Shown: positions 1-64,000, numbered from the stretch's first letter. The stretch is 64,000 bases of DNA from Alphaproteobacteria bacterium (GCA_024279115.1 JAJRRW010000121.1:7614-71613), one strand, 5' to 3'. Notes: generated by a model not told the origin, from the sequence alone. Program-made: numbers and translations.

Positions 1-1
1 C

Positions 2-829
2 CGATCGGCTATTCAAATCGGCGGGGAGGATGCCCATGATTTTTTACAAGGAATTTTGACCAATGACATTGAAGGAGCCAGCAAGAACAAGGCCATCTAT
101 GCGGGCCTGTTAACACCGCAAGGCAAGCTGTTGTTTGATTTTTTTATCCTCAAGCATGACGATACTTACCTCGTTGATGTCGAAAAAAGTCAGGTAGATG
201 ATCTTCTCAAGCGTTTGATGTTCTACCGACTGCGCGCCAAAGTCGATCTTGAGGCGCTGTCAGAGGCCGCCATCTGCGCGACCATCGACAAAGACGCAAT
301 ATCTGCCGATGATGTGCTTAGCTATAGGGATCCACGCTTCGAGCCCATGGGATCGCGCCATATAATGCTCAACGGCGCGAATGAAACCTGCACACCCAAG
401 CCTGACAAATGGCTTGCCCACCGTATCCATCACGGCCTCCCCCAAGCGCCTGTGGATTTTGTGCATGGCAGCTGCTTTCCCCATGATATCGCCATGGACC
501 AGCTCAACGGTATTGGCTTCAAAAAGGGCTGCTATGTCGGGCAAGAGGTGGTGAGCCGCATGCAACATCGCGGCACGTCCCGAAAGCGTCCCATGATTAT
601 ACGTGCTCACGGGGATTTGCCTGCGACCCCCGCCGACATCAAAGCCGATAGTGCCACAATTGGGCGGCTTGGCTCCGCTTCTGGTCGCCAGGGACTGGCT
701 GAAATCCGCCTCGATCGTGCCGTAAAAGCGCTTGACGCGGGCGTGTCATTTGATGTGAACGGCACACAGGTCGAGCTGTTTCGCCCCGCCTGGGCCGGCT
801 ATGGCGAGCAATTTACATCCAAAGAATGA
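2..829 (+). CDS. ygfZ: YgfZ/GcvT-family folate-binding protein, 5' end outside the window
   Basis: The reading frame is open from nt 2 (RSAIQIGGEDAHDFLQGILTNDI...), so the TTG at 56 in the ORF track is not the real start. The YgfZ signature KGCYVGQEVVSR is present near the C-terminus. Confidence 0.85.
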   Translation, partial: RSAIQIGGEDAHDFLQGILTNDIEGASKNKAIYAGLLTPQGKLLFDFFILKHDDTYLVDVEKSQVDDLLKRLMFYRLRAKVDLEALSEAAICATIDKDAISADDVLSYRDPRFEPMGSRHIMLNGANETCTPKPDKWLAHRIHHGLPQAPVDFVHGSCFPHDIAMDQLNGIGFKKGCYVGQEVVSRMQHRGTSRKRPMIIRAHGDLPATPADIKADSATIGRLGSASGRQGLAEIRLDRAVKALDAGVSFDVNGTQVELFRPAWAGYGEQFTSKE

Positions 830-859
830 CACAGACCCGCAGATTATGGAAAGGAAGCT

Positions 860-1471
860 ATGGTCATGAGTGATAAGGAACTTGTTCGCTGCCCCTGGGT
901 CGGGGCGCAAGAAATCTATGTACGGTATCATGATGAGGAATGGGGTGTGCCGGTCAAGGATGATCGCACCTTATTTAAAAAACTCATGCTTGAGGGGTTC
1001 CAAGCGGGGCTTTCCTGGATCACAATCCTAAACAAGAGAGAGCGATTCGTTCATTGTTTCGATGAGTTCGATCCCCAAAAAATCGTCCACTATGGACCGC
1101 AAAAGATAGAAGAGTTGATGCTCGACAAAGGCATTGTCCGCAACAGGGCCAAGATCGAAGCCGTGATTGGCAATGCCCGGGCCTATCTGGAGCTTGCGCA
1201 AACCCAAAGTCTGGGGGCCTTTTTCTGGGATTTTGTCGACGGCCAGACAATTGATAATGAAATGGCCCGCATTGACGATATTCCCGCCAAGACGGCGGTG
1301 AGTGAAAAACTGTCAAAGGCTCTCAAGCAAAAAGGCTTTCGCTTTTGTGGTCCAGTTGGTGTCTATGCGCTCATGCAATCAGCAGGTCTGGTCAATGATC
1401 ACCTCGTCAGTTGCCACAGATATGAACCATGCCGCGCGCTTGCCAATAAATTCGAGGCGCCACAAAAATAA
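860..1471 (+). CDS. tag: DNA-3-methyladenine glycosylase I
   Basis: 203-aa ORF with CPW...YHDEEWGVP and FQAGLSWITILNKRE motifs typical of Tag. Confidence 0.9.
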   Translation: MVMSDKELVRCPWVGAQEIYVRYHDEEWGVPVKDDRTLFKKLMLEGFQAGLSWITILNKRERFVHCFDEFDPQKIVHYGPQKIEELMLDKGIVRNRAKIEAVIGNARAYLELAQTQSLGAFFWDFVDGQTIDNEMARIDDIPAKTAVSEKLSKALKQKGFRFCGPVGVYALMQSAGLVNDHLVSCHRYEPCRALANKFEAPQK

Positions 1472-1541
1472 CACGTAAGCAGTTCGCAAGTTAAGCTAGA
1501 GTTCTCTATACTTCTGACATAAACCAAAATAGGCCAGAGCC

Positions 1542-2189
1542 ATGAATTCAATATCGGAACCAAAACCGGGAATGCCAGCCATCAATGAACCCAAAGCCCG
1601 TGTCTGGCAACGCATGTTATCTGGGCGGCGTCTGGATTTACTGTCTCCCTCTCCTGTTGATGTGGAAATAGAAGATATTGCTCATGGGTTAGCCAGACTG
1701 GCGCGCTGGAACGGTCAGACATCGGGAGATAATTCGTTTTCGGTTGCCCAGCATTCTCTTGTGGTCGAGGAATTATTGTGCCTGCTCTATCCAGAGGCCC
1801 CCCGCACATGGCGTCTAGTAGCGCTTTTACACGATAGTCCCGAATATGTGATCGGTGATCTGATCAGCCCCTTTAAGGCGGTGATCGGCTTTGACTATAA
1901 AACGGTCGAGAAGCGACTGCTTGAAACCATCCATATCAAATTTGGCTTGCCTGCCAGCCCCCCTATGACGGTCAACAAGCTGGTCAAACAGGCCGACCGC
2001 ATATCTGCCTATTTTGAAGCCACCGCGCTAGCGGGGTTTGACACCAAAGAAGCCATCAGCCTGTTCGGCGACCCCGCTGATCTCGATCCTTGTTTTCATG
2101 AGCGGTTTTCGCAATTAAGGCCAATGCAGGTGCCAGAAGCTCAGCACCGGTTTTTAAAGCGCTTTGAAGAATTATTCGCTGGTGATTAG
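1542..2189 (+). CDS. HD-domain phosphohydrolase
   Basis: 215-aa ORF with an HD metal-ligand pattern (QHSL...LLHDSPEYVIGDLISP). It sits 27 nt upstream of the next gene. Confidence 0.7.
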   Translation: MNSISEPKPGMPAINEPKARVWQRMLSGRRLDLLSPSPVDVEIEDIAHGLARLARWNGQTSGDNSFSVAQHSLVVEELLCLLYPEAPRTWRLVALLHDSPEYVIGDLISPFKAVIGFDYKTVEKRLLETIHIKFGLPASPPMTVNKLVKQADRISAYFEATALAGFDTKEAISLFGDPADLDPCFHERFSQLRPMQVPEAQHRFLKRFEELFAGD

Positions 2190-2216
2190 GACCCGTTGAC
2201 AATCAGGAGTGCAGGC

Positions 2217-2762
2217 ATGACGTCCGCCAAGATCATTGTCTGTTCTCTCGATATACTGGAAAAGGTCGTATCCGATAATTCCGCACGGCATCTGGTATCG
2301 CTGATCAATGAGCAAATGATGCCGCAAACGCCCAGGTCCGTTGACCAAAACAGTCACCTCAAACTCCCCATGAACGATATTGAGGCCCCCACATCCGGAT
2401 TGGTTACGCCCTCCAATCGACATGTGGAACAATTGATTGATTTTACCGTGCGGTGGGATCAGCAAAGCCCCTTGGTAATCCATTGCTGGGCGGGCATTTC
2501 GCGCTCTACGGCAGCTGCATTTATAGCGCTTTGTGCGCTGAACCCTCAGATCGAAGAACAGCAAATCGCCCGCCTGATGAGGGATATGTCAGCCACCGCC
2601 ACCCCCAACCCTCTGCTGGTCTCTTGCGCAGATCAGGTGCTGGGGCGTTCTGGGCAAATGATCGCTGCGATTGAGGCAATGAGCCGGGGCGATGTGGCGA
2701 TGGAAGCAGCGCCGTTCTCGATGCCAGCACTCATCAGCCCTAACGACCTCACGGCAACATGA
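2217..2762 (+). CDS. Tyrosine/dual-specificity phosphatase-family protein
   Basis: CX5R P-loop HCWAGISRS. An AGGAG sequence at 2205-2209 lies 7 nt before ATG 2217, so the TTG at 2196 in the ORF track is probably too long. The stop overlaps the next start (ATGA at 2759-2762). Confidence 0.65.
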   Translation: MTSAKIIVCSLDILEKVVSDNSARHLVSLINEQMMPQTPRSVDQNSHLKLPMNDIEAPTSGLVTPSNRHVEQLIDFTVRWDQQSPLVIHCWAGISRSTAAAFIALCALNPQIEEQQIARLMRDMSATATPNPLLVSCADQVLGRSGQMIAAIEAMSRGDVAMEAAPFSMPALISPNDLTAT

Positions 2763-3778
2763 CAAAGGAGGGGACAACGCATATGAGTATCAAGCCTCGC
2801 CAGGCTGGCATCGAACTTGGCCTGCATGCCTCTATCGTGTCCGTTGATCGCAATGAACCACATGTTGTATGCGTCACATCACCGGGAAATTCCAAAGCTC
2901 GCGACAGTTTGCCGTTCGGGGTCTTTACGCCTTTGGCTCACCGAACCCTGGAAATTGGACTGCGGCGCTGGGTCGAGGAGCAAACCGGCTTGTCACTTGG
3001 CTATGTGGAACAACTCTATACGTTTGGCGATCGTGGTCGCCATGCCCGTGAAGGTGATCGTGGCCCCCATATGGTGTCCATCGGCTATCTGGCACTGACC
3101 CTGCAAACCGACATCGCCAAAGAGCATGTCAGGCAGCGGCGCTGGTACGATTTCTTCCCCTGGGAAGACTGGCGTCTTGGTCGCCCGCAGATCATCGACA
3201 CCACCATCGAACCGCTTTTGCTTGAATGGTGTAAACGCAAACCAGACAATGACGCCCATGAGCACCCTTTAGGGCGCAAGGAGCGCATCAGGTTCTTGTT
3301 TGGCCTGAACGGTGTTAGCTGGGACGAAGAAAAGGTGCTGGACCGCTACGAGCTGCTTTATGAAGCTGGATTACTGGAAGAGGCGCTGATCGATGGGCGC
3401 AGTGCTGCCAAAGCCTGGGATACGCCCTGCGAACTTGGCCGGCCCATGAACCATGACCATCGCCGTATTCTGGCAACCGCCATGAGCCGGATGCGCGGCA
3501 AGCTCAAATACCGGCCTCTGGTGTTTGAATTATTGCCTCCAGAGTTCACCTTGTATGAATTACAAAAAGTCGTTGAAGCGATCTCTGGCACCCCCTTGCA
3601 CAAGCAAAATTTTCGCCGTCTGGTCGAGGGAGGGGGATTTGTCGAGGCCACTGGCGATATGAAAAAATCAACCGGAGGCAGGCCAGCCAAATTGTTTAAA
3701 TTCAGGCGGGTAGCGCTCGTCGAGCGCCCTTCGCCAGGGCTGCGTGTCAAAGCAACCACTCCGCCGCCAAATGCCTGA
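2759..3778 (+). CDS. nadQ: Nudix-related transcriptional regulator of NAD biosynthesis (NrtR/NadQ type)
   Basis: The N-terminal half has a degenerate Nudix box (LEIGLRRWVEEQTGL). The C-terminal half looks like the winged-helix domain of NrtR-type regulators (FTLYELQKVVEAISGTPLHKQNFRRLV...GGRPAKLFKF). It lies directly upstream of nadABC, as expected for NadQ in alphaproteobacteria. The start could instead be ATG 2783. Confidence 0.7.
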   Translation: MTKEGTTHMSIKPRQAGIELGLHASIVSVDRNEPHVVCVTSPGNSKARDSLPFGVFTPLAHRTLEIGLRRWVEEQTGLSLGYVEQLYTFGDRGRHAREGDRGPHMVSIGYLALTLQTDIAKEHVRQRRWYDFFPWEDWRLGRPQIIDTTIEPLLLEWCKRKPDNDAHEHPLGRKERIRFLFGLNGVSWDEEKVLDRYELLYEAGLLEEALIDGRSAAKAWDTPCELGRPMNHDHRRILATAMSRMRGKLKYRPLVFELLPPEFTLYELQKVVEAISGTPLHKQNFRRLVEGGGFVEATGDMKKSTGGRPAKLFKFRRVALVERPSPGLRVKATTPPPNA

Positions 3779-3822
3779 ACAATGTAATATGGCTTGAAAT
3801 AGGCCCTGCTAAACCCCATCTT

Positions 3823-3839
3823 ATACTCGTATTGAGCGG
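3823..3839. promoter_or_regulatory. Operator-like motif copy 1 (ATACTCGTATTGAGCGG), candidate NadQ site
   Basis: Matches copy 2 at 13 of 17 positions. Located in the nadQ-nadA intergenic region. Confidence 0.4.
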
Positions 3840-3921
3840 AACTATTGCCTTCGCCACCGATTGAGAGTAATGATGGTGAAAATTGACCGGTTATTGAGCC
3901 GGTTATTTTAAGGCCTTATTT

Positions 3922-3938
3922 ATGCTCATATTGAGCAT
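3922..3938. promoter_or_regulatory. Operator-like palindrome ATGCTCA-TAT-TGAGCAT, candidate NadQ site
   Basis: Perfect 7-bp inverted arms with a 3-nt spacer, 76-92 nt upstream of the nadA start. Confidence 0.5.
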
Positions 3939-4013
3939 TACCTTAAATGCCGCCAACAAATTGCCTGACCGGTTGTCGTGCAATGACGCGTTCTAAAAGA
4001 GGGATGATGTAAC

Positions 4014-5108
4014 ATGGCCTATATGAATAGTCTGGAAACACCGAACACTGAAATCAGTGCAAAGAGCTGTGGCAACCCAAAACCAGCGCCTCCGCCCAAA
4101 CCATCCCTTGAATTCACGCCAGCGCTCGAGGCGCAAATGGCCAAGCTGTATGAAAAGCTCAAAGAGGTCATCACCCGGCAGGAATGGCGTATTCATGCCC
4201 CTTATATCAAAGCCATCAATGATTTGAAAAAACAGCGTAACGCCGTTTTGCTGGCCCACAATTATATGACCCCGGAGATCTTTCATGGCGTCGCTGATTT
4301 TGCTGGCGACAGCCTGGCTTTGGCACGCGAAGCCGCCAAGTCTGATGCCGATGTGATCATCCAGGCGGGGGTTCACTTTATGGCCGAAACCTCAAAAATT
4401 CTTAATCCAGGCAAGATGGTTCTGATCCCCGATCAGCGCGCTGGTTGTTCGCTGGCCGACAGCATTACCGCGCAAGATGTCAAGGATCTGCGCAAAAAGC
4501 ACCCAGGTGTACCGATTGTCACCTACATCAACACCTCGGCTGACGTGAAAGCGCAGTGTGACATTACCTGTACCTCGGCAAATGCCGCGCAAATAGTCGA
4601 GGCGATGGCCAAGGAACACAACAGTCCCGAAGTTTTGTTGATCCCTGACGAGTTTCTGGCTCAAAATGTAGCCAAGCAGACGGATGTAAAAGTGCTGACC
4701 TGGGCTGGGCATTGTGAAGTGCATGAGCGCTTTTCAGGACCGCAAATGCGCTCGTTCCGAAATGCCGAACCGGATATGAAAATCATCGCTCATCCAGAAT
4801 GTCCACCAGACGTTCTGGAAGAAGCCGACTTTTCGGGGTCGACTGCGGGGATGATCAACTGGGTACAAGATAACCAGCCCGAAAAGGTCATGCTGGTGAC
4901 GGAATGTTCCATGAGCGATAATATCGCTGTTGAAAACCCAGATGTGCAGTTCATCCGCCCGTGTAATCTGTGCCCGCACATGAAGCGCATTACCCTGCCG
5001 GCCATTCTTGATGCTCTGTTGGAGCTCAAGGATGAGGTCTGTGTTGATCCAAAGATCGCCGAGGCGGCTCGCAAACCGATTGAGCGCATGATCAATCTCA
5101 ACAATTGA
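4014..5108 (+). CDS. nadA: Quinolinate synthase
   Basis: 364-aa ORF with NadA-family blocks ([45 protein letters not shown]). First gene of the nadABC cluster. Confidence 0.93.
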
Positions 5109-5121
5109 GAGGCGGCAGGCG

Positions 5122-6708
5122 GTGAATTCTGACTGGAAACAGCATGAAATTGTCATTGTCGGGGCTGGTCTTGCCGGGTTATTTCTGGCCCTCAAGCTGT
5201 CCCCGATCCCCGTGACCATTGTCACCTCTGCCCCCCTTGGCAAAGGGGCCTCGAGCAGTTGGGCGCAAGGCGGCATCGCGGCAGCCATCGAGACCGGTGA
5301 CACCGCATTCGCCCATGCGATGGACACCATTAACGCCGGTGCTGGTATAGTCAACGCTCATATCGCCCATATTTTAACAAGCCAGGCTGCCGCGCGGGTC
5401 GCCGACCTGTTATCCTATGGCACCCCCTTTGATCGCAATCTGGAGGGCGATCTTTTGTTGTCGCGTGAAGCCGCCCATAGCGCTCGGCGTGTGGTCCGCG
5501 TGAAGGGCGACAGAGCTGGCGGGGCCATCATGAAAGCGCTTGTTTCAGCCGTGCGCGCCAAGCCCAATATCCAGATCATCGAGGGCTATACCGCCAAAAA
5601 ACTGGCAACAAAAAATAAGGCCATCAAAGGCGTGCATTGCTGGTCGAGCAAAGGCCAGCACCTGTTTTTACCGGCCCGAAAAGTGGTGCTGGCAGCAGGG
5701 GGCATCGGCGCATTATACAAGATAACAACCAACCCAAAACAGGCCAACGGGGAAGCCCTCGCCATGGCCGCCAGAGCCGGTGTCTTTCTGGCCGACACAG
5801 AATTTGTGCAATTTCACCCAACCGCCATTAACGCCAACACCGACCCAGCCCCCCTTGCCACAGAAGCCCTGCGCGGAGAGGGCGCAACCCTCATCAACAA
5901 GAGCGGCGAGCGCTTCATGGCCAAGCTGCATGAAGATGCCGAACTGGCGCCAAGGGATATTGTGGCGCGCGCCGTTTTTCGCGAAAATATAGAGGGACGC
6001 GGCGCCTTTCTTGATTGCCGCGAGGCGATCGGCGCGGACTTCAAAACTCACTTCCCCTCGGTTTATAAAAAATGCCGAGACGCAGGCATTGACCCCCTCA
6101 ATGAGCCCATACCCGTTGCGCCCGCTGCGCACTTTCATATGGGCGGCATTCACACAGATGCCTTTGGCCGCACAACCCTCAACGGACTTTGGGCCTGCGG
6201 AGAGGTCGCCTCAACCGGGGCGCATGGAGCCAATCGGCTGGCCTCAAATTCATTATTGGAAGCGGTGATATTTGCCGCTCGTGTGGCGGAAGATCTGGCC
6301 CGAAATAGCAGTTTTACCCACATGCCAAAGCGGCGCAAAAAAGACCTTTACCAGGAGCTGGAAAATGTCAAGACGGCCATACGGGCACCCCAGCGAAAAG
6401 ACATCAAGGAAATGCGCGAGCTGATGGATCGATATGTCGGCATTGAGCGCAGTGAACAAGGACTAACCCTTGCTCTGCAACGCCTTACGGAGCTGGCATA
6501 CAAGCATCAAGACCACCTGACCATGTCAAATATGTTGACCACAGCACGGATCATCACCATCAGCGCCGCGATGCGCAAGGAAAGCCGTGGTGGGCATTAT
6601 CGGACAGATTTTCTCAAGCCCGATGCCAAATGGGCCCACCGATCATTTATCTCACTGGAGCAGGCTGAGCGGGCAGCAGCACAATTATTGAACAACCAGA
6701 AAGCATAA
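5122..6708 (+). CDS. nadB: L-aspartate oxidase
   Basis: GTG start. N-terminal FAD-binding GAGLAG motif, FHPT block and RGGHYR near the C-terminus, as in the NadB/succinate-dehydrogenase flavoprotein family. Confidence 0.93.
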   Translation: MNSDWKQHEIVIVGAGLAGLFLALKLSPIPVTIVTSAPLGKGASSSWAQGGIAAAIETGDTAFAHAMDTINAGAGIVNAHIAHILTSQAAARVADLLSYGTPFDRNLEGDLLLSREAAHSARRVVRVKGDRAGGAIMKALVSAVRAKPNIQIIEGYTAKKLATKNKAIKGVHCWSSKGQHLFLPARKVVLAAGGIGALYKITTNPKQANGEALAMAARAGVFLADTEFVQFHPTAINANTDPAPLATEALRGEGATLINKSGERFMAKLHEDAELAPRDIVARAVFRENIEGRGAFLDCREAIGADFKTHFPSVYKKCRDAGIDPLNEPIPVAPAAHFHMGGIHTDAFGRTTLNGLWACGEVASTGAHGANRLASNSLLEAVIFAARVAEDLARNSSFTHMPKRRKKDLYQELENVKTAIRAPQRKDIKEMRELMDRYVGIERSEQGLTLALQRLTELAYKHQDHLTMSNMLTTARIITISAAMRKESRGGHYRTDFLKPDAKWAHRSFISLEQAERAAAQLLNNQKA

Positions 6709-6714
6709 TCGTCC

Positions 6715-7566
6715 ATGATAGAACCAACGTTTCCCCATCATCTCACGCAAAGCGCCATCGACACCGCCCTGCAAGAAGACCTTGGTCTTGCTGGCGATAT
6801 TACCGGCAATGCCGTGCTTGGTGCCGATGACATCATGTCGGGACGCATCATGGCCAGACAATCTGGCACCATTGCTGGCATGCCTCTGGCGCTAGCAGCG
6901 TTCGCAAGGCTTGATCCAGATATTGTCCTCGCCAGGAAAATGAGCGATGGCGACAAGGTGGAGGCGGGAGAGGTGATCTTGACCATGCAGGGCAATAGTC
7001 GAGCGGTCCTGGCCGCCGAACGAGTGGCGCTCAACTATTTGTGCCATCTAAGCGGCGTTGCCAGTCTCACCGCAAAATTTGTCGAACAGGTAAAAGCAAC
7101 AAATGCCGCTATCTGCTGCACACGCAAAACCTTGCCCGGTCTGCGCGCCTTTCAAAAATATGCCGTGCGCGCCGGTGGCGGCCAAAATCATCGCTACGGG
7201 TTGGATCAGGCAGTGCTCATCAAAGACAATCACATTGCCAGTGCTGGCGGCGTCAAGCAGGTTCTGGAACGGGTGAGCAAACTCGCAGGTCACATGGTGC
7301 GTATTGAAATTGAGGTCGACACGCTGGCACAGTTGAAAACCGTTATGAATTACAAGGTTGATGCGGTGCTGCTCGATAATATGAAACCGGCAATGCTTGA
7401 AAAAGCTGTGGCACTGGTTGACGGACGTGCCGTTACGGAAGCCTCTGGCGGTGTCAATTTGCAATCGGTGAAACACATCGCTGAAACGGGAGTCGATCTC
7501 ATATCGGTGGGGGCGTTGACACACTCCGCACCCGTTTTCGATTTTGGACTTGATTATCGCACCTGA
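6715..7566 (+). CDS. nadC: Nicotinate-nucleotide pyrophosphorylase (carboxylating)
   Basis: 283-aa ORF with ERVALNYL, TRKT.PG.R and LIKDNH motifs of the QPRTase family. Confidence 0.93.
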   Translation: MIEPTFPHHLTQSAIDTALQEDLGLAGDITGNAVLGADDIMSGRIMARQSGTIAGMPLALAAFARLDPDIVLARKMSDGDKVEAGEVILTMQGNSRAVLAAERVALNYLCHLSGVASLTAKFVEQVKATNAAICCTRKTLPGLRAFQKYAVRAGGGQNHRYGLDQAVLIKDNHIASAGGVKQVLERVSKLAGHMVRIEIEVDTLAQLKTVMNYKVDAVLLDNMKPAMLEKAVALVDGRAVTEASGGVNLQSVKHIAETGVDLISVGALTHSAPVFDFGLDYRT

Positions 7567-7688
7567 CGCACCGTGCCAGTTTTCCCACCAGATCAGGGCC
7601 GCCTCTTCTCCAGCGCCAGAGCACAATGAGAGAGGACGCAGCAAGATTGGCAATAGCTGGAAACGACTACTCTCTCAATCTGCTGCTT

Positions 7689-8843
7689 CTAGCTTGCATC
7701 TTTTAATCTGGCGAACCCTTCTAAAAGATCTTTTTTCAGGTCTTCAACATCTTCCAATCCTGCGTGAATACGAAGAAACGGTCCTTTTGGCTGCCAGTTG
7801 GTCGCGGTGCGTGCACCCTTGGCATTTAGCAAGACAATCAGACTTTCATAGCCTCCCCACGACCAGCCAATACCAAACAGTTTGAGATGGTCCACCATGG
7901 CTGCCAGCGCCTCATCAGAGCAGGGTTTGAGAACGATTGAAAACAGTCCCGAGGCGCCGGTAAAATCTCGTTTCCAAAGCTCATGCCCGGCAAACGAGGG
8001 AAGTGCCGGATGCAAGACCTCATCAACCTCGGGGCGCGTTTCCAGCCAAGTTGCCAGTTGTAAAGCTGTTTCTTGATGCTTTTGCAAACGCAGATCAAGA
8101 GTGCGCAGGCCCTTGAGAGCCGAAAACACCTCTTCGGACCCCGGGCAAAGACCAAGCGCCCCTTGGGCTCGCTGTAGTTTTTTTGCGGCCCTCCTATTGG
8201 CAACGATGATGCCCAGCAAAGCATCAGAATGACCGGTGATATATTTGGTGGCCGAGTGGATGGACACATCAACCCCTTGCGTCAGGGGCTTGTAGAACAG
8301 CGGCGTGGCCCAGGTATTGTCGATCACCACAAGGATGTCATGCTTTTTTGCCTCGGCGACAATGGCTGGAATATCTTGAATATCAAAGGTGTCGGAGCCA
8401 GGAGACTCGGTGTAAATCAAGACTGTCTGGGGGCGAATGAGTTCGCTAATCCCCGCGCCAACAAGAGGGTCATAATAGGTAATCTCAATGCCCAGAGCAC
8501 TCAGGGTCAGATCACAAAAATGGCGCGTTGGATAACACACGCTATCTGGCACCAAAATATGATCGCCAGCTCTGACCAAAGAGATGAGCGTGCCGGTAAT
8601 CGCCAGCAGACCACAAGATGTGAGCTTGCAATAGCTGCCTTGTTCAAGCTCGCACATCAGCTCGCCAAGCGCCTCTTGCGCTGGCGACCCGCCTCGACCA
8701 TAGCCATATCCAGAAGGAGGGTTGTGAAGCTCCTTTAGAGAAGAAAACAACATGGTCGACCCGCGATAGACAGGGGGGTTGACGAACGCACCCTGTTGCC
8801 GTGCGTTACGTCCCAAATGACATAGTTTGGTTGGGGTTTTCAA
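7689..8843 (-). CDS. metC: Cystathionine beta-lyase (PLP-dependent)
   Basis: Collinear similarity to the MetC I know from E. coli (ESPGS, IDNTWA, SATKYITGHSD with the PLP lysine, HPALP...GHELWKRDFTGASGLFS, YSWGGYESL, RIHAGLED). The start is placed at TTG 8843, which follows an AGGAG sequence. The ORF is open up to 8897. Confidence 0.88.
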   Translation of the reverse strand: MKTPTKLCHLGRNARQQGAFVNPPVYRGSTMLFSSLKELHNPPSGYGYGRGGSPAQEALGELMCELEQGSYCKLTSCGLLAITGTLISLVRAGDHILVPDSVCYPTRHFCDLTLSALGIEITYYDPLVGAGISELIRPQTVLIYTESPGSDTFDIQDIPAIVAEAKKHDILVVIDNTWATPLFYKPLTQGVDVSIHSATKYITGHSDALLGIIVANRRAAKKLQRAQGALGLCPGSEEVFSALKGLRTLDLRLQKHQETALQLATWLETRPEVDEVLHPALPSFAGHELWKRDFTGASGLFSIVLKPCSDEALAAMVDHLKLFGIGWSWGGYESLIVLLNAKGARTATNWQPKGPFLRIHAGLEDVEDLKKDLLEGFARLKDAS

Positions 8844-8969
8844 AAGCTTGTCTCCTGGATTTATCAACTTATGGACGCCCAATATCGGCAAGCCCAATAG
8901 TTTTCCCTGTTAAAGACCATATTCATGTCTATGATGCGAGAGTTATATCGGGAATATTGATCGAGAAGG

Positions 8970-9254
8970 ATGGTTCGAATGAGCCCAAAAATTCGCCTTG
9001 GCAGCAAAGAATTCAAGTTACCCAAATCGCAATTGGCCCGTATGACCATCGGCGTTCTCTTGATCATCGGGGGGATTTTGGGGTTTTTGCCCATACTTGG
9101 CTTCTGGATGATCCCGCTTGGCTTGCTGGTGCTTTCCCACGACCTGCCATCCGTGCGGCGCTGGCGCCGAAACCTCACCCTCAAATGGAACGGACGTGGC
9201 AAAAAACTCGAGCAAGCCCGCAATGAGCGCGAGAACGACCCCCACAATAAATGA
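8970..9254 (+). CDS. Small two-TM membrane protein (PGPGW-like pattern), function unknown
   Basis: 94-aa ORF with a hydrophobic hairpin IGGILGFLPILGFWMIPLGLLVL followed by a basic tail. Family membership is recalled by pattern only. An antisense ORF overlaps it. Confidence 0.45.
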   Translation: MVRMSPKIRLGSKEFKLPKSQLARMTIGVLLIIGGILGFLPILGFWMIPLGLLVLSHDLPSVRRWRRNLTLKWNGRGKKLEQARNERENDPHNK

Positions 9255-9382
9255 TGTCACCGCCAGAGAGCCTGCGCCATGCCCTGACAATGCGATAAAA
9301 TCAGGCCCGAGCGAGCGAGCGCCAAGTAACCGTCCCATCAAAGGCCCGAGCACAGCGAGGATCAGCCATGAGATAAAAATAC

Positions 9383-9472
9383 TGGCGGAGAGGGTGGGAT
9401 TCGAACCCACGAAATGCTTGCACACTTGCCGGTTTTCAAGACCGGTGCCTTCAACCGCTCGGCCACCTCTCC
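9383..9472 (-). tRNA. tRNA-Ser (anticodon UGA)
   Basis: The reverse complement reads GGAGAGGTGGCCGAGCGGTTGAAGGC...CCGGTCTTGAAAACCGG...GTGGGTTCGAATCCCACCCTCTCCGCCA. It is 90 nt long with a long variable arm, anticodon loop CTTGAAA and an encoded CCA end. Confidence 0.93.
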
Positions 9473-9879
9473 ATCTTTTCAGCCAAAGCGACTTCGCTAC
9501 GGCTGCAAAAGACATGGCGATGAATATAGGGAAATATTGGATTAATCAATCACCAGTTTGCATTTGGCGGCTGAATTATTGATTTCATACCATTTTCAAT
9601 GTCTTTGACGCCTATAACCCCTTGATTGGCATATTTTCTCCCCAATTTCCCCCAATTTCTTTCCGCTAATACATGGCAACGCGCCTCGTTAGGGTTTTGT
9701 TAAGGCGGGCCGTAAATGATCAAGATCGCCCACACTGCAAATTTTAGCGCGGGGCACACGTGATTATTGTCTGTGCTTTTGTAGTTAGACAATATTCCAT
9801 TGCAATAAATGACAAGATTCAAGGCTGATACATGACCATTCGTTTTGACCAAGACCAACCTAACGTGGCTGATCGCCCT

Positions 9880-10479
9880 ATGTCTTCAAAAGTTCTGTTT
9901 GTTTTGGCAGCCAGCTTGCTGGTCAGTGCCTGTGCCAGTCCGAATGGAACAAAAAGCAATCGCCTCGATTTGAGCAAAAAAGTTGTCAATTACGGCCAGA
10001 CCGTTCCCAAAGGGGGCGGGCATTACAAAGTTGGCCGGCCTTACAAGATCGCCAATAAATGGTATCGCCCGCGCATTGACACAAGTTATGATCGCGTTGG
10101 CATGGCCTCCTGGTATGGAGATTTGTTCCATGGCCGCAAAACAGCCAATGGTGAAGTGTTCGATATGGATGCCTTGACAGCCGCCCATCCAACGCTGCCC
10201 CTGCCAACGCTGGTTGAAGTGACCAATCTCGCCAACCAGCGCTCCTTGATTGTACGTGTCAATGATCGCGGCCCCTATCGACACAACCGACTGATTGATC
10301 TGTCTCGCAAAGCCGCCACCATTCTTGGCTTCAAGAACAATGGTACCGCGCGGGTGCGTGTGAAATATATCGGCAAAGCTCCCATGAACGGGGATGATCG
10401 GTTCGAAAAACGAATTCTGGCCAACAAGATGCGTTACGGGCGGCGCGCGACGATCGGCCAGTACAATGAAACGATTTAA
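9880..10479 (+). CDS. rlpA: Septal ring lytic transglycosylase RlpA-family lipoprotein
   Basis: Lipoprotein signal with lipobox LVSAC. DPBB domain ASWYGDLFHGRKTANGEVFD...AHPTLPLPT...V.VTNL...VRVNDRGP. The ORF track start at 9832 is probably too long. Confidence 0.85.
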   Translation: MSSKVLFVLAASLLVSACASPNGTKSNRLDLSKKVVNYGQTVPKGGGHYKVGRPYKIANKWYRPRIDTSYDRVGMASWYGDLFHGRKTANGEVFDMDALTAAHPTLPLPTLVEVTNLANQRSLIVRVNDRGPYRHNRLIDLSRKAATILGFKNNGTARVRVKYIGKAPMNGDDRFEKRILANKMRYGRRATIGQYNETI

Positions 10480-10707
10480 CATTCCCGGGTGCAGCGCTCG
10501 AATTATCAAACCACTTCGAGCCGCAAATTTGATCCCTTTGGCAACGATCATTAGCTCGAGAATGACAGTCTGGGTCTTTGGGTCGCCAATCTTAATTCGT
10601 CCACAGTTGATTTATCCCATAATATGGCGCAATAGTTGACCTTGGATGGATCATTGACAATAGTTATCTATCTACAAAAAACACCTGTTTCTGGACATAA
10701 TGTGCAC

Positions 10708-11892
10708 ATGACCCCCCCCAAATCGGCCCTCGCACTTTTCGCGGTGATCACATTTTCAGTATTCCTGAACCTGTTTTTCAATTCTCCAACTCACGCCAAG
10801 CCGCTTTTCACGAGCAAAGCAATGTTTGCCGTATTGATTGACGCAGACACCGGATCGGTCCTGTACGCAAAAAACGCTGATCAGCTGATGGCCCCCGCCA
10901 GCATGAGCAAGCTCATGACCACAGTTTTATTGTTCAAGGAGCTGAAAAGCGGACGATTGAAACTGGACGATACTTACAAGGTTTCTGAACATGCCTGGCG
11001 TACCGGGGGCGGCCCCTCGGGCACCGCTGCTATGTTTGCCCCGCTGGGCAAAAACATTCTGATCTCTGATTTATTGAAGGGCATTGTCATCCAGTCCGGC
11101 AATGATGCCTGCATTATTACGGCTGAAGGAATAGCTGGCAGTGAAGCTGCTTTTGCCTCCTTGATGACCCAAGAAGCACGAAGGATCGGACTGAAACAGG
11201 CGATCTTTGCCAATTCGACAGGTCTCCCGCATCCCAAACAGCTCATGACTGCACGAGAATTGGCGCTGCTATCCTTGCATCTCATCCGGCAATATCCTGA
11301 ATATTACCATTATTTCTCACAAAAGAAGTTCAAATACCGCAAGTTTCGGTTTTTCAACAGGAACCCGCTGGTTTTCAAATATGGTGCAGACGGGCTGAAA
11401 ACAGGTTTCACCAAGGATAGCGGATATGGCTTGACTGTTTCGGCCGTAAAAAACGGGCGCCGACTTGTTGCGGTGCTGAACGGGTTGAAAACAAAAAAGT
11501 CCCGCCGTACTGAAGCCGAAAAACTGCTCGAATGGGGATTTAATAGCTTTAAGCAGTATAAACTTTTCGCCCCTGATGCGGTGGTTGGCTACGCCCGGGT
11601 GATCGGTGGTTCAAGCAGCTATGTGTCTCTTGTCGGTGAACCTCACAAAGGGGCCAATGCGCTTTTACCGCGCCATATGGCATCCAAAAAAATCCCCGCC
11701 AAGATCATCTACCAGGGCCCCTTGCAAGCGCCGATTAAAACCGGTCAACAAGTGGCATTTTTAGAGGTCAAGGGACGAGGCTCTGTAGTCAACAAGATCC
11801 CTCTTTACGCCGCGGAAGATATTAACCGCGCCGGTATCATATGGCGCGGTGTCGATACGCTATTGTTTCAGACATTTGGTTGGCTTTTTTAA
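10708..11892 (+). CDS. D-alanyl-D-alanine carboxypeptidase (PBP5/6 class, peptidase S11)
   Basis: Signal peptide followed by SMSK (SxxK), SGND (SxN) and KTGFT (KTG) active-site motifs. ATG 10708 is preferred over the upstream TTG at 10636. Confidence 0.88.
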   Translation: MTPPKSALALFAVITFSVFLNLFFNSPTHAKPLFTSKAMFAVLIDADTGSVLYAKNADQLMAPASMSKLMTTVLLFKELKSGRLKLDDTYKVSEHAWRTGGGPSGTAAMFAPLGKNILISDLLKGIVIQSGNDACIITAEGIAGSEAAFASLMTQEARRIGLKQAIFANSTGLPHPKQLMTARELALLSLHLIRQYPEYYHYFSQKKFKYRKFRFFNRNPLVFKYGADGLKTGFTKDSGYGLTVSAVKNGRRLVAVLNGLKTKKSRRTEAEKLLEWGFNSFKQYKLFAPDAVVGYARVIGGSSSYVSLVGEPHKGANALLPRHMASKKIPAKIIYQGPLQAPIKTGQQVAFLEVKGRGSVVNKIPLYAAEDINRAGIIWRGVDTLLFQTFGWLF

Positions 11893-11893
11893 C

Positions 11894-12550
11894 ATGACCA
11901 TTGGCAAATTCATCACATTTGAGGGCGGCGAGGGCGCCGGCAAGTCCACACAGGTACGCTTGCTATCAAGCTCGCTGCAACGATTGGGCAAAAAAGTCGT
12001 GATGACCAGAGAGCCTGGCGGCTCGCTGAAGGCTGAATCCATTCGCAAACTTCTGCTGGAGGGACGGGTTGCCAAATTTGGACCGTTCGCCGAAGCGCTG
12101 TTGTTTTCCATCGCCAGAGACGATCATCTGGAAAGTGTCATCAGGCCAACCCTTAAAAAGGGCAACTGGGTCATTTGTGATCGATTTATGGATTCCACCA
12201 TGGCCTATCAGGGAGCTGGCGGCAATCTGCCCGTGTCCTTGATCCGTGCGCTGGAGCGCACCGTGGTTGGCGATACCATCCCAGACCTCACCATCCTCAT
12301 TGATCTGCCACCGGAAATAGGACTTGGCCGCGCACAGGCCCGGCAAAAGCAAACGACCGGCGGCGATGCGGATCGTTTTGAATCCATGGATATGAAATTT
12401 CACACCCGTTTGCGTCAGGCATTTTTGGATATTGCCCGCAAAGATCCCGAGCGCTGCGTGGTTTTTGACGGCCAGGTGCCCCCCGACGAGCTGGCCAAAC
12501 GAATTTGGGAACTTGTTTCGCAGCGCTATGCCCTTATCCCCCAAGGTTAG
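11894..12550 (+). CDS. tmk: dTMP (thymidylate) kinase
   Basis: P-loop FITFEGGEGAGKST and TREPGG motifs. ATG 11894 follows the upstream stop almost directly. Confidence 0.9.
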   Translation: MTIGKFITFEGGEGAGKSTQVRLLSSSLQRLGKKVVMTREPGGSLKAESIRKLLLEGRVAKFGPFAEALLFSIARDDHLESVIRPTLKKGNWVICDRFMDSTMAYQGAGGNLPVSLIRALERTVVGDTIPDLTILIDLPPEIGLGRAQARQKQTTGGDADRFESMDMKFHTRLRQAFLDIARKDPERCVVFDGQVPPDELAKRIWELVSQRYALIPQG

Positions 12551-12648
12551 TCACCAAGCGCGGCCATAGTGCGAAGCTGGTGACTATGGTCAAGGTGGCA
12601 ATATACTATATAATCCAACAATCAGACCTCCAATAAAGGGCCATTCAT

Positions 12649-13758
12649 GTGTCTGTTGATCTCGACAAAGAAAATCCTGACCAGCTCATAGGCGCGCCGC
12701 ATCCTCGACAGAGCACCAGCCTGTTTGGTCATCAAGAGGCTGAGTTTGATTTTCGTCAGGCAATGCAGGCAGGCAAGCTCCATCATGCCTGGCTGATCCA
12801 GGGCCGGGCCGGCATCGGCAAGGCAACCCTGGCATACCGATTTGCTCAAATGATACTTGCTCGCGAAAGCCCCAATATCCTGGATAACTCGCCGGGTCAA
12901 GCGCTCGATTATTCGACCACCGGTGCCCAGCTGATACAGTCCAACGCTCATCCCAACCTTCTGGTGCTGCGCCGTAGCTGGAACAGTAAAACCAAAAAAT
13001 TCAGAACCACCATATCAGTTGACGATGTGCGCGAACTGCAACGCTTTTTGGGCAATACGGCTGGTATGGGAAAATGGCGCGTGGTGATCATTGACCGCGC
13101 CGATGATCTCAACATGAATGCCGCCAATGCCTTGCTGAAAATGCTCGAGGAACCACCCGCTTTTTGCCTGTTTCTGCTGGTTTCATCGGAACAGGGCAAG
13201 CTCCCTACAACGATTATATCGCGGTGCCAGAAATTGCGGTTGCAAGGACTTGATACACCGACATTACAAGCCTGTGTGAGCCATATCGCAGAGCAATCGC
13301 AGATCACATTGCCCACCGGCGAGCAGCTATCGGTGATATTCGAGCTGGCCGAGGGCAGCCCCCGCGCGGCCCTCGAATTTACCAGTGGCCGCACCCTTGA
13401 AGATTATCACGAGATCCGCAAGATACTTGATCTGTTGCCCCGCATGGATCCCCAGGCGATCAGCGCGCTGGCGGAGCGATTATCCGCGCGGGCTGGCGAG
13501 CAGGACTATCATAATTTTCTGCACCTGCTGTCGTCTCAAATAGCGCACAGGATCCGGCAGGGCGTCCTTACGGGCAGCGGCGACAAACACAAGCTTGCAC
13601 AATGGACACAGCTATGGGAAACAATCACTTTGAAAAAAAACGAAACAGATCTGCTAAATCAGGATCGCGGCAATTTCATTCTCGATCTTTTTGCAACGAT
13701 TGAAGAGACCGCCCGCTGCAATGGCGGCCTGCCAATTGCTCCATCCGACAAACTCTAA
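12649..13758 (+). CDS. holB: DNA polymerase III subunit delta prime
   Basis: AAA+ clamp-loader pattern ([35 protein letters not shown]). Position tmk-holB-metG is typical. Confidence 0.85.
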
Positions 13759-13805
13759 GGGGTACTGGCGCGCATGACCGGCCCAACAAGGATAAATGTA
13801 CTGAT

Positions 13806-15355
13806 ATGAGCGAGAACAGCTTCTATGTCACAACGCCCATTTTCTACCCCAACGGGGTGCCTCATATTGGCCACGCCTATACGGCCATCGCGACTGATGT
13901 GCTGGCGCGGTATGCGCGCCTGGATGGCAAAGACGTGTTGTTCGTGACTGGCACGGACGAGCATGGTCAAAAAATGCAGCGCACCGCTGAGGGCGAGGGC
14001 ATATCGCCCATCGAACTGGCAGATAAAAACGCGGCGGTTTTTCGTCATATGGTGGAAGCGCTGAATTGCTCCAATGATGATTTCATCCGCACCACCGAGG
14101 AACGTCACCGTAAAACCTGCCAGGAATTGTGGACCCGCATGCAGGCCAATGGCGATATTTATCTTGATACCTATGGCGGTTGGTATTCGGTGCGTCAGGA
14201 AGCCTATTTTGAAGAAGCAGAGACGGAACTTGGCGACGATGGGGTGCGCCGGGAGCCTCTGGGATCTCCTGTCGAATGGCTGGAGGAGGAAAGCTATTTT
14301 TTCAAGCTGTCCGCCTATGAAGAGCCGCTTTTAAAACATTATAGCGATCACCCCGACTTTATTGGCCCCGATGCGCGGCGCAATGAAGTCACCAGTTTTG
14401 TGAAATCCGGGCTGCGAGATCTTTCCATCTCACGGACCACCTTTGACTGGGGAATACCGGTGCCCGGCGATGATGGCCATGTCATGTATGTGTGGATTGA
14501 TGCCCTCACCAATTATGTCACCGCAACGGGATGGCCCGACACGCACGATCGCAACCACTTCTGGCCGGCAAACCTGCACATGATCGGCAAGGATATTGTG
14601 CGTTTCCATGCCGTCTACTGGCCCGCTTTCTTGATGTCAGCAGACTTGCCGTTACCCGGACGGGTTTTCGCCCATGGTTTCTTGACCAACAAAGGGGAGA
14701 AGATGTCCAAATCGGTGGGCAATGTGGTCGACCCCTTTGCCATGATCGAGCAATACGGCCTTGACCAGATGCGTTATTTTTTCATGCGCGAAGTCCCGTT
14801 TGGCAAGGATGGCAGCTACTCGCACGAGGCCATCGTCAATCGTATCAATGCCGACCTTGCCAATGATCTTGGTAATCTGGCGCAGCGTTCCTTGTCGATG
14901 ATCGCCAAGAACTGTGACGGCCGCATCCCCGAACCAGGGGAGCTTTTGCAACAAGATCTCGATATCATAGCGCAAGGTGATGCGATCTACGCCAAAACAA
15001 GCGCTGCCATGGACCAGCAGGCCATCAACAAGGCACTGGATGCAATTTTTGACGTGGTTGCCAATGCCAATAAATATTTCGCAGGACAAGAACCCTGGGC
15101 CCGCAAAAGGATGACCCCGCCCGTATGGGGACCATTTTGTATGTGACCGCAGAAGTCATTCGCAACGTGTCCATTTTGTGCCAGATGATCATGCCGCACT
15201 CCGCGCAAAAACTGCTTGATCTGCTGGCTGTGCCGCAAAATAAACGCGATTTTTCTTCGCTTGGAGACGTCGCTCGCTTGTCGCCTGGCACTTCGCTCCC
15301 CAAACCCGAAGGGGTGTTTCCGCGCTATATCGAACCGGAGGGAGACGGCTCATGA
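13806..15355 (+). pseudogene. metG: Methionine--tRNA ligase, interrupted as sequenced by a 1-nt frameshift at the A4 run 15105-15108
   Basis: ORF 13806-15146 has the class I HIGH motif (PHIGHAY) and KMSKS. The conserved C-terminal continuation [18 protein letters not shown]...VFPRYIE is in the -1 frame, which is open from 15074 to the stop at 15355. One extra A restores a single ORF. Confidence 0.9.
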
Positions 15356-16161
15356 TGCTAGTAGATACCCATTGTCATCTCGATTTCCCAAAACTTGGCG
15401 ATCAGCTTGCCGAGGTGCTGGCCCGTGCCGAGCAGGCCAATATCAAGCAGATGGTGACGATCTGCACGAAAGTGCGCGAGTTCGACAAAATCGTCAAAAT
15501 TGCAGAAAATCACGACAATATTTTCTGCTCGGTGGGCACTCATCCTCACTATGCGCAGGATGAACATGATATCAGTGTCGAAGAAATTATCGCCCTTTCA
15601 CACCATCCAAAGGTCGTGGCGATTGGCGAGGCGGGACTGGACTATCACTATGACAACAGCCCGCGTGAGCAACAAAAAGCGGTGTTTCGGCGCCATATCG
15701 ACGTGGCGCGCCAGACCGGTCTGCCTCTGGTCATCCATACCCGAGACGCAGATGACGATACCGTCTCTATATTAAAAGAGGAAATGGCCATTGGCACCTT
15801 TCCCGCCCTTATTCATTGTTTTACGGCCTCAAAGCGCCTTGCCGAAGAAGTGCTGGAACTGGGGCTTTATATCTCCATGTCGGGTGTTTTGACCTTCAAA
15901 AACTCACTGGAGCTGCAAGACATCGCCAAAACGCTACCACTGGATCGGTTGTTTGTGGAAACAGACGCCCCCTTTCTTGCCCCCATGCCCCACCGTGGCA
16001 AGACCAACGAACCAGCCTTTACGGTCCATACGGCGCAAAAACTGGCGGATTTACAAGAACGCTCTTTGGCAGAGGTGGCGCACGCCACGACGCAAAACTT
16101 CTATCGACTGTTCGCCAAAGTCCCCAAACTTGCCGATCGCGCTGGAAACAATTGTACATGA
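15352..16161 (+). CDS. tatD: TatD-family metal-dependent hydrolase/DNase
   Basis: DTHCHLDF N-terminus, GEAGLDYHY, IHTRDA and ETDAPFLAP motifs. The start overlaps the metG stop (ATGA). Confidence 0.88.
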   Translation: MMLVDTHCHLDFPKLGDQLAEVLARAEQANIKQMVTICTKVREFDKIVKIAENHDNIFCSVGTHPHYAQDEHDISVEEIIALSHHPKVVAIGEAGLDYHYDNSPREQQKAVFRRHIDVARQTGLPLVIHTRDADDDTVSILKEEMAIGTFPALIHCFTASKRLAEEVLELGLYISMSGVLTFKNSLELQDIAKTLPLDRLFVETDAPFLAPMPHRGKTNEPAFTVHTAQKLADLQERSLAEVAHATTQNFYRLFAKVPKLADRAGNNCT

Positions 16162-16958
16162 GTATGCGCGTCACTATATTGGGTTGCGGAGCCTCTGGCG
16201 GCGTCCCGCGTATTGGCGGCCACTGGGGGAATTGCGACCCGAACAATCCTAAAAACACCCGTCGTCGCTGCTCTATTCTCGTGCAAAAAACCTCCCGTCA
16301 TGGCACCACAACAGTATTGGTCGATACCTCTCCAGACCTTCGCATGCAATTGCTGGATGCTGGCATTGCGCAGGTTGATGGTGTCATCTACACCCATGAG
16401 CACGCCGACCATACCCATGGCATTGATGATTTGCGCCAGGTCGCCTTTAACACCAAAAAACGAACCGATGTCTATATGAGTGCACGGGTGCTGGAGCATC
16501 TTGTGCCCAAATTTTCCTATTGCTTCAAATGCCCCCCCGACAGCTTTTATCCGCCCATTCTCAACCCGTGCGAGATCAAACCCTACACGCCGTTTACCAT
16601 TGATGGTGCAGGGGGCGGCATTGATATTTTGCCCATGAACCAGCATCATGGGTCGATTTTGTCTCTGGGCTTTCGGTTTGGAAATTTTACCTACTCAACG
16701 GACGTACACGCATTTCCAGAGGAAACCGCACGACTGCTGCAGGGTACCAAAATATGGATCATCGATGCTCTGCGTTTCAAGGGACACAAAACTCATTTTG
16801 ATGTGGATACGGCCCTGTCGTGGATCGAACGTATCCAGCCAGAGCGGGCATTTCTAACCAATATGCATCATGATCTGGACTATGACGATCTGAAATCCAA
16901 ACTTCCAGAGCATGTCGAGCCATCATTTGACGGCCTCCAGTTTGATATCAACGCCTGA
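16158..16958 (+). CDS. MBL-fold metallo-hydrolase (PhnP-like)
   Basis: Starts MSMRVTILGCGASGGVPR and has the HxHxDH motif (THEHADHTHG). Its ATG overlaps the tatD stop. The 114-aa N-terminal extension in the ORF track overlaps tatD out of frame and is an artefact. Confidence 0.8.
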   Translation: MSMRVTILGCGASGGVPRIGGHWGNCDPNNPKNTRRRCSILVQKTSRHGTTTVLVDTSPDLRMQLLDAGIAQVDGVIYTHEHADHTHGIDDLRQVAFNTKKRTDVYMSARVLEHLVPKFSYCFKCPPDSFYPPILNPCEIKPYTPFTIDGAGGGIDILPMNQHHGSILSLGFRFGNFTYSTDVHAFPEETARLLQGTKIWIIDALRFKGHKTHFDVDTALSWIERIQPERAFLTNMHHDLDYDDLKSKLPEHVEPSFDGLQFDINA

Positions 16959-17664
16959 ACTTTTCGATCTGCCCGTTTTTCACATATGCGGGCGCGCACA
17001 TCTGCACAAATAAAGGCGCCAGTTCGCGCGGCTCTGCCAATGTCTGCGGATCTTCTCCAGGAAACGCCTTCATCCGCATGGTCGTGCGAATAATACCAGG
17101 GTCCAGCAGATTGGCCCGCACATTGGTTGCGTTGTTTTCTTGCGCATAGGTACGGACCAGAGCTTCAAGGCCCGCCTTGGAGGTGGAATAGGGGCCCCAA
17201 TAGGCCTGATTGTGAGCAGCCGCACCAGAGGTCACAAAAACCGCCCGACCAGCTTTTGATCGCTGTAACAAGGGGTCAAAAATCCGCAACAACCGCCAGT
17301 TGGCCGTGAGATTAAGATCGATCACCTTGCTCCAGTCCTTGGGGCTGACGTGACCTACCGGGGACAAGGGACCAAGAATGGCGGCATTGCCAACCAGAAT
17401 ATCGAGGCGGTCAAAATGTTTGAAAATTTCAGCGCCCAGATCATCAATGCGATCAAGTTCGAGGAGATCGAACGGCACCAGCGTCACTTCGCCGCCAGCA
17501 TCCAGTATTTTTTCTTCCAGCGCCTCCAGCCCACCGGTGGTGCGCGCCAGAGCCACAACATGAGCACCAGCTTTGGCAAGCGCCAGGGCAGCCGCTTCGC
17601 CAATACCTCTGGAGGCTCCCGTCACCAGAGCGACGCGGTTCGACAAGGAGGAGGGGTCGTTCAT
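16948..17664 (-). CDS. SDR-family oxidoreductase
   Basis: TGASRGIG cofactor motif, NAA and YSTSK catalytic motif. Confidence 0.8.
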   Translation of the reverse strand: MNDPSSLSNRVALVTGASRGIGEAAALALAKAGAHVVALARTTGGLEALEEKILDAGGEVTLVPFDLLELDRIDDLGAEIFKHFDRLDILVGNAAILGPLSPVGHVSPKDWSKVIDLNLTANWRLLRIFDPLLQRSKAGRAVFVTSGAAAHNQAYWGPYSTSKAGLEALVRTYAQENNATNVRANLLDPGIIRTTMRMKAFPGEDPQTLAEPRELAPLFVQMCAPAYVKNGQIEKFRR

Positions 17665-17738
17665 ATCATTTACTCTTTCAATTAGATTGACCTGTTATAT
17701 AAATTGCTTGCGATCAATGAAACAAAAAAGGGCACAAC

Positions 17739-17766
17739 AAAAAAGGCAGCCCGAGGGCCGCCTTTT
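17739..17766 (-). terminator. Rho-independent terminator downstream of the TAXI-like gene
   Basis: The minus strand reads GGCGGCCCTCGGGCTGCC, a GC-rich stem with one mismatch, followed by TTTTTTG. Confidence 0.6.
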
Positions 17767-17788
17767 GAGAAAACCATCTACATAAAGT

Positions 17789-18922
17789 TTACTGGTTCAT
17801 TTTTTCTTTGGCCGCTTCACCAAGATCTTTGGCCTTATCCATGGCTTTTCCACCTAGTTCTTTGGCTTTTTCTTTGGCAGTTTCCAGCATTGGTGCAGCC
17901 TTTTCTCCTAATTCACGTGCTTTTTCCTTGGCTTTTTCGAGCATGGGAGCAGCTTTCTCACGGGCTTTTTCAGAGGCCACCATCATTTTATCCACGGCAT
18001 CCGCTGACAGCGACCTGGTCTTTGACCACATTTTTTTGAAAAAGCCCTGTTTTGGCAGCAGTTTCTCGGCAGGAATGTCATTGATCGTACTGATCATGTC
18101 CTTATGATCAAGCTTTTGATCATTGTCGGTCATCAGTTGGGGATTGCCCGTGAAGATCACCATAGGCGTGCAAGCGGTTGTCACTTTGGCGCCCTTTTTC
18201 CAGAACTTGCCATTGCTGACATCTGTTTCCTGCGCAAAATATATTTTCTGATCATCGACCGTCTGGCGTAAAATATTTCGATCAATGACCGGAATAAACA
18301 ATCCTTGTTCCTTGGCAATCAGTTTGAAACGATCATTATCGGGATCGGGAAACTGAACAAACAGGGCAACTGATTTATTGTCACCTGCCAGCGCCTTCTT
18401 CAAGGCTATATCGGTGCTTTCAGCATGCGTTACATCCAGCGCGCGCCCCAGACCATCTGGATCAATTTGCCGAAGATAATCAAATGTCGAGGCACTGCCG
18501 CTGCCCCGTGGCGGCAAGATAAATTTCAATTCACCCGCACGAGCCGCCACATCACCAAAACTCAACAGTTCTTTATTTTTTGTCACCATAAACAGACATT
18601 CACGCGCTATATCGTTGCGAATGACGTGATATGGCTGAGCGGGGTGCTGCTGGGAAACGTTCAAGGCAAAGACATCAAACTGGGCAAAGCCTACATCAGC
18701 AGGGTTTTTGAGAACCTGGTTGATATTTTCATTTGAACCTTGCGAAAGCGTACATTTAAAATTGAATTTCGCTGTGGCAAGCTCTTTGGCCAAGGGTGGA
18801 CAAAAATCGCCATTATAAGCGCCACGCGCGCCACCAGTATGAATTTTACTAGCCTGGGCGACACCTGTTATCGCCAGCGCTAGTCCTGCCGTAGCAAGAA
18901 AGGTTATCGTCGATCTAGACAC
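17789..18922 (-). CDS. TAXI-family (TRAP-associated) periplasmic solute-binding protein homolog with a repeat-rich C-terminal tail
   Basis: Sec signal (ALAITGVAQA|S). TAXI-like blocks include HTGGARGAY, SQGSNENINQVLKNPADVGFAQFDV and LPPRGSGSASTFDYL. The last ~65 aa are Lys/Glu/Ala-rich repeats. No TRAP membrane component is adjacent. Confidence 0.65.
   Translation of the reverse strand: MSRSTITFLATAGLALAITGVAQASKIHTGGARGAYNGDFCPPLAKELATAKFNFKCTLSQGSNENINQVLKNPADVGFAQFDVFALNVSQQHPAQPYHVIRNDIARECLFMVTKNKELLSFGDVAARAGELKFILPPRGSGSASTFDYLRQIDPDGLGRALDVTHAESTDIALKKALAGDNKSVALFVQFPDPDNDRFKLIAKEQGLFIPVIDRNILRQTVDDQKIYFAQETDVSNGKFWKKGAKVTTACTPMVIFTGNPQLMTDNDQKLDHKDMISTINDIPAEKLLPKQGFFKKMWSKTRSLSADAVDKMMVASEKAREKAAPMLEKAKEKARELGEKAAPMLETAKEKAKELGGKAMDKAKDLGEAAKEKMNQ
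17852..17959 (-). repeat. Tandem 54-nt (18-aa) coding repeat: EKAAPMLEKAKEKARELG / EKAAPMLETAKEKAKELG
   Basis: Two adjacent 18-aa units identical at 16 of 18 residues. They are followed by a shorter related unit, GKAMDKAKDLG. Confidence 0.75.
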
Positions 18923-19132
18923 AATTATTCTCCTTATGGTGCACTAAACAAAGCCTGACCTCGTTTTAGCACATGATTTCGGCTCCAGTTTCGCATCTGG
19001 AGATCGGGACGTCATGGAATGGTTATATTTGCCAAATTAGGCAGCATTATTTCCACATCGGATATAGTCTGTATAGATAGAGTCAGGCAGATCATAGACT
19101 ACATGAATATGAAAGACCATGAACAAATTGGT

Positions 19133-20644
19133 CTACGCGCTCTCTTCAACCAGCAATGATAATTGCTTATCAATGGCTTGGCCGGAGCGATCCAGTAATC
19201 TGGTGGGATAATCTCCCGTAAAGCAATGATCAGTGAACTGCGGTGTTTCGTTGTTTCGGCCCTTGAAGCCCATCGCCTTATAGATCCCCTCAATGGATAA
19301 GAAGGCCAAACTGTCGGCACCGATAAAATCATTGATCTCGGCAACTGATCTGCCTGCGGCAATAAGGGAAGATCGCTTGGGTGTGTCGATGCCGTAAAAG
19401 TCAGGATGGGTGATGGGCGGGCTGGAAATACGCATATGCACTTCCTTGGCCCCGGCTTCATACATCATCTTGACGATTTTCATGCTGGTGGTGCCACGTA
19501 CAATGCTGTCATCCACCAGAATGATGCGTTTGCCAGCAATGGAATGGCAGTTGGCGCTATGTTTCAAGCGCACCCCAAGTTCGCGGATTTTCTGGGCCGG
19601 TTCAATAAAAGTGCGCCCCACATAGTGATTGCGAATAATACCAAGTTCAAACGGTATATCTGATTTTTGGGCGTAACCGATTGCTGCGGGCAGACCGCTA
19701 TCTGGAACGGCGATCACCACATCGGCTTCAACACCTGATTCTTTCTCCAGTTCCGCGCCCATTCTTTTACGGACATCATAAACACAATGCCCACCGACGA
19801 TTGAATCCGGGCGCGCAAAGTAAATATATTCAAAAATGCAGGGGCGTGATTTGGTCTTGCCAAAGGGCTTGTAGGATTTAATGCCATCCTTGGTGATAAT
19901 CACAACTTCACCATTTTCGATCTCTCGCACGAATTCCGCGTCAATCATGTTGAGGGCACAGGTTTCTGAGGCCAGCACATAAGAATTTCCCTGCTTGCCA
20001 AGCACTAATGGCCTGATGCCATAGGGGTCACGAGCGCCGATGAGTTTCTTGTTGGTGAGCCCGACAAAGGCGTAGGCTCCCTCAATCTGCCTCAGGGCTT
20101 CTATAAACTTGTCGACAAATTTGCGCTCACGACTACGAGCGACGAGATGCAGCAAAACCTCGGTGTCAGAGGTCGTTTGGCAAATGGCCCCATCCTTGAT
20201 CAGCTCTTCGCGTAATGTAATGGCATTGGTCAAATTGCCATTGTGGCAAATCGCAAAGCCACCTGTGGCAAGGTCAGCATAAAGCGGCTGGGTGTTTTGT
20301 AAAATGGTGTCGCCGGTGGTTGAATAGCGCACATGGCCAATGGCGGTTCTGCCAACCAGTTTTTTTATGACTTTTTCGGAGGTGAAATGATCACCGACCT
20401 TGCCTAGATGTCGCTCGGATATAAATCTATTGCCGTCAAAAGATATAATACCAGCGGCTTCTTGTCCCCGATGCTGCAGGGCATGCAACCCCAAAGTCGT
20501 AAAAGCAGCGGCATCATCGTGATCGAAAATACCAAACACACCGCATTCTTCATGCAGCTTGTCATCATCGCCTAACAGGGATGAGCCGGCTTCAATCACC
20601 ATCGCGGATTGCTTGGCCGCGTTCTTCTCAAAAAGATGTGACAT
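19133..20644 (-). CDS. purF: Amidophosphoribosyltransferase
   Basis: Ntn-type CGVFGIF after a leader peptide. PRTase motif ILVDDSIVRGTT. Confidence 0.93.
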   Translation of the reverse strand: MSHLFEKNAAKQSAMVIEAGSSLLGDDDKLHEECGVFGIFDHDDAAAFTTLGLHALQHRGQEAAGIISFDGNRFISERHLGKVGDHFTSEKVIKKLVGRTAIGHVRYSTTGDTILQNTQPLYADLATGGFAICHNGNLTNAITLREELIKDGAICQTTSDTEVLLHLVARSRERKFVDKFIEALRQIEGAYAFVGLTNKKLIGARDPYGIRPLVLGKQGNSYVLASETCALNMIDAEFVREIENGEVVIITKDGIKSYKPFGKTKSRPCIFEYIYFARPDSIVGGHCVYDVRKRMGAELEKESGVEADVVIAVPDSGLPAAIGYAQKSDIPFELGIIRNHYVGRTFIEPAQKIRELGVRLKHSANCHSIAGKRIILVDDSIVRGTTSMKIVKMMYEAGAKEVHMRISSPPITHPDFYGIDTPKRSSLIAAGRSVAEINDFIGADSLAFLSIEGIYKAMGFKGRNNETPQFTDHCFTGDYPTRLLDRSGQAIDKQLSLLVEESA

Positions 20645-20750
20645 GCAACCATCCTCTGCGTGACCAATGAAGTCGATTTCTTAGCACAGTCCAAGATTTA
20701 AGGCGAGGACGAAAAATCGCGACACTTTAACCCAGGAAGGTCAATTGGTT

Positions 20751-21296
20751 CTATTGCTGCTCTTCCTCGGGCTCACCCTTGCCAAGAATACCCATGATCT
20801 TGACGGCAAATCGGTGTCCGACTTTTTCCAACTTGTCGCTGGTCCATTCAATCGCATCACGTGAATAGGCATCCTCGATAAAATCGGGGCGGCTTTTGTC
20901 ATCGGTAAATTTGATGAAGAACCAGAAAATGATCCCGACCAGGATCATGCCGCGCGCCAATCCAAACAAAAGACCCAAGGTGCGGTCAAGAGCGCCAATA
21001 CTGCTATCAAGAACCCAGTCACCCACCTTGATCGTCAACAGGCTGACAATGATCAAAACAACAAGAAAGACAATACCAGCCGCACCGCCAATAACCGCGA
21101 TGTCAGGCAAACCGTCCGGGGCCAGCTGCTTGATTTCCTCTTGATAGAAGAAATAGGTGATAGCAGCGGCAGCCGCAGCGGCAATCCAGGCGGCAATTGA
21201 CAATAGTTCGCGTGTTAATCCACGTAGCATGGCCAAAAAGCCGGATATCAGCATGACCGCAGCCAAAACCAAATCAAGAACCGTTAATGATGGCAT
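20751..21296 (-). CDS. cvpA: CvpA-family membrane protein (colicin V production protein)
   Basis: Four hydrophobic segments. Conserved position between radA and purF. The start is placed at the MPSLTVLDLVL methionine. Confidence 0.8.
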   Translation of the reverse strand: MPSLTVLDLVLAAVMLISGFLAMLRGLTRELLSIAAWIAAAAAAAITYFFYQEEIKQLAPDGLPDIAVIGGAAGIVFLVVLIIVSLLTIKVGDWVLDSSIGALDRTLGLLFGLARGMILVGIIFWFFIKFTDDKSRPDFIEDAYSRDAIEWTSDKLEKVGHRFAVKIMGILGKGEPEEEQQ

Positions 21297-21387
21297 TCGT
21301 TTCCGAGCCCCTCTTTGCATCGTTCAGCGTTCGTACTGTGTATATATAAAGCCCCTCACATCTCGTAAAGGACATACTATCACAGTG

Positions 21388-22812
21388 TTAATCAACTGTT
21401 TTTGTTTCTTTATGACCCAGTTCCTGGCTTTTTGCGCCCTCGGACCCGAGTATATTTGCTGTTAAAGCACTAAGATGAGGCAGATTTTCGACCAATATCT
21501 TTTTATCAGCCACCTCTCCGTCAACTGGCATCGGCATGGTGGCCGATTTAAACCCCAGCTTGCGGGCTTCTTTTAGTCGTGCGCCCATATGCCCGACATT
21601 ACGGACAGCTCCTGATAGGGATATTTCCCCAAAGAATACACGATCAATTGGCAGCGCGATACCAGATAGCGCGGATATAAGCGCGGCGGCAATGGCCACA
21701 TCGGCAGCCGGTTCCGTAATTCGCAAGCCGCCAGCAACGTTGAGGTAAACATCATGAGCGCCAAAGCGCAAGCCACATCTGGCGCTCAACACCGCGATGA
21801 TCATGGCGAGACGGTTCGAATCGCACCCAACCACGGCGCGTCTGGGCGTGGCAAGAGAAGAGGCGGCGACCAGCGCCTGTATTTCCACAAGCACCGGTCG
21901 CGAGCCTTCAATACCAGCGAATACGGCAGCGCCGGGGCTATCATCGTTGCGATCACCAAGAAACATTTCCGAGGGATTGGCGACCTCGGCCAGTCCCTCA
22001 TTTTTCATCTCGAACACGCCGATTTCATCCGTGGCGCCAAACCGGTTTTTTACAGCCCGTAAAATACGAAACTGGTGTCCGCTGTCGCCTTCAAAATACA
22101 GCACCGTATCAACCATATGTTCGACGACTTTTGGACCAGCGATCTGCCCGTCTTTGGTGACATGGCCAACGATCAACAACGCGGCTCCAGAACGCTTGGC
22201 GTAGCGAACGAGATGCTGAGAACAAGCGCGCACCTGCGAAACTGTGCCAGGGGCGGCGTCAAGACTATCTGACCAGACGGTCTGAATACTATCAATTATG
22301 ACCATGGCCGGGGGATCACCAGCCTCCAGCGTCGATAAAATATTGGCCACATTGGTCTCGGCAGCCAAGCCAACCGGTGCATCCGTAACCTTAAGCCTTT
22401 TAGCCCGCAGACGCACCTGGGCTGTTGCTTCTTCTCCCGAGAAATAAAGAGCGCGATGGCCTTTGTTGGCAAGCACCGCCGCCACCTGCAACAAAAGGGT
22501 AGATTTGCCAATCCCTGGTTCACCGCCCACAAGAATAGCGGAACCTGGCACCAGCCCGCCTCCTGTGACCCGGTCAAATTCAGCAATATCGGTCATTAGC
22601 CGCGGAACATCAGCAACTTCGGTGTCAAGACTTTCAAGCTCCAGCGTCAGGCCCTTGGTTTGCTTTTTTGAGGGACCACCGGCAACACCGCTATTTTTGG
22701 ACACTTGCTCGGCAATGGTGTTCCATTCTCCACAAGCATTACAACGCCCCGCCCACTGGCCGCTGGTGGCACCACAGCTCTGGCAGGCAAAACTGTTTTT
22801 CTGACGAGCCAC
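21388..22812 (-). CDS. radA: DNA repair protein RadA/Sms
   Basis: N-terminal zinc ribbon (CQSCG...CNACGEWN), Walker A GEPGIGKSTLLLQ, KNRFG motif and a Lon-like C-terminal domain. GTG start at 22812. Confidence 0.93.
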   Translation of the reverse strand: MARQKNSFACQSCGATSGQWAGRCNACGEWNTIAEQVSKNSGVAGGPSKKQTKGLTLELESLDTEVADVPRLMTDIAEFDRVTGGGLVPGSAILVGGEPGIGKSTLLLQVAAVLANKGHRALYFSGEEATAQVRLRAKRLKVTDAPVGLAAETNVANILSTLEAGDPPAMVIIDSIQTVWSDSLDAAPGTVSQVRACSQHLVRYAKRSGAALLIVGHVTKDGQIAGPKVVEHMVDTVLYFEGDSGHQFRILRAVKNRFGATDEIGVFEMKNEGLAEVANPSEMFLGDRNDDSPGAAVFAGIEGSRPVLVEIQALVAASSLATPRRAVVGCDSNRLAMIIAVLSARCGLRFGAHDVYLNVAGGLRITEPAADVAIAAALISALSGIALPIDRVFFGEISLSGAVRNVGHMGARLKEARKLGFKSATMPMPVDGEVADKKILVENLPHLSALTANILGSEGAKSQELGHKETKTVD

Positions 22813-23951
22813 TATTTTGCACCTATATATTGGCGTTCATAGCGGGTGCCAAGCGAGGTTAATATCTCATAGCTGATGGTGCCCGCAATGTTTGCCAGAT
22901 CATCGATGGATACATGGTGACCCAGCAGCTCGACCGGCGCTCCCACTACGAGCACCTCATCCGGAATATCGGTGACATCAATGGTGATGAGATCCATGGA
23001 CACTCGGCCAGCAAGAGGGGCCTCATGATTGCCGATATAGGCGTTCGCACCTTTTTGATCAGTGGTAGAGCCAAGCGCCCTGTGATAGCCATCGGCATAG
23101 CCAACCGGCAAGGTGGCAAGGCGGGTCTGGCGTTTCGTGACATAGGCGCCGCCATAGCCAACGGGGTCGCCTTTATCGACCGTCCGCAATTGAACAATAT
23201 GGGTGATCAGGGAGACCACGGGGCGCATCGCACTTGCCGCGTCCTTATTGGGTTGCCCACCATAAAGCGCGATCCCGGGTCGCACCAGATCAAGCGCATA
23301 GCCGGGTCCCAGAAAAATACCAGCTGAATTGGCCAGCGAGGAGGGAGTGGATGGAAAGTCCAATAGAAATCCCGACAATGTCTCAAGCTGTTTTTGATTG
23401 CTCGGGTGGGCTGGTTCGTCCGCGCAGGCCAAATGGCTCATGACGAGATCGATTTCAATATCTTTGAGGAGGGTATCTTTGTCAGCGACAAGCCCTTTCG
23501 TCTCGTCAGCATCAAGCCCGAGACGGTTCATTCCCGTGTCCAGATGCAAGGCGACTGGATGACGGCAATCCAGCAAAGTACAAAAGGCCGCCCAGTGCTC
23601 CAGCATTGTCAATGATCCCAGTACCGGCGTCAGCCCATGTTCAATAAAGATGGAGCCCGATCCATTGAACACCCCGTCCAATATGTAGATTTTGATATCG
23701 GAATATCATTCACGCAGGGCAATGCCTTCTTGAAGCGTGGCCACGAAAAACGTGCGGCAACCAAGATCATAGAGGACAGGCACAATATGTGCCGCTCCAA
23801 GGCCATAGGCGTCCGCCTTGACCACGGCGGCACATTGCGCCCCCAAAGCCAGTTCTCGCAATTGCGCATAATTTTGCCCAATCGCTGAAAGATTAATCGT
23901 CAGCAGGGCCGGCGATCCAGACGCCATGTCAGGTATAGAATTCAATGACAT
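22812..23951 (-). pseudogene. alr: Alanine racemase interrupted by an in-frame TGA at 23706-23708
   Basis: The N-terminal ORF (23951-23709) has the PLP-lysine motif AVVKADAYGLG and ends ...QEGIALRE*. The same frame continues YSDIKIYILDGVF... into ORF 23681-22812, which carries HLDTGMNRLG, VGYGG and GRVSMD. Confidence 0.85.
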
Positions 23952-24085
23952 ATATATTCAGCCTGTCTCAAAAAAAACCGTATCATCTAGAATATCATCC
24001 CCGTTTGCGCGGGGATGACATTGATGTTTATCGCACCGATGCTGAAAATTTGAAAGGCATGTTGGTCCGGGATTGTTCGTCGCGA

Positions 24086-25612
24086 CTAAAAATCACGGCG
24101 ATCTGGAATATGTTCATTGTCGATATAATCGGAAAAGCGTGTAAATTCACCGGTAAACTGCATTTTTACAGTGCCCACCGGTCCATGACGCTGTTTGGCG
24201 ACAATGACCTCTGCAAGCCCCATGGTTCGATCCATTTCATCCTGCCAGGTGAGATGTTCGGGGGTTCCTTCGCGCGGCTCGGCGCGCGAGACATAATATT
24301 CTTCACGATACACAAACAACACGACATCCGCGTCTTGCTCAATTGAACCAGATTCACGAAGGTCGGAAAGCTGAGGACGCTTGTCTTCGCGTGATTCGAC
24401 TTGCCGAGAAAGCTGGGACAAGGCGATTATTGGCACCGCCAGTTCTTTGGCCAGCGCTTTTAGGCCGGTGGTGATTTCGGTAATTTCCTGCACGCGGTTG
24501 GCGTTCGAATTTCCAGACCCGGTCAAAAGCTGCAAATAATCAACAATGATGACCCCCAGATTATGCTGGCGTTTCAAGCGTCTTGCCCGCGCTGCCAGCT
24601 GGGCAATGGAAATGCCGCCGGTTGGATCGATAAAGAACGGTATTTCCTGAAGGTCTTGTGAAACCCGCACCAACTCCCTGAAATCATCATCCGAGATCAT
24701 GCCACGACGAATTTTTTCAGAAGGCACCAGTGACTGCTCGGACACAATACGGGTGGCCAATTGTTCCGAAGACATCTCCAATGAATAGAAGCCAACAACG
24801 GCCCCGTCTTCCACCGGCGCACCATCTGGACCTGCTGGCTGCCTGGCTGCCATATTATGCGCTTTGGCAATGTTAAAGGCGATATTGGTGGCAAGGGCCG
24901 TTTTGCCCATACTGGGGCGCCCGGCCAGAACAATCAGGTCAGATCCTTGCAAACCGCCCATCTGGCGATCAAGATCAGTGAGGCCGGTAGAGACACCCGA
25001 CAGACCGCCGCCACGGCGATAAGCGGCATCCGCCATCTCGATGCAGCCGCGCAGAGCCGAGGAAAAACTCTCAAAACCCTGGCCATATTTGCCGGTTTCC
25101 GCCAGCTTATAGAGTTTTTGCTCGGCCTCTTCAATTTGCAATCCCGGCGGCTCCTCCACCGATGACACATAGGCCGTATTGACCATATCCTCACCAATGA
25201 TGATCAGCGATCTACGTTGCGCCAGATCATAGATGGTCTGGCCATATTCCTTGGCATTGATAATGGTGGTGGCACCTGCCGCCAGCCGCCCCAGATATTG
25301 CGGCACCGTCAGATTTTCATCAATCGGTTCTTCATTATCGAAAAATGTCTTGAGCGTGATCGGCGTTGCCGGCTTGCTGCTCTGGATCAATCGCGCCGCG
25401 ACTTGAAAGATGCGGCCATGCAAGGGCTCGAAGAAATGATCGACCTCCAGAAAGGAGGAAACCCGATCATGGGCTTCATTGTTGACCAATATGGCACCAA
25501 GCAGAGCCTGCTCGGCTTCAATATTGTGCGGAGCCATGCGAAATGGCAATACGTTATCATCCGTGCCCGGCGCGGCCGGGGACGAGATGTCCTGGGGATT
25601 TGTCTGTGTCAT
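24086..25612 (-). CDS. dnaB: Replicative DNA helicase
   Basis: 508 aa. PHNIEAEQALLGAIL N-terminus, Walker A AGRPSMGKTALA, IIVDYLQL and ALSQLSRQVE motifs. Confidence 0.93.
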   Translation of the reverse strand: MTQTNPQDISSPAAPGTDDNVLPFRMAPHNIEAEQALLGAILVNNEAHDRVSSFLEVDHFFEPLHGRIFQVAARLIQSSKPATPITLKTFFDNEEPIDENLTVPQYLGRLAAGATTIINAKEYGQTIYDLAQRRSLIIIGEDMVNTAYVSSVEEPPGLQIEEAEQKLYKLAETGKYGQGFESFSSALRGCIEMADAAYRRGGGLSGVSTGLTDLDRQMGGLQGSDLIVLAGRPSMGKTALATNIAFNIAKAHNMAARQPAGPDGAPVEDGAVVGFYSLEMSSEQLATRIVSEQSLVPSEKIRRGMISDDDFRELVRVSQDLQEIPFFIDPTGGISIAQLAARARRLKRQHNLGVIIVDYLQLLTGSGNSNANRVQEITEITTGLKALAKELAVPIIALSQLSRQVESREDKRPQLSDLRESGSIEQDADVVLFVYREEYYVSRAEPREGTPEHLTWQDEMDRTMGLAEVIVAKQRHGPVGTVKMQFTGEFTRFSDYIDNEHIPDRRDF

Positions 25613-25811
25613 GAAAAGAGTGTGAGCCGATTCGCACCTTGCATCAAAAGCTCAATTGACGCTGTGAATAGCTATGCCCGCAATCCACAGCGAGCCTGTG
25701 CATGAAAATATTTTTTTACCGGTCCGTCTCCTCATTGGCCAAGGCGTGCTTGACACTGTCATTGCGACCACACCCATGCCAATGAAAGAATCATTCCAGC
25801 CGCTGGGCAAC

Positions 25812-25847
25812 AAAAAACCGGCAATGCTGCAAGAGCACTGCCGGTTT
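25812..25847 (-). terminator. Rho-independent terminator after rplI
   Basis: The minus strand reads AACCGGCAGTGCTCTTGCAGCATTGCCGGTT, a 12-bp interrupted stem, followed by TTTTTTG. It lies 28 nt downstream of the rplI stop. Confidence 0.65.
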
Positions 25848-25874
25848 GAGCGTTTATGACAATTTTGACGCGCT

Positions 25875-26540
25875 TTATTTTTCGTCGCCTGCGGCCTCAT
25901 CGGATGCTTCAGAAGTCCGCTTTTTCGCGGGCTCCGCATCGCCTTGACCCGCGTCATCGTCACCAAGTTCAGCAGCGGCCTGTTCCGCATGCTCGTCCCC
26001 TTCAAAAATGTCCTCGGCTGCAATCACTTCCTCCTCATCACCGCCGTCGTCGATAGCTGTTACATCTTCACCACGTTCCTGGCGCATGGCTTCTTCATCG
26101 GTACGTGCCACATTGATGATAACGGAGACTTCAACTTCTGGATGCAGGCTAAGGCGAACATCATGCAAGCCCAGCAATTTGATTGGACGATCAAGCATCA
26201 CCTGGTTACGAGCTATCGAATAACCGTTTTCGGTAATCACATCGGTGATGTCTCTGGTGGCAACTGATCCATAGAGCTGCCCGGTATCACCGGCCTGACG
26301 AATGGCCACGAAATGCTTGCCATCTATTTTTTCGGCAACAGCGCTGGCTTCTGTCTTGGCTTCGAGATTGCGCGCTTCCAATTGCACACGCTGGGTTTCG
26401 AACAAAGTGCGATTGGCCTTGTTGGCCCGCAGTGCTTTGCCAACTGGCAACAGATAGTTGCGTGCAAATCCTGGTTTGACGGTGACTTCATCGCCCATTT
26501 GTCCAAGCCGCTTGATGCGCTCCAGCAAAATAACTTTCAT
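25875..26540 (-). CDS. rplI: 50S ribosomal protein L9 with acidic C-terminal extension
   Basis: [31 protein letters not shown]-terminus. Conserved rpsF-rpsR-x-rplI arrangement. Confidence 0.9.
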
Positions 26541-26605
26541 GATTCATACTCCTTGCTTTGTCTAAATCTTTAATCTGATCTGTGTTTACGATTGTCAATT
26601 GTGCC

Positions 26606-27577
26606 TCAAGAAGGCGTGATATTGGCCCGTCTTCGTATCTGAGCCAGTGGTTCTGCGACGCCAAGAATGATCAAAATGAGCGATCCCCAGCCAATAAAAA
26701 AAACAGCGATATAGGTGCCAAACAAAATAAGACCGCGGGCCGGATAGGGGCGCGTCAGATAATGTACAACCGCCAGTCCCATCAGCAAAAAGGCGATCAT
26801 CAAGGCACCGGTAAATCCCGACACGATCAGCCCCCCCATGCCAGGCATGGCCAGTGACAAGAAAAACAGGCCAATCAGCGCAAAAGAACTTTTGTAAGGA
26901 TATTCAATGCGCGAGAGATCAGGCCACGGACGGCTCAAACGCTCCGAAAGGCGGACAATATGGGCGGCGATCCACATATTGATTAATGCCAAAAGAGACC
27001 ACAACACAGCGGTTGAGGCTGGCAATATAGACTGGATGACACTCTTGTACTGACTAATTTGCTCAGGTTTCATTTCTTTGAAGAAGCCAGCCTCGGTCGC
27101 CTTGGCAATGATCAGGTCCAACTGCGAACCAACTCTATCAAGATAGGCTTCGTAAGAAGGCCCCAGCAACAACACCGTCATCGTGGCAAGCAGCCCGCCA
27201 TACAGGGCGACAATCAATATCAGATTGCCCACCGGATACCATTCGACTTCAGCCTGAGCATCATCGGTGTCCTCATTGGGAGCACCTGCAACGCGATACA
27301 AAAGCGCAAAATGGGTAATGATGACGGAGGGAATGGCGAGGGTCACGCCATAGGCAAGCGCCGGATTGAAGCCAAGACTTGCCAGAATAAGCCCCGTTCC
27401 AGCGAGGGCTGCAATGCCAGCCGCTCGCACCCCCCAACCAAACCCGGCAATGAATCCGGGCAGTGGCGCGAGATAAAACAGCAACAGGCCGATCCCCGAG
27501 CCAGTGGCAAGGGAGAGATAAAGCAGCGCTGCAACGCCGCCAGCGGCCAATCCCGCTATAAGTGGGTTCTGTATCAT
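26606..27577 (-). CDS. Polytopic membrane protein (DUF2232-like)
   Basis: 323-aa multi-TM ORF sitting between rpsR and rplI, the position such a protein usually occupies in alphaproteobacteria. The family name is recalled, not searched. Confidence 0.65.
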   Translation of the reverse strand: MIQNPLIAGLAAGGVAALLYLSLATGSGIGLLLFYLAPLPGFIAGFGWGVRAAGIAALAGTGLILASLGFNPALAYGVTLAIPSVIITHFALLYRVAGAPNEDTDDAQAEVEWYPVGNLILIVALYGGLLATMTVLLLGPSYEAYLDRVGSQLDLIIAKATEAGFFKEMKPEQISQYKSVIQSILPASTAVLWSLLALINMWIAAHIVRLSERLSRPWPDLSRIEYPYKSSFALIGLFFLSLAMPGMGGLIVSGFTGALMIAFLLMGLAVVHYLTRPYPARGLILFGTYIAVFFIGWGSLILIILGVAEPLAQIRRRANITPS

Positions 27578-27696
27578 ATTCGCTGTCCCGCTGGTTTGCG
27601 GTTAGAGATGAAGGCACAACAGGTGAGCCCTAATCATTCATCCCAACACTTGTGTTTTAAAGAGCCGCCAATAAAACACCGGCTCTTTATAGAAGT

Positions 27697-27942
27697 TTAG
27701 CCAATCACATAGGGTAGCAAGCCAAGGAAACGAGCGCGTTTGATGGCTTTGGCCAGTTCACGCTGTTTTTTGGCTGTCACTGCGGTGATCCGACTAGGCA
27801 CGATTTTGCCGCGTTCAGAGACATAGCGCTGCAAAAGTTTCACATCTTTATAGTCGATGGTCAGCCCGTTATCGCCAGAAAAAGGGCAGGTCTTGCGCCG
27901 ACGATGAAACGGGCGTCGGACTGGTAATTGTTCGATGTTCAT
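27697..27942 (-). CDS. rpsR: 30S ribosomal protein S18
   Basis: 81 aa with CPF...[25 protein letters not shown]. Confidence 0.93.
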
Positions 27943-27951
27943 GATTGATCC

Positions 27952-28398
27952 CTATCTGTCGTCGCGATTGTCTGAACGAGGGGGGCGTCGGTCTTCACGA
28001 GGTCCGCCCCGTGAACCATCACGGCCACCACCTCCACCGAAACGACCACCACCGCGTGGTGTACGATCATCGCGATCAGATTTGCGCATCATGGCTGATG
28101 GTCCTTCTTCATGCTCATCAACGCGGATGGTCATGAACCGCAACACATCATTGGTCAGCGTCATCTGACGCTCCATTTCAGCAAGCGCCGCATGCGGTGT
28201 TTCCAGCTGGAAGTAACCATAATGAGCCTTGCGATTTTTCTTGATGCGGTAGGAGAGATTTTTCAGGCCCCAATATTCGGAATTGTGGACCTTGCCGCCG
28301 TTTTCTTTCAAAACACCGGTGAATTTTTCTGTCAGAGCTTCCATCTGCTGCGCCGAGATATCATGGCGTGCGATGAAAACATGCTCGTATAATGGCAT
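27952..28398 (-). CDS. rpsF: 30S ribosomal protein S6 with Arg/Gly-rich tail
   Basis: Real start [13 protein letters not shown] at 28398. The upstream 78 aa in the ORF track have no S6 counterpart. Confidence 0.9.
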
Positions 28399-28817
28399 GG
28401 AGTTGAGCCTTGTTCTAAATTCCAGCGGACGGGTCGTTCGCAAGAAATAGTTGGGTGACACGATTGTCAAATACGTCAAAGTCCGGTGCGGAGCCTCTTT
28501 GAGCAACTGCTTCCCGAAAGGGAAAAGGCTCATTAAGTCAGTTCCGTAAAGAGTGAAGACACGGGATGAGATCGTTCTTGCTGCCATAGGCAACAAGGAA
28601 ATATCACTTCCGTTCAGCCTCCAACCGGCCAAATACCGTAAAGCAGGACATATATATGAATGAGGGGGGCTTTGGCAAGAAAAACCTGCATATATCTAAT
28701 GAGTTTGACGCTCACCGCTCCCTCCCTTGAAATACCTATGTTCTTGACACAATAATCAGATGCGCTATCAGTTCGAAATCCCCCATTCATGAGAGCATAA
28801 CAAGGAATGAACCAGCC

Positions 28818-29753
28818 ATGAGCACAGCATTCACGTTTCCAGGACAAGGTAGCCAGAAAATCGGCATGGGCTTTGATCTGGCCGAGCAGTATCCTGTGGC
28901 CAAACGCGTGTTCGACGAAGTGGACGAGGCCCTTGGTAAAAAACTGTCGCAAATCATCTGGGACGGCACCATCGAAGAACTGACCCTGACCGAGAATGCC
29001 CAACCGGCCCTGATGGCCGTGTCGATGGCGGTGATGCGTGTCCTTGAGGACAAGGGCTTTGATATGGCCACCAGCCTTAAATTTGTGGCCGGTCATTCGC
29101 TGGGAGAATATTCAGCTCTGGCCGCCAGTGGCGCCATAAGCCTGGCCGATACTGCAAAACTGCTACAGATTCGCGGGCAGGCCATGCAAAAAGCCGTGCC
29201 GGTGGGCGAGGGAGCCATGGCGGTGCTTCTGGGGCTTGATTTTGAGCCCGTCATCGACATTGCCAAACAAGCCGCTGAAGAGGATGTGTGCGCCGCCGCC
29301 AATGATAATGCGCCCGGGCAAGTGGTGGTCAGCGGCAGCAAAGCGGCCGTCGAACGGGCCATGGCGTTAGCGACAAAAGCCGGGGCGCGCCGCGCCATGT
29401 TGCTTCCCGTCAGTGCGCCCTTTCATTGTGAGATGATGTCGCCAGCCGCCAAGGCCATGGCACTGGCGCTTGCGGAGGTGACCATCCATGAGCCAACAGT
29501 GCCATTGATCGCCAATGTGCTGGCAACCCCTATCACCTCGCCAGATGAGATCAGACAACGACTGGTGGAGCAAGTAACCGGCACTGTGCGCTGGCGCGAA
29601 TCAGTCTCTTATATGGCGGCCAACGGCGTTGAGACCTTATATGAAGTGGGAGCTGGCCGTGTCTTGAGCGGTCTTGCACGGCGCATTGAGCGCAGCCTGC
29701 AATCGCCATCGATTGGCACACCTGCCGAAATTGAAGCGTTTTTCAGCTCCTGA
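28818..29753 (+). CDS. fabD: Malonyl-CoA:ACP transacylase
   Basis: FPGQGSQ and GHSLGEYSAL active-site motifs. Confidence 0.92.
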   Translation: MSTAFTFPGQGSQKIGMGFDLAEQYPVAKRVFDEVDEALGKKLSQIIWDGTIEELTLTENAQPALMAVSMAVMRVLEDKGFDMATSLKFVAGHSLGEYSALAASGAISLADTAKLLQIRGQAMQKAVPVGEGAMAVLLGLDFEPVIDIAKQAAEEDVCAAANDNAPGQVVVSGSKAAVERAMALATKAGARRAMLLPVSAPFHCEMMSPAAKAMALALAEVTIHEPTVPLIANVLATPITSPDEIRQRLVEQVTGTVRWRESVSYMAANGVETLYEVGAGRVLSGLARRIERSLQSPSIGTPAEIEAFFSS

Positions 29754-29805
29754 GCTGGGGATGACATACGATATCTAGATCAAGAAACAAAACAGGGAAT
29801 TGAGC

Positions 29806-30543
29806 ATGTTTGATTTGAGCGGTAAAGGGGCATTGGTCACAGGCGTAACCGGTGGTATTGGCGGCGCAATCGCCAAATTGCTACACGCACAAGGCGCCAC
29901 GGTCGTGATCTCTGGCACCCGCGAAGAAAAACTGGCGGAACTGGCCAAGGAACTTGGCGATAATGTTTTTACCGCTCCGTGCAATTTGATGGACCGCGCC
30001 GCCGTCAGTGAGCTTTATGCAAGAGCCGAAGAAATGGCCGGGCAAATCGATATTGTGGTCAATAATGCCGGTATCACTAGGGATAATTTGTTTCTGCGCA
30101 TGAAAGACGAGGAATGGGACGATGTCATCAATGTCAATCTGTCAGCCACATTCGCCGTTTGCCGGGGCGCACTCAAGGGCATGATGCGCAGGCGCTATGG
30201 CCGTATCATCAATATCAGCTCTATCAGTGGTGTGGTCGGCAATCCCGGGCAAGGCAATTATTCGGCGTCCAAGGCCGGCATGATCGGCATGTCAAAAGCC
30301 ATGGCCCGTGAGATTGCCCCGCGCGGTATCACCGTCAACTGCATTGCTCCTGGCTTTATCACCACTCCCATGACCGACATGCTCAATGAGAAGCAAAAAA
30401 CCGCCATCACGCAAATGATCCCGGCGGGGATGCTGGGGGATCCAGGTGACATCGCCAATGCGGTTTTATTCCTTGCCAGCGACGAAGCTGGCTACATAAC
30501 GGGGCAAACTCTCAATATTAATGGCGGTATGGCGATGATCTAG
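29806..30543 (+). CDS. fabG: 3-oxoacyl-ACP reductase
   Basis: TGVTGGIG, NNAGIT and YSASKAG motifs. Lies within the fab cluster. Confidence 0.92.
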   Translation: MFDLSGKGALVTGVTGGIGGAIAKLLHAQGATVVISGTREEKLAELAKELGDNVFTAPCNLMDRAAVSELYARAEEMAGQIDIVVNNAGITRDNLFLRMKDEEWDDVINVNLSATFAVCRGALKGMMRRRYGRIINISSISGVVGNPGQGNYSASKAGMIGMSKAMAREIAPRGITVNCIAPGFITTPMTDMLNEKQKTAITQMIPAGMLGDPGDIANAVLFLASDEAGYITGQTLNINGGMAMI

Positions 30544-30805
30544 CCTTGACCTCGACCCGAATATGCGGGAATAACCTAATCAGGTTGTGCTTGTTAACCA
30601 TTAACGACCACGGATCTATAAAAACTGATATAACCGGGCTTAGGTCATGAAGGCCCACGATTGAGGAAGTTTTCAACAGAAATGAAAAAGACTTTCCCAG
30701 CAGGGCCATTCATTGTATCAGCCCTTAAACGTTCTTTTGTCCAAGGTGCTCTTGCCAGTTCCCTGGACATAACTTTTACCGTTGAACTATAGCGAGGATT
30801 TGCAA

Positions 30806-31042
30806 ATGAGTGATGTTTCCAGCCGAGTGAAAAAAATCGTAATCGAACATCTAAGCGTCGATGAAGATAAAGTCGCAGATAATGCCAGTTTTATCGATGA
30901 TCTTGGCGCAGACAGCCTTGATACTGTTGAACTTGTCATGGCTTTTGAAGAAGAGTTTGGGTGCGAGATTCCAGATGATGCCGCCGAAACAATCCTGACG
31001 GTCGGCGATGCGGTCAAGTTCCTTGAAAAGAACGCTTCCTAG
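30806..31042 (+). CDS. acpP: Acyl carrier protein
   Basis: The [20 protein letters not shown] motif contains the phosphopantetheine serine. A GAGGA sequence lies upstream of ATG 30806. Confidence 0.95.
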
Positions 31043-31210
31043 CATCTCACATCCCGGCTTTGAGAGCAGGACATTGCCGTAAACACCGTCAGGGATCTCA
31101 TTGGATAACTTTGGGTGTTTACGTTTCCCTACTCATCAAAACTCCCATAAATATTGACATATCCGTTCCGGATATATTGTCACATCCGTTCAGGGCAAAG
31201 GATGATTCCA

Positions 31211-32482
31211 ATGCGTCGAGTCGTTATTACTGGTCTTGGTCTCGTTACACCACTGGCTTGCGGGGTCAATGAAACCTGGCAACGGCTGTTAGCGGGTGAA
31301 ACCGGTATCAAGCGAATCGACGAATTCAAGGTCGATGATTTGGCTTGTCAGATCGGTGGAGTCATCCCCAGAGGGGACGGCTCCAACGGCAGCTTTAATC
31401 CTGACAACTGGATGCCCAAGAAAGACCAGCGAAAAGTAGATGACTTTATCATCTATGCCATCGCGGCGGCTGATCAGGCCATCAGCGATGCCAACTGGTC
31501 TCCAGACAGTGAAGAAGAGGCCGTGCGAGCCGGTGTGCTCGTTGGTTCGGGAATTGGCGGGCTGCAGGGCATCGCCAGCACCTCTTTGCTATTGGAAGAA
31601 AAGGGACCACGCCGCATCAGTCCGTTCTTTATCCCTGGACGTCTCATTAACCTGGCTGGCGGCTATATCTCGATCAAGCATGGCCTTAAAGGCCCCAATC
31701 ATGCTGTTGTGACCGCCTGTTCAACAGGAACTCACGCCATTGGTGATGCTGCACGCCTGATTGCCCTTGATGATGCCGATGTGATGGTAGCTGGCGGTAC
31801 CGAATCACCGATCTGCCGTCTGGCCATAGCCGGTTTTGCCTCGGCCAAGGCGCTTTCCAAAGGTTTTAATGACCACCCGGAAAAAGCCTCACGCCCCTAT
31901 GATGAAGCGCGCGATGGATTTGTCATGGGAGAAGGCGCTGGCGCCATGGTTCTGGAAGAACTCGAACATGTCAAAGCCCGCGGTGCGACGATTTATGGCG
32001 AGATCATTGGCTATGGCCTGTCAGGCGATGCCTTTCATATTACCGCTCCCGCCGCAAGTGGCGATGGGGCCTATCGCTGTATGCAGGCTGCCATCAAACG
32101 CGCCAACATAAATCCAGCAGACATCGACTATGTGAATGCTCATGGCACCTCGACCCCCATGGGGGATGAAATCGAGCTAGGGGCCGTAGAGCGCGTATTT
32201 GGCGACGCCGCAAGCGATTTGACCATGTCTTCTACCAAGTCTGCTATTGGTCATCTGCTGGGAGCTGCTGGCGCGGTTGAAGCTGTGTTCTCAACCCTGG
32301 CTATCCGCGACAATGTCGCCCCGCCAACACTCAATCTGGATAACCCATCAGTTAAAACCAGTATTGATCTCGTGCCACACACCAAAAAATCAATGCAAAT
32401 CAATACGGTTCTTAGCAACTCATTTGGATTTGGTGGCACCAACGCCTCCATTATCATTAAAAACTATGAAAACAACGCCTAG
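31211..32482 (+). CDS. fabF: 3-oxoacyl-ACP synthase II
   Basis: MRRVVITGLGLVTPL N-terminus, active-site ACSTG, and HGTSTP and GHLLGAAG motifs. Confidence 0.93.
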   Translation: MRRVVITGLGLVTPLACGVNETWQRLLAGETGIKRIDEFKVDDLACQIGGVIPRGDGSNGSFNPDNWMPKKDQRKVDDFIIYAIAAADQAISDANWSPDSEEEAVRAGVLVGSGIGGLQGIASTSLLLEEKGPRRISPFFIPGRLINLAGGYISIKHGLKGPNHAVVTACSTGTHAIGDAARLIALDDADVMVAGGTESPICRLAIAGFASAKALSKGFNDHPEKASRPYDEARDGFVMGEGAGAMVLEELEHVKARGATIYGEIIGYGLSGDAFHITAPAASGDGAYRCMQAAIKRANINPADIDYVNAHGTSTPMGDEIELGAVERVFGDAASDLTMSSTKSAIGHLLGAAGAVEAVFSTLAIRDNVAPPTLNLDNPSVKTSIDLVPHTKKSMQINTVLSNSFGFGGTNASIIIKNYENNA

Positions 32483-32680
32483 CGGAGTGGTTGTTAGCAA
32501 GTCGCTCATTAACTGATTGCAGCGTTTTGCGTGTTTGTATATGCGCCGTTTTGCAATTCGCTCACGCTTTGGCCATATTCCATGATACCTTGTAGGGAAT
32601 AATTTTGAGTATCGTGAAATTGTCTTTCTGCGCGGCCCTTATCGGGCCAATCAGCTGATCTGGGAATCTCGACCGAATAA

Positions 32681-34051
32681 ATGACTGATCATTCAAACAA
32701 TGGAACACCGCCAGACAATCCTCCTGGCCCTCCACTGCAACAGCACGACTGGCAAGCAGCCCCGCATCAACAGACGCATGATCCACACTATCACAGTCCT
32801 CCAGAGCCACAGCATTTTGAACCTGTGATTGCCAAAGCGGTGCAGCCGCAGGAGTTTTTGAAAACCAGAAAAAAAACCAGTCGCACCATCAAATTGATGC
32901 AGCTGATGATGAGCTTGACCTTCTTTGCCGCTATTGGCATTGCTGGCTTTGTGATGTTTACGCGTTTGCAAGTCGATAAGCCGGGGCCTTTGACCAAACA
33001 AGTGGTGTTTGAAGTCGGCAAAGGCCAGGGACTTAGCATGATCTCGTCGCGCTTGCACAAAAACGGCATTATCAGCGATCGGCGACTCTTTGCGTTGCAC
33101 GCCATGGCCAGCAAATCGGCCAAGAAGCTGAAAGCTGGAAAATACGCCATCCCGCAAGCCGCCAGCATGCAAGATGTGCTCAATATTCTGGTCAAAGGCA
33201 AAGCCATTTTTTATAAGGTGACATTGCCCGAAGGCTGGACCAGCGAGCAGATTGTCAATGCGCTGAGAGCCCACCCGTAATTGGCTGGTAGTATCGATGC
33301 CATTCCACCAGAAGGCAGCCTGATGCCAGATACGTTTCAGTTTTCCGAAGGTGATAACCGCCGCGAACTGCTGGCCAAGATGGCAGCGGCGCAAGAGAAA
33401 TATCTCCAGAAACTATGGTCGAACCGCCAACCGAATCTACCGTTAAAAACTCCAATGGAGGCGCTCATTCTGGCTTCCATCGTCGAAAAGGAAACCGGGC
33501 AGGCCGATGAACGCAAACGCGTTGCCGGGGTCTTTGTCAATCGCTTGCGCATCGGCATGAAATTGCAGTCAGACCCCACCATTATATATGGGCTGGTTGG
33601 CGGCAAGGGCAAGTTGGGGCATCCATTGCGGCGCAGCGAGATGGCCAAGCAAACTGGTTACAATACCTACCAGATCAACGGACTGCCACCGACCCCTATT
33701 GCGAACCCGGGTCGCAAAGCGATCGAGGCCGTGTTGAACCCTGCTGATACCAAAGATCTGTATTTTGTTGCCGATGGTACCGGTGGGCATGCCTTTGCCC
33801 CAACGCTAAAAGGCCATAATGATAATGTCCGAAAATGGCGTAAAATCGAAGCAAAGCGCCGCGCCGAGAAAAAGCGCAAGGAAGTAGAACAAGCACGCCT
33901 TGCCGCTCTAGCGCAAAAACAAAAACCCGCTGACAAAGAGATGGCAAAAAACATTCCTGGAATAACCGTGAGCGATCAAATATCGGCACCAGCCAAAAGT
34001 GCCAACGGCTGGGGCAATGACATACCGCTGCCGACCCGCAAGCCTCGTTAA
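32681..34051 (+). pseudogene. mltG: Endolytic murein transglycosylase MltG (YceG family) interrupted by an in-frame TAA at 33278-33280
   Basis: The N-terminal ORF (TM anchor plus the first YceG block LPEGWTSEQI) ends ...ALRAHP*. The same frame continues LAGSIDAIPPEGSLMPDTFQF...ASIVEKET...YNTYQINGLPPTPIANPG. Confidence 0.85.
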
Positions 34052-34170
34052 ATATCCAGATGCTGGTGTTTTCCACTATTGCTTGATCCCCATATGGCAT
34101 GCCCTGTCAAATTGTGTAATTGTGCCACAACGAACACGTTTTTCTTCCAATCCAAAGGTTTCAAATCATT

Positions 34171-35058
34171 ATGGCTGTGAAAAGCATGACTGGTTTTGCA
34201 AGAGATGATGGGGCCATTGGCCGCTATAACTGGTATTGGGAAATCCGGACCGTCAATGGCCGTGGCCGGGATATCCGCATGCGCCTGCCATCTGGCTATG
34301 ACAAGCTAGAAGCAGAAGCCAGAACCCTGGTTGCCAAAAACATCATCAGAGGCAATTGCAACCTGACCTTGAAGGTCGACCGTATCACCGGCAATCAAGA
34401 GATCAGAATCAACGAAAACGGTCTCAAACAGGTAGCAAGAGCCATCCGCAAAGCCGAGATGTTCGTTGACGCAAGTGAGCCTTCTATGGATGGCATCCTG
34501 GCGTTACGCGGCGTTCTTGAGGTGATTGAGCCAGAGCACAGCCCTTTGGAACTTGAGGAGCTGGAAAAGGCGCTTCTTGCCAGCTTGATCACTGTGATTG
34601 GCAAAGTCGTTCAGGCCAGAACCGATGAGGGGCAGCATTTGTTTGAGGCCATTTCCTCCCACATTGATCAAATAGAAGAAAACCTTGCGGTGATTGAAAA
34701 CTCCAAAGCCAGATCAGTGGAGGCCATACAGGCACGCCTGAACGAACAGGTGCAAAAATTGCTCGACAGTGACACGGGGCTAAGCCAGGAACGCTTGCAT
34801 CAAGAAGCGGTATTATTGGCCTCAAAAGCTGATCTGGAAGAGGAAGTCGTCCGCCTCAAGGCTCATATTGTTTCAGCACGTGAACTGCTGGTCATTGAGG
34901 GGTCGGTGGGACGTAAATTTGATTTTTTGACACAGGAATTTAACCGCGAAGCCAATACAATCTGCTCGAAATCAACCGCAATTGATGTGACAAATGCCGG
35001 GCTGGAGTTGAAAACGGTCATTGATCAAATGAAAGAACAGGCTCAAAACATTGAATAA
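34171..35058 (+). CDS. yicC: YicC/YloC-family stress-induced endoribonuclease
   Basis: MTGFAR N-terminus and C-terminal FLTQEFNREANTICSKS motif. Confidence 0.85.
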   Translation: MAVKSMTGFARDDGAIGRYNWYWEIRTVNGRGRDIRMRLPSGYDKLEAEARTLVAKNIIRGNCNLTLKVDRITGNQEIRINENGLKQVARAIRKAEMFVDASEPSMDGILALRGVLEVIEPEHSPLELEELEKALLASLITVIGKVVQARTDEGQHLFEAISSHIDQIEENLAVIENSKARSVEAIQARLNEQVQKLLDSDTGLSQERLHQEAVLLASKADLEEEVVRLKAHIVSARELLVIEGSVGRKFDFLTQEFNREANTICSKSTAIDVTNAGLELKTVIDQMKEQAQNIE

Positions 35059-35071
35059 GGTGATCTCCGGG

Positions 35072-35695
35072 ATGCAACGACGCGGCGTCATGCTGGTCGT
35101 TTCATCCCCCTCGGGAGCTGGTAAAACCACATTATGTGATGGTCTGCAAAAAGCCTATCCTGATCTTAAAATGTCCGTATCGGTGACCACCCGCGCACCG
35201 CGCCCCGGCGAAAAGCATGGCGAGGATTATTATTTTCTTTCCATCGAAGAATTTAAAAAAATGCAGGCTGACGGGGGCTTGCTCGAATCGGCCCGTGTTT
35301 TTGACAATTATTACGGAACCCCAAAAGGCCCCGTAGAACAACTATTGGGCGAGGGCAAAGATATATTGTTTGACGTTGATTGGCAGGGCGCTTCACAGCT
35401 CTCGCAATCTTGTGGCGATGAGCTTTGCCGTGTGTTTATTTTGCCCCCGTCGGCGCAAGCCCTGCAAGAGCGTTTGAGCGGGCGCGGCACCGATAGCTCG
35501 CAAGTGGTGGCAAAACGCATGTCAGAAGCTGCCCGCGAAATTAGCCACTGGCAGGATTATGACTATATTATCATCAATGATGAACTCAATATTGCACAAG
35601 CGCAGATCAATGCCATCCTTAGTGCCGAGCGCGCAAAACGCGAACGGATGCTGTTTTTGCCCGAAATCGTCGATGACATGCTCAAAAACCTGTAA
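35072..35695 (+). CDS. gmk: Guanylate kinase
   Basis: P-loop SSPSGAGKTT and TTR.PR.GE..G.DY.F pattern. Confidence 0.9.
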   Translation: MQRRGVMLVVSSPSGAGKTTLCDGLQKAYPDLKMSVSVTTRAPRPGEKHGEDYYFLSIEEFKKMQADGGLLESARVFDNYYGTPKGPVEQLLGEGKDILFDVDWQGASQLSQSCGDELCRVFILPPSAQALQERLSGRGTDSSQVVAKRMSEAAREISHWQDYDYIIINDELNIAQAQINAILSAERAKRERMLFLPEIVDDMLKNL

Positions 35696-35707
35696 ATGTG
35701 CCTAGGC

Positions 35708-36556
35708 CTATATTTCGATCGAATCGCCAAAGGCCTGCGCCAGCTGCGTGAACTCGGTGATCGACAATTGTTCGGCACGTTTTTGCGGCTCTATTTGCGC
35801 CCGCTGTAGAAGATCGAGCGGTGCATTGCTGATCTGCTTCAATGAACTGCGAAGCATTTTTCGTCTTTGCCCAAACGCTGCGGCACTAACCGTTTCCAGA
35901 TCCTCCAACTGACAGGGCACGCCCGCCGGGGCGATTGGCGTGAAATGCACCACTGCCGAATCTACTTTTGGCGGCGGCGTAAAAGCACGGGCAGGGAGGT
36001 TCATGACGATTTCGGGCTTTGTACGCCATTGCGATATCACAGCCAGACGGCCATAGGCCTTGGAGCCGTAATCAGCACAAATACGCAAGGCCACTTCTTT
36101 TTGGAACATCAATGTCATGGATTGGTAAAAGGGCGGCCATTGAGGCACTCGTAGCCAATCGATCAGCAATTTAGTGGCAATATTATACGGCAGGTTGGCG
36201 ACGATCCTGACATTTTCCTGCTTGCTCAAAGGGCCATAATTGAATGTCAAAGCATCCTCGTTATAAATTTCCAGTTGGCCGGGATAATGATCAGCGATCT
36301 CTTGAAGGGCAGGCAAACAGCGTGCGTCTCGCTCTATGGCGATAAGCCTTTGTGCACCCGCGCTTAGCAAGGCACGGGTCAGTCCCCCGGGACCTGGCCC
36401 AATCTCCAGCACCGTATTTTGCTCCATTGGACCTGCAAGACGGGCAATTCGCGCAGTCAGGTTCAAATCAAGCAGAAAGTTTTGACCAAGCGATTTGCGC
36501 GCCGCAAGGTCATGGGTGCGGATGACATCACGCAAGGGAGGAAGATCATCAATCAT
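35708..36556 (-). CDS. rsmA: 16S rRNA (adenine1518/1519-N6)-dimethyltransferase
   Basis: [18 protein letters not shown] and NLPYNI motifs. Part of the pdxA-rsmA operon. Confidence 0.9.
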
Positions 36557-36559
36557 CCC

Positions 36560-37621
36560 TCAAGCCCTCGCGCGATCATCTATGCTTGCCTGACAGGCCA
36601 TTTGACTGGCCAGTTTCAAGGCCTCAATCAGGCTTGTTGGCCTCGCCACTCCCTTGCCGGCAATATCATAGGCAGTACCGTGATCTGGAGAGGTTCTGAT
36701 AAAAGGCAGACCAAGTGTGGTGTTTACTCCCTCGTCAAAACTCAGGGTTTTAATGGGGATAAGCGCCTGATCATGATACATGCCGATGACCACATCATAG
36801 GTTTCGCGCGCGCTCGCATGGAACAAGGTATCGGCTGGATGGGGACCAGTGACATTCATTCCCTCTGCTTTGAGGACATCGAGAGCTGGAGCAATAATGT
36901 CAATCTCGGCCGCTCCCATAGCGCCGTTTTCACCGGCATGAGGATTGAGACCGGCGACGGCAATCCGAGGAGATGGCAGACCAAAATATCTGGTCAAATC
37001 TTTGGATATGATGCGGGCGGTCTCCATGATCAACGCGCCTGTCAAATGTTCTGCCACCTTCGAAAGGGGGATATGAATAGTCAACGGCACGGTTCGTAGC
37101 TGCTTTGAGGCCAGCATCATCACGGGCCGGACAGGCCCATGCCCCCATTGCTCAGAAAGTTTAGCTAGATATTCAGTATGACCTGGAAACTCGAAACCAG
37201 CTTCATAGAGTACATGCTTGTTGATCGGATTGGTGACAATGCTCGCGGCCTGGCCCTTTTTGACCAACTCCACGGCTTGCGTTATCGAAAAAATGGTCAT
37301 CTCCCCGCTGGAGGGATCGGCTGAACCAGGCTTTGTAGCAACCGATTGGGGCAGCTCCAATATAGGCAGAGCTTTAGCGAACACCTCAATTGCCTCAAAA
37401 GGGCAACGGATCGTCGCAAGCGGGATCTCAAAGCCATCGAGAACGGCCATTTCTGCAAACAGTGATTTACGCGACAACACAAAAAATGGTGCCAATCCAT
37501 GTTGCTTGCGCTGCTTCCATGAAAGTATGGTGATGTCTGTGCCAATACCAGCTGGATCTCCCATTGTCAGGGCGATGGGAAGGTCGTTCGAGGCAGTTTG
37601 AGATGACGACATTGAGGGCAC
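36560..37621 (-). CDS. pdxA: 4-hydroxythreonine-4-phosphate dehydrogenase
   Basis: MGDPAGIG, GHTEYL, GLNPHAGE, YHDQ and RTSPDHGTA motifs. Confidence 0.9.
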   Translation of the reverse strand: MPSMSSSQTASNDLPIALTMGDPAGIGTDITILSWKQRKQHGLAPFFVLSRKSLFAEMAVLDGFEIPLATIRCPFEAIEVFAKALPILELPQSVATKPGSADPSSGEMTIFSITQAVELVKKGQAASIVTNPINKHVLYEAGFEFPGHTEYLAKLSEQWGHGPVRPVMMLASKQLRTVPLTIHIPLSKVAEHLTGALIMETARIISKDLTRYFGLPSPRIAVAGLNPHAGENGAMGAAEIDIIAPALDVLKAEGMNVTGPHPADTLFHASARETYDVVIGMYHDQALIPIKTLSFDEGVNTTLGLPFIRTSPDHGTAYDIAGKGVARPTSLIEALKLASQMACQASIDDRARA

Positions 37622-38739
37622 TATCTATATTCAACGGACGCTTCTTGGCGCAGGTCCTGGAGATGCCGGCGCGCCAATATCTCGAACTCTTGTTGCCGCA
37701 ACTTTTCTTTCACTGCCTTGCGTTTGGTCTTGTCGGCAATCCGGCGCTGCTTTCGTTCGCAAACAGCATAAAGCTCGACACCTGATGAGGTCAACGTCGC
37801 AGGAGTTAAACGGCCATCCTTGGTATTGTTGAGATAGCTGCGCATGGTATGCGGAAAACTGTCACCAGCTTTGGTACCAAGCGACTTCAACGATGCCCCA
37901 CTAATTCGGCCAACTGCTTTTTGCAACTGCGCGCAAGACGTAATGCTCTGTCTCAATTTATCCGCTTTGACCAGGCGCCGGGTCTTATCTGTTTCGCTGG
38001 CACCAGATGACAATGACAATCTGATACGCTGCATTTTATACACGGTTTTCAATTTAATGTCGGCGTCGGTCTGCGTGCTGATCAAGCGATCAACGTCTTG
38101 ATCACCAATATTGATCTGATATTGAAACTTCCGCCTGACTACTCGTATCCAGGAACTTTTAGCTTTCATGCGAGAGCGAAACTCGCGAATTGGCACGCCC
38201 ATTTTCTGAAGTGATGATGTAAACTGGTCTTTGGTCAAGGGCTTTCCGGTTTTGGTGTTTTTATTCCTCTTGGCAATAATTGCCAGTCGAGCATCCAGAT
38301 CCTCATCTGTCAAAGCAACCCCAAGCTTGTTGGCTTGCTGCAATTGAATACGCTCGTCTACTAGTTCCTTGAGTATTTTCTTTTTCAGCTTTCCCTTCAT
38401 ACTGGCCTGTATCTCTTTGCGGATATCGCTGACGAGTTTTTTTTGCAGAGATTTGGCTTCTGCCTGACTCTGCGGCCGGTATTCTTCGATCATTTTGCGC
38501 CATTTTTTCTTGGTGCTTTCCCCGGAAAGTCTCTTTTTCAGGCGCTGTCGCATCTCGTTTGAATTCGCGAGATACAATTTGATTCTCATATTGATATCGT
38601 GACTGGAGATCGGTTCGTCATTGACCAGAGCAACGATGGATGTGGTGTTTTGCGCCATTGTCTGGGGCACAATGAGCAGCATCGCAAAGAGGGCTGCAAA
38701 CCCGCTTTTCAAACCGTATATTGTAAAGCGTAAGATCAT
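37621..38739 (-). CDS. surA: SurA-like periplasmic chaperone (SurA N-terminal domain protein)
   Basis: Signal peptide. Conserved lptD-surA-pdxA-rsmA order. C-terminal ...LQDLRQEASVEYR ending typical of the rhizobial homologs. I could not recognise a clear parvulin domain. Confidence 0.7.
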   Translation of the reverse strand: MILRFTIYGLKSGFAALFAMLLIVPQTMAQNTTSIVALVNDEPISSHDINMRIKLYLANSNEMRQRLKKRLSGESTKKKWRKMIEEYRPQSQAEAKSLQKKLVSDIRKEIQASMKGKLKKKILKELVDERIQLQQANKLGVALTDEDLDARLAIIAKRNKNTKTGKPLTKDQFTSSLQKMGVPIREFRSRMKAKSSWIRVVRRKFQYQINIGDQDVDRLISTQTDADIKLKTVYKMQRIRLSLSSGASETDKTRRLVKADKLRQSITSCAQLQKAVGRISGASLKSLGTKAGDSFPHTMRSYLNNTKDGRLTPATLTSSGVELYAVCERKQRRIADKTKRKAVKEKLRQQEFEILARRHLQDLRQEASVEYR

Positions 38740-38918
38740 AATGATGTTGGAGACCTTTTCATTGCGGTTTCGCAGCGAAATGAAATCGATATGTTTGGGA
38801 CCATGGAACAGATGACCTGATAAATCTTTTGCGACTGTTTTTCACTATCGCATAAAGATCGAACAACGATCGCGACTCATTGATATCTAATCAAATAATA
38901 TGGCCGGAACGTGCTCTA

Positions 38919-41243
38919 TTATTTACCAGCGACCAGATCGCTCACATCAGTCGAGGTTGCTGCCCCACCCAAATGCTTGAATTCGAACCTGAAGGAAATC
39001 GTCGTATCTGAATCGACCGCCCCGTCAATAGGAGTGGTATGATCATAATTGATGCCGAACAAGAAGCACTCGTCAGCATAGGTCAATCCGGCGCCGTGAC
39101 GGTCCACTTCAGTTTCTTTGATATCGTAACGGATATTTCCCGTCAACGACCAGAACTGGCTAAGCTTGATGCCCGCTTGACCCGAAAATTCTTCGCCAAT
39201 CAAATTATTGATATCGGCTTCATCGAGGCCAAGTTTGGGGGCTTGCTTGACATAGTTGACGCTTGCAGAGAACGGCCCATAACTCATCCAGGAATGAATA
39301 TCAGTGCGCCGGAGATCAAAGTTATTCTCATCGAAACGCGCCTGAGCTATGAGACCAAAATGCGAAGAGGGCTCAAAATAGAAGCCAGCAACATAATCTG
39401 AGCGAGTGGTATCAAGACCGCTGGCCTCTGCTTCCTGGAAAGGGTTGGCACCATTTAGCTGATAGCTTTGTCCAAATACCGTACGAACATTGCCGCCGTC
39501 AGGAAGATTAACCGTGTAGCGCACACCTACATTGGCTCTGGTTCCTGTTTCAAGGCGGTCATATCCCGAAAACTTATTGCTATTGAACAAGAGGGTATCG
39601 TCAAAAACGAGGCTTTGCGCGTCCTCATTTGGCAATCTGTTCTGCAATTTCTTATTGTCTGGGCGATAGATAATCTGCCCGATCGGTTCAACAATATGCG
39701 TACTGCGTCCCAAATTGGCGATGAACGGATAACGGTATTCAAGGCCAGCCAGAGCTGTTCCCCTGGTCTCGGAGCGATCCGTATTGCCATTATCCGTATC
39801 GGTATATTGATAGACATCACCGCGCGCCTGCGCAAAAGGCGTGAATATCTGCCCCATACGGTCGACCAGCTCTCTGCGCCAGCCTAGCTCAGCACTCACC
39901 CGGTTCGAATTGACACCAACTTTGCGCCAGCCACTAGGCTCAACAAGCGCATCATCTCGTGAAAGCGACGCCGCATTGGCATTGAAGCTAAGCTCGCCTC
40001 CCAGAACGGGGCTATTGAGGATGTAATTATAATCAACAACAGGATGCACCCAGGAATTGGAATTGGTATCATCATCCACCACCAAACCACCGAAATAATA
40101 GGAGCGAACAGAAAAGTAATTCCGTTCGCTTTGCCCTGTCAGATAGACTTGAGATACGCGATCCGTGGCTTTTACATCATCAAGTTTGTAAAAGCGCCGA
40201 AACTGATCATCTGTTTCCATAGTGGCGTCCCAGCCAAAATTCCAGAAACTGCCGAGTTTAAAATTGCCTTTGGAGACAATACTGCCTCTGAATTTCCGAT
40301 CGCCGGGAGTATCGAAATCCGGGGTGCCATCATAAGCACCGGAAAGTTTGATATTGTAGGAGCCATTGGCCAGTCGATGACGCCATTCACCCTTCAGCAT
40401 CTGGCCGGCTTTGGTCGTCGTGACCGGCGTGACGGTCATATCGTAATTTTGCGCCAACGCGATAAAATAGGGGGTCTCAACAATATAGCCCAGATCGCCT
40501 GAATAGGAGGCACTCGGGGTCAAAAAGCCGGATTGCCGTTTCTTGCTGGGATCCGCGTGCTTGAAGTAAGGCACATAAGCGATCGGCACACCAAAAAATT
40601 CGAACGCGGCATTTTCATATTCGATGGTCTTGGCATTTTTATTGTGAATAACCCGCTCGGCCTTAATCCGCCAGATCGGCGCTTTGTCGGGATGTTTTTC
40701 GCAGGTTTTACAAGGAGTAAACGTTCCATTCTCAAAGATCGTCGTATTACCGGCAACGCGCTTTGCCCGATCCGCAGTAATGGTTGCATCTTCGCTGGTC
40801 CGGATTTTCAAGGACTTGATAAAACCTTCGCGAAAATCATCTGTGAGGCGGATCCGGTCGGCCTTGACGATGGCACCACCAGGTTCCTTGATCCTGACAT
40901 TGCCTTCGGCAATCAGTACATTTTGATTGCGGTCATAGACGATCTCATCAGCAAGAAGCGTGTGCTTGTTATAGAAAACTTCCACATTGCCTTTGGCGCG
41001 CACCTTGTTGTTCTTATTGTCATAGATAAGCTCGTCCGCCTGCAAAAGCATGGGAGCATCTGGATTGGAGTTCAAGGAGGGATCAAGCAGTGGATTTTGT
41101 TGTGCGTGAGCAGGCGCCGCTGCCAGCGCAACGACGGCAAAATAACCAATGGCAAGGCACAAGCGTGCAATCATCCGCATACGCGAAAACACTCCTCCGA
41201 CCTTGTGACCAGTTGCGGCCCGGTTGGTAATCTGCAAATTCAT
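38919..41243 (-). CDS. lptD: LPS-assembly outer-membrane protein LptD
   Basis: 774 aa. Signal peptide, N-terminal OstA-like region (LLQADELIYDNKNN...) and a beta-barrel-like C-terminus. Lies next to lptFG and surA. Confidence 0.88.
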   Translation of the reverse strand: MNLQITNRAATGHKVGGVFSRMRMIARLCLAIGYFAVVALAAAPAHAQQNPLLDPSLNSNPDAPMLLQADELIYDNKNNKVRAKGNVEVFYNKHTLLADEIVYDRNQNVLIAEGNVRIKEPGGAIVKADRIRLTDDFREGFIKSLKIRTSEDATITADRAKRVAGNTTIFENGTFTPCKTCEKHPDKAPIWRIKAERVIHNKNAKTIEYENAAFEFFGVPIAYVPYFKHADPSKKRQSGFLTPSASYSGDLGYIVETPYFIALAQNYDMTVTPVTTTKAGQMLKGEWRHRLANGSYNIKLSGAYDGTPDFDTPGDRKFRGSIVSKGNFKLGSFWNFGWDATMETDDQFRRFYKLDDVKATDRVSQVYLTGQSERNYFSVRSYYFGGLVVDDDTNSNSWVHPVVDYNYILNSPVLGGELSFNANAASLSRDDALVEPSGWRKVGVNSNRVSAELGWRRELVDRMGQIFTPFAQARGDVYQYTDTDNGNTDRSETRGTALAGLEYRYPFIANLGRSTHIVEPIGQIIYRPDNKKLQNRLPNEDAQSLVFDDTLLFNSNKFSGYDRLETGTRANVGVRYTVNLPDGGNVRTVFGQSYQLNGANPFQEAEASGLDTTRSDYVAGFYFEPSSHFGLIAQARFDENNFDLRRTDIHSWMSYGPFSASVNYVKQAPKLGLDEADINNLIGEEFSGQAGIKLSQFWSLTGNIRYDIKETEVDRHGAGLTYADECFLFGINYDHTTPIDGAVDSDTTISFRFEFKHLGGAATSTDVSDLVAGK

Positions 41244-41261
41244 CGAAATGCCCCACGCATT

Positions 41262-42341
41262 CTAACCATCTTCTTGATGTATTAGTACGCTTGCCGCGAT
41301 CAAACATGCAATAGTGGCAGGCCCCCAGGCCGCAAGTATTGCCGAAGTGTGTCCTGATAGCCCCATATTCCTCGACATTTGGGCGAAAACGAAGAAAATA
41401 AACCCTGAAGCCAGTCCAAAGAATATCTTCTTTTGCACATTTCCGAATCGGAAAGATTGCAAGGAGCACGTGGCTGCGAGCAAAACCATGGCAATCATCC
41501 ACAGTGGACGAGACAATAATGTCTGATATTGCAGTCGAAACTGACTGGCGGGAAGTCCGGCTTTTTCAGCGATTTCTATGAATCTGGGAAGATCCCAGAA
41601 GGAAATGTTTTCGGCGGTACCGATCGAATCCTCAATCTGTGTGCGGGTCAGGTAGGTGCCGACAAGATATTTCTTGAAATGTCTGGTTTTTTGATTTGCG
41701 GCCGACACTCTTGCACCGCTCAAAACCCAGCGCCCATCCTTAAGCACAGCGGTTTTTGCATCAATGCGCTCCTTGAACAGTTTCAGATTATCATACTCGA
41801 AAAAAGTCACATCCGTCAGTAGCGCCCCTTGTTGGGACACATGCTGAGCGGTTAAAATCGACTGTCCATCCGGCCCGTCCTGGCGCAACCAAGCGACGGT
41901 CGTGGTTGAAAGCAAGCCTCTGTTATCGCGACTAAGTTCTGCTTGTAGCACTTCAGAATAGGCCCGCATTTTTGCGGCCATTGGATTGTAAGCGATCGAC
42001 GCAAACACGCCAATCAGAACCCCTGCGAGCACGGCGGGGCGGGTAAACTGCCAAACGCTCATTCCTGATGAGCGGGCGATGATCAGTTCAGAACTTTTTG
42101 AGAGCATTAAAAACGCCCCGATACTTCCGATCAGAACGGCAAATGGCAAGGACAGTTCGGCGAAAGACGGCACCCGCAACATGGAGATGAGCATGGCATC
42201 AATCAACGTTCCGCCCTTTTTCAGCACCTTGCGCATCATCTCAATCAGGTCGATCAGAAATATCAGTCCCAGGCAGAGGAAAAATACCGCCAAAATGGCC
42301 GACACGAACTTGCGAAAAATGTAGCGCGATAGTGTATTCAC
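41262..42341 (-). CDS. lptG: LPS export ABC permease LptG
   Basis: 359-aa YjgP/YjgQ-type permease with six TM segments and a central periplasmic domain. Its start overlaps the lptF stop. Confidence 0.85.
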   Translation of the reverse strand: MNTLSRYIFRKFVSAILAVFFLCLGLIFLIDLIEMMRKVLKKGGTLIDAMLISMLRVPSFAELSLPFAVLIGSIGAFLMLSKSSELIIARSSGMSVWQFTRPAVLAGVLIGVFASIAYNPMAAKMRAYSEVLQAELSRDNRGLLSTTTVAWLRQDGPDGQSILTAQHVSQQGALLTDVTFFEYDNLKLFKERIDAKTAVLKDGRWVLSGARVSAANQKTRHFKKYLVGTYLTRTQIEDSIGTAENISFWDLPRFIEIAEKAGLPASQFRLQYQTLLSRPLWMIAMVLLAATCSLQSFRFGNVQKKIFFGLASGFIFFVFAQMSRNMGLSGHTSAILAAWGPATIACLIAASVLIHQEDG

Positions 42342-43489
42342 GATGGCGACCCTTGATGAGAAGTGTCACTTTCCCCCCGTTTTTTACCCTTAAAACCAAG
42401 CCCAGTTCCACGGGTTTGAATAAAGTAGGCCGCCAGAAGTATCCCTCCCAGGGGAATACCATAAACAAGCACGATGGCGGCTTCATTTTTGACCAGCAAG
42501 TTGACGGATAACAACCCTCCAAGCCGGGCTCCCGCTGCCAATCCAAACGCTGTTACAATGCTGATCACCCGGTCCTCTCGTGTGGTGCGAGGAAAACCCA
42601 GCATCGCAAGGGAGATGAGCACAAAAAGAATGGGATAAAGAGGATTCGACAAACGGTCATGCAGCTCCGCTCTGAATGTCCCGGGTCGTTTTTTGTAGCG
42701 ATAATTGTCGGGCGACGGGGAATATAGCTCTCCGATATAGCTCTCATAGGTCTTGTAATGGATCTTGTTGCCCTTGCCCTCTTCAAAACGAGACAAATCG
42801 AAAATATACTGATCAAAGGCGATCACCTGCACATCGGGGCTCTTGGATGTACGTCGATGAATATGCCCGTCATACATCACCATATAGGCGTTCTTGTCTC
42901 GTTTTATCAGCCGTGATCGGTTCGCCATATATGACATGATCTGATTGTCATCCCTTGAATCATGCAAGATAAAGCCAAGAATATCACCATTGTCTTCTCG
43001 TGCCCGAATATGGAATGTGAGACCTTTGGTGGGGGTTGTGAAACGCCCGGGCTGCAAGACGTGAGCAATCAAGTCGGTACGGACCGTGATGATGTAGCTG
43101 CGTAATTCCCTCTGCGCCGTCGGCTGGACATAGGCATTATTCGCGAAAATCAGCAACATAACGATCAATCCCAGAAGCAACATGGGGGAGGCAAATTTCC
43201 AGCGCCCGGCACCCGACGCTGCCATGACGATGATCTCGCTGTCACCGCTCAGCTTGTTGAGATTATGGATGCAGGCAATCAGCAGCGCCATGGGCATGAC
43301 AATGCCGATAATCTGCGGCATGGCCAACATTGTCATTTTGAGAAAAACACCCAGTGTCTGCCCGTCACTGGTCATTAGCTTGAGATCTTTAAGCGCCACA
43401 GAGACCCAAATAATGACCATGAGCGTCGCCAGGATCATCACAACGGCACCACCGGTCTGGCGAAATACATATCGGCTATAGACGCCCAT
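42338..43489 (-). CDS. lptF: LPS export ABC permease LptF
   Basis: YjgP/YjgQ-type permease. The start is placed at MGVYSRYVFRQ. The ORF is open up to 43567. Confidence 0.85.
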   Translation of the reverse strand: MGVYSRYVFRQTGGAVVMILATLMVIIWVSVALKDLKLMTSDGQTLGVFLKMTMLAMPQIIGIVMPMALLIACIHNLNKLSGDSEIIVMAASGAGRWKFASPMLLLGLIVMLLIFANNAYVQPTAQRELRSYIITVRTDLIAHVLQPGRFTTPTKGLTFHIRAREDNGDILGFILHDSRDDNQIMSYMANRSRLIKRDKNAYMVMYDGHIHRRTSKSPDVQVIAFDQYIFDLSRFEEGKGNKIHYKTYESYIGELYSPSPDNYRYKKRPGTFRAELHDRLSNPLYPILFVLISLAMLGFPRTTREDRVISIVTAFGLAAGARLGGLLSVNLLVKNEAAIVLVYGIPLGGILLAAYFIQTRGTGLGFKGKKRGESDTSHQGSPS

Positions 43490-43786
43490 CAAAAAACCTT
43501 TTGCATTGCAAAACAGAGCAGAATCGCGCTCACGCCAAAGTTTACGAACACCGGCAAAACTGATCAAGCCAAGAGTTCATTATACAGCCAACAACACGAC
43601 AAATTGTTGGAAATGGGACAAAACTGCTTATTTCAACTTGCAACCCGGTTACAAAGCATTAGGCTGACAGCCAATCTGAATTTACAACTCTTCTAATTTA
43701 GACGCAAAAACGCTATCAATGTCAAACAATGACCGGCGCCTCACCTGAAAGGCGCGTATCCCGCATAACACAAAACTGGAGCAAGT

Positions 43787-45292
43787 ATGGAAACACAAAT
43801 CGCCGTTGAGTTCCTCGATCAAAAGATCCCCGAAACCGGAACCCTCGTCCTGCTGGCTGCCGGCAAGAAAAATTGGGGCGCCAGCTTAAAGAAACTCGAT
43901 AAGCAAAGCGGCGGGCAGATCAGCAACGCTGTTGCGGCGTCCTCCTTTGAGGGAACAAAAAGTGACACCATCGAAATCATGGCACCTGCGAACCTCACTT
44001 TGTCTCGATTGATTATTGTTGGACTGGGCGAGGAAAGCCTTGAGGAGGCCGCCAATTGGATGAAGGTAGGTGGGCGCATTTGCGGGCTTGTCAAAAGCGA
44101 TCCCACGGGCCTGGTGAGCGTGCTTGTTGAGAATATGGGCAAAGATTTTGCTGTTACGCCCGACGATATTGCCGCTATCGCGACCGGGTTCTTGATGAAG
44201 CGCTATGAGTTCAAATTATACAAAACCAAGGGCAAAAGCGTCGACAAGAAAGGCCGGATCAAAACCCTCGCTCTGGCATGCCATGAACCCAAGAAAGTCA
44301 CCAAGGCCTATCGATCACTGGATGCCTTGCGATCCGGTGTTTTCATGGCCCGTGATCTGGTCAATGAGCCTGGCAATATATTGGGACCAGTCGAATTTGC
44401 TTTGCGGGTCAGAGAACTCGAAGAGCTGGGAGTGAAGGTGACAATCCTTGATGAAACCGAAATGGCCGTCAAAGGTATGAATGCCTTGTTGGCGGTCGGA
44501 CAAGGGTCGGAGCGCGAATCGCGTCTGGCAATCATGCAATGGAGCGGTTCAGAAAAACCCAAAGACAAACCTTTGGCCATCGTTGGCAAGGGCGTGACCT
44601 TCGACACTGGCGGTATATCCATCAAACCAGCTGGCGGCATGGAAGACATGAAGGGCGACATGGGTGGCGCTGCTTGCGTCACAGGACTGATGCAAACGCT
44701 GGCACTCCGCAAGGCCAAAGCCAATGTCATTGGGGTCATTGGTCTCACGGAAAATATGCCAGATGGCAAAGCGCAACGACCCGGCGATGTGGTGACAAGC
44801 ATGTCAGGGCAGACAATCGAGGTCATCAACACGGATGCCGAGGGTCGGCTTGTGCTGGCGGATGCGCTGACCTTTACAATCGACACCTACAAGCCAAGGC
44901 TGGTGATCGACCTGGCAACACTCACGGGAGCCATTCTTGTCGCGCTAGGCAAGGAATATGCTGGCTTGTTTTCCAATAATGACCGACTGGCGGGCCGTCT
45001 TGTCAAGGCAGGTCAAAAAAGCGGTGAGAAACTATGGCGTATGCCGCTTGGCAAAAAATATGACAAATTGATCGATTCCCAGATTGCCGATATGAAAAAC
45101 ACCGGTGGGCGACTGGCGGGCTCAACCACGGCGGCTCAATTCCTGCAACGCTATGTGGGCGAGACGCCATGGGCGCATCTGGATATTGCCGGCACAGCAA
45201 TGGGATCACCAAAGAGCGATATTAACTCAAGCTGGGGCTCAGGCTTTGGCGTACAACTGCTCAATGAGTTCATCGCTCAAAACTACGAATAG
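43787..45292 (+). CDS. pepA: Leucyl aminopeptidase (M17)
   Basis: VGKGVTFDTGGISIKP and NTDAEGRLVLADAL signatures. Confidence 0.92.
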   Translation: METQIAVEFLDQKIPETGTLVLLAAGKKNWGASLKKLDKQSGGQISNAVAASSFEGTKSDTIEIMAPANLTLSRLIIVGLGEESLEEAANWMKVGGRICGLVKSDPTGLVSVLVENMGKDFAVTPDDIAAIATGFLMKRYEFKLYKTKGKSVDKKGRIKTLALACHEPKKVTKAYRSLDALRSGVFMARDLVNEPGNILGPVEFALRVRELEELGVKVTILDETEMAVKGMNALLAVGQGSERESRLAIMQWSGSEKPKDKPLAIVGKGVTFDTGGISIKPAGGMEDMKGDMGGAACVTGLMQTLALRKAKANVIGVIGLTENMPDGKAQRPGDVVTSMSGQTIEVINTDAEGRLVLADALTFTIDTYKPRLVIDLATLTGAILVALGKEYAGLFSNNDRLAGRLVKAGQKSGEKLWRMPLGKKYDKLIDSQIADMKNTGGRLAGSTTAAQFLQRYVGETPWAHLDIAGTAMGSPKSDINSSWGSGFGVQLLNEFIAQNYE

Positions 45293-45394
45293 TCCTGGAC
45301 TAGCAGATGATTCGCTTTACATAATATCTCTTATGCGAATGGGGTGTATCCTACTATCTAGTTGTTTTATTTGATTATAATAGATTATCACCCG

Positions 45395-45424
45395 ATGGCC
45401 TTCCATATATGAAGGTCATTTTTG
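45395..45424 (+). terminator. Candidate rho-independent terminator after pepA
   Basis: ATGGCCTTC-CATATAT-GAAGGTCAT forms a 9-bp stem with one G-U pair, followed by TTTTTG. It directly abuts the mazG start region. Confidence 0.5.
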
Positions 45425-45440
45425 ATTGGAGAGCATTGCT

Positions 45441-46262
45441 TTGTCGCCCCCTAATATCACTAAGCTTCTCGACATCATGGACGCGCTGCGCACGCCTGAC
45501 ACCGGCTGTCCCTGGGATCTTGAACAAAGCTTCAAATCCATTGTTCCCTATACTCTGGAAGAAGCCTATGAGGTGGCCGAGAGCATCGAAAAGGATGATA
45601 TGCTCGGTCTGAAATCTGAACTGGGTGACCTGCTTTTTCAGGTCGTGTTTTACGCTCGTCTTGCGCAAGAACAACAGCTGTTCGACTTTGCCGATGTCGT
45701 GGAGGCCATCAATGAGAAAATGATCCGCCTCCACCCCCATGTCTTTGGAGATCAAAAAACCGCCCTCTCCAATGAGGAAATCGAGGGACAATGGGAGCGC
45801 ATCAAAGCCAGTGAAACGGCAGATGATCAGACCTCAAGCACCAATCAGCCAACCAGTATCCTGGACGGTGTGCCCATCAACCTGCCAGCGTTAAGCCGTG
45901 CAATCAAATTGCAGAACAAGGCTGCTCGCGTCGGCTTTGACTGGCCCTCTCTGGCCCCTGTATTCGATAAAATGCGTGAGGAGATTGGCGAACTCGAACG
46001 CGAACTGGTCGACCAGGAACAGCCCCTCGACATAGATCGCATTGAGGATGAGTTTGGCGATGTCTTGTTCGTCATTGCCAATGTTGGACGCCATTTAAAA
46101 CTCGACCCCGAGCAGGCCCTGCGCCGTGCCAACAACAAATTCACAAACCGCTTCCAGGTGATTGAAGAGCTTTTGCAAAGGGCTGGAAAAACACTGCAAA
46201 ATTCAAGTCTTGAAGAGATGGAACAGTTCTGGCAGGTCGCCAAAAAGCGTGAAAAAAATTAG
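45441..46262 (+). CDS. mazG: Nucleoside triphosphate pyrophosphohydrolase MazG
   Basis: LR.PDTGCPWDLEQ..S...YTLEEAYEV and second-domain EEIGELE/EFGDVLF motifs. TTG 45441 follows a GGAGAG sequence. The ORF is open from 45426. Confidence 0.85.
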   Translation: MSPPNITKLLDIMDALRTPDTGCPWDLEQSFKSIVPYTLEEAYEVAESIEKDDMLGLKSELGDLLFQVVFYARLAQEQQLFDFADVVEAINEKMIRLHPHVFGDQKTALSNEEIEGQWERIKASETADDQTSSTNQPTSILDGVPINLPALSRAIKLQNKAARVGFDWPSLAPVFDKMREEIGELERELVDQEQPLDIDRIEDEFGDVLFVIANVGRHLKLDPEQALRRANNKFTNRFQVIEELLQRAGKTLQNSSLEEMEQFWQVAKKREKN

Positions 46263-46275
46263 CCTGCGAAGCGAC

Positions 46276-47610
46276 TCAAATGCTCAATTTCGTCCGCGAT
46301 CCCTGTAGCTTATTGTTCAGCTGTCCCACACTTTGTTGCGACACCCGAACAACCAGATCACTAAAACCGCTCTCATGATCGACCTTTCTGGAGACCACCT
46401 GCGTATGCTCGATGATCCAATGCAGCAAGGCACCGTCTTCGGGGGCTACGCTTAAGCGAAGCTCTTTAAAGGATTGAGGTAGTTTACGTTCGATCAGGGC
46501 CAGCATATCGTCCAGACCATCACCCGACAGTGCAGATATAACCGCTGTTTGATCGCAGTTTTGCGCAGCTTCATTGAGACAGGCCGTTTTGCTCGGCTCA
46601 TCCAGAAGATCGACCTTGTTCCATACTTCGATAAGGGACGTGTCTTGGCTTCGTGCATCAATACCAAGCTCCCCAAGAACATCGATCACATCATTTCTTT
46701 GCGCTTCGCTATCTTGATGGGAAATATCACGTACATGCAACAGCACATCGGCCTCAAGGACCTCTTCAAGCGTCGCTCGAAAAGCTGCCACCAGTGTTGT
46801 TGGCAGGTCCGATATGAAGCCTACCGTATCCGATAAAATCACCTTGCCAAAGCTTGGTAATTTCACCTCTCGCATGGTTGGGTCAAGCGTCGCAAACAAC
46901 ATATCCTCCGCCATCACATCGGCCCCGGTGAGATGGTTGAACAAAGTAGACTTTCCGGCATTCGTATAGCCCACCAGCGCTACAATGGGATACGGTACCA
47001 TTTTACGTGCTTTGCGGTGCAGCTCACGGGTCTTTTTAATCTTGTTGATTTCACGTACGATTTTATCAATACGATTGCGAATTTGCCGCCGATCCGACTC
47101 GATCTGGGTTTCACCAGGGCCGCCCAGAAAGCCAAAGCCACCTCTTTGCCGCTCCAAATGTGTCCAGGAGCGTACCAAGCGGCTTTTCTGGTATTCGAGA
47201 TGAGCAAATTCGACCTGTAAACGCCCTTCCTTGGTCCGCGCCCGTTCGCCAAATATTTCTAAAATCAGCCCGGTGCGATCAAGTACTTTCAGATCCCATT
47301 TTTTTTCAAGATTTCGCTGCTGAACAGGGGTCAGGATGTGATCAACAATGACGAGCTCAATATCCTGACTATCGATAATCACCTGCAGTTCGCTGATTTT
47401 TCCTTCCCCGAACAATGTGGCTGGTCGCGGGGTTTTAAGCGTGATGATTTCGCTGTGGCAGATTTCGAGAGAAATCGCATGAGCCAGACCAATCGCCTCT
47501 TCAAGTCTGGCAGATGGTGAGGGTTTCTGGACCGATGCAATGACGTCCTTGCGGTTGTCTGACGGGTGTTTGGTTTTGGCTTGATATGGTATGACAGGTG
47601 CCAATACCAT
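46276..47610 (-). CDS. hflX: GTPase HflX
   Basis: GGPGETQIE, G1 motif GYTNAGKST, and DTVGF. Confidence 0.92.
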   Translation of the reverse strand: MVLAPVIPYQAKTKHPSDNRKDVIASVQKPSPSARLEEAIGLAHAISLEICHSEIITLKTPRPATLFGEGKISELQVIIDSQDIELVIVDHILTPVQQRNLEKKWDLKVLDRTGLILEIFGERARTKEGRLQVEFAHLEYQKSRLVRSWTHLERQRGGFGFLGGPGETQIESDRRQIRNRIDKIVREINKIKKTRELHRKARKMVPYPIVALVGYTNAGKSTLFNHLTGADVMAEDMLFATLDPTMREVKLPSFGKVILSDTVGFISDLPTTLVAAFRATLEEVLEADVLLHVRDISHQDSEAQRNDVIDVLGELGIDARSQDTSLIEVWNKVDLLDEPSKTACLNEAAQNCDQTAVISALSGDGLDDMLALIERKLPQSFKELRLSVAPEDGALLHWIIEHTQVVSRKVDHESGFSDLVVRVSQQSVGQLNNKLQGSRTKLSI

Positions 47611-47675
47611 TGCAGCTATTTGATCATTGGTTCCTATGGCATTGTACCTTGTAGTGTTGAATTAATGAGAAATTT

Positions 47676-47930
47676 CTACTCACCCTCGTCGTCGTTTTCC
47701 ATTTTGTCAAACAGCTGTATCTGTTGGCCAGGCATGATAGTGGAGATAGCATGCTTATATACCAGTTGTGACTGACCATCCCTACGTAACAAGACACAAA
47801 AGCTGTCAAACCAGGTAACAACTCCTTGTAGCTTGATGCCGTTAACCAGGAAGATTGTAACCGGTGTCTTTTGCTTGCGTATATGATTGAGGAAGGTGTC
47901 TTGTAAATTTTTTGTTCGGTCGGTTGCCAT
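47676..47930 (-). CDS. hfq: RNA chaperone Hfq
   Basis: Sm motifs LQDTFLN..RK...[37 protein letters not shown]. Confidence 0.95.
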
Positions 47931-48001
47931 TATTTATCCGTTCATGATCTTCATCTGCGCCCTAAACACGAATGTTTAAGTACATTATTAGTTATTTAGT
48001 C

Positions 48002-48030
48002 CAGTTCTTGAATACTGCAATCAAGAACTG
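48002..48030. repeat. Perfect 10-bp inverted repeat CAGTTCTTGA-N9-TCAAGAACTG upstream of hfq
   Basis: Read directly from the sequence. It lies 72-100 nt upstream of the hfq start codon in an AT-rich spacer. No U-run follows on either strand. Confidence 0.5.
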
Positions 48031-48080
48031 TCACATTAATATATAAAATACTTTTCCCGCACAACAATTTGTCCACGCAA

Positions 48081-48104
48081 CCAAAAGGAGACCGGAAGGC
48101 CTCC
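48081..48104 (-). terminator. Candidate rho-independent terminator between trkH and hfq
   Basis: The minus strand reads GGAGGCCTTCCGGTCTCC, a stem with one mismatch, followed by TTTTGGTTG. It lies about 250 nt downstream of the trkH stop. Confidence 0.5.
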
Positions 48105-48350
48105 GTAAGGTTACAAATGAATTTAATCGCGACTGCTCGCGCCAAAACATACTGTAAGCATAGGTAGATTTAGAACAATAACATTCATATGTCTAGATAT
48201 ATCACCCAGGATGTTGCGCTCAGTGCTGGTTGATATATTGCAAACGCTGCACGAACATTGGCGATTTAGCCCGATAGACACCATCTCCTTGTTCCAAGCG
48301 ATCAACAGCTTGAAGCCATTGCGACGAAGCCCCCCTGACATCTTGATCGC

Positions 48351-49817
48351 CTATTTTCGCCAAATTGCCAGATTAAGCAGCCCCAGAATAATCAGTGTTT
48401 CGACCCGCCCGACAATCATGGCAACGCATAAGAGTAACTGCGCTTGGTATCTCATCGAGGCAATCATGGGAAACGTGTCGGGGTCGGCCGGGCGAGCCAT
48501 TTCATAGGCTGGTCCAAAATTACTAAACGAGCTGACAGAGGCCATCAGCGCCGCATTGAGCGGAACGCCAAGATAGGATAAAATCAACGTCACAACGACC
48601 AGAAACAATATCGTTATGGAGAAGATACTCCAGATGGAGCGCCGGACAGTCTCATCACGATTTTTGTTGCCATAGAGCGTTGGATGTATGCCATGTGGAT
48701 AGAGCAGGTTTTGCAATTCTCGCATGGAAAGGTTTAGCATGGTAACCACCCTGCTGAATTTAAGTCCCCCTGCTGTTGAGTAGCGCCCACCGCCAATCAG
48801 CGCAATTACGAACAAGAGAAGATATGGCACAACGGCCTGGTCTGGATTGCCAAACAAAAGCCCCGTCGTGGTTATTAAGGAAGCCGCGCCTGCAAATCCC
48901 AGGGTCAGGCTGTGTATTATGGCCGAAAAGTCGGGAGATATTATTCTTGAAATACTGACCGCAGCAAGCGTGCCCCCCAAAACAAGGATGGTCAAACCAA
49001 TCCACAAAGGCTCATTGGTGCGCGCCAAAACATTTTTATTCCGCTCTACAAGGGCCTTGACCCAAATGACGCTAACAGCTCCAAGAAACATGAATATGGC
49101 CAGGGTCATCTCGGCCAGCGGGCTACCGTAGAGGGAAATTGACCCCTCGCGCGGCATGTATCCACCAGTCGACAGCGTCGACAAGGACAGGCAAACGGCA
49201 TCAAAAGACGGGATACCAAACAGCAGCAGCAGCAGGTAACAAAGAATGGTCAGACCAAGATATAACGGCAATATGGTCATGACCGTATTTTCAAGGTCCA
49301 TGGCCGTGCCGCTGTTGGAATGGATGATTGATCTCGTGTCACGTCCAAACAGTTCAACCCCCATGATTTTACCGATGATGAATGACAGCATCAACAATGT
49401 CGTCAAGCCCCCCAGCCATTGCAGCATGGAGCGCCATAAAATGATGGATTTGGGAATGTCCGAGAGGTTCTTGATCAGCGAGGAGCCGGTGGTCGTAAAC
49501 CCGGACACCGCCTCAACATAGGCGCCTGAAAAACTGTTGGACACGCCCGTCAGATAAAACGGCAAGCCAGCGCCAATCGGCAGCAAAAACCAGATGCCAA
49601 AAACGATCAGCATTTGCTGCTTGCGACCAATCGCCAGCTTCTCTTGATGAAGAGCAAATATCAAACCCCCAGCGAGGAAAAAAGGCGAAACCGACGAATT
49701 CATAAACGCCATGGCCTGCGCTTCTTCACCAATGGCCAGCGCGAAAAAGGCCGGAATCATCATCGACAGGGACAAGCCCCCCAGGCACCAACCCATAATA
49801 TATGTCGTGGCCAGCAT
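48351..49817 (-). CDS. trkH: TrkH-family potassium uptake membrane protein
   Basis: 488-aa polytopic protein with repeated pore-loop-like segments (TTTGS, STGG). Adjacent to trkA. Confidence 0.88.
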   Translation of the reverse strand: MLATTYIMGWCLGGLSLSMMIPAFFALAIGEEAQAMAFMNSSVSPFFLAGGLIFALHQEKLAIGRKQQMLIVFGIWFLLPIGAGLPFYLTGVSNSFSGAYVEAVSGFTTTGSSLIKNLSDIPKSIILWRSMLQWLGGLTTLLMLSFIIGKIMGVELFGRDTRSIIHSNSGTAMDLENTVMTILPLYLGLTILCYLLLLLFGIPSFDAVCLSLSTLSTGGYMPREGSISLYGSPLAEMTLAIFMFLGAVSVIWVKALVERNKNVLARTNEPLWIGLTILVLGGTLAAVSISRIISPDFSAIIHSLTLGFAGAASLITTTGLLFGNPDQAVVPYLLLFVIALIGGGRYSTAGGLKFSRVVTMLNLSMRELQNLLYPHGIHPTLYGNKNRDETVRRSIWSIFSITILFLVVVTLILSYLGVPLNAALMASVSSFSNFGPAYEMARPADPDTFPMIASMRYQAQLLLCVAMIVGRVETLIILGLLNLAIWRK

Positions 49818-49857
49818 GCTTTAGGGCCCTTCCGGCTCTCTCAAATGTGCGATCGCC

Positions 49858-51234
49858 CTAGAAATAATCAAGACTGACCCTGAACAATTGCTCGACCTCG
49901 TGAACATTTTCGCCAAGGGCAAATATGATGACGCGATCTCCTTGCTTAATCGTAAAGTGACCTTCAGGCAATATCATCTCGTTTTCACGAATGATGGCAC
50001 CTATTCTCACCCCATCAGGAAGATCAAGCTCCTTGAGAGGCTTGCCAACCAGAGGTGACGTATTTAACGCCTCGGCTTCGATGATTTCCGCGGCTCCATC
50101 CTCAATCGAGTAAACCCCCTTGATGCGCCCTCTTCGCACATGCTCAAGAATACGCGAAATGGTAATGGAACGCGGGTTGAGATGAGCTTCAATTCCCAAA
50201 CCATCGACAATCGTCATATAGCTGCGATTATTGATAAGGCACAGATTGTGCCGACAGCCCAGCCTTTTGGCCAGTACGCTAGAAAGAATATTGACCTGAT
50301 CATCATTGGTCAGGGCAATCATCATATCGGCGTCCCTGATATCGGCTTCATTGAGAATATCCTCATTGAGGACGCTACCATTCAAGACAATAGTGCGGTC
50401 CAGCTGCTCTGCGGCATTGACAGCGATGGGGCGATTGATTTCGATCAGTTTTTGATTGGTAAACGGGTGTAACTGCTCTAGTCGTTGCGCAACATAAAGA
50501 CCAATATTGCCAGCGCCCGCGATGACCACACGATTGGCACGATCCTTCTTGTGACCAAATATTTTCATGGTGCGCTCGACCTGATCGGCGCGCACAATCA
50601 AATAAACACTATCTCCGGCCTGCAGTTGATCCTGACGCCCCGCCGCGAACAGCTCATTATCCCGCGATATGCCGACAATCATGGCAAACAGATCGGGAAA
50701 CAAATCGGTTAGTTGATCAAGGGGGGTGTCTAGAATAGGACATTCATCGGTACAACTGATGCCAATCGCCGTTATGCGCCCCTCATCGAAGCTGAACGCG
50801 TCCAGAGCACCAGGCAGATTAAGCCGCTGCAACACGGCTTCTCCCACCTCGATCTCGGGTGAAATAATCACATCAATAGGCATATGGTTGCGCGTGAACA
50901 GATCGGCCCAATGCGGCTCACGATAACTTTGTGCACGGATGCGGGCAATTTTCTGGGGTATATTGAACATGGTATGAGCGATCTGGCAGGCCACCATGTT
51001 GACTTCATCATGATAGGTGACGGCAATCAGCATATCGCATTCATTTGCACCTGCCCGATCAAGCATATCGGGATGGGCGCCATGCCCAACAAACCCCTGG
51101 ACATCCAGATTATCGCTGATCTGTTGAACGAGATCCGGCTCGGTATCAATCACCGCAACGTCATTGCCTTCCGTAGCAAGATGTTCGGCAATGCCGTATC
51201 CCACCTGGCCGGCGCCGCAAATAATGACCTTCAT
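49858..51234 (-). CDS. trkA: Trk system potassium uptake protein TrkA
   Basis: Two Rossmann/RCK units (MKVIICGAGQVG... and VIAGAGNIG...). Confidence 0.9.
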   Translation of the reverse strand: MKVIICGAGQVGYGIAEHLATEGNDVAVIDTEPDLVQQISDNLDVQGFVGHGAHPDMLDRAGANECDMLIAVTYHDEVNMVACQIAHTMFNIPQKIARIRAQSYREPHWADLFTRNHMPIDVIISPEIEVGEAVLQRLNLPGALDAFSFDEGRITAIGISCTDECPILDTPLDQLTDLFPDLFAMIVGISRDNELFAAGRQDQLQAGDSVYLIVRADQVERTMKIFGHKKDRANRVVIAGAGNIGLYVAQRLEQLHPFTNQKLIEINRPIAVNAAEQLDRTIVLNGSVLNEDILNEADIRDADMMIALTNDDQVNILSSVLAKRLGCRHNLCLINNRSYMTIVDGLGIEAHLNPRSITISRILEHVRRGRIKGVYSIEDGAAEIIEAEALNTSPLVGKPLKELDLPDGVRIGAIIRENEMILPEGHFTIKQGDRVIIFALGENVHEVEQLFRVSLDYF

Positions 51235-51632
51235 GACGCGCTCCCATTAGCGGTGTACCTAAAAATTTAGCAAACAGCGCTGCCAGCTTGAAAATAATCC
51301 GGTGCTCCAAAGCGTAGCACGCTGCATCTAACAGATTGTTATAGCAGACAATTATAATAAAGGCGTCTCCATGTCATGAATTTTTGGGTGCAATTTGTCA
51401 CAAAACGACACTGTTCCCCCCCTGGAAAGGGCATTTATAGGAATTAAATCCTTTTATCGGGAATGATTTGTGCTCGATGAACATGTCAAAATATTTTCCA
51501 CTTGTATCGACCCCTTTGCCCGGCAGCAGCGTTGCTTGCTGCTTATGGTACACATATCATCGTCCCAACACGCCTCTCCATCGACAAGATTTGCTGGGGT
51601 AAAATGGATCAATACAAGTGAAGATGCCCTCG

Positions 51633-53042
51633 TCAGATCGCTTCTTTTTTGCGGTCAGAAGAATTGACCCCAAGCACGCGCAATTTACGATGCAAAGCTG
51701 ATCTCTCCATGCCAATAAATTCAGCGGTACGAGAGATATTGCCGCCAAAGCGGTTAATTTGCGCCATCAGATATTCCCGCTCAAAAATTTCACGGGCATC
51801 TCGCAACGGCAGCGACATCAAATGCTCGCCACCACTGCCATCAGGATTGAGATTGACCGACCCACCCAGCTCTTCGGGCAGCATTTCAGCGGTGATAACC
51901 GTATCAGCATCGCCTTCGGAAAGGATCATCAAGCGCTCGATGATATTCCGGAGCTGGCGCACATTGCCAGGCCACTCATACGATTGCAAAATAGCCATTG
52001 CATCCTCGCCAATAATGCGCGGCACAAGCCCCGAAGAAAGCGATATCTGGGCAATGAAGTGATCAACCAGCACAGGAATATCTTCACGTCGCTCAGATAA
52101 TCCAGGGACCTCGAGAGGAACAACATTTAACCGATGAAACAGGTCTTCACGCAGGTTTCCGCCCCGGCGTTCTGCTTCAAGGTCGCGACTGGAGGAGCTG
52201 ACAATGCGCACATCGACCTCAACCTTGGTGCCACTGCCAAGGCGCTGGAACTTCTGCTCGACCAGCACCCGCAGAATTTTACTCTGGGTCTCCAGCGGCA
52301 TTTCAGCGATTTCATCAATATAGAGCGTGCCAAGATGCGCCTCCTCAAGAGCCCCTACCTTGCTGGGAGATGATTTTTGCTCGTTGGTGCCAAACAGTTC
52401 CATCTCCATCCGGTCTGGGGTGATGGCAGCTGCATTTAGAGCCACAAAGGGTCCATTGGTGCGATGAGAAAGCAAATGCAACATTCTAGCTGTCAGTTCC
52501 TTGCCGCAACCAGAGGGGCCGGTAATCAATACCCGACTATTGGTGGGAGCAACTTTTTCGATGGATTGGCGTAGCTGATTGATGACAGCCGAGTTGCCAA
52601 TCATTTCCTGACTGATCGGGCTTTGCTCGCGCAATTGTTCGATTTCCTTTTTCAATCGATAAGATTCGATCGCCCGTTCGGTGATATTAATCAGCTTGTC
52701 GGTATTAAAAGGTTTTTCAATAAACTCATATGCACCGCGCTTGATCGCTGTCACGGCTGTTTCAATATTGCCATGCCCCGAAATGATCACCACCGGAATA
52801 TCTGGATGCATTTTCTGGATGCGATCAAGAACCTCCAGGCCATCAAGCCGACTGCCCTGCAGCCAGATATCGAGAATGACCAGATAGGGGCGCCGCTCTT
52901 CGATGGCGATCAACGCGTCATCACTATTGGCGGCCTGTCTGGTCTCATAGCCTTCATCTTCCAATATGCCTGCAACGAGTTCCCTGATATCGGGTTCATC
53001 GTCAACTATTAGGATATCATACACCGTAGTTCTCTCCCTCAT
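51633..53042 (-). CDS. ntrX: Sigma-54-type response regulator NtrX
   Basis: REC domain (ILIVDDEPDIR), AAA+ domain (GPSGCGKE) and a C-terminal HTH. Located downstream of ntrY. Confidence 0.88.
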   Translation of the reverse strand: MRERTTVYDILIVDDEPDIRELVAGILEDEGYETRQAANSDDALIAIEERRPYLVILDIWLQGSRLDGLEVLDRIQKMHPDIPVVIISGHGNIETAVTAIKRGAYEFIEKPFNTDKLINITERAIESYRLKKEIEQLREQSPISQEMIGNSAVINQLRQSIEKVAPTNSRVLITGPSGCGKELTARMLHLLSHRTNGPFVALNAAAITPDRMEMELFGTNEQKSSPSKVGALEEAHLGTLYIDEIAEMPLETQSKILRVLVEQKFQRLGSGTKVEVDVRIVSSSSRDLEAERRGGNLREDLFHRLNVVPLEVPGLSERREDIPVLVDHFIAQISLSSGLVPRIIGEDAMAILQSYEWPGNVRQLRNIIERLMILSEGDADTVITAEMLPEELGGSVNLNPDGSGGEHLMSLPLRDAREIFEREYLMAQINRFGGNISRTAEFIGMERSALHRKLRVLGVNSSDRKKEAI

Positions 53043-55371
53043 GCCGCGGGTCTGTGTCTGAATTCATGGTACCGCTCCCCAAGTTCTGGGGGGTAATTGA
53101 AATTGTTGTGGGTTTTACTTTCGAGCGGTTTTTCTTTTTATAGGGAATGATCAATCTGACCCGAGCTCCCGACTTGTTCTTTTTAGTTTTGGGCGCATCT
53201 TCCAAAATGATATGACCGTCATGCTGTTCCGTAATTTTTTGAACGATCGCCAATCCAAGGCCCGTGCCTTTTTCCCTGGTTGTCATATATGGTTCAAGAA
53301 GACGATTGCGCTGCTCTTTTGGCAAACCGCACCCATTGTCTGTGATGGTGATTCTATACTTATTCGTACCCCCTTTCAAAGCGATCTCGATATGCCCTTG
53401 ATAAGTTTTCAACAGAGGTTTTTCCTCAAACGCACATATCACTGCTTCTGTGGCGTTTTTCACCAGATTTATCAGAGCCTGCGATATCAACCCCTTGTCA
53501 CAAAGTGACACCACCGGACTGTCTGGAACGGAGACCGTCAGCGATATCTTTCGCTTAGGGTTCTCGTAAAGAGTGGCAACTTCATGAATTATGTCGCGAA
53601 TGTCATATAGTTCCATCACCGGCTCTGGCATCCTTGCAAAATCGGAAAATTCATCCACCATGCGCTTGATGTCCGCGACCCGACCAATAATCGTGTTCGT
53701 GCAATCATCCAGCACTTTTCGATCATCGCCGATGACTTTGCCATATTTACGGCGAATACGTTCGGCCGACAGCTGAATGGGGGTCAGCGGGTTCTGCATT
53801 TCATGGGCAATGCGTTGGGCCACATCCGCCCAGGCTGAGGATCGTTGGGCATTCACCAGTTCGGTCGTATCATCAAATGTCAGCACAAACCCATATTCGT
53901 GATCGACACTGCTCTCCCTGGTCAGTCGGACAGCAAAATGGCGCTCTACGCCATTGACGGTCATATCGATGCCATCTTGAATAAGTGTATCGGCTCCCTC
54001 GTCACCTTGCTTGGCCATGGTGATTGAGGGCAAAAATTCAGGTACGGCGATTTCAAGCCGTTTGCCGTGCAACTCTTCCCCCGTACGTCCCAGCATTTGT
54101 TCCGCCGAGCGGTTGACGTGATCAACAATACCAAACGCATCAAGCCCAATAACACCAGCGCTGACCCCGTACAGAACCGCTTCGATAAATCGGCGCCGTT
54201 CGTCAAGCATAAGATTGGTATCAATGAGTTCGTTCTGCTGACTTTTCAACTCAGCAGTCATATTGTTGAAGGTCGAGCCCAACTGAGCAAGTTCCCCGTG
54301 ATGGGATTGCAGATTGATAACGGTTTCAAGATCACCGCGCTGGACATTTTGCGCCGCAACGATCAGCCGTCTGATGGGATCGCTTAGTCGGTTGGCAAAC
54401 CACAGACCAAGCCAGATCGCCGCCAGCAAAAGCGTCAGGGCAATGGCCACATAGGTCAAGGCAAAGGCAATTTGCACCCCGGTACGGCGTTGTTCCAGTT
54501 CTTTATATTCCGACACATTGGCCTGGGCTCGCTGGAAGTGCCGGATGACCTTGGGATTGACGGGACGCAAGGCATAGAGATAAATGTCTGCCGATTTGAA
54601 CAGCTTCTTGATCGCCCCGATCTTATTGGTTTTGGTGGGGGGAATAATGATGACCGTGCCGTCCTGGGCGGCGCCCAGTGACCCCGCCTGTGGCTTTTGG
54701 TAGGCATCTGGTGCGCTGCCTCCCTTGGCGATCAGCTTGCCGTTTTTGCGGATCAGGTAGAGGCTGGGCAAGGCGCGCAAGGCAGATTGAAAGCGCAACA
54801 TTTTTGCCAGCTTTTCGGGCCTCTTGCCAACTTTTGGCAATTGCTTTTCCGCCGCCGCCGCCACGGCGATCATATCAGCCCTGATCACCTCACTATGCTC
54901 TTTGATATAGGTTGTTGCCACCTCAAGACTGTCTCTCACCAGGGCTTTGGTATGGGTGGAAAACAAATGATCGAGACCTCGGTCAAGCGAGATACTGGCA
55001 AAGATCGCCAGCAAAATAGCGGGCAATGCCGCCACCAGACTAAATTGCGAGACAAACCGCACATGCAGCTTGGAGCCAGCCTTGCCGCTGCGAAAGTTCA
55101 ACCACAGCTCGATAACATGCCAGGCAATCAGCAAGATCATGCCGCCAATCAAAAAACTATTGATCAAAAGCACCGTGACAACAACGCTATGGCGCGGCTG
55201 TATGGGGGTAAGGCCGGTCAGGATGAGATAGGTCGTAATACCAAAAACCAGGGACAAGGAGACCAAAACAAGACCGACATAAAACAGTAGTTTTCGGTTC
55301 TTTCCAAACGGGCCATCAGTGGCGTTTTCCGGCTCTTTATACAAGCGGCTGGTGTCATCAACACTGGTCAT
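53017..55371 (-). CDS. ntrY: Sensor histidine kinase NtrY
   Basis: N-terminal TM segments, HAMP, PAS, H-box HEMQNPLTPIQLSAERIRRKYG and an ATPase domain. The start is placed at MTSVDD. The ORF is open up to 55461. Confidence 0.85.
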   Translation of the reverse strand: MTSVDDTSRLYKEPENATDGPFGKNRKLLFYVGLVLVSLSLVFGITTYLILTGLTPIQPRHSVVVTVLLINSFLIGGMILLIAWHVIELWLNFRSGKAGSKLHVRFVSQFSLVAALPAILLAIFASISLDRGLDHLFSTHTKALVRDSLEVATTYIKEHSEVIRADMIAVAAAAEKQLPKVGKRPEKLAKMLRFQSALRALPSLYLIRKNGKLIAKGGSAPDAYQKPQAGSLGAAQDGTVIIIPPTKTNKIGAIKKLFKSADIYLYALRPVNPKVIRHFQRAQANVSEYKELEQRRTGVQIAFALTYVAIALTLLLAAIWLGLWFANRLSDPIRRLIVAAQNVQRGDLETVINLQSHHGELAQLGSTFNNMTAELKSQQNELIDTNLMLDERRRFIEAVLYGVSAGVIGLDAFGIVDHVNRSAEQMLGRTGEELHGKRLEIAVPEFLPSITMAKQGDEGADTLIQDGIDMTVNGVERHFAVRLTRESSVDHEYGFVLTFDDTTELVNAQRSSAWADVAQRIAHEMQNPLTPIQLSAERIRRKYGKVIGDDRKVLDDCTNTIIGRVADIKRMVDEFSDFARMPEPVMELYDIRDIIHEVATLYENPKRKISLTVSVPDSPVVSLCDKGLISQALINLVKNATEAVICAFEEKPLLKTYQGHIEIALKGGTNKYRITITDNGCGLPKEQRNRLLEPYMTTREKGTGLGLAIVQKITEQHDGHIILEDAPKTKKNKSGARVRLIIPYKKKNRSKVKPTTISITPQNLGSGTMNSDTDPRHEGENYGV

Positions 55372-55577
55372 CGTGGCTCCATCTAGATGCCGGAAACGAG
55401 AGGCGATTATCAACAAGAGTGACGGGCCTGCCGCTCGCAAACTGTATCCCGCTTGCAACAAAAATCATCCTGAACTTTTATATTGTCCTGAATGGCACAG
55501 ACAATCAACAATATTGTGACATTTATGAGACTAATTAATATCTGTGAAGAACTTGCTGCATGCGCTTGCCTGCCTCT

Positions 55578-57023
55578 TTATTCGCTGGTTGTTATGACTT
55601 TGATATCCAGTTTGCGTATTTTGTCACGCAAGGTATTGCGATTGAGCCCCAGCAATTCAGCGGCCCGCAACTGATTGCCTCTGGTGGCTGTCAGGCAAGC
55701 TGTCAGCAACGGCTTTTCCATCTGCTGCAAAATGCGTTGATAAAGCCCTGCCGGAGTCAGATCATTGCCATAGCCCTGAAAATAACCAGCAAGGTAATGC
55801 TCAACGGCTTCGCAAATATCATATTCATCCTTGGGAGCATGCAATTGCCCGGTGATCTGCGAGGAAAACTCCTGTAGAACCAGATCTTCGGTGATCACAT
55901 CATGGGCATAAAGGGCGACAATCCGCCGGATCAGATTTTCAAGCTCTCGCACATTGCCAGGCCACTCATAGGCTTGCAGTTTGGCCACGGCCTCTGGTGT
56001 AAAGGTCCTAGTCTGCGCATTACCGCCATCGTCGGCAACCTTCCCCAGGAAATGATTGATCAGATCTGGAATATCTTCTTTACGGCTTCGCAGTGGTGGC
56101 AGGTTCAAAGGCACCACATTCAAGCGATAGAACAGGTCTTCGCGAAACAGGCCTTGTGATATGAGACTGCGCAGATCGCGGTGGGTGGCGGCAATGATGC
56201 GCACATCCGTCTTGATGGGCGTGCGGCCGCCCACCGTCATATATTCCCCCTCTTGCAAGACCCGTAGCAAGCGGGTCTGTGCGTCCATGGGCATATCACC
56301 GATCTCATCAAGAAATAAAGTGCCGCCTTTGGCCTGTTCAAAGCGTCCCGAATTTCTGGTGACAGCACCGGTGAAAGCGCCCTTTTCATGCCCGAACAAT
56401 TCTGATTCGATCAATTCCTTGGGAATGGCCGCCATATTGATGGCCACATATTCCCCGTTTTTTTGTTTGGAGTAATCATGAAGGGCGCGGGCCACAAGTT
56501 CTTTGCCGGTTCCAGACTCGCCATTTATCAAAACCGTCAGATCGGTTTGCGTCAATCGGGCCAGCACACGGTAAATTTCCTGCATGGCACCAGAGCGCCC
56601 GACCAGTGACACATCCATTTCATTGGCTTTTGGTTGTGCCGGACTGATATTGTTCCTGGTGTCCGACATCGCCCGGTCGACAATCGCCAGCAACTCATTG
56701 AGATCAAATGGCTTGGGCAAATATTCATACGCCCCCAGCTCTGTCGCCTTGATGGCCGTCATCAAGGTATTTTGTGCACTCATGACAATGATTGGCAATT
56801 CAGGACGAATTTTCTTTATGCGAGGCAGCAGGTTGAAAATATTTTCATCTGGCATCACCACATCCGTGACAACGACATCTCCTTCACCTCGCGAAACCCA
56901 TTGCCATAGCGTCGTTGCATTGCTGGTGATCTGTGGTTCAAAGCCAGCACGCGCCAAAGCACGCTGCAACACCGTGCGTATGGCCGCGTCATCATCGGCT
57001 ATCAGGATGTGACCTTTACTCAT
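55578..57023 (-). CDS. ntrC: Nitrogen regulation response regulator NtrC
   Basis: REC domain (ILIADDD), sigma-54 activator AAA+ domain ([14 protein letters not shown]) and a Fis-type HTH at the C-terminus. Confidence 0.9.
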
Positions 57024-57032
57024 TTAATTGAC

Positions 57033-58190
57033 CTATCCTTTTTCAAGCACTTGCGAGGGCGGCTTTTTCTTCGATTTGCGTTCTGGTTTTTGATGCGGCA
57101 ACAAGAGTTTGAATATGGAACGCTCACCAATGCGTTCATATTCAATGATGCCGCCATGATCCTTGGTGGTCTTGGCAACCAATGCCAGCCCCAGCCCCGT
57201 CCCGCTGGCTTTGGTGGTGACGAAGGGGTCAAACAAAAAGGACCGGATATCATCTGGAACCCCTGGCCCATTGTCTTCAATGGTGATCTGCAATGGCAGG
57301 TTGGTCTTGGTGCGTGAGCCAGGAACCGTAAAACTTACGCCAGGACGATAAGAGGTGGTCACCCAGATTTTGGCATGTGTGCGTGAATCAGAGACCGCCT
57401 CGGCGGCATTTTTTACCAGATTGAGAAACACCTGCACCAATAAATCGCGACTTCCCAACAGCTTAGGCAATGAGGGGTCATAATTCTCGATCAGTTCAAT
57501 ATTCTTTGCAAATCCGTTATTGGCCACTTGCAGCACATGCCCCAGCACCTCATGAATATTGATCATCTTGTGATCAGCAAGATTATTGTTGCCAAATATT
57601 TCCATGCGGCCAACGAGCCGGGAGATCCGATCGGTTTCATCGACGATCAAGGTGGTGAGAGGGCGATCTTCTTGCTCAATGGAACTTTCCAGAAGCTGGG
57701 CGGCTCCTCTTATGCCCGACAGCGGGTTGCGAATTTCATGAGCCAGCATGGAGGCCAGGCCTGTCACAGAGCGTGCTGCGCCGCGGTGGGCAAGTTGCCG
57801 CTCAATTTTTTGCGCGATGGTGCGCGGCTGCATCACCACAATCACGGTCTCGTCATCAAGAGAGAGCGGGGTCACCTGCAAATCCATCAGCTCATTGGCC
57901 TTTTGTCTGATCCAGCCAATTTCAACATTATATTCGTTGATGCCGCTATTGCCCCGTTGCACCTGATTGACAAGCGAAAGTACGGGGCTGTCAAAATGGA
58001 ATAATTCCTCAAGTACCATGCGCAAAAGCGTTGAGCTGCTGGTGTTGAAATAGAGTTCGGCGCGCGAATTTACATATTCGATGCGATTATGCCGCCCCAC
58101 CGCCAGAATAATCTGCGGCAAGGCGTGCAGCAATTGAACCTGTAGCTTTGAGGAGACATCCTGAACTATTTTACATTTCTTTTGGGTCAT
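57033..58190 (-). CDS. ntrB: Nitrogen regulation sensor kinase NtrB
   Basis: PAS domain, H-box HEIRNPLSGIRGAAQLL, and N/G boxes. Confidence 0.88.
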   Translation of the reverse strand: MTQKKCKIVQDVSSKLQVQLLHALPQIILAVGRHNRIEYVNSRAELYFNTSSSTLLRMVLEELFHFDSPVLSLVNQVQRGNSGINEYNVEIGWIRQKANELMDLQVTPLSLDDETVIVVMQPRTIAQKIERQLAHRGAARSVTGLASMLAHEIRNPLSGIRGAAQLLESSIEQEDRPLTTLIVDETDRISRLVGRMEIFGNNNLADHKMINIHEVLGHVLQVANNGFAKNIELIENYDPSLPKLLGSRDLLVQVFLNLVKNAAEAVSDSRTHAKIWVTTSYRPGVSFTVPGSRTKTNLPLQITIEDNGPGVPDDIRSFLFDPFVTTKASGTGLGLALVAKTTKDHGGIIEYERIGERSIFKLLLPHQKPERKSKKKPPSQVLEKG

Positions 58191-59185
58191 GCGGCGAGCT
58201 CACGATCCCCCTCAATAGAGGCAAACATTTCGTTCAGTGCCTTGATGACATTGACTGGCTGCTCTTCGCGGCACAGCCTGGCTCTCCAGGTCAATGCATC
58301 ACTCCGGCGCTTGAACAGATCATCGATATACCAGCCCAGATGCTTGCGGGCATTGCGCAAACCAAGTTCAACACCATAAAAGCTCAACATATCCTCATAA
58401 TGCTCTGCAATGATGGCCTGCTTGACGGCAAGTGTTGGTGCTGCCGGACTTGCCCCTGTTGCGAGGCGCGCGCCAAACTCCCCGACAATCCACGGCCGCC
58501 CCTGTGCGCCGCGTCCAATCATCACTCCCGACGCTGTTGACTGTGCCAGACAGGTCTCGAGGGCTGAAAAATCGATAATATCGCCATTGGCAATGACCGG
58601 AACACGAACCGCCTTCACCACATCAGATATGGCCAGCCAGTCCGCCTGGCCCTTGTAAAACTGATTGCGGGTACGCCCATGGACCGTTAACATCTGAACC
58701 CCGGCCTGCTCGGCCCGTATGGCAATATCGGCAGCATTGAGAAGATGTTCGTCCCAGCCAAGGCGCATTTTAAGCGAAACCGGCAGATTAACGGCCCCCA
58801 CCACACTGTCTATGATGGAAAGCGCCAGATCAGGCTCCTTCATAAGCGCTGAACCCGCCAGCCCCTTGGTGACCTTGCGCGCCGGGCAACCCATATTAAT
58901 ATCAATCATATCGGCACCAAGATCTGCGGCAACCCTGGCTGCTTCACCGGTTTCATGGGGGCAGCGGCCCGATATCTGGATCACATAGGGGGTGATTTCT
59001 GGCGCCCCCATGACCCGCTTCAAGGTCTGCTTGTGTGCACCCGCCAGCATTTTACTGGCCACCATCTCGGCGACCACCAACCCCGCTCCCAACCGATGCG
59101 CAATGCGCCGGAATGGCAGGTCTGTTATGCCAGACATGGGGGCCAGCAGGACCCTGTTTCTTAACTCGATCATAGGTCTCGTCAA
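58187..59185 (-). CDS. dusB: tRNA-dihydrouridine synthase B (NifR3)
   Basis: LAPMSGITDLPFR, INMGCPA and HGRT motifs. The stop overlaps the ntrB start. Confidence 0.9.
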   Translation of the reverse strand: MTRPMIELRNRVLLAPMSGITDLPFRRIAHRLGAGLVVAEMVASKMLAGAHKQTLKRVMGAPEITPYVIQISGRCPHETGEAARVAADLGADMIDINMGCPARKVTKGLAGSALMKEPDLALSIIDSVVGAVNLPVSLKMRLGWDEHLLNAADIAIRAEQAGVQMLTVHGRTRNQFYKGQADWLAISDVVKAVRVPVIANGDIIDFSALETCLAQSTASGVMIGRGAQGRPWIVGEFGARLATGASPAAPTLAVKQAIIAEHYEDMLSFYGVELGLRNARKHLGWYIDDLFKRRSDALTWRARLCREEQPVNVIKALNEMFASIEGDRELAA

Positions 59186-59353
59186 TCAGGTAGTATGCAT
59201 AAAAACTGTGCAGGTTATTTGAGCTGCTCAATCTTTAAGCAAAACATATGGAAAATGCAAATATTGACAGGACGATGCGACAAAACGTTCTTGGAATAAT
59301 CTCACCATCCCCCTATCCTGCCCGTTCTTGTCATCTGATCTGGAGAGCCGTAA

Positions 59354-60547
59354 ATGCCCAAAACCATCGTTCTTATAGTTGCTGCTGGTAAAGGCGTGCG
59401 GGCTGGTGGCGATCTTCCCAAGCAATATGCCAGGCTTGGGGGGCGTATGGTGCTGTCGACAACCATTGATGCTTTTATGGACCATCCACTGATAACAAAG
59501 ATTGCGACCGTCATCAGCCCCGGGGACATGGAGTTGTACCAGGAGGCAAGCAATCAATTCGGCGACAGGCTGCTGCCCCCCATCACGGGCGGAAAAACCC
59601 GCCAGGAAAGCGTTTATAACGGCTTGCAAGCCCTTAAAGCCCATGCCCCCGACCTTGTTCTCATCCATGATGCTGCAAGACCTTTTGTCGATGCTTTACT
59701 GATTGGCCGCGTTGTTCATGGGCTCAACACTCACGATGCTGTTTTACCAACGATCCCGATCAATGATACCATCAAGCAGGTGCATGGGGGGCAGGTGACA
59801 AAAACCGTTGATCGCTCGAAGCTATTTGCAGCCCAGACCCCGCAAGGCTTTAAATTCCCGCTTATTCTGGGGCTGCACGAACAAGCCGCAAATGACAAAA
59901 CCTGCCGCTTTACTGATGATGTGTCGATTGCAGAAATAGCGGGTATTGACGTTCATTGCGTCGAGGGTAGCTTTGACAATCAAAAACTGACGACAAGGAA
60001 TGATATGAAAATGGCCGAACTTGGGCTTGGCGCTCAGACCAGCTATGAAACCCGGGTCGGATCAGGCTTTGATGTTCACCGCTTCGAACCCGGGGACCGC
60101 GTGATATTGTGCGGCGTCAAAATCCCTTTCGACAAGCAATTGCAAGGTCATTCCGACGCCGATGTCGCCATGCACGCCCTCACCGATGCCCTCTATGGAA
60201 CCATCGCTGAAGGTGATATTGGCTCTCACTTCCCCCCCAATCAGGCACAATGGCAAGGAGCGGCCTCCAGCACTTTTTTGCGCCATGCCGTTGGGTTGGT
60301 GCGCGAGCGCGGCGGCAAATTGGTCAATGTCGATGTTACCATTATATGCGAGCGGCCCAGGATCGGCCCTCATCGAGACGCCATGCGCACGGAACTCGCG
60401 CGCCTATTGGATACCGATGTCTCACGCATCGCCATCAAGGCAACCACCACGGAGCAGCTTGGCTTTACCGGCCGTAATGAAGGCATTGCCGCACAGGCAA
60501 TCGCCACCATCTCACTACCTGACATTGGGGAGGAAAAAGATGTTTAG
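59354..60547 (+). CDS. ispDF: Bifunctional 2-C-methyl-D-erythritol 4-phosphate cytidylyltransferase / MEcPP synthase
   Basis: N-terminal IspD (VAAGKG.R) fused to C-terminal IspF (GSGFDVHRF...GHSDADV.MHAL). Confidence 0.92.
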   Translation: MPKTIVLIVAAGKGVRAGGDLPKQYARLGGRMVLSTTIDAFMDHPLITKIATVISPGDMELYQEASNQFGDRLLPPITGGKTRQESVYNGLQALKAHAPDLVLIHDAARPFVDALLIGRVVHGLNTHDAVLPTIPINDTIKQVHGGQVTKTVDRSKLFAAQTPQGFKFPLILGLHEQAANDKTCRFTDDVSIAEIAGIDVHCVEGSFDNQKLTTRNDMKMAELGLGAQTSYETRVGSGFDVHRFEPGDRVILCGVKIPFDKQLQGHSDADVAMHALTDALYGTIAEGDIGSHFPPNQAQWQGAASSTFLRHAVGLVRERGGKLVNVDVTIICERPRIGPHRDAMRTELARLLDTDVSRIAIKATTTEQLGFTGRNEGIAAQAIATISLPDIGEEKDV

Positions 60548-61058
60548 CCAACAACTGGTTGAGGAAATCGCCCTGTTATCGAAACTGTGCCGCAGTAAAA
60601 AACTGATGATCGCCAGCGCCGAATCCTGTACCGGCGGGCTTATCTCGGCGCTATTCACCGAGATTGCGGGATCATCAGATGTGTTTGAGCGTGGGTTTGT
60701 GACCTATTCCAATGAGGCCAAAACAGAGCTGTTGGGCGTGCCTGTGGAGCTTATCGAGCAATGGGGCGCCGTTAGCCCTCAGGTGGCGGCGGCAATGGCC
60801 AGTGGCGCGCTTACCCATTCTCATGCGGACCTCTCCATCTCGGTGACGGGCATCGCTGGTCCAGGCGGTGGTTCGGTTGAAAAGCCGGTGGGCCTTGTTT
60901 GTCTGGCGGCGGCTCGAAAAAATGGTCTGGTAATTGGCAAAACCCGCAAATTTGGAGATATTGGCCGCGCGAACATCCGCAGCGCAACCATAGGAGCTGC
61001 CATCGAATTGCTCAATAGCTCCATTGAAGCCGAAGACAGCTATGAAGCCTTGCCATAA
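60540..61058 (+). CDS. pncC: CinA C-terminal-domain protein / NMN amidohydrolase PncC
   Basis: ASAESCTGGL, FERGFVTYSNEAK and TGIAGPGGG motifs. Its ATG overlaps the ispDF stop region. The longer ORF in the track is an out-of-frame artefact over ispF. Confidence 0.85.
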   Translation: MFSQQLVEEIALLSKLCRSKKLMIASAESCTGGLISALFTEIAGSSDVFERGFVTYSNEAKTELLGVPVELIEQWGAVSPQVAAAMASGALTHSHADLSISVTGIAGPGGGSVEKPVGLVCLAAARKNGLVIGKTRKFGDIGRANIRSATIGAAIELLNSSIEAEDSYEALP

Positions 61059-61495
61059 ACCTCCTCAGCCCGCGCCACGAAGGCATCTGAAAATTTGTGA
61101 AACGCATAGTCAAACATGGAGCCCATCAAAAGCTGCAAGGGGCGCGACTTGAACTCGTAATCAATAAAAAACTCGACTTCGCAACTGTTCGCCGAGACCT
61201 CCTTGATGGTCCAGCGATTATCAAGATGATGAAAAGGTCCGGTGATGCTCTCCACAAATACCCGGTATTTTTGCCGATCCAGAACAACCCGGCTAGAGTA
61301 GGTTTCTCGAACCACTTTATAAGCCACTGTCATATCGGCAATGAGAATATCTTTGCCGCGACGCTGCTCACGGCTTTTCACGATAAGCGCCTCGCAGAGC
61401 GGTAAATATTGCGGATATTGCTCCACATCTGCAATTATCTTGTACATATTCAAAGCGCTATGAGGCACTGATCTGGTGTCAATAAAGCTCGGCAT
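61040..61495 (-). CDS. SRPBCC-family (RatA/Coq10-like) polyketide-cyclase-fold protein
   Basis: 151 aa with Y..I.DVE.YP.YLP.C N-terminus. Conserved position downstream of lipA. Confidence 0.75.
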   Translation of the reverse strand: MPSFIDTRSVPHSALNMYKIIADVEQYPQYLPLCEALIVKSREQRRGKDILIADMTVAYKVVRETYSSRVVLDRQKYRVFVESITGPFHHLDNRWTIKEVSANSCEVEFFIDYEFKSRPLQLLMGSMFDYAFHKFSDAFVARAEEVYGKAS

Positions 61496-61497
61496 CG

Positions 61498-62448
61498 CTA
61501 TGTCCTGCGACCATCTCTGGCAGCTTTGAGTTGCGCAAAATCCTCGTCGGCATGATAGGAAGATCGCGTCAAAGGGCTGGCTGATACCAATAAAAATCCC
61601 TTTGAAAGCGCGTGGCGTTTATAGGCCGCAAATTCGTCTGGCGTGACAAAGCTTTTGACTTGCGCATGTTTTCTGGTTGGCTGCAAATATTGGCCAATGG
61701 TCAAGAAGTCCACATTGGCCGAGCGCAGATCATCCATTAGTTGCAGCACTTCATTGCGCGTCTCCCCAAGCCCCACCATGATGCCCGACTTGGTGAACAG
61801 GCGCGGATCGCGCTCCTTGACCTTTTGCAACAGGCGCAAGGAATGGAAATAACGAGCGCCGGGCCGGATGTCGAGATAGTTTGAGGGCACGGTTTCCAGA
61901 TTGTGATTAAACACATCAGGGCGCGCCTTGATGACCAGATCTTCCGCGCCGTTCTTTTTGAGAAAATCGGGGGTCAGCACCTCAATGGTGGTCTGGGGCG
62001 TACTGGCCCTGATCGCCTCAATCGTTTGTGCCATATGAGCGGCGCCGCCATCGTCCAGATCATCGCGGTCAACAGAGGTGATAACCACATGCCGCAAACC
62101 CAGTTTTTGCACAGCATTGGCGACATTTTGCGGCTCATGGGGATCAAGAGCGGACGGCTTGCCGGTGCTGATATTGCAAAAGGCGCAGGCTCTGGTGCAG
62201 ATTTCTCCCATGATCATCATGGTGGCGTGGCGCTTGTCCCAGCACTCCCCGACATTTGGACAGGCCGCTTCTTCACAAACCGTCGCCAGGCCATTGGCCT
62301 TGATGATCTCGCGGGTTTCTTTGTAAACTTTTGAGCCGGGCGCTTTCACCCTGATCCATTTTGGCTTGCGCAAGATGGGCGTATCGGGCTTGTGGGCCTT
62401 TTCAGGGTGCCGCACGCGTTCGGCATTTACGTCAAAAATAATGGCCAT
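61498..62448 (-). CDS. lipA: Lipoyl synthase
   Basis: Auxiliary cluster [12 protein letters not shown] and radical-SAM CTRACAFC motifs. The start is placed at MAIIFD. The ORF is open up to 62496. Confidence 0.93.
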
Positions 62449-62452
62449 AATC

Positions 62453-63143
62453 TCAGGTTTCTTCCTCAATTTTATCCGGAAGAATTGTTTCACCATTGAT
62501 TACGGCTTTAGAAATTTGCTGATTTGTAAGGTTGAGCACCCCACGAAGATCAGCTCCCTCCAATATTGTTCCTGAGAGGTTGGCATTTTTCATATTCGCT
62601 CCCCGAAAATCTGCATATGAAAAATCTGCTCCCGACAAGTTCGCATCTTCCAAGTTTGTATTCCTAAGACTTGTCCGACGCAAAATGTATCGTGCAAATC
62701 AAGTTTTGGATAAGACCGATTTTGATTTTTTACCGTATTTGCACTCATGTTTTCACCTTCAATCTACTTTCGATGGTTTCCATGATTTCCTGAATATCAA
62801 TAGGAGGCTCCTTGTCTGAATAGTCCGTCTTATGCAATCTCAAATAGACCGCCAATAACTCAAATACAGGATCAGAAAGGTCAGGAAAATCATTTCCAAT
62901 TTGCCTAAGAGTATATATGGCTCCAAGGCGAACTTCCAGCTTTTCATCTCCAAGCTGACCTACAGCTCGATTGAATAATTCAGCGACATGGTCGCGCCGG
63001 GACAGCTCTGCCTGCTCTAATGAAGCATCTGCTTGAGTATTTGCAGCAACAACCCTGTGATATGCGAGGTATATTCCAAATCCAGCGGCACCTGCCAGGC
63101 CAAGGTTTCTAATGACCTCTGAAACCCCTACGAACCACTCCAT
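62453..63143 (-). pseudogene. Membrane-anchored pentapeptide-repeat protein, apparently split by two 1-nt frameshifts
   Basis: ORF 63143-62745 carries a TM helix plus the helical linker VRLGAIYTLRQIGNDFPDL...IDIQEIMETI. ORF 62683-62453 is pure pentapeptide repeat (TSLRN TNLED ANLSG ADFSY ADFRG ANMKN ANLSG TILEG ADLRG). A bridging frame reads MSANTVKNQNRSYPKLDLHDTF. Adding one base to the T4 run at 62750-62753 and one to the A4 run at 62682-62685 joins all three frames in repeat register. Confidence 0.55.
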
Positions 63144-63157
63144 TCCGGTCGCTCCAT

Positions 63158-64000
63158 CTATATATGCATCGCCCGGTCATAGGCTTCAAGGACGCTTTCA
63201 TGCATCATTTCAGACAAGGTGGGATGCGGGAATATGGTATGCATCAGCTCTGCTTCCGTGGTCTCCAATGTCTTGCCAATGGTGTAGCCCTGGATCAGTT
63301 CGGTAGCTTCCGCGCCAATCATGTGCGCCCCCAGCATTTCGCCGCTCTTGGCATCAAAAATCGTCTTGATCATGCCCTCGGTTTCGCCAAGCGCAATGGC
63401 CTTGCCATTTGCCTGATAGGGAAACCGCCCGACTTTAAGTTCATGACCAGCTTCCAGAGCCGCCGCTTCTGTTAGACCAACCGAGGCCACTTGCGGTGTG
63501 CAATAGGTGCAGCCCGGGATATTATGACGATCCAGAGGATGCACGTCCGCCAGCCCGGCGATTTTTTCCACGCAAAGAATGGCTTCATGCGAGGCCTTGT
63601 GGGCCAGTGCCGGAGCACCAGCCACATCACCGATGGCATAAATATTGGGAACCGTGGTGCGGCAATAATCATCGATGCTTATAGAGCCGTTTGAAACCTC
63701 GACGCCGCTTTCCTCTAATCCAAGATTTTCCGTATTGGCGGTAATGCCCACCGCCAGAATAACGCGCTCAAAATGCTGTGTAGAGCTTTTGCCATCATCG
63801 AGCACTATGGTCGCCGATACATCGCTATCTGCCGCTTTGAGATCGCTGACTTTGGCATTGGTGTGAATGGTCATTCCCTGTTTTTCAAACGCCTTGCGCG
63901 CCAATGCCGAAATTTCTTCATCCTCAACCGGCATCACGCGGTCCATCATTTCAACGACGATCACATCTGCGCCAAGAGCGTTATAGAACGAGGCGAATTC
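63158..64000 (-). CDS. lpdA: Dihydrolipoyl dehydrogenase (E3), N-terminal part outside the window
   Basis: The frame is open to the window edge (EFASFYNALGADVIVVEMMDR...). The C-terminal interface domain has the HAHPTLSE-like FPHPTLSEMM motif. Confidence 0.9.
   Translation of the reverse strand, partial: EFASFYNALGADVIVVEMMDRVMPVEDEEISALARKAFEKQGMTIHTNAKVSDLKAADSDVSATIVLDDGKSSTQHFERVILAVGITANTENLGLEESGVEVSNGSISIDDYCRTTVPNIYAIGDVAGAPALAHKASHEAILCVEKIAGLADVHPLDRHNIPGCTYCTPQVASVGLTEAAALEAGHELKVGRFPYQANGKAIALGETEGMIKTIFDAKSGEMLGAHMIGAEATELIQGYTIGKTLETTEAELMHTIFPHPTLSEMMHESVLEAYDRAMHI

Follow-up and report, generated by a model that had tools for sequence, protein, structure and literature searches.

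Four interrupted genes in a compact region

The window, the whole 64,000-nucleotide (nt) stretch of DNA analysed here, has a coding density of 91%, and four of its approximately 58 genes are interrupted: metG, alr, mltG and a pentapeptide-repeat gene. The confirmed lesions comprise two homopolymer deletions and two nonsense codons, one in each gene with no secondary ones, and the frame past each lesion is wholly open up to the native stop. Gene overlaps and spacing around the lesions are normal, as an earlier note on this DNA had described, and no insertion sequences, swollen intergenic regions or lost operon structure were found in the window. All four genes are intact in the related genomes with which they were compared (L002–L004 and L058–L061). 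No other broken gene was found in the window by tblastn against relatives (14–41 kb and 57–64 kb), by NCBIfam profile coverage (1–14 kb and 41–50 kb) or, from trkA to ntrB (49.9–58.2 kb), by ORF length only. The host is an uncultured marine, Hyphomicrobiales-like alphaproteobacterium whose relatives are deep-sea metagenome bins; a megablast search with 20 kb of the sequence gave no match in any complete E. coli genome. Rfam and tRNA scans of the window gave a sole match, a tRNA-Ser at 9383–9472.

The metG gene (13806–15355, plus strand) encodes a methionine-tRNA ligase of the short, 516-aa type, an enzyme that is normally essential and encoded by a single-copy gene. Three codons past the conserved ‘EPW’, a single-base deletion in an A4 run (15105–15108, plus strand) shifts the frame, which then runs to a premature stop at 15144–15146 and leaves a truncated product of 446 aa. 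The remainder of the gene lies in another frame and extends to the native TGA at 15353–15355, which overlaps the start of tatD. The window reads CGCAAAAGG at this site, versus CGCAAAAAGG, with an A5 run, in the independent contig L001, and relatives carry AGAAAA or AAGAAA. L001 is 99.93% identical to the window over 6,036 bp, and its metG is intact at 516 aa with a 4-bp overlap with tatD; a near-identical natural allele of the gene is therefore whole, and the change from A5 to A4 accounts for the disruption that the earlier note had reported. Of the four lesions, only this one meets a direct contradiction in an independent, near-identical contig. The shift removes the last approximately 80 residues of the anticodon-binding domain, a loss that, judging by present knowledge of MetRS, would inactivate the enzyme.

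Two further genes are interrupted by in-frame stops, again as first reported. The alanine racemase gene alr (22812–23951, minus strand; 379 codons) contains a TGA at 23706–23708 on the same strand that divides it into 81 + 1 + 297 codons; its relatives are 378–379 aa long. The stop falls on a variable residue, which is L, S, H, I or V in relatives and Leu, Leu, Ser, Leu and His in the closest homologues, from which TTA to TGA would be the most parsimonious change. A miscall at a methylation motif was also considered, in which an original TCA would give GAATCA with a GANTC site; Leu prevails among the closest homologues, which makes TTA the more parsimonious original and leaves the miscall unsupported. 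The mltG gene (32681–34051, plus strand; 456 codons), which encodes a YceG-family endolytic transglycosylase, carries a TAA at 33278–33280 on the plus strand. In three relatives the codon is CAA or CAG (Gln), so the lesion is a C-to-T change.

The pentapeptide-repeat gene (62453–62748, minus strand; 98 aa) is one base short, at 296 nt instead of 297. Its sole real frameshift is at a T4 run on the gene strand (62682–62685, minus strand) that was probably T5 originally: the window has ACATTTTGCG, versus ACTTTTTTGCG in relatives, which read ACTTTTTTG at the run itself. With one T restored, the gene encodes a protein of 98 aa, which aligns with that of relatives, likewise 98 aa, and has a PF00805 match at 1.5e-20. 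Its neighbour (62745–63143, minus strand) is an intact 132-aa gene whose product lacks a Pfam match and carries a predicted membrane helix at its N terminus; the terminal TGA of this gene shares bases with the ATG start of the pentapeptide gene, as ATGA at 62748–62745. L058 and L059 likewise carry a 132-aa gene followed by a 98-aa gene, joined by a 4-bp ATGA overlap; stand-alone homologues of approximately 130 aa number more than 100, and forms in which the two proteins are fused are found only among distant homologues (≤53% identity).

The earlier note had counted five lesions, three of them like losses of a single base from a homopolymer, with the pentapeptide gene hit twice. Four of the five, and two of the three losses (in metG and the pentapeptide gene), are present in the sequence. 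The fifth, at the A4 run at 62750–62753, is the native ATGA overlap and not a deletion, and a split of the pentapeptide gene at that point is rejected on the two-gene layout in L058 and L059 and the abundance of stand-alone homologues. A/T runs of at least five bases make up 2.2% of the window and both deletions lie inside such runs, so their placement is non-random.

These sites might be thought to mark programmed recoding, through ribosomal frameshifting at the A/T runs or through read-through or reassignment of TGA and TAA. The short homopolymers at the two shift sites would suit such a reading, and nothing more does. The two sites, CGC AAA AGG and ACA TTT TGC, are not slippery heptamers of the form X XXY YYZ; ordinary genes in the window end in TAG (24 of 57), TGA (18 of 57) and TAA (15 of 57); and the residues at the stop positions in relatives are Gln or variable (Leu, Ser, His, Ile, Val), not Trp or Sec. 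The lesions are missing from all relatives, and that of metG also from the near-identical contig. Recoding is contradicted by this lack of conservation, and we consider its chances negligible.

Private differences from near-identical contigs

Three near-identical contigs, independently assembled from two other runs, are available for comparison with the window: L001 and L069 (SRR32233993) and L065 (SRR32233990). Together they cover 11,328 bp of the window, with an identity of 99.8–99.9%, and the window differs from them by 11 substitutions (at 13661, 14007, 16122, 29846, 30078, 47522, 47978, 48452, 49317, 49517 and 49684) and one deletion, which is the metG frameshift. Another contig of the same clade, L062, is only 78–83% identical to the window.

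Ten of the substitutions are in coding sequence, where seven are non-synonymous and three synonymous. In holB, the substitution at 13661 (plus strand) puts Q338 into the NLDR motif of the window, where L001 and 54 of 61 homologues share the motif's L and no homologue carries Q. In metG, the substitution at 14007 (plus strand) gives P68, where L001 and four relatives have T. Two C-to-T changes lie in fabG (29846 and 30078, plus strand), at positions where L065 and 11 of 11 relatives have C; the first replaces Ala with Val in the TGxxxGIG nucleotide-binding motif and the second is synonymous. Six differences from L069 (47522–49684, minus strand) fall in trkH, hflX and an intergenic region. Three of them produce L45P, F101V and G456R in TrkH, for which 12–13 of 13 homologues share the residue of L069, and the others are a synonymous change in trkH (49317), P30 versus H of L069 in HflX (47522) and the intergenic change (47978).

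These private changes are one-sided and selection-blind. With outgroups, seven substitutions could be polarised (HolB L338Q, MetRS T68P, the Ala-to-Val and synonymous changes in fabG, and TrkH L45P, F101V and G456R), and in all seven the window has the derived state and the Logan contig the ancestral one, which has a probability of approximately 0.008 if real divergence were shared equally between two lineages. Strongly conserved residues are replaced by six of the seven non-synonymous changes. The 7:3 ratio of non-synonymous to synonymous changes fits an omega of 1 (P = 0.79) and would be unlikely at 0.1 (P = 0.002), an omega of 0.3 is not rejected (P = 0.14), and dN/dS is inflated between very close real strains.

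Ordinary strain polymorphism, with the metG shift alone an error and the alr, mltG and pentapeptide lesions a few real, tolerated, strain-specific pseudogenes, is an alternative reading. Divergence of 0.1–0.2% is normal between co-occurring strains; many bacteria can dispense with alr, mltG and the pentapeptide gene, a paralogue of alr being common and neither mltG nor pentapeptide proteins being essential in model organisms. Nor are these three lesions contradicted by any independent near-identical sequence: a homologue search with alr gave nothing above 78% identity except the window’s own fragment, exact patterns from around the alr and mltG stops had 0 matches in JGI metagenomes, and homologue search, JGI metagenome patterns and protein look-ups found no near-identical sequence over any of the three. 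However, polymorphism should split about equally between lineages and be mostly synonymous or conservative, whereas here 7 of 7 changes are on the side of the window and 6 of 7 non-synonymous ones fall at strongly conserved residues, and the number of nonsense codons already matches an unselected substitution rate (see below). We regard this explanation as decidedly unlikely.

The 12 known or inferred substitutions comprise five C-to-T, four T-to-G, two T-to-C and one T-to-A. A single Illumina error motif, GGT to GGG, was considered as the source of the T-to-G changes and dropped, as only one of the four sites fits by context.

A probable consensus error load

The lesions are part of the public record. 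Truncated products of metG (446 aa), mltG (199 aa) and alr (81 aa and 264 aa) can be found in the public protein collection, with a single 78,301-bp NCBI contig as their common origin, which places the lesions in the assembly as deposited. Deliberate or planted mutations, one of the alternatives raised in the earlier note, are thereby excluded. Exact-protein look-ups of ordinary window genes (dnaB, lipA, the 132-aa protein, yicC, an SRPBCC gene, gmk, cvpA and rpsR) gave no matches, as would be expected if approximately half of the proteins carry private amino-acid changes; wrong choices of start codon could explain some of these failures.

Our comparison gives a substitution rate of 0.97 per kb (approximately 1 per kb). 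Applied to the 58.2 kb of coding sequence, and given that 3.5% of random substitutions produce a stop, this rate predicts 1.96 nonsense codons in the window, and two are observed. Because the observed count equals the unselected-rate prediction, the two nonsense codons, which according to the earlier note homopolymer undercalling does not explain, need no separate explanation and are as the artefact model predicts. The indel count fits loosely: one deletion in 11.3 kb implies approximately five coding indels, and two are seen (P(≤2) = 0.11). Homopolymer undercalling, the artefact first proposed, agrees with the position of both deletions in A/T runs, but with 11 substitutions to one indel it would be a minor defect.

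The lesions are therefore best explained, in our view very probably, as consensus errors of a low-accuracy public assembly, dominated by substitutions, and not as gene decay. The consensus would carry approximately one wrong base per kb, mostly substitutions, together with a few deletions of one base from runs of A5 or T5; the source could be, for example, noisy reads or low coverage. Such errors would ignore selection and fall at random, so that approximately 70% would alter an amino acid, often an invariant one, a small fraction would create a stop codon and every coding indel would shift the frame. metG, alr, mltG and the pentapeptide gene would then be the visible tip of the error load, and all four genes are almost certainly intact in the living organism.

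Of the earlier alternatives, a low-accuracy assembly is thus the favoured one, and a mutator or decaying lineage is less supported. The latter would require real biology, either a hypermutator (for example, through a defect in mismatch repair or mutT) or relaxed selection in a host-restricted or bottlenecked population, with unselected mutations and early pseudogenes. A very recent lineage of this kind would look much the same: its private changes would be one-sided and selection-blind, and its lesions would be single, with an open downstream frame. Homopolymer deletions are typical of mismatch-repair defects, and A:T to C:G changes, a class enriched in mutT mutators, make up 4 of the 12 substitutions when the inferred alr change is counted. 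The genes mutS, mutL and mutT lie outside the window.

The size and placement of the load nevertheless speak against such a lineage. Four broken genes in 58 extrapolate to approximately 7% of all genes; metG is not only broken but also carries T68P; and, within 488 residues, TrkH is altered at three conserved positions, radically at two. Such a load would probably not leave a population consensus viable. The near-identical populations of the two other runs lack all 12 changes, the spectrum is mixed and not the single class of a defined mutator, and the accompanying insertion sequences, enlarged intergenic regions or operon loss are absent. We therefore consider a hypermutator or relaxed selection an unlikely cause. 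Its fullest form appears very unlikely: the contig would be a faithful record of a real deep-sea population, Hyphomicrobiales-like and within approximately 0.1% of a healthy sister, which had newly become hypermutator or lost effective selection and in which mutations, those in essential genes included, were being fixed at the neutral rate.

If the lesions are consensus errors, their value is practical and not biological. Every gene call from the assembly would be suspect: at such an error rate, approximately half of its proteins would carry a false amino-acid change, and the approximately 7% of genes extrapolated above may look like pseudogenes. The earlier warning about how other annotations of this genome should be read thus holds for its protein sequences and its pseudogene calls alike, and false truncated proteins already sit in public protein collections. 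The comparison also provides a cheap test, in which a suspect contig is set against near-identical contigs of independent runs and the differences are examined for being one-sided and selection-blind.

Relation to known systems

Host-restricted or bottlenecked bacteria undergoing gene decay, such as Sodalis glossinidius, Salmonella Typhi and Mycobacterium leprae, likewise have conserved genes with a single frameshift or nonsense codon and a recognisable remainder. The window differs from them in that an essential gene, for an aminoacyl-tRNA synthetase, is not spared, the lesions are not common to relatives, and there is no insertion-sequence expansion, intergenic swelling or other accompanying sign of decay; near-identical populations are free of the changes, and missense changes at invariant residues occur at the neutral rate. 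Mismatch-repair and mutT mutators share with the window the deletions in homopolymer runs and a surplus of private point mutations, A:T to C:G among them, whereas the mixed spectrum and the extrapolated load of approximately one change per kb, far above that of viable natural mutators relative to their nearest relatives, set the window apart.

The closest likeness is to the consensus errors of metagenome assemblies with low coverage or noisy reads, in which indels that break ORFs are a known problem of long reads. As in the window, these show isolated homopolymer deletions and premature stops in syntenic, tightly packed core genes, and their truncated ORFs spread into public protein collections. 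The window differs in that substitutions outnumber indels by approximately 11 to 1, making the classic homopolymer-indel signature a minor one. An extreme form of assembly error is seen in the same clade, in L062 (‘ctg83958_4x_l’), with approximately ten fragmented genes in 20 kb.

Gene content and interrupted genes

The window has a GC content of approximately 51%, shows no similarity to E. coli and carries 58 protein genes and one tRNA-Ser. The genes present and their order are as in a core region of Alphaproteobacteria: nadABC, tmk-holB-metG-tatD, purF-cvpA-radA-alr-dnaB, rplI, rpsR-rpsF, fabD-fabG-acpP-fabF-mltG, yicC-gmk, rsmA-pdxA-surA-lptD, lptFG, pepA, hflX-hfq, trkHA, ntrXYCB-dusB, ispDF, and lipA to lpdA. 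The tRNA-Ser (anticodon TGA; 9383–9472, minus strand) sits within an otherwise gene-poor gap at 8.9–9.8 kb and is the sole RNA family match across the window in Rfam and tRNA scans. The nearest species-level genomes are uncultured ‘Alphaproteobacteria/Hyphomicrobiales’ bins (DNA identity approximately 81%, DnaB 97%); the ‘Dive100’ bin names also appear in work on hydrothermal chimneys of the Southwest Indian Ridge (PMC9769843).

Four genes are interrupted, two by a homopolymer deletion and two by a nonsense codon, each gene bearing a single lesion with an open frame downstream. The metG gene, which we take to be essential and single-copy in this genome, loses its frame at an A4 run (15105–15108) just past the conserved EPW. 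One in-frame TGA (23708–23706, minus strand) divides alr into 81 upstream and 297 downstream codons, with relatives’ Alr proteins being 378–379 aa long; the aligned residue varies among close homologues (L, L, S, L, H, I, V). In mltG, one in-frame TAA (33278–33280) occupies a position that is CAA or CAG in three relatives. A single base is missing from the pentapeptide gene between lpdA and lipA (62748..62453, minus strand), at a T4 run (62685–62682, gene strand) that is longer in relatives, and restoring one T yields a 98-aa protein that is colinear with the relatives’ protein and clearly matches PF00805. No further broken genes were found in the window by tblastn against relatives and NCBIfam profile coverage, or by ORF length only from trkA to ntrB. 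Programmed recoding at these sites is contradicted by their lack of conservation and by all three stop codons being in normal use.

Organization of the pentapeptide locus

The earlier note counted five lesions, and the four described here hold; the fifth, a second pentapeptide frameshift, is instead a native ATGA overlap (62748–62745) between the pentapeptide gene and an intact 132-aa ORF. The contigs of the closest relatives with the locus, L058 and L059, have the same arrangement of lpdA, the 132-aa gene, the 98-aa pentapeptide gene with a 4-bp overlap, and then lipA (gene pair at 62453–63143, minus strand, in the window; 2246–2937 in L058; 3058–3749 in L059). When the ‘repaired’ 230-aa fusion was used as a query, more than 100 stand-alone homologues of approximately 130 aa from public data matched, covering only its N-terminal 55%. 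Fused proteins with both parts in one chain were few and distant (P0003, P0004, P0012, P0047, P0094 and P0107 from the public collection; 187–243 aa). A membrane helix is predicted in the 132-aa protein, which matches no Pfam family. In sequence, the two genes look like a fission/fusion pair, a pattern which suggests that their products function together. The longest lipA ORF (61498–62496; 332 aa, ATG at 62496) and the end of the pentapeptide gene overlap; the start in relatives, and in the public gene call for the contig, is the ATG at 62448 (316 aa).

Comparison with near-identical contigs

Two other runs yielded three Logan contigs near-identical to the window. They cover 11,328 bp of it, over which the window differs from them by 11 substitutions and one deletion: three substitutions and the deletion against L001 (SRR32233993; 6,036 bp), two substitutions against L065 (SRR32233990; 2,075 bp) and six against L069 (SRR32233993; 3,217 bp). 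L001, an independent assembly 99.93% identical to the window, has A5 at the metG site and encodes an intact 516-aa MetRS with a stop overlapping the tatD start, making metG the only lesion directly contradicted by a near-identical contig. Near-identical sequence over the alr, mltG and pentapeptide lesions was not found by an Alr homologue search, exact-pattern metagenome scans at the alr and mltG stops, or protein look-ups.

Wherever outgroups existed, the window’s base is derived and that of the Logan contig ancestral (7/7; p ~0.008 under symmetric divergence), a count that covers 7 of the 11 substitutions and leaves out those at 16122, 47522, 47978 and 49317. Of the seven polarized changes, six replace an amino acid at a strongly conserved position. 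MetRS T68P is window-derived with four relatives as outgroup, and the sites of an Ala-to-Val change within the FabG TGxxxGIG motif and of one synonymous C-to-T change are both C in 11/11 relatives. At TrkH L45P, F101V and G456R, the L069 residue is kept in 12–13 of 13 homologues; at HolB L338Q, within the NLDR motif, 54/61 homologues have L and none Q. Ten substitutions are coding, and their 7:3 ratio of non-synonymous to synonymous changes fits an absence of selection and would be improbable with normal purifying selection. Normal polymorphism with a few tolerated pseudogenes, which leaves this one-sided, conserved-site pattern unexplained, is very unlikely.

The spectrum of the 11 private substitutions (13661–49684) together with the inferred alr change, leaving out the mltG C-to-T nonsense change, is mixed: five C:G to T:A, four A:T to C:G (including the inferred alr TTA-to-TGA), two A:T to G:C and one A:T to T:A. 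The high A:T to C:G share, unusual for natural mutation, may reflect a platform-specific error mode. No consistent sequence motif was seen at the window-specific substitution sites.

Origin of the lesions

The lesions are, in our view, probably consensus errors in a deposited contig of low accuracy; low read coverage, noisy reads or inadequate polishing would be candidate causes. A real load would sit poorly with viability, and the window shows no signs of long-term decay, with a coding density of 91%, gene overlaps kept and no insertion sequences. The alternative of a genuine, very recent hypermutator or relaxed-selection lineage has a slim chance of being correct. It would imply a population with approximately 7% of its genes broken, including metG, with three replacements at conserved positions of TrkH (two of them radical) and altered FabG and HolB motifs, merely 0.1–0.2% from sister populations that have none of these changes; the viability of such a population is hard to reconcile with this load.

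Consensus error also accommodates the stops, which had been held to lie beyond a homopolymer artefact. Random substitutions in the window’s own genes yield a stop codon in 3.5% of cases, so that a rate of 0.97 substitutions per kb, applied to 58.2 kb of coding DNA, predicts 1.96 nonsense codons. Two are observed, so the alr and mltG stops match what a substitution-dominated error process would give. The homopolymer undercalling proposed previously fits both deletions, which fall in former A5/T5 runs, with A/T runs of that length or longer accounting for just 2.2% of the sequence, but indels are a minor class beside substitutions. Deliberate mutation, also raised previously, is set aside since the truncated products are already public: MetRS (446 aa), an MltG fragment (199 aa) and Alr fragments (81 and 264 aa) are in the public protein collection, as are the intact 132-aa, TatD, LipA, DnaB and TrkH proteins, all assigned to one 78,301-bp NCBI contig.

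A contig from a related species (ENA ERZ25073254, ctg83958_4x_l; 78–83% identity), labelled 4x, has approximately ten core genes in fragments across 20 kb at this locus, including rplI, rpsR, rpsF, fabD, fabG, mltG and yicC. Compared with the window, it is a far more extreme frameshift-ridden assembly from the same clade.
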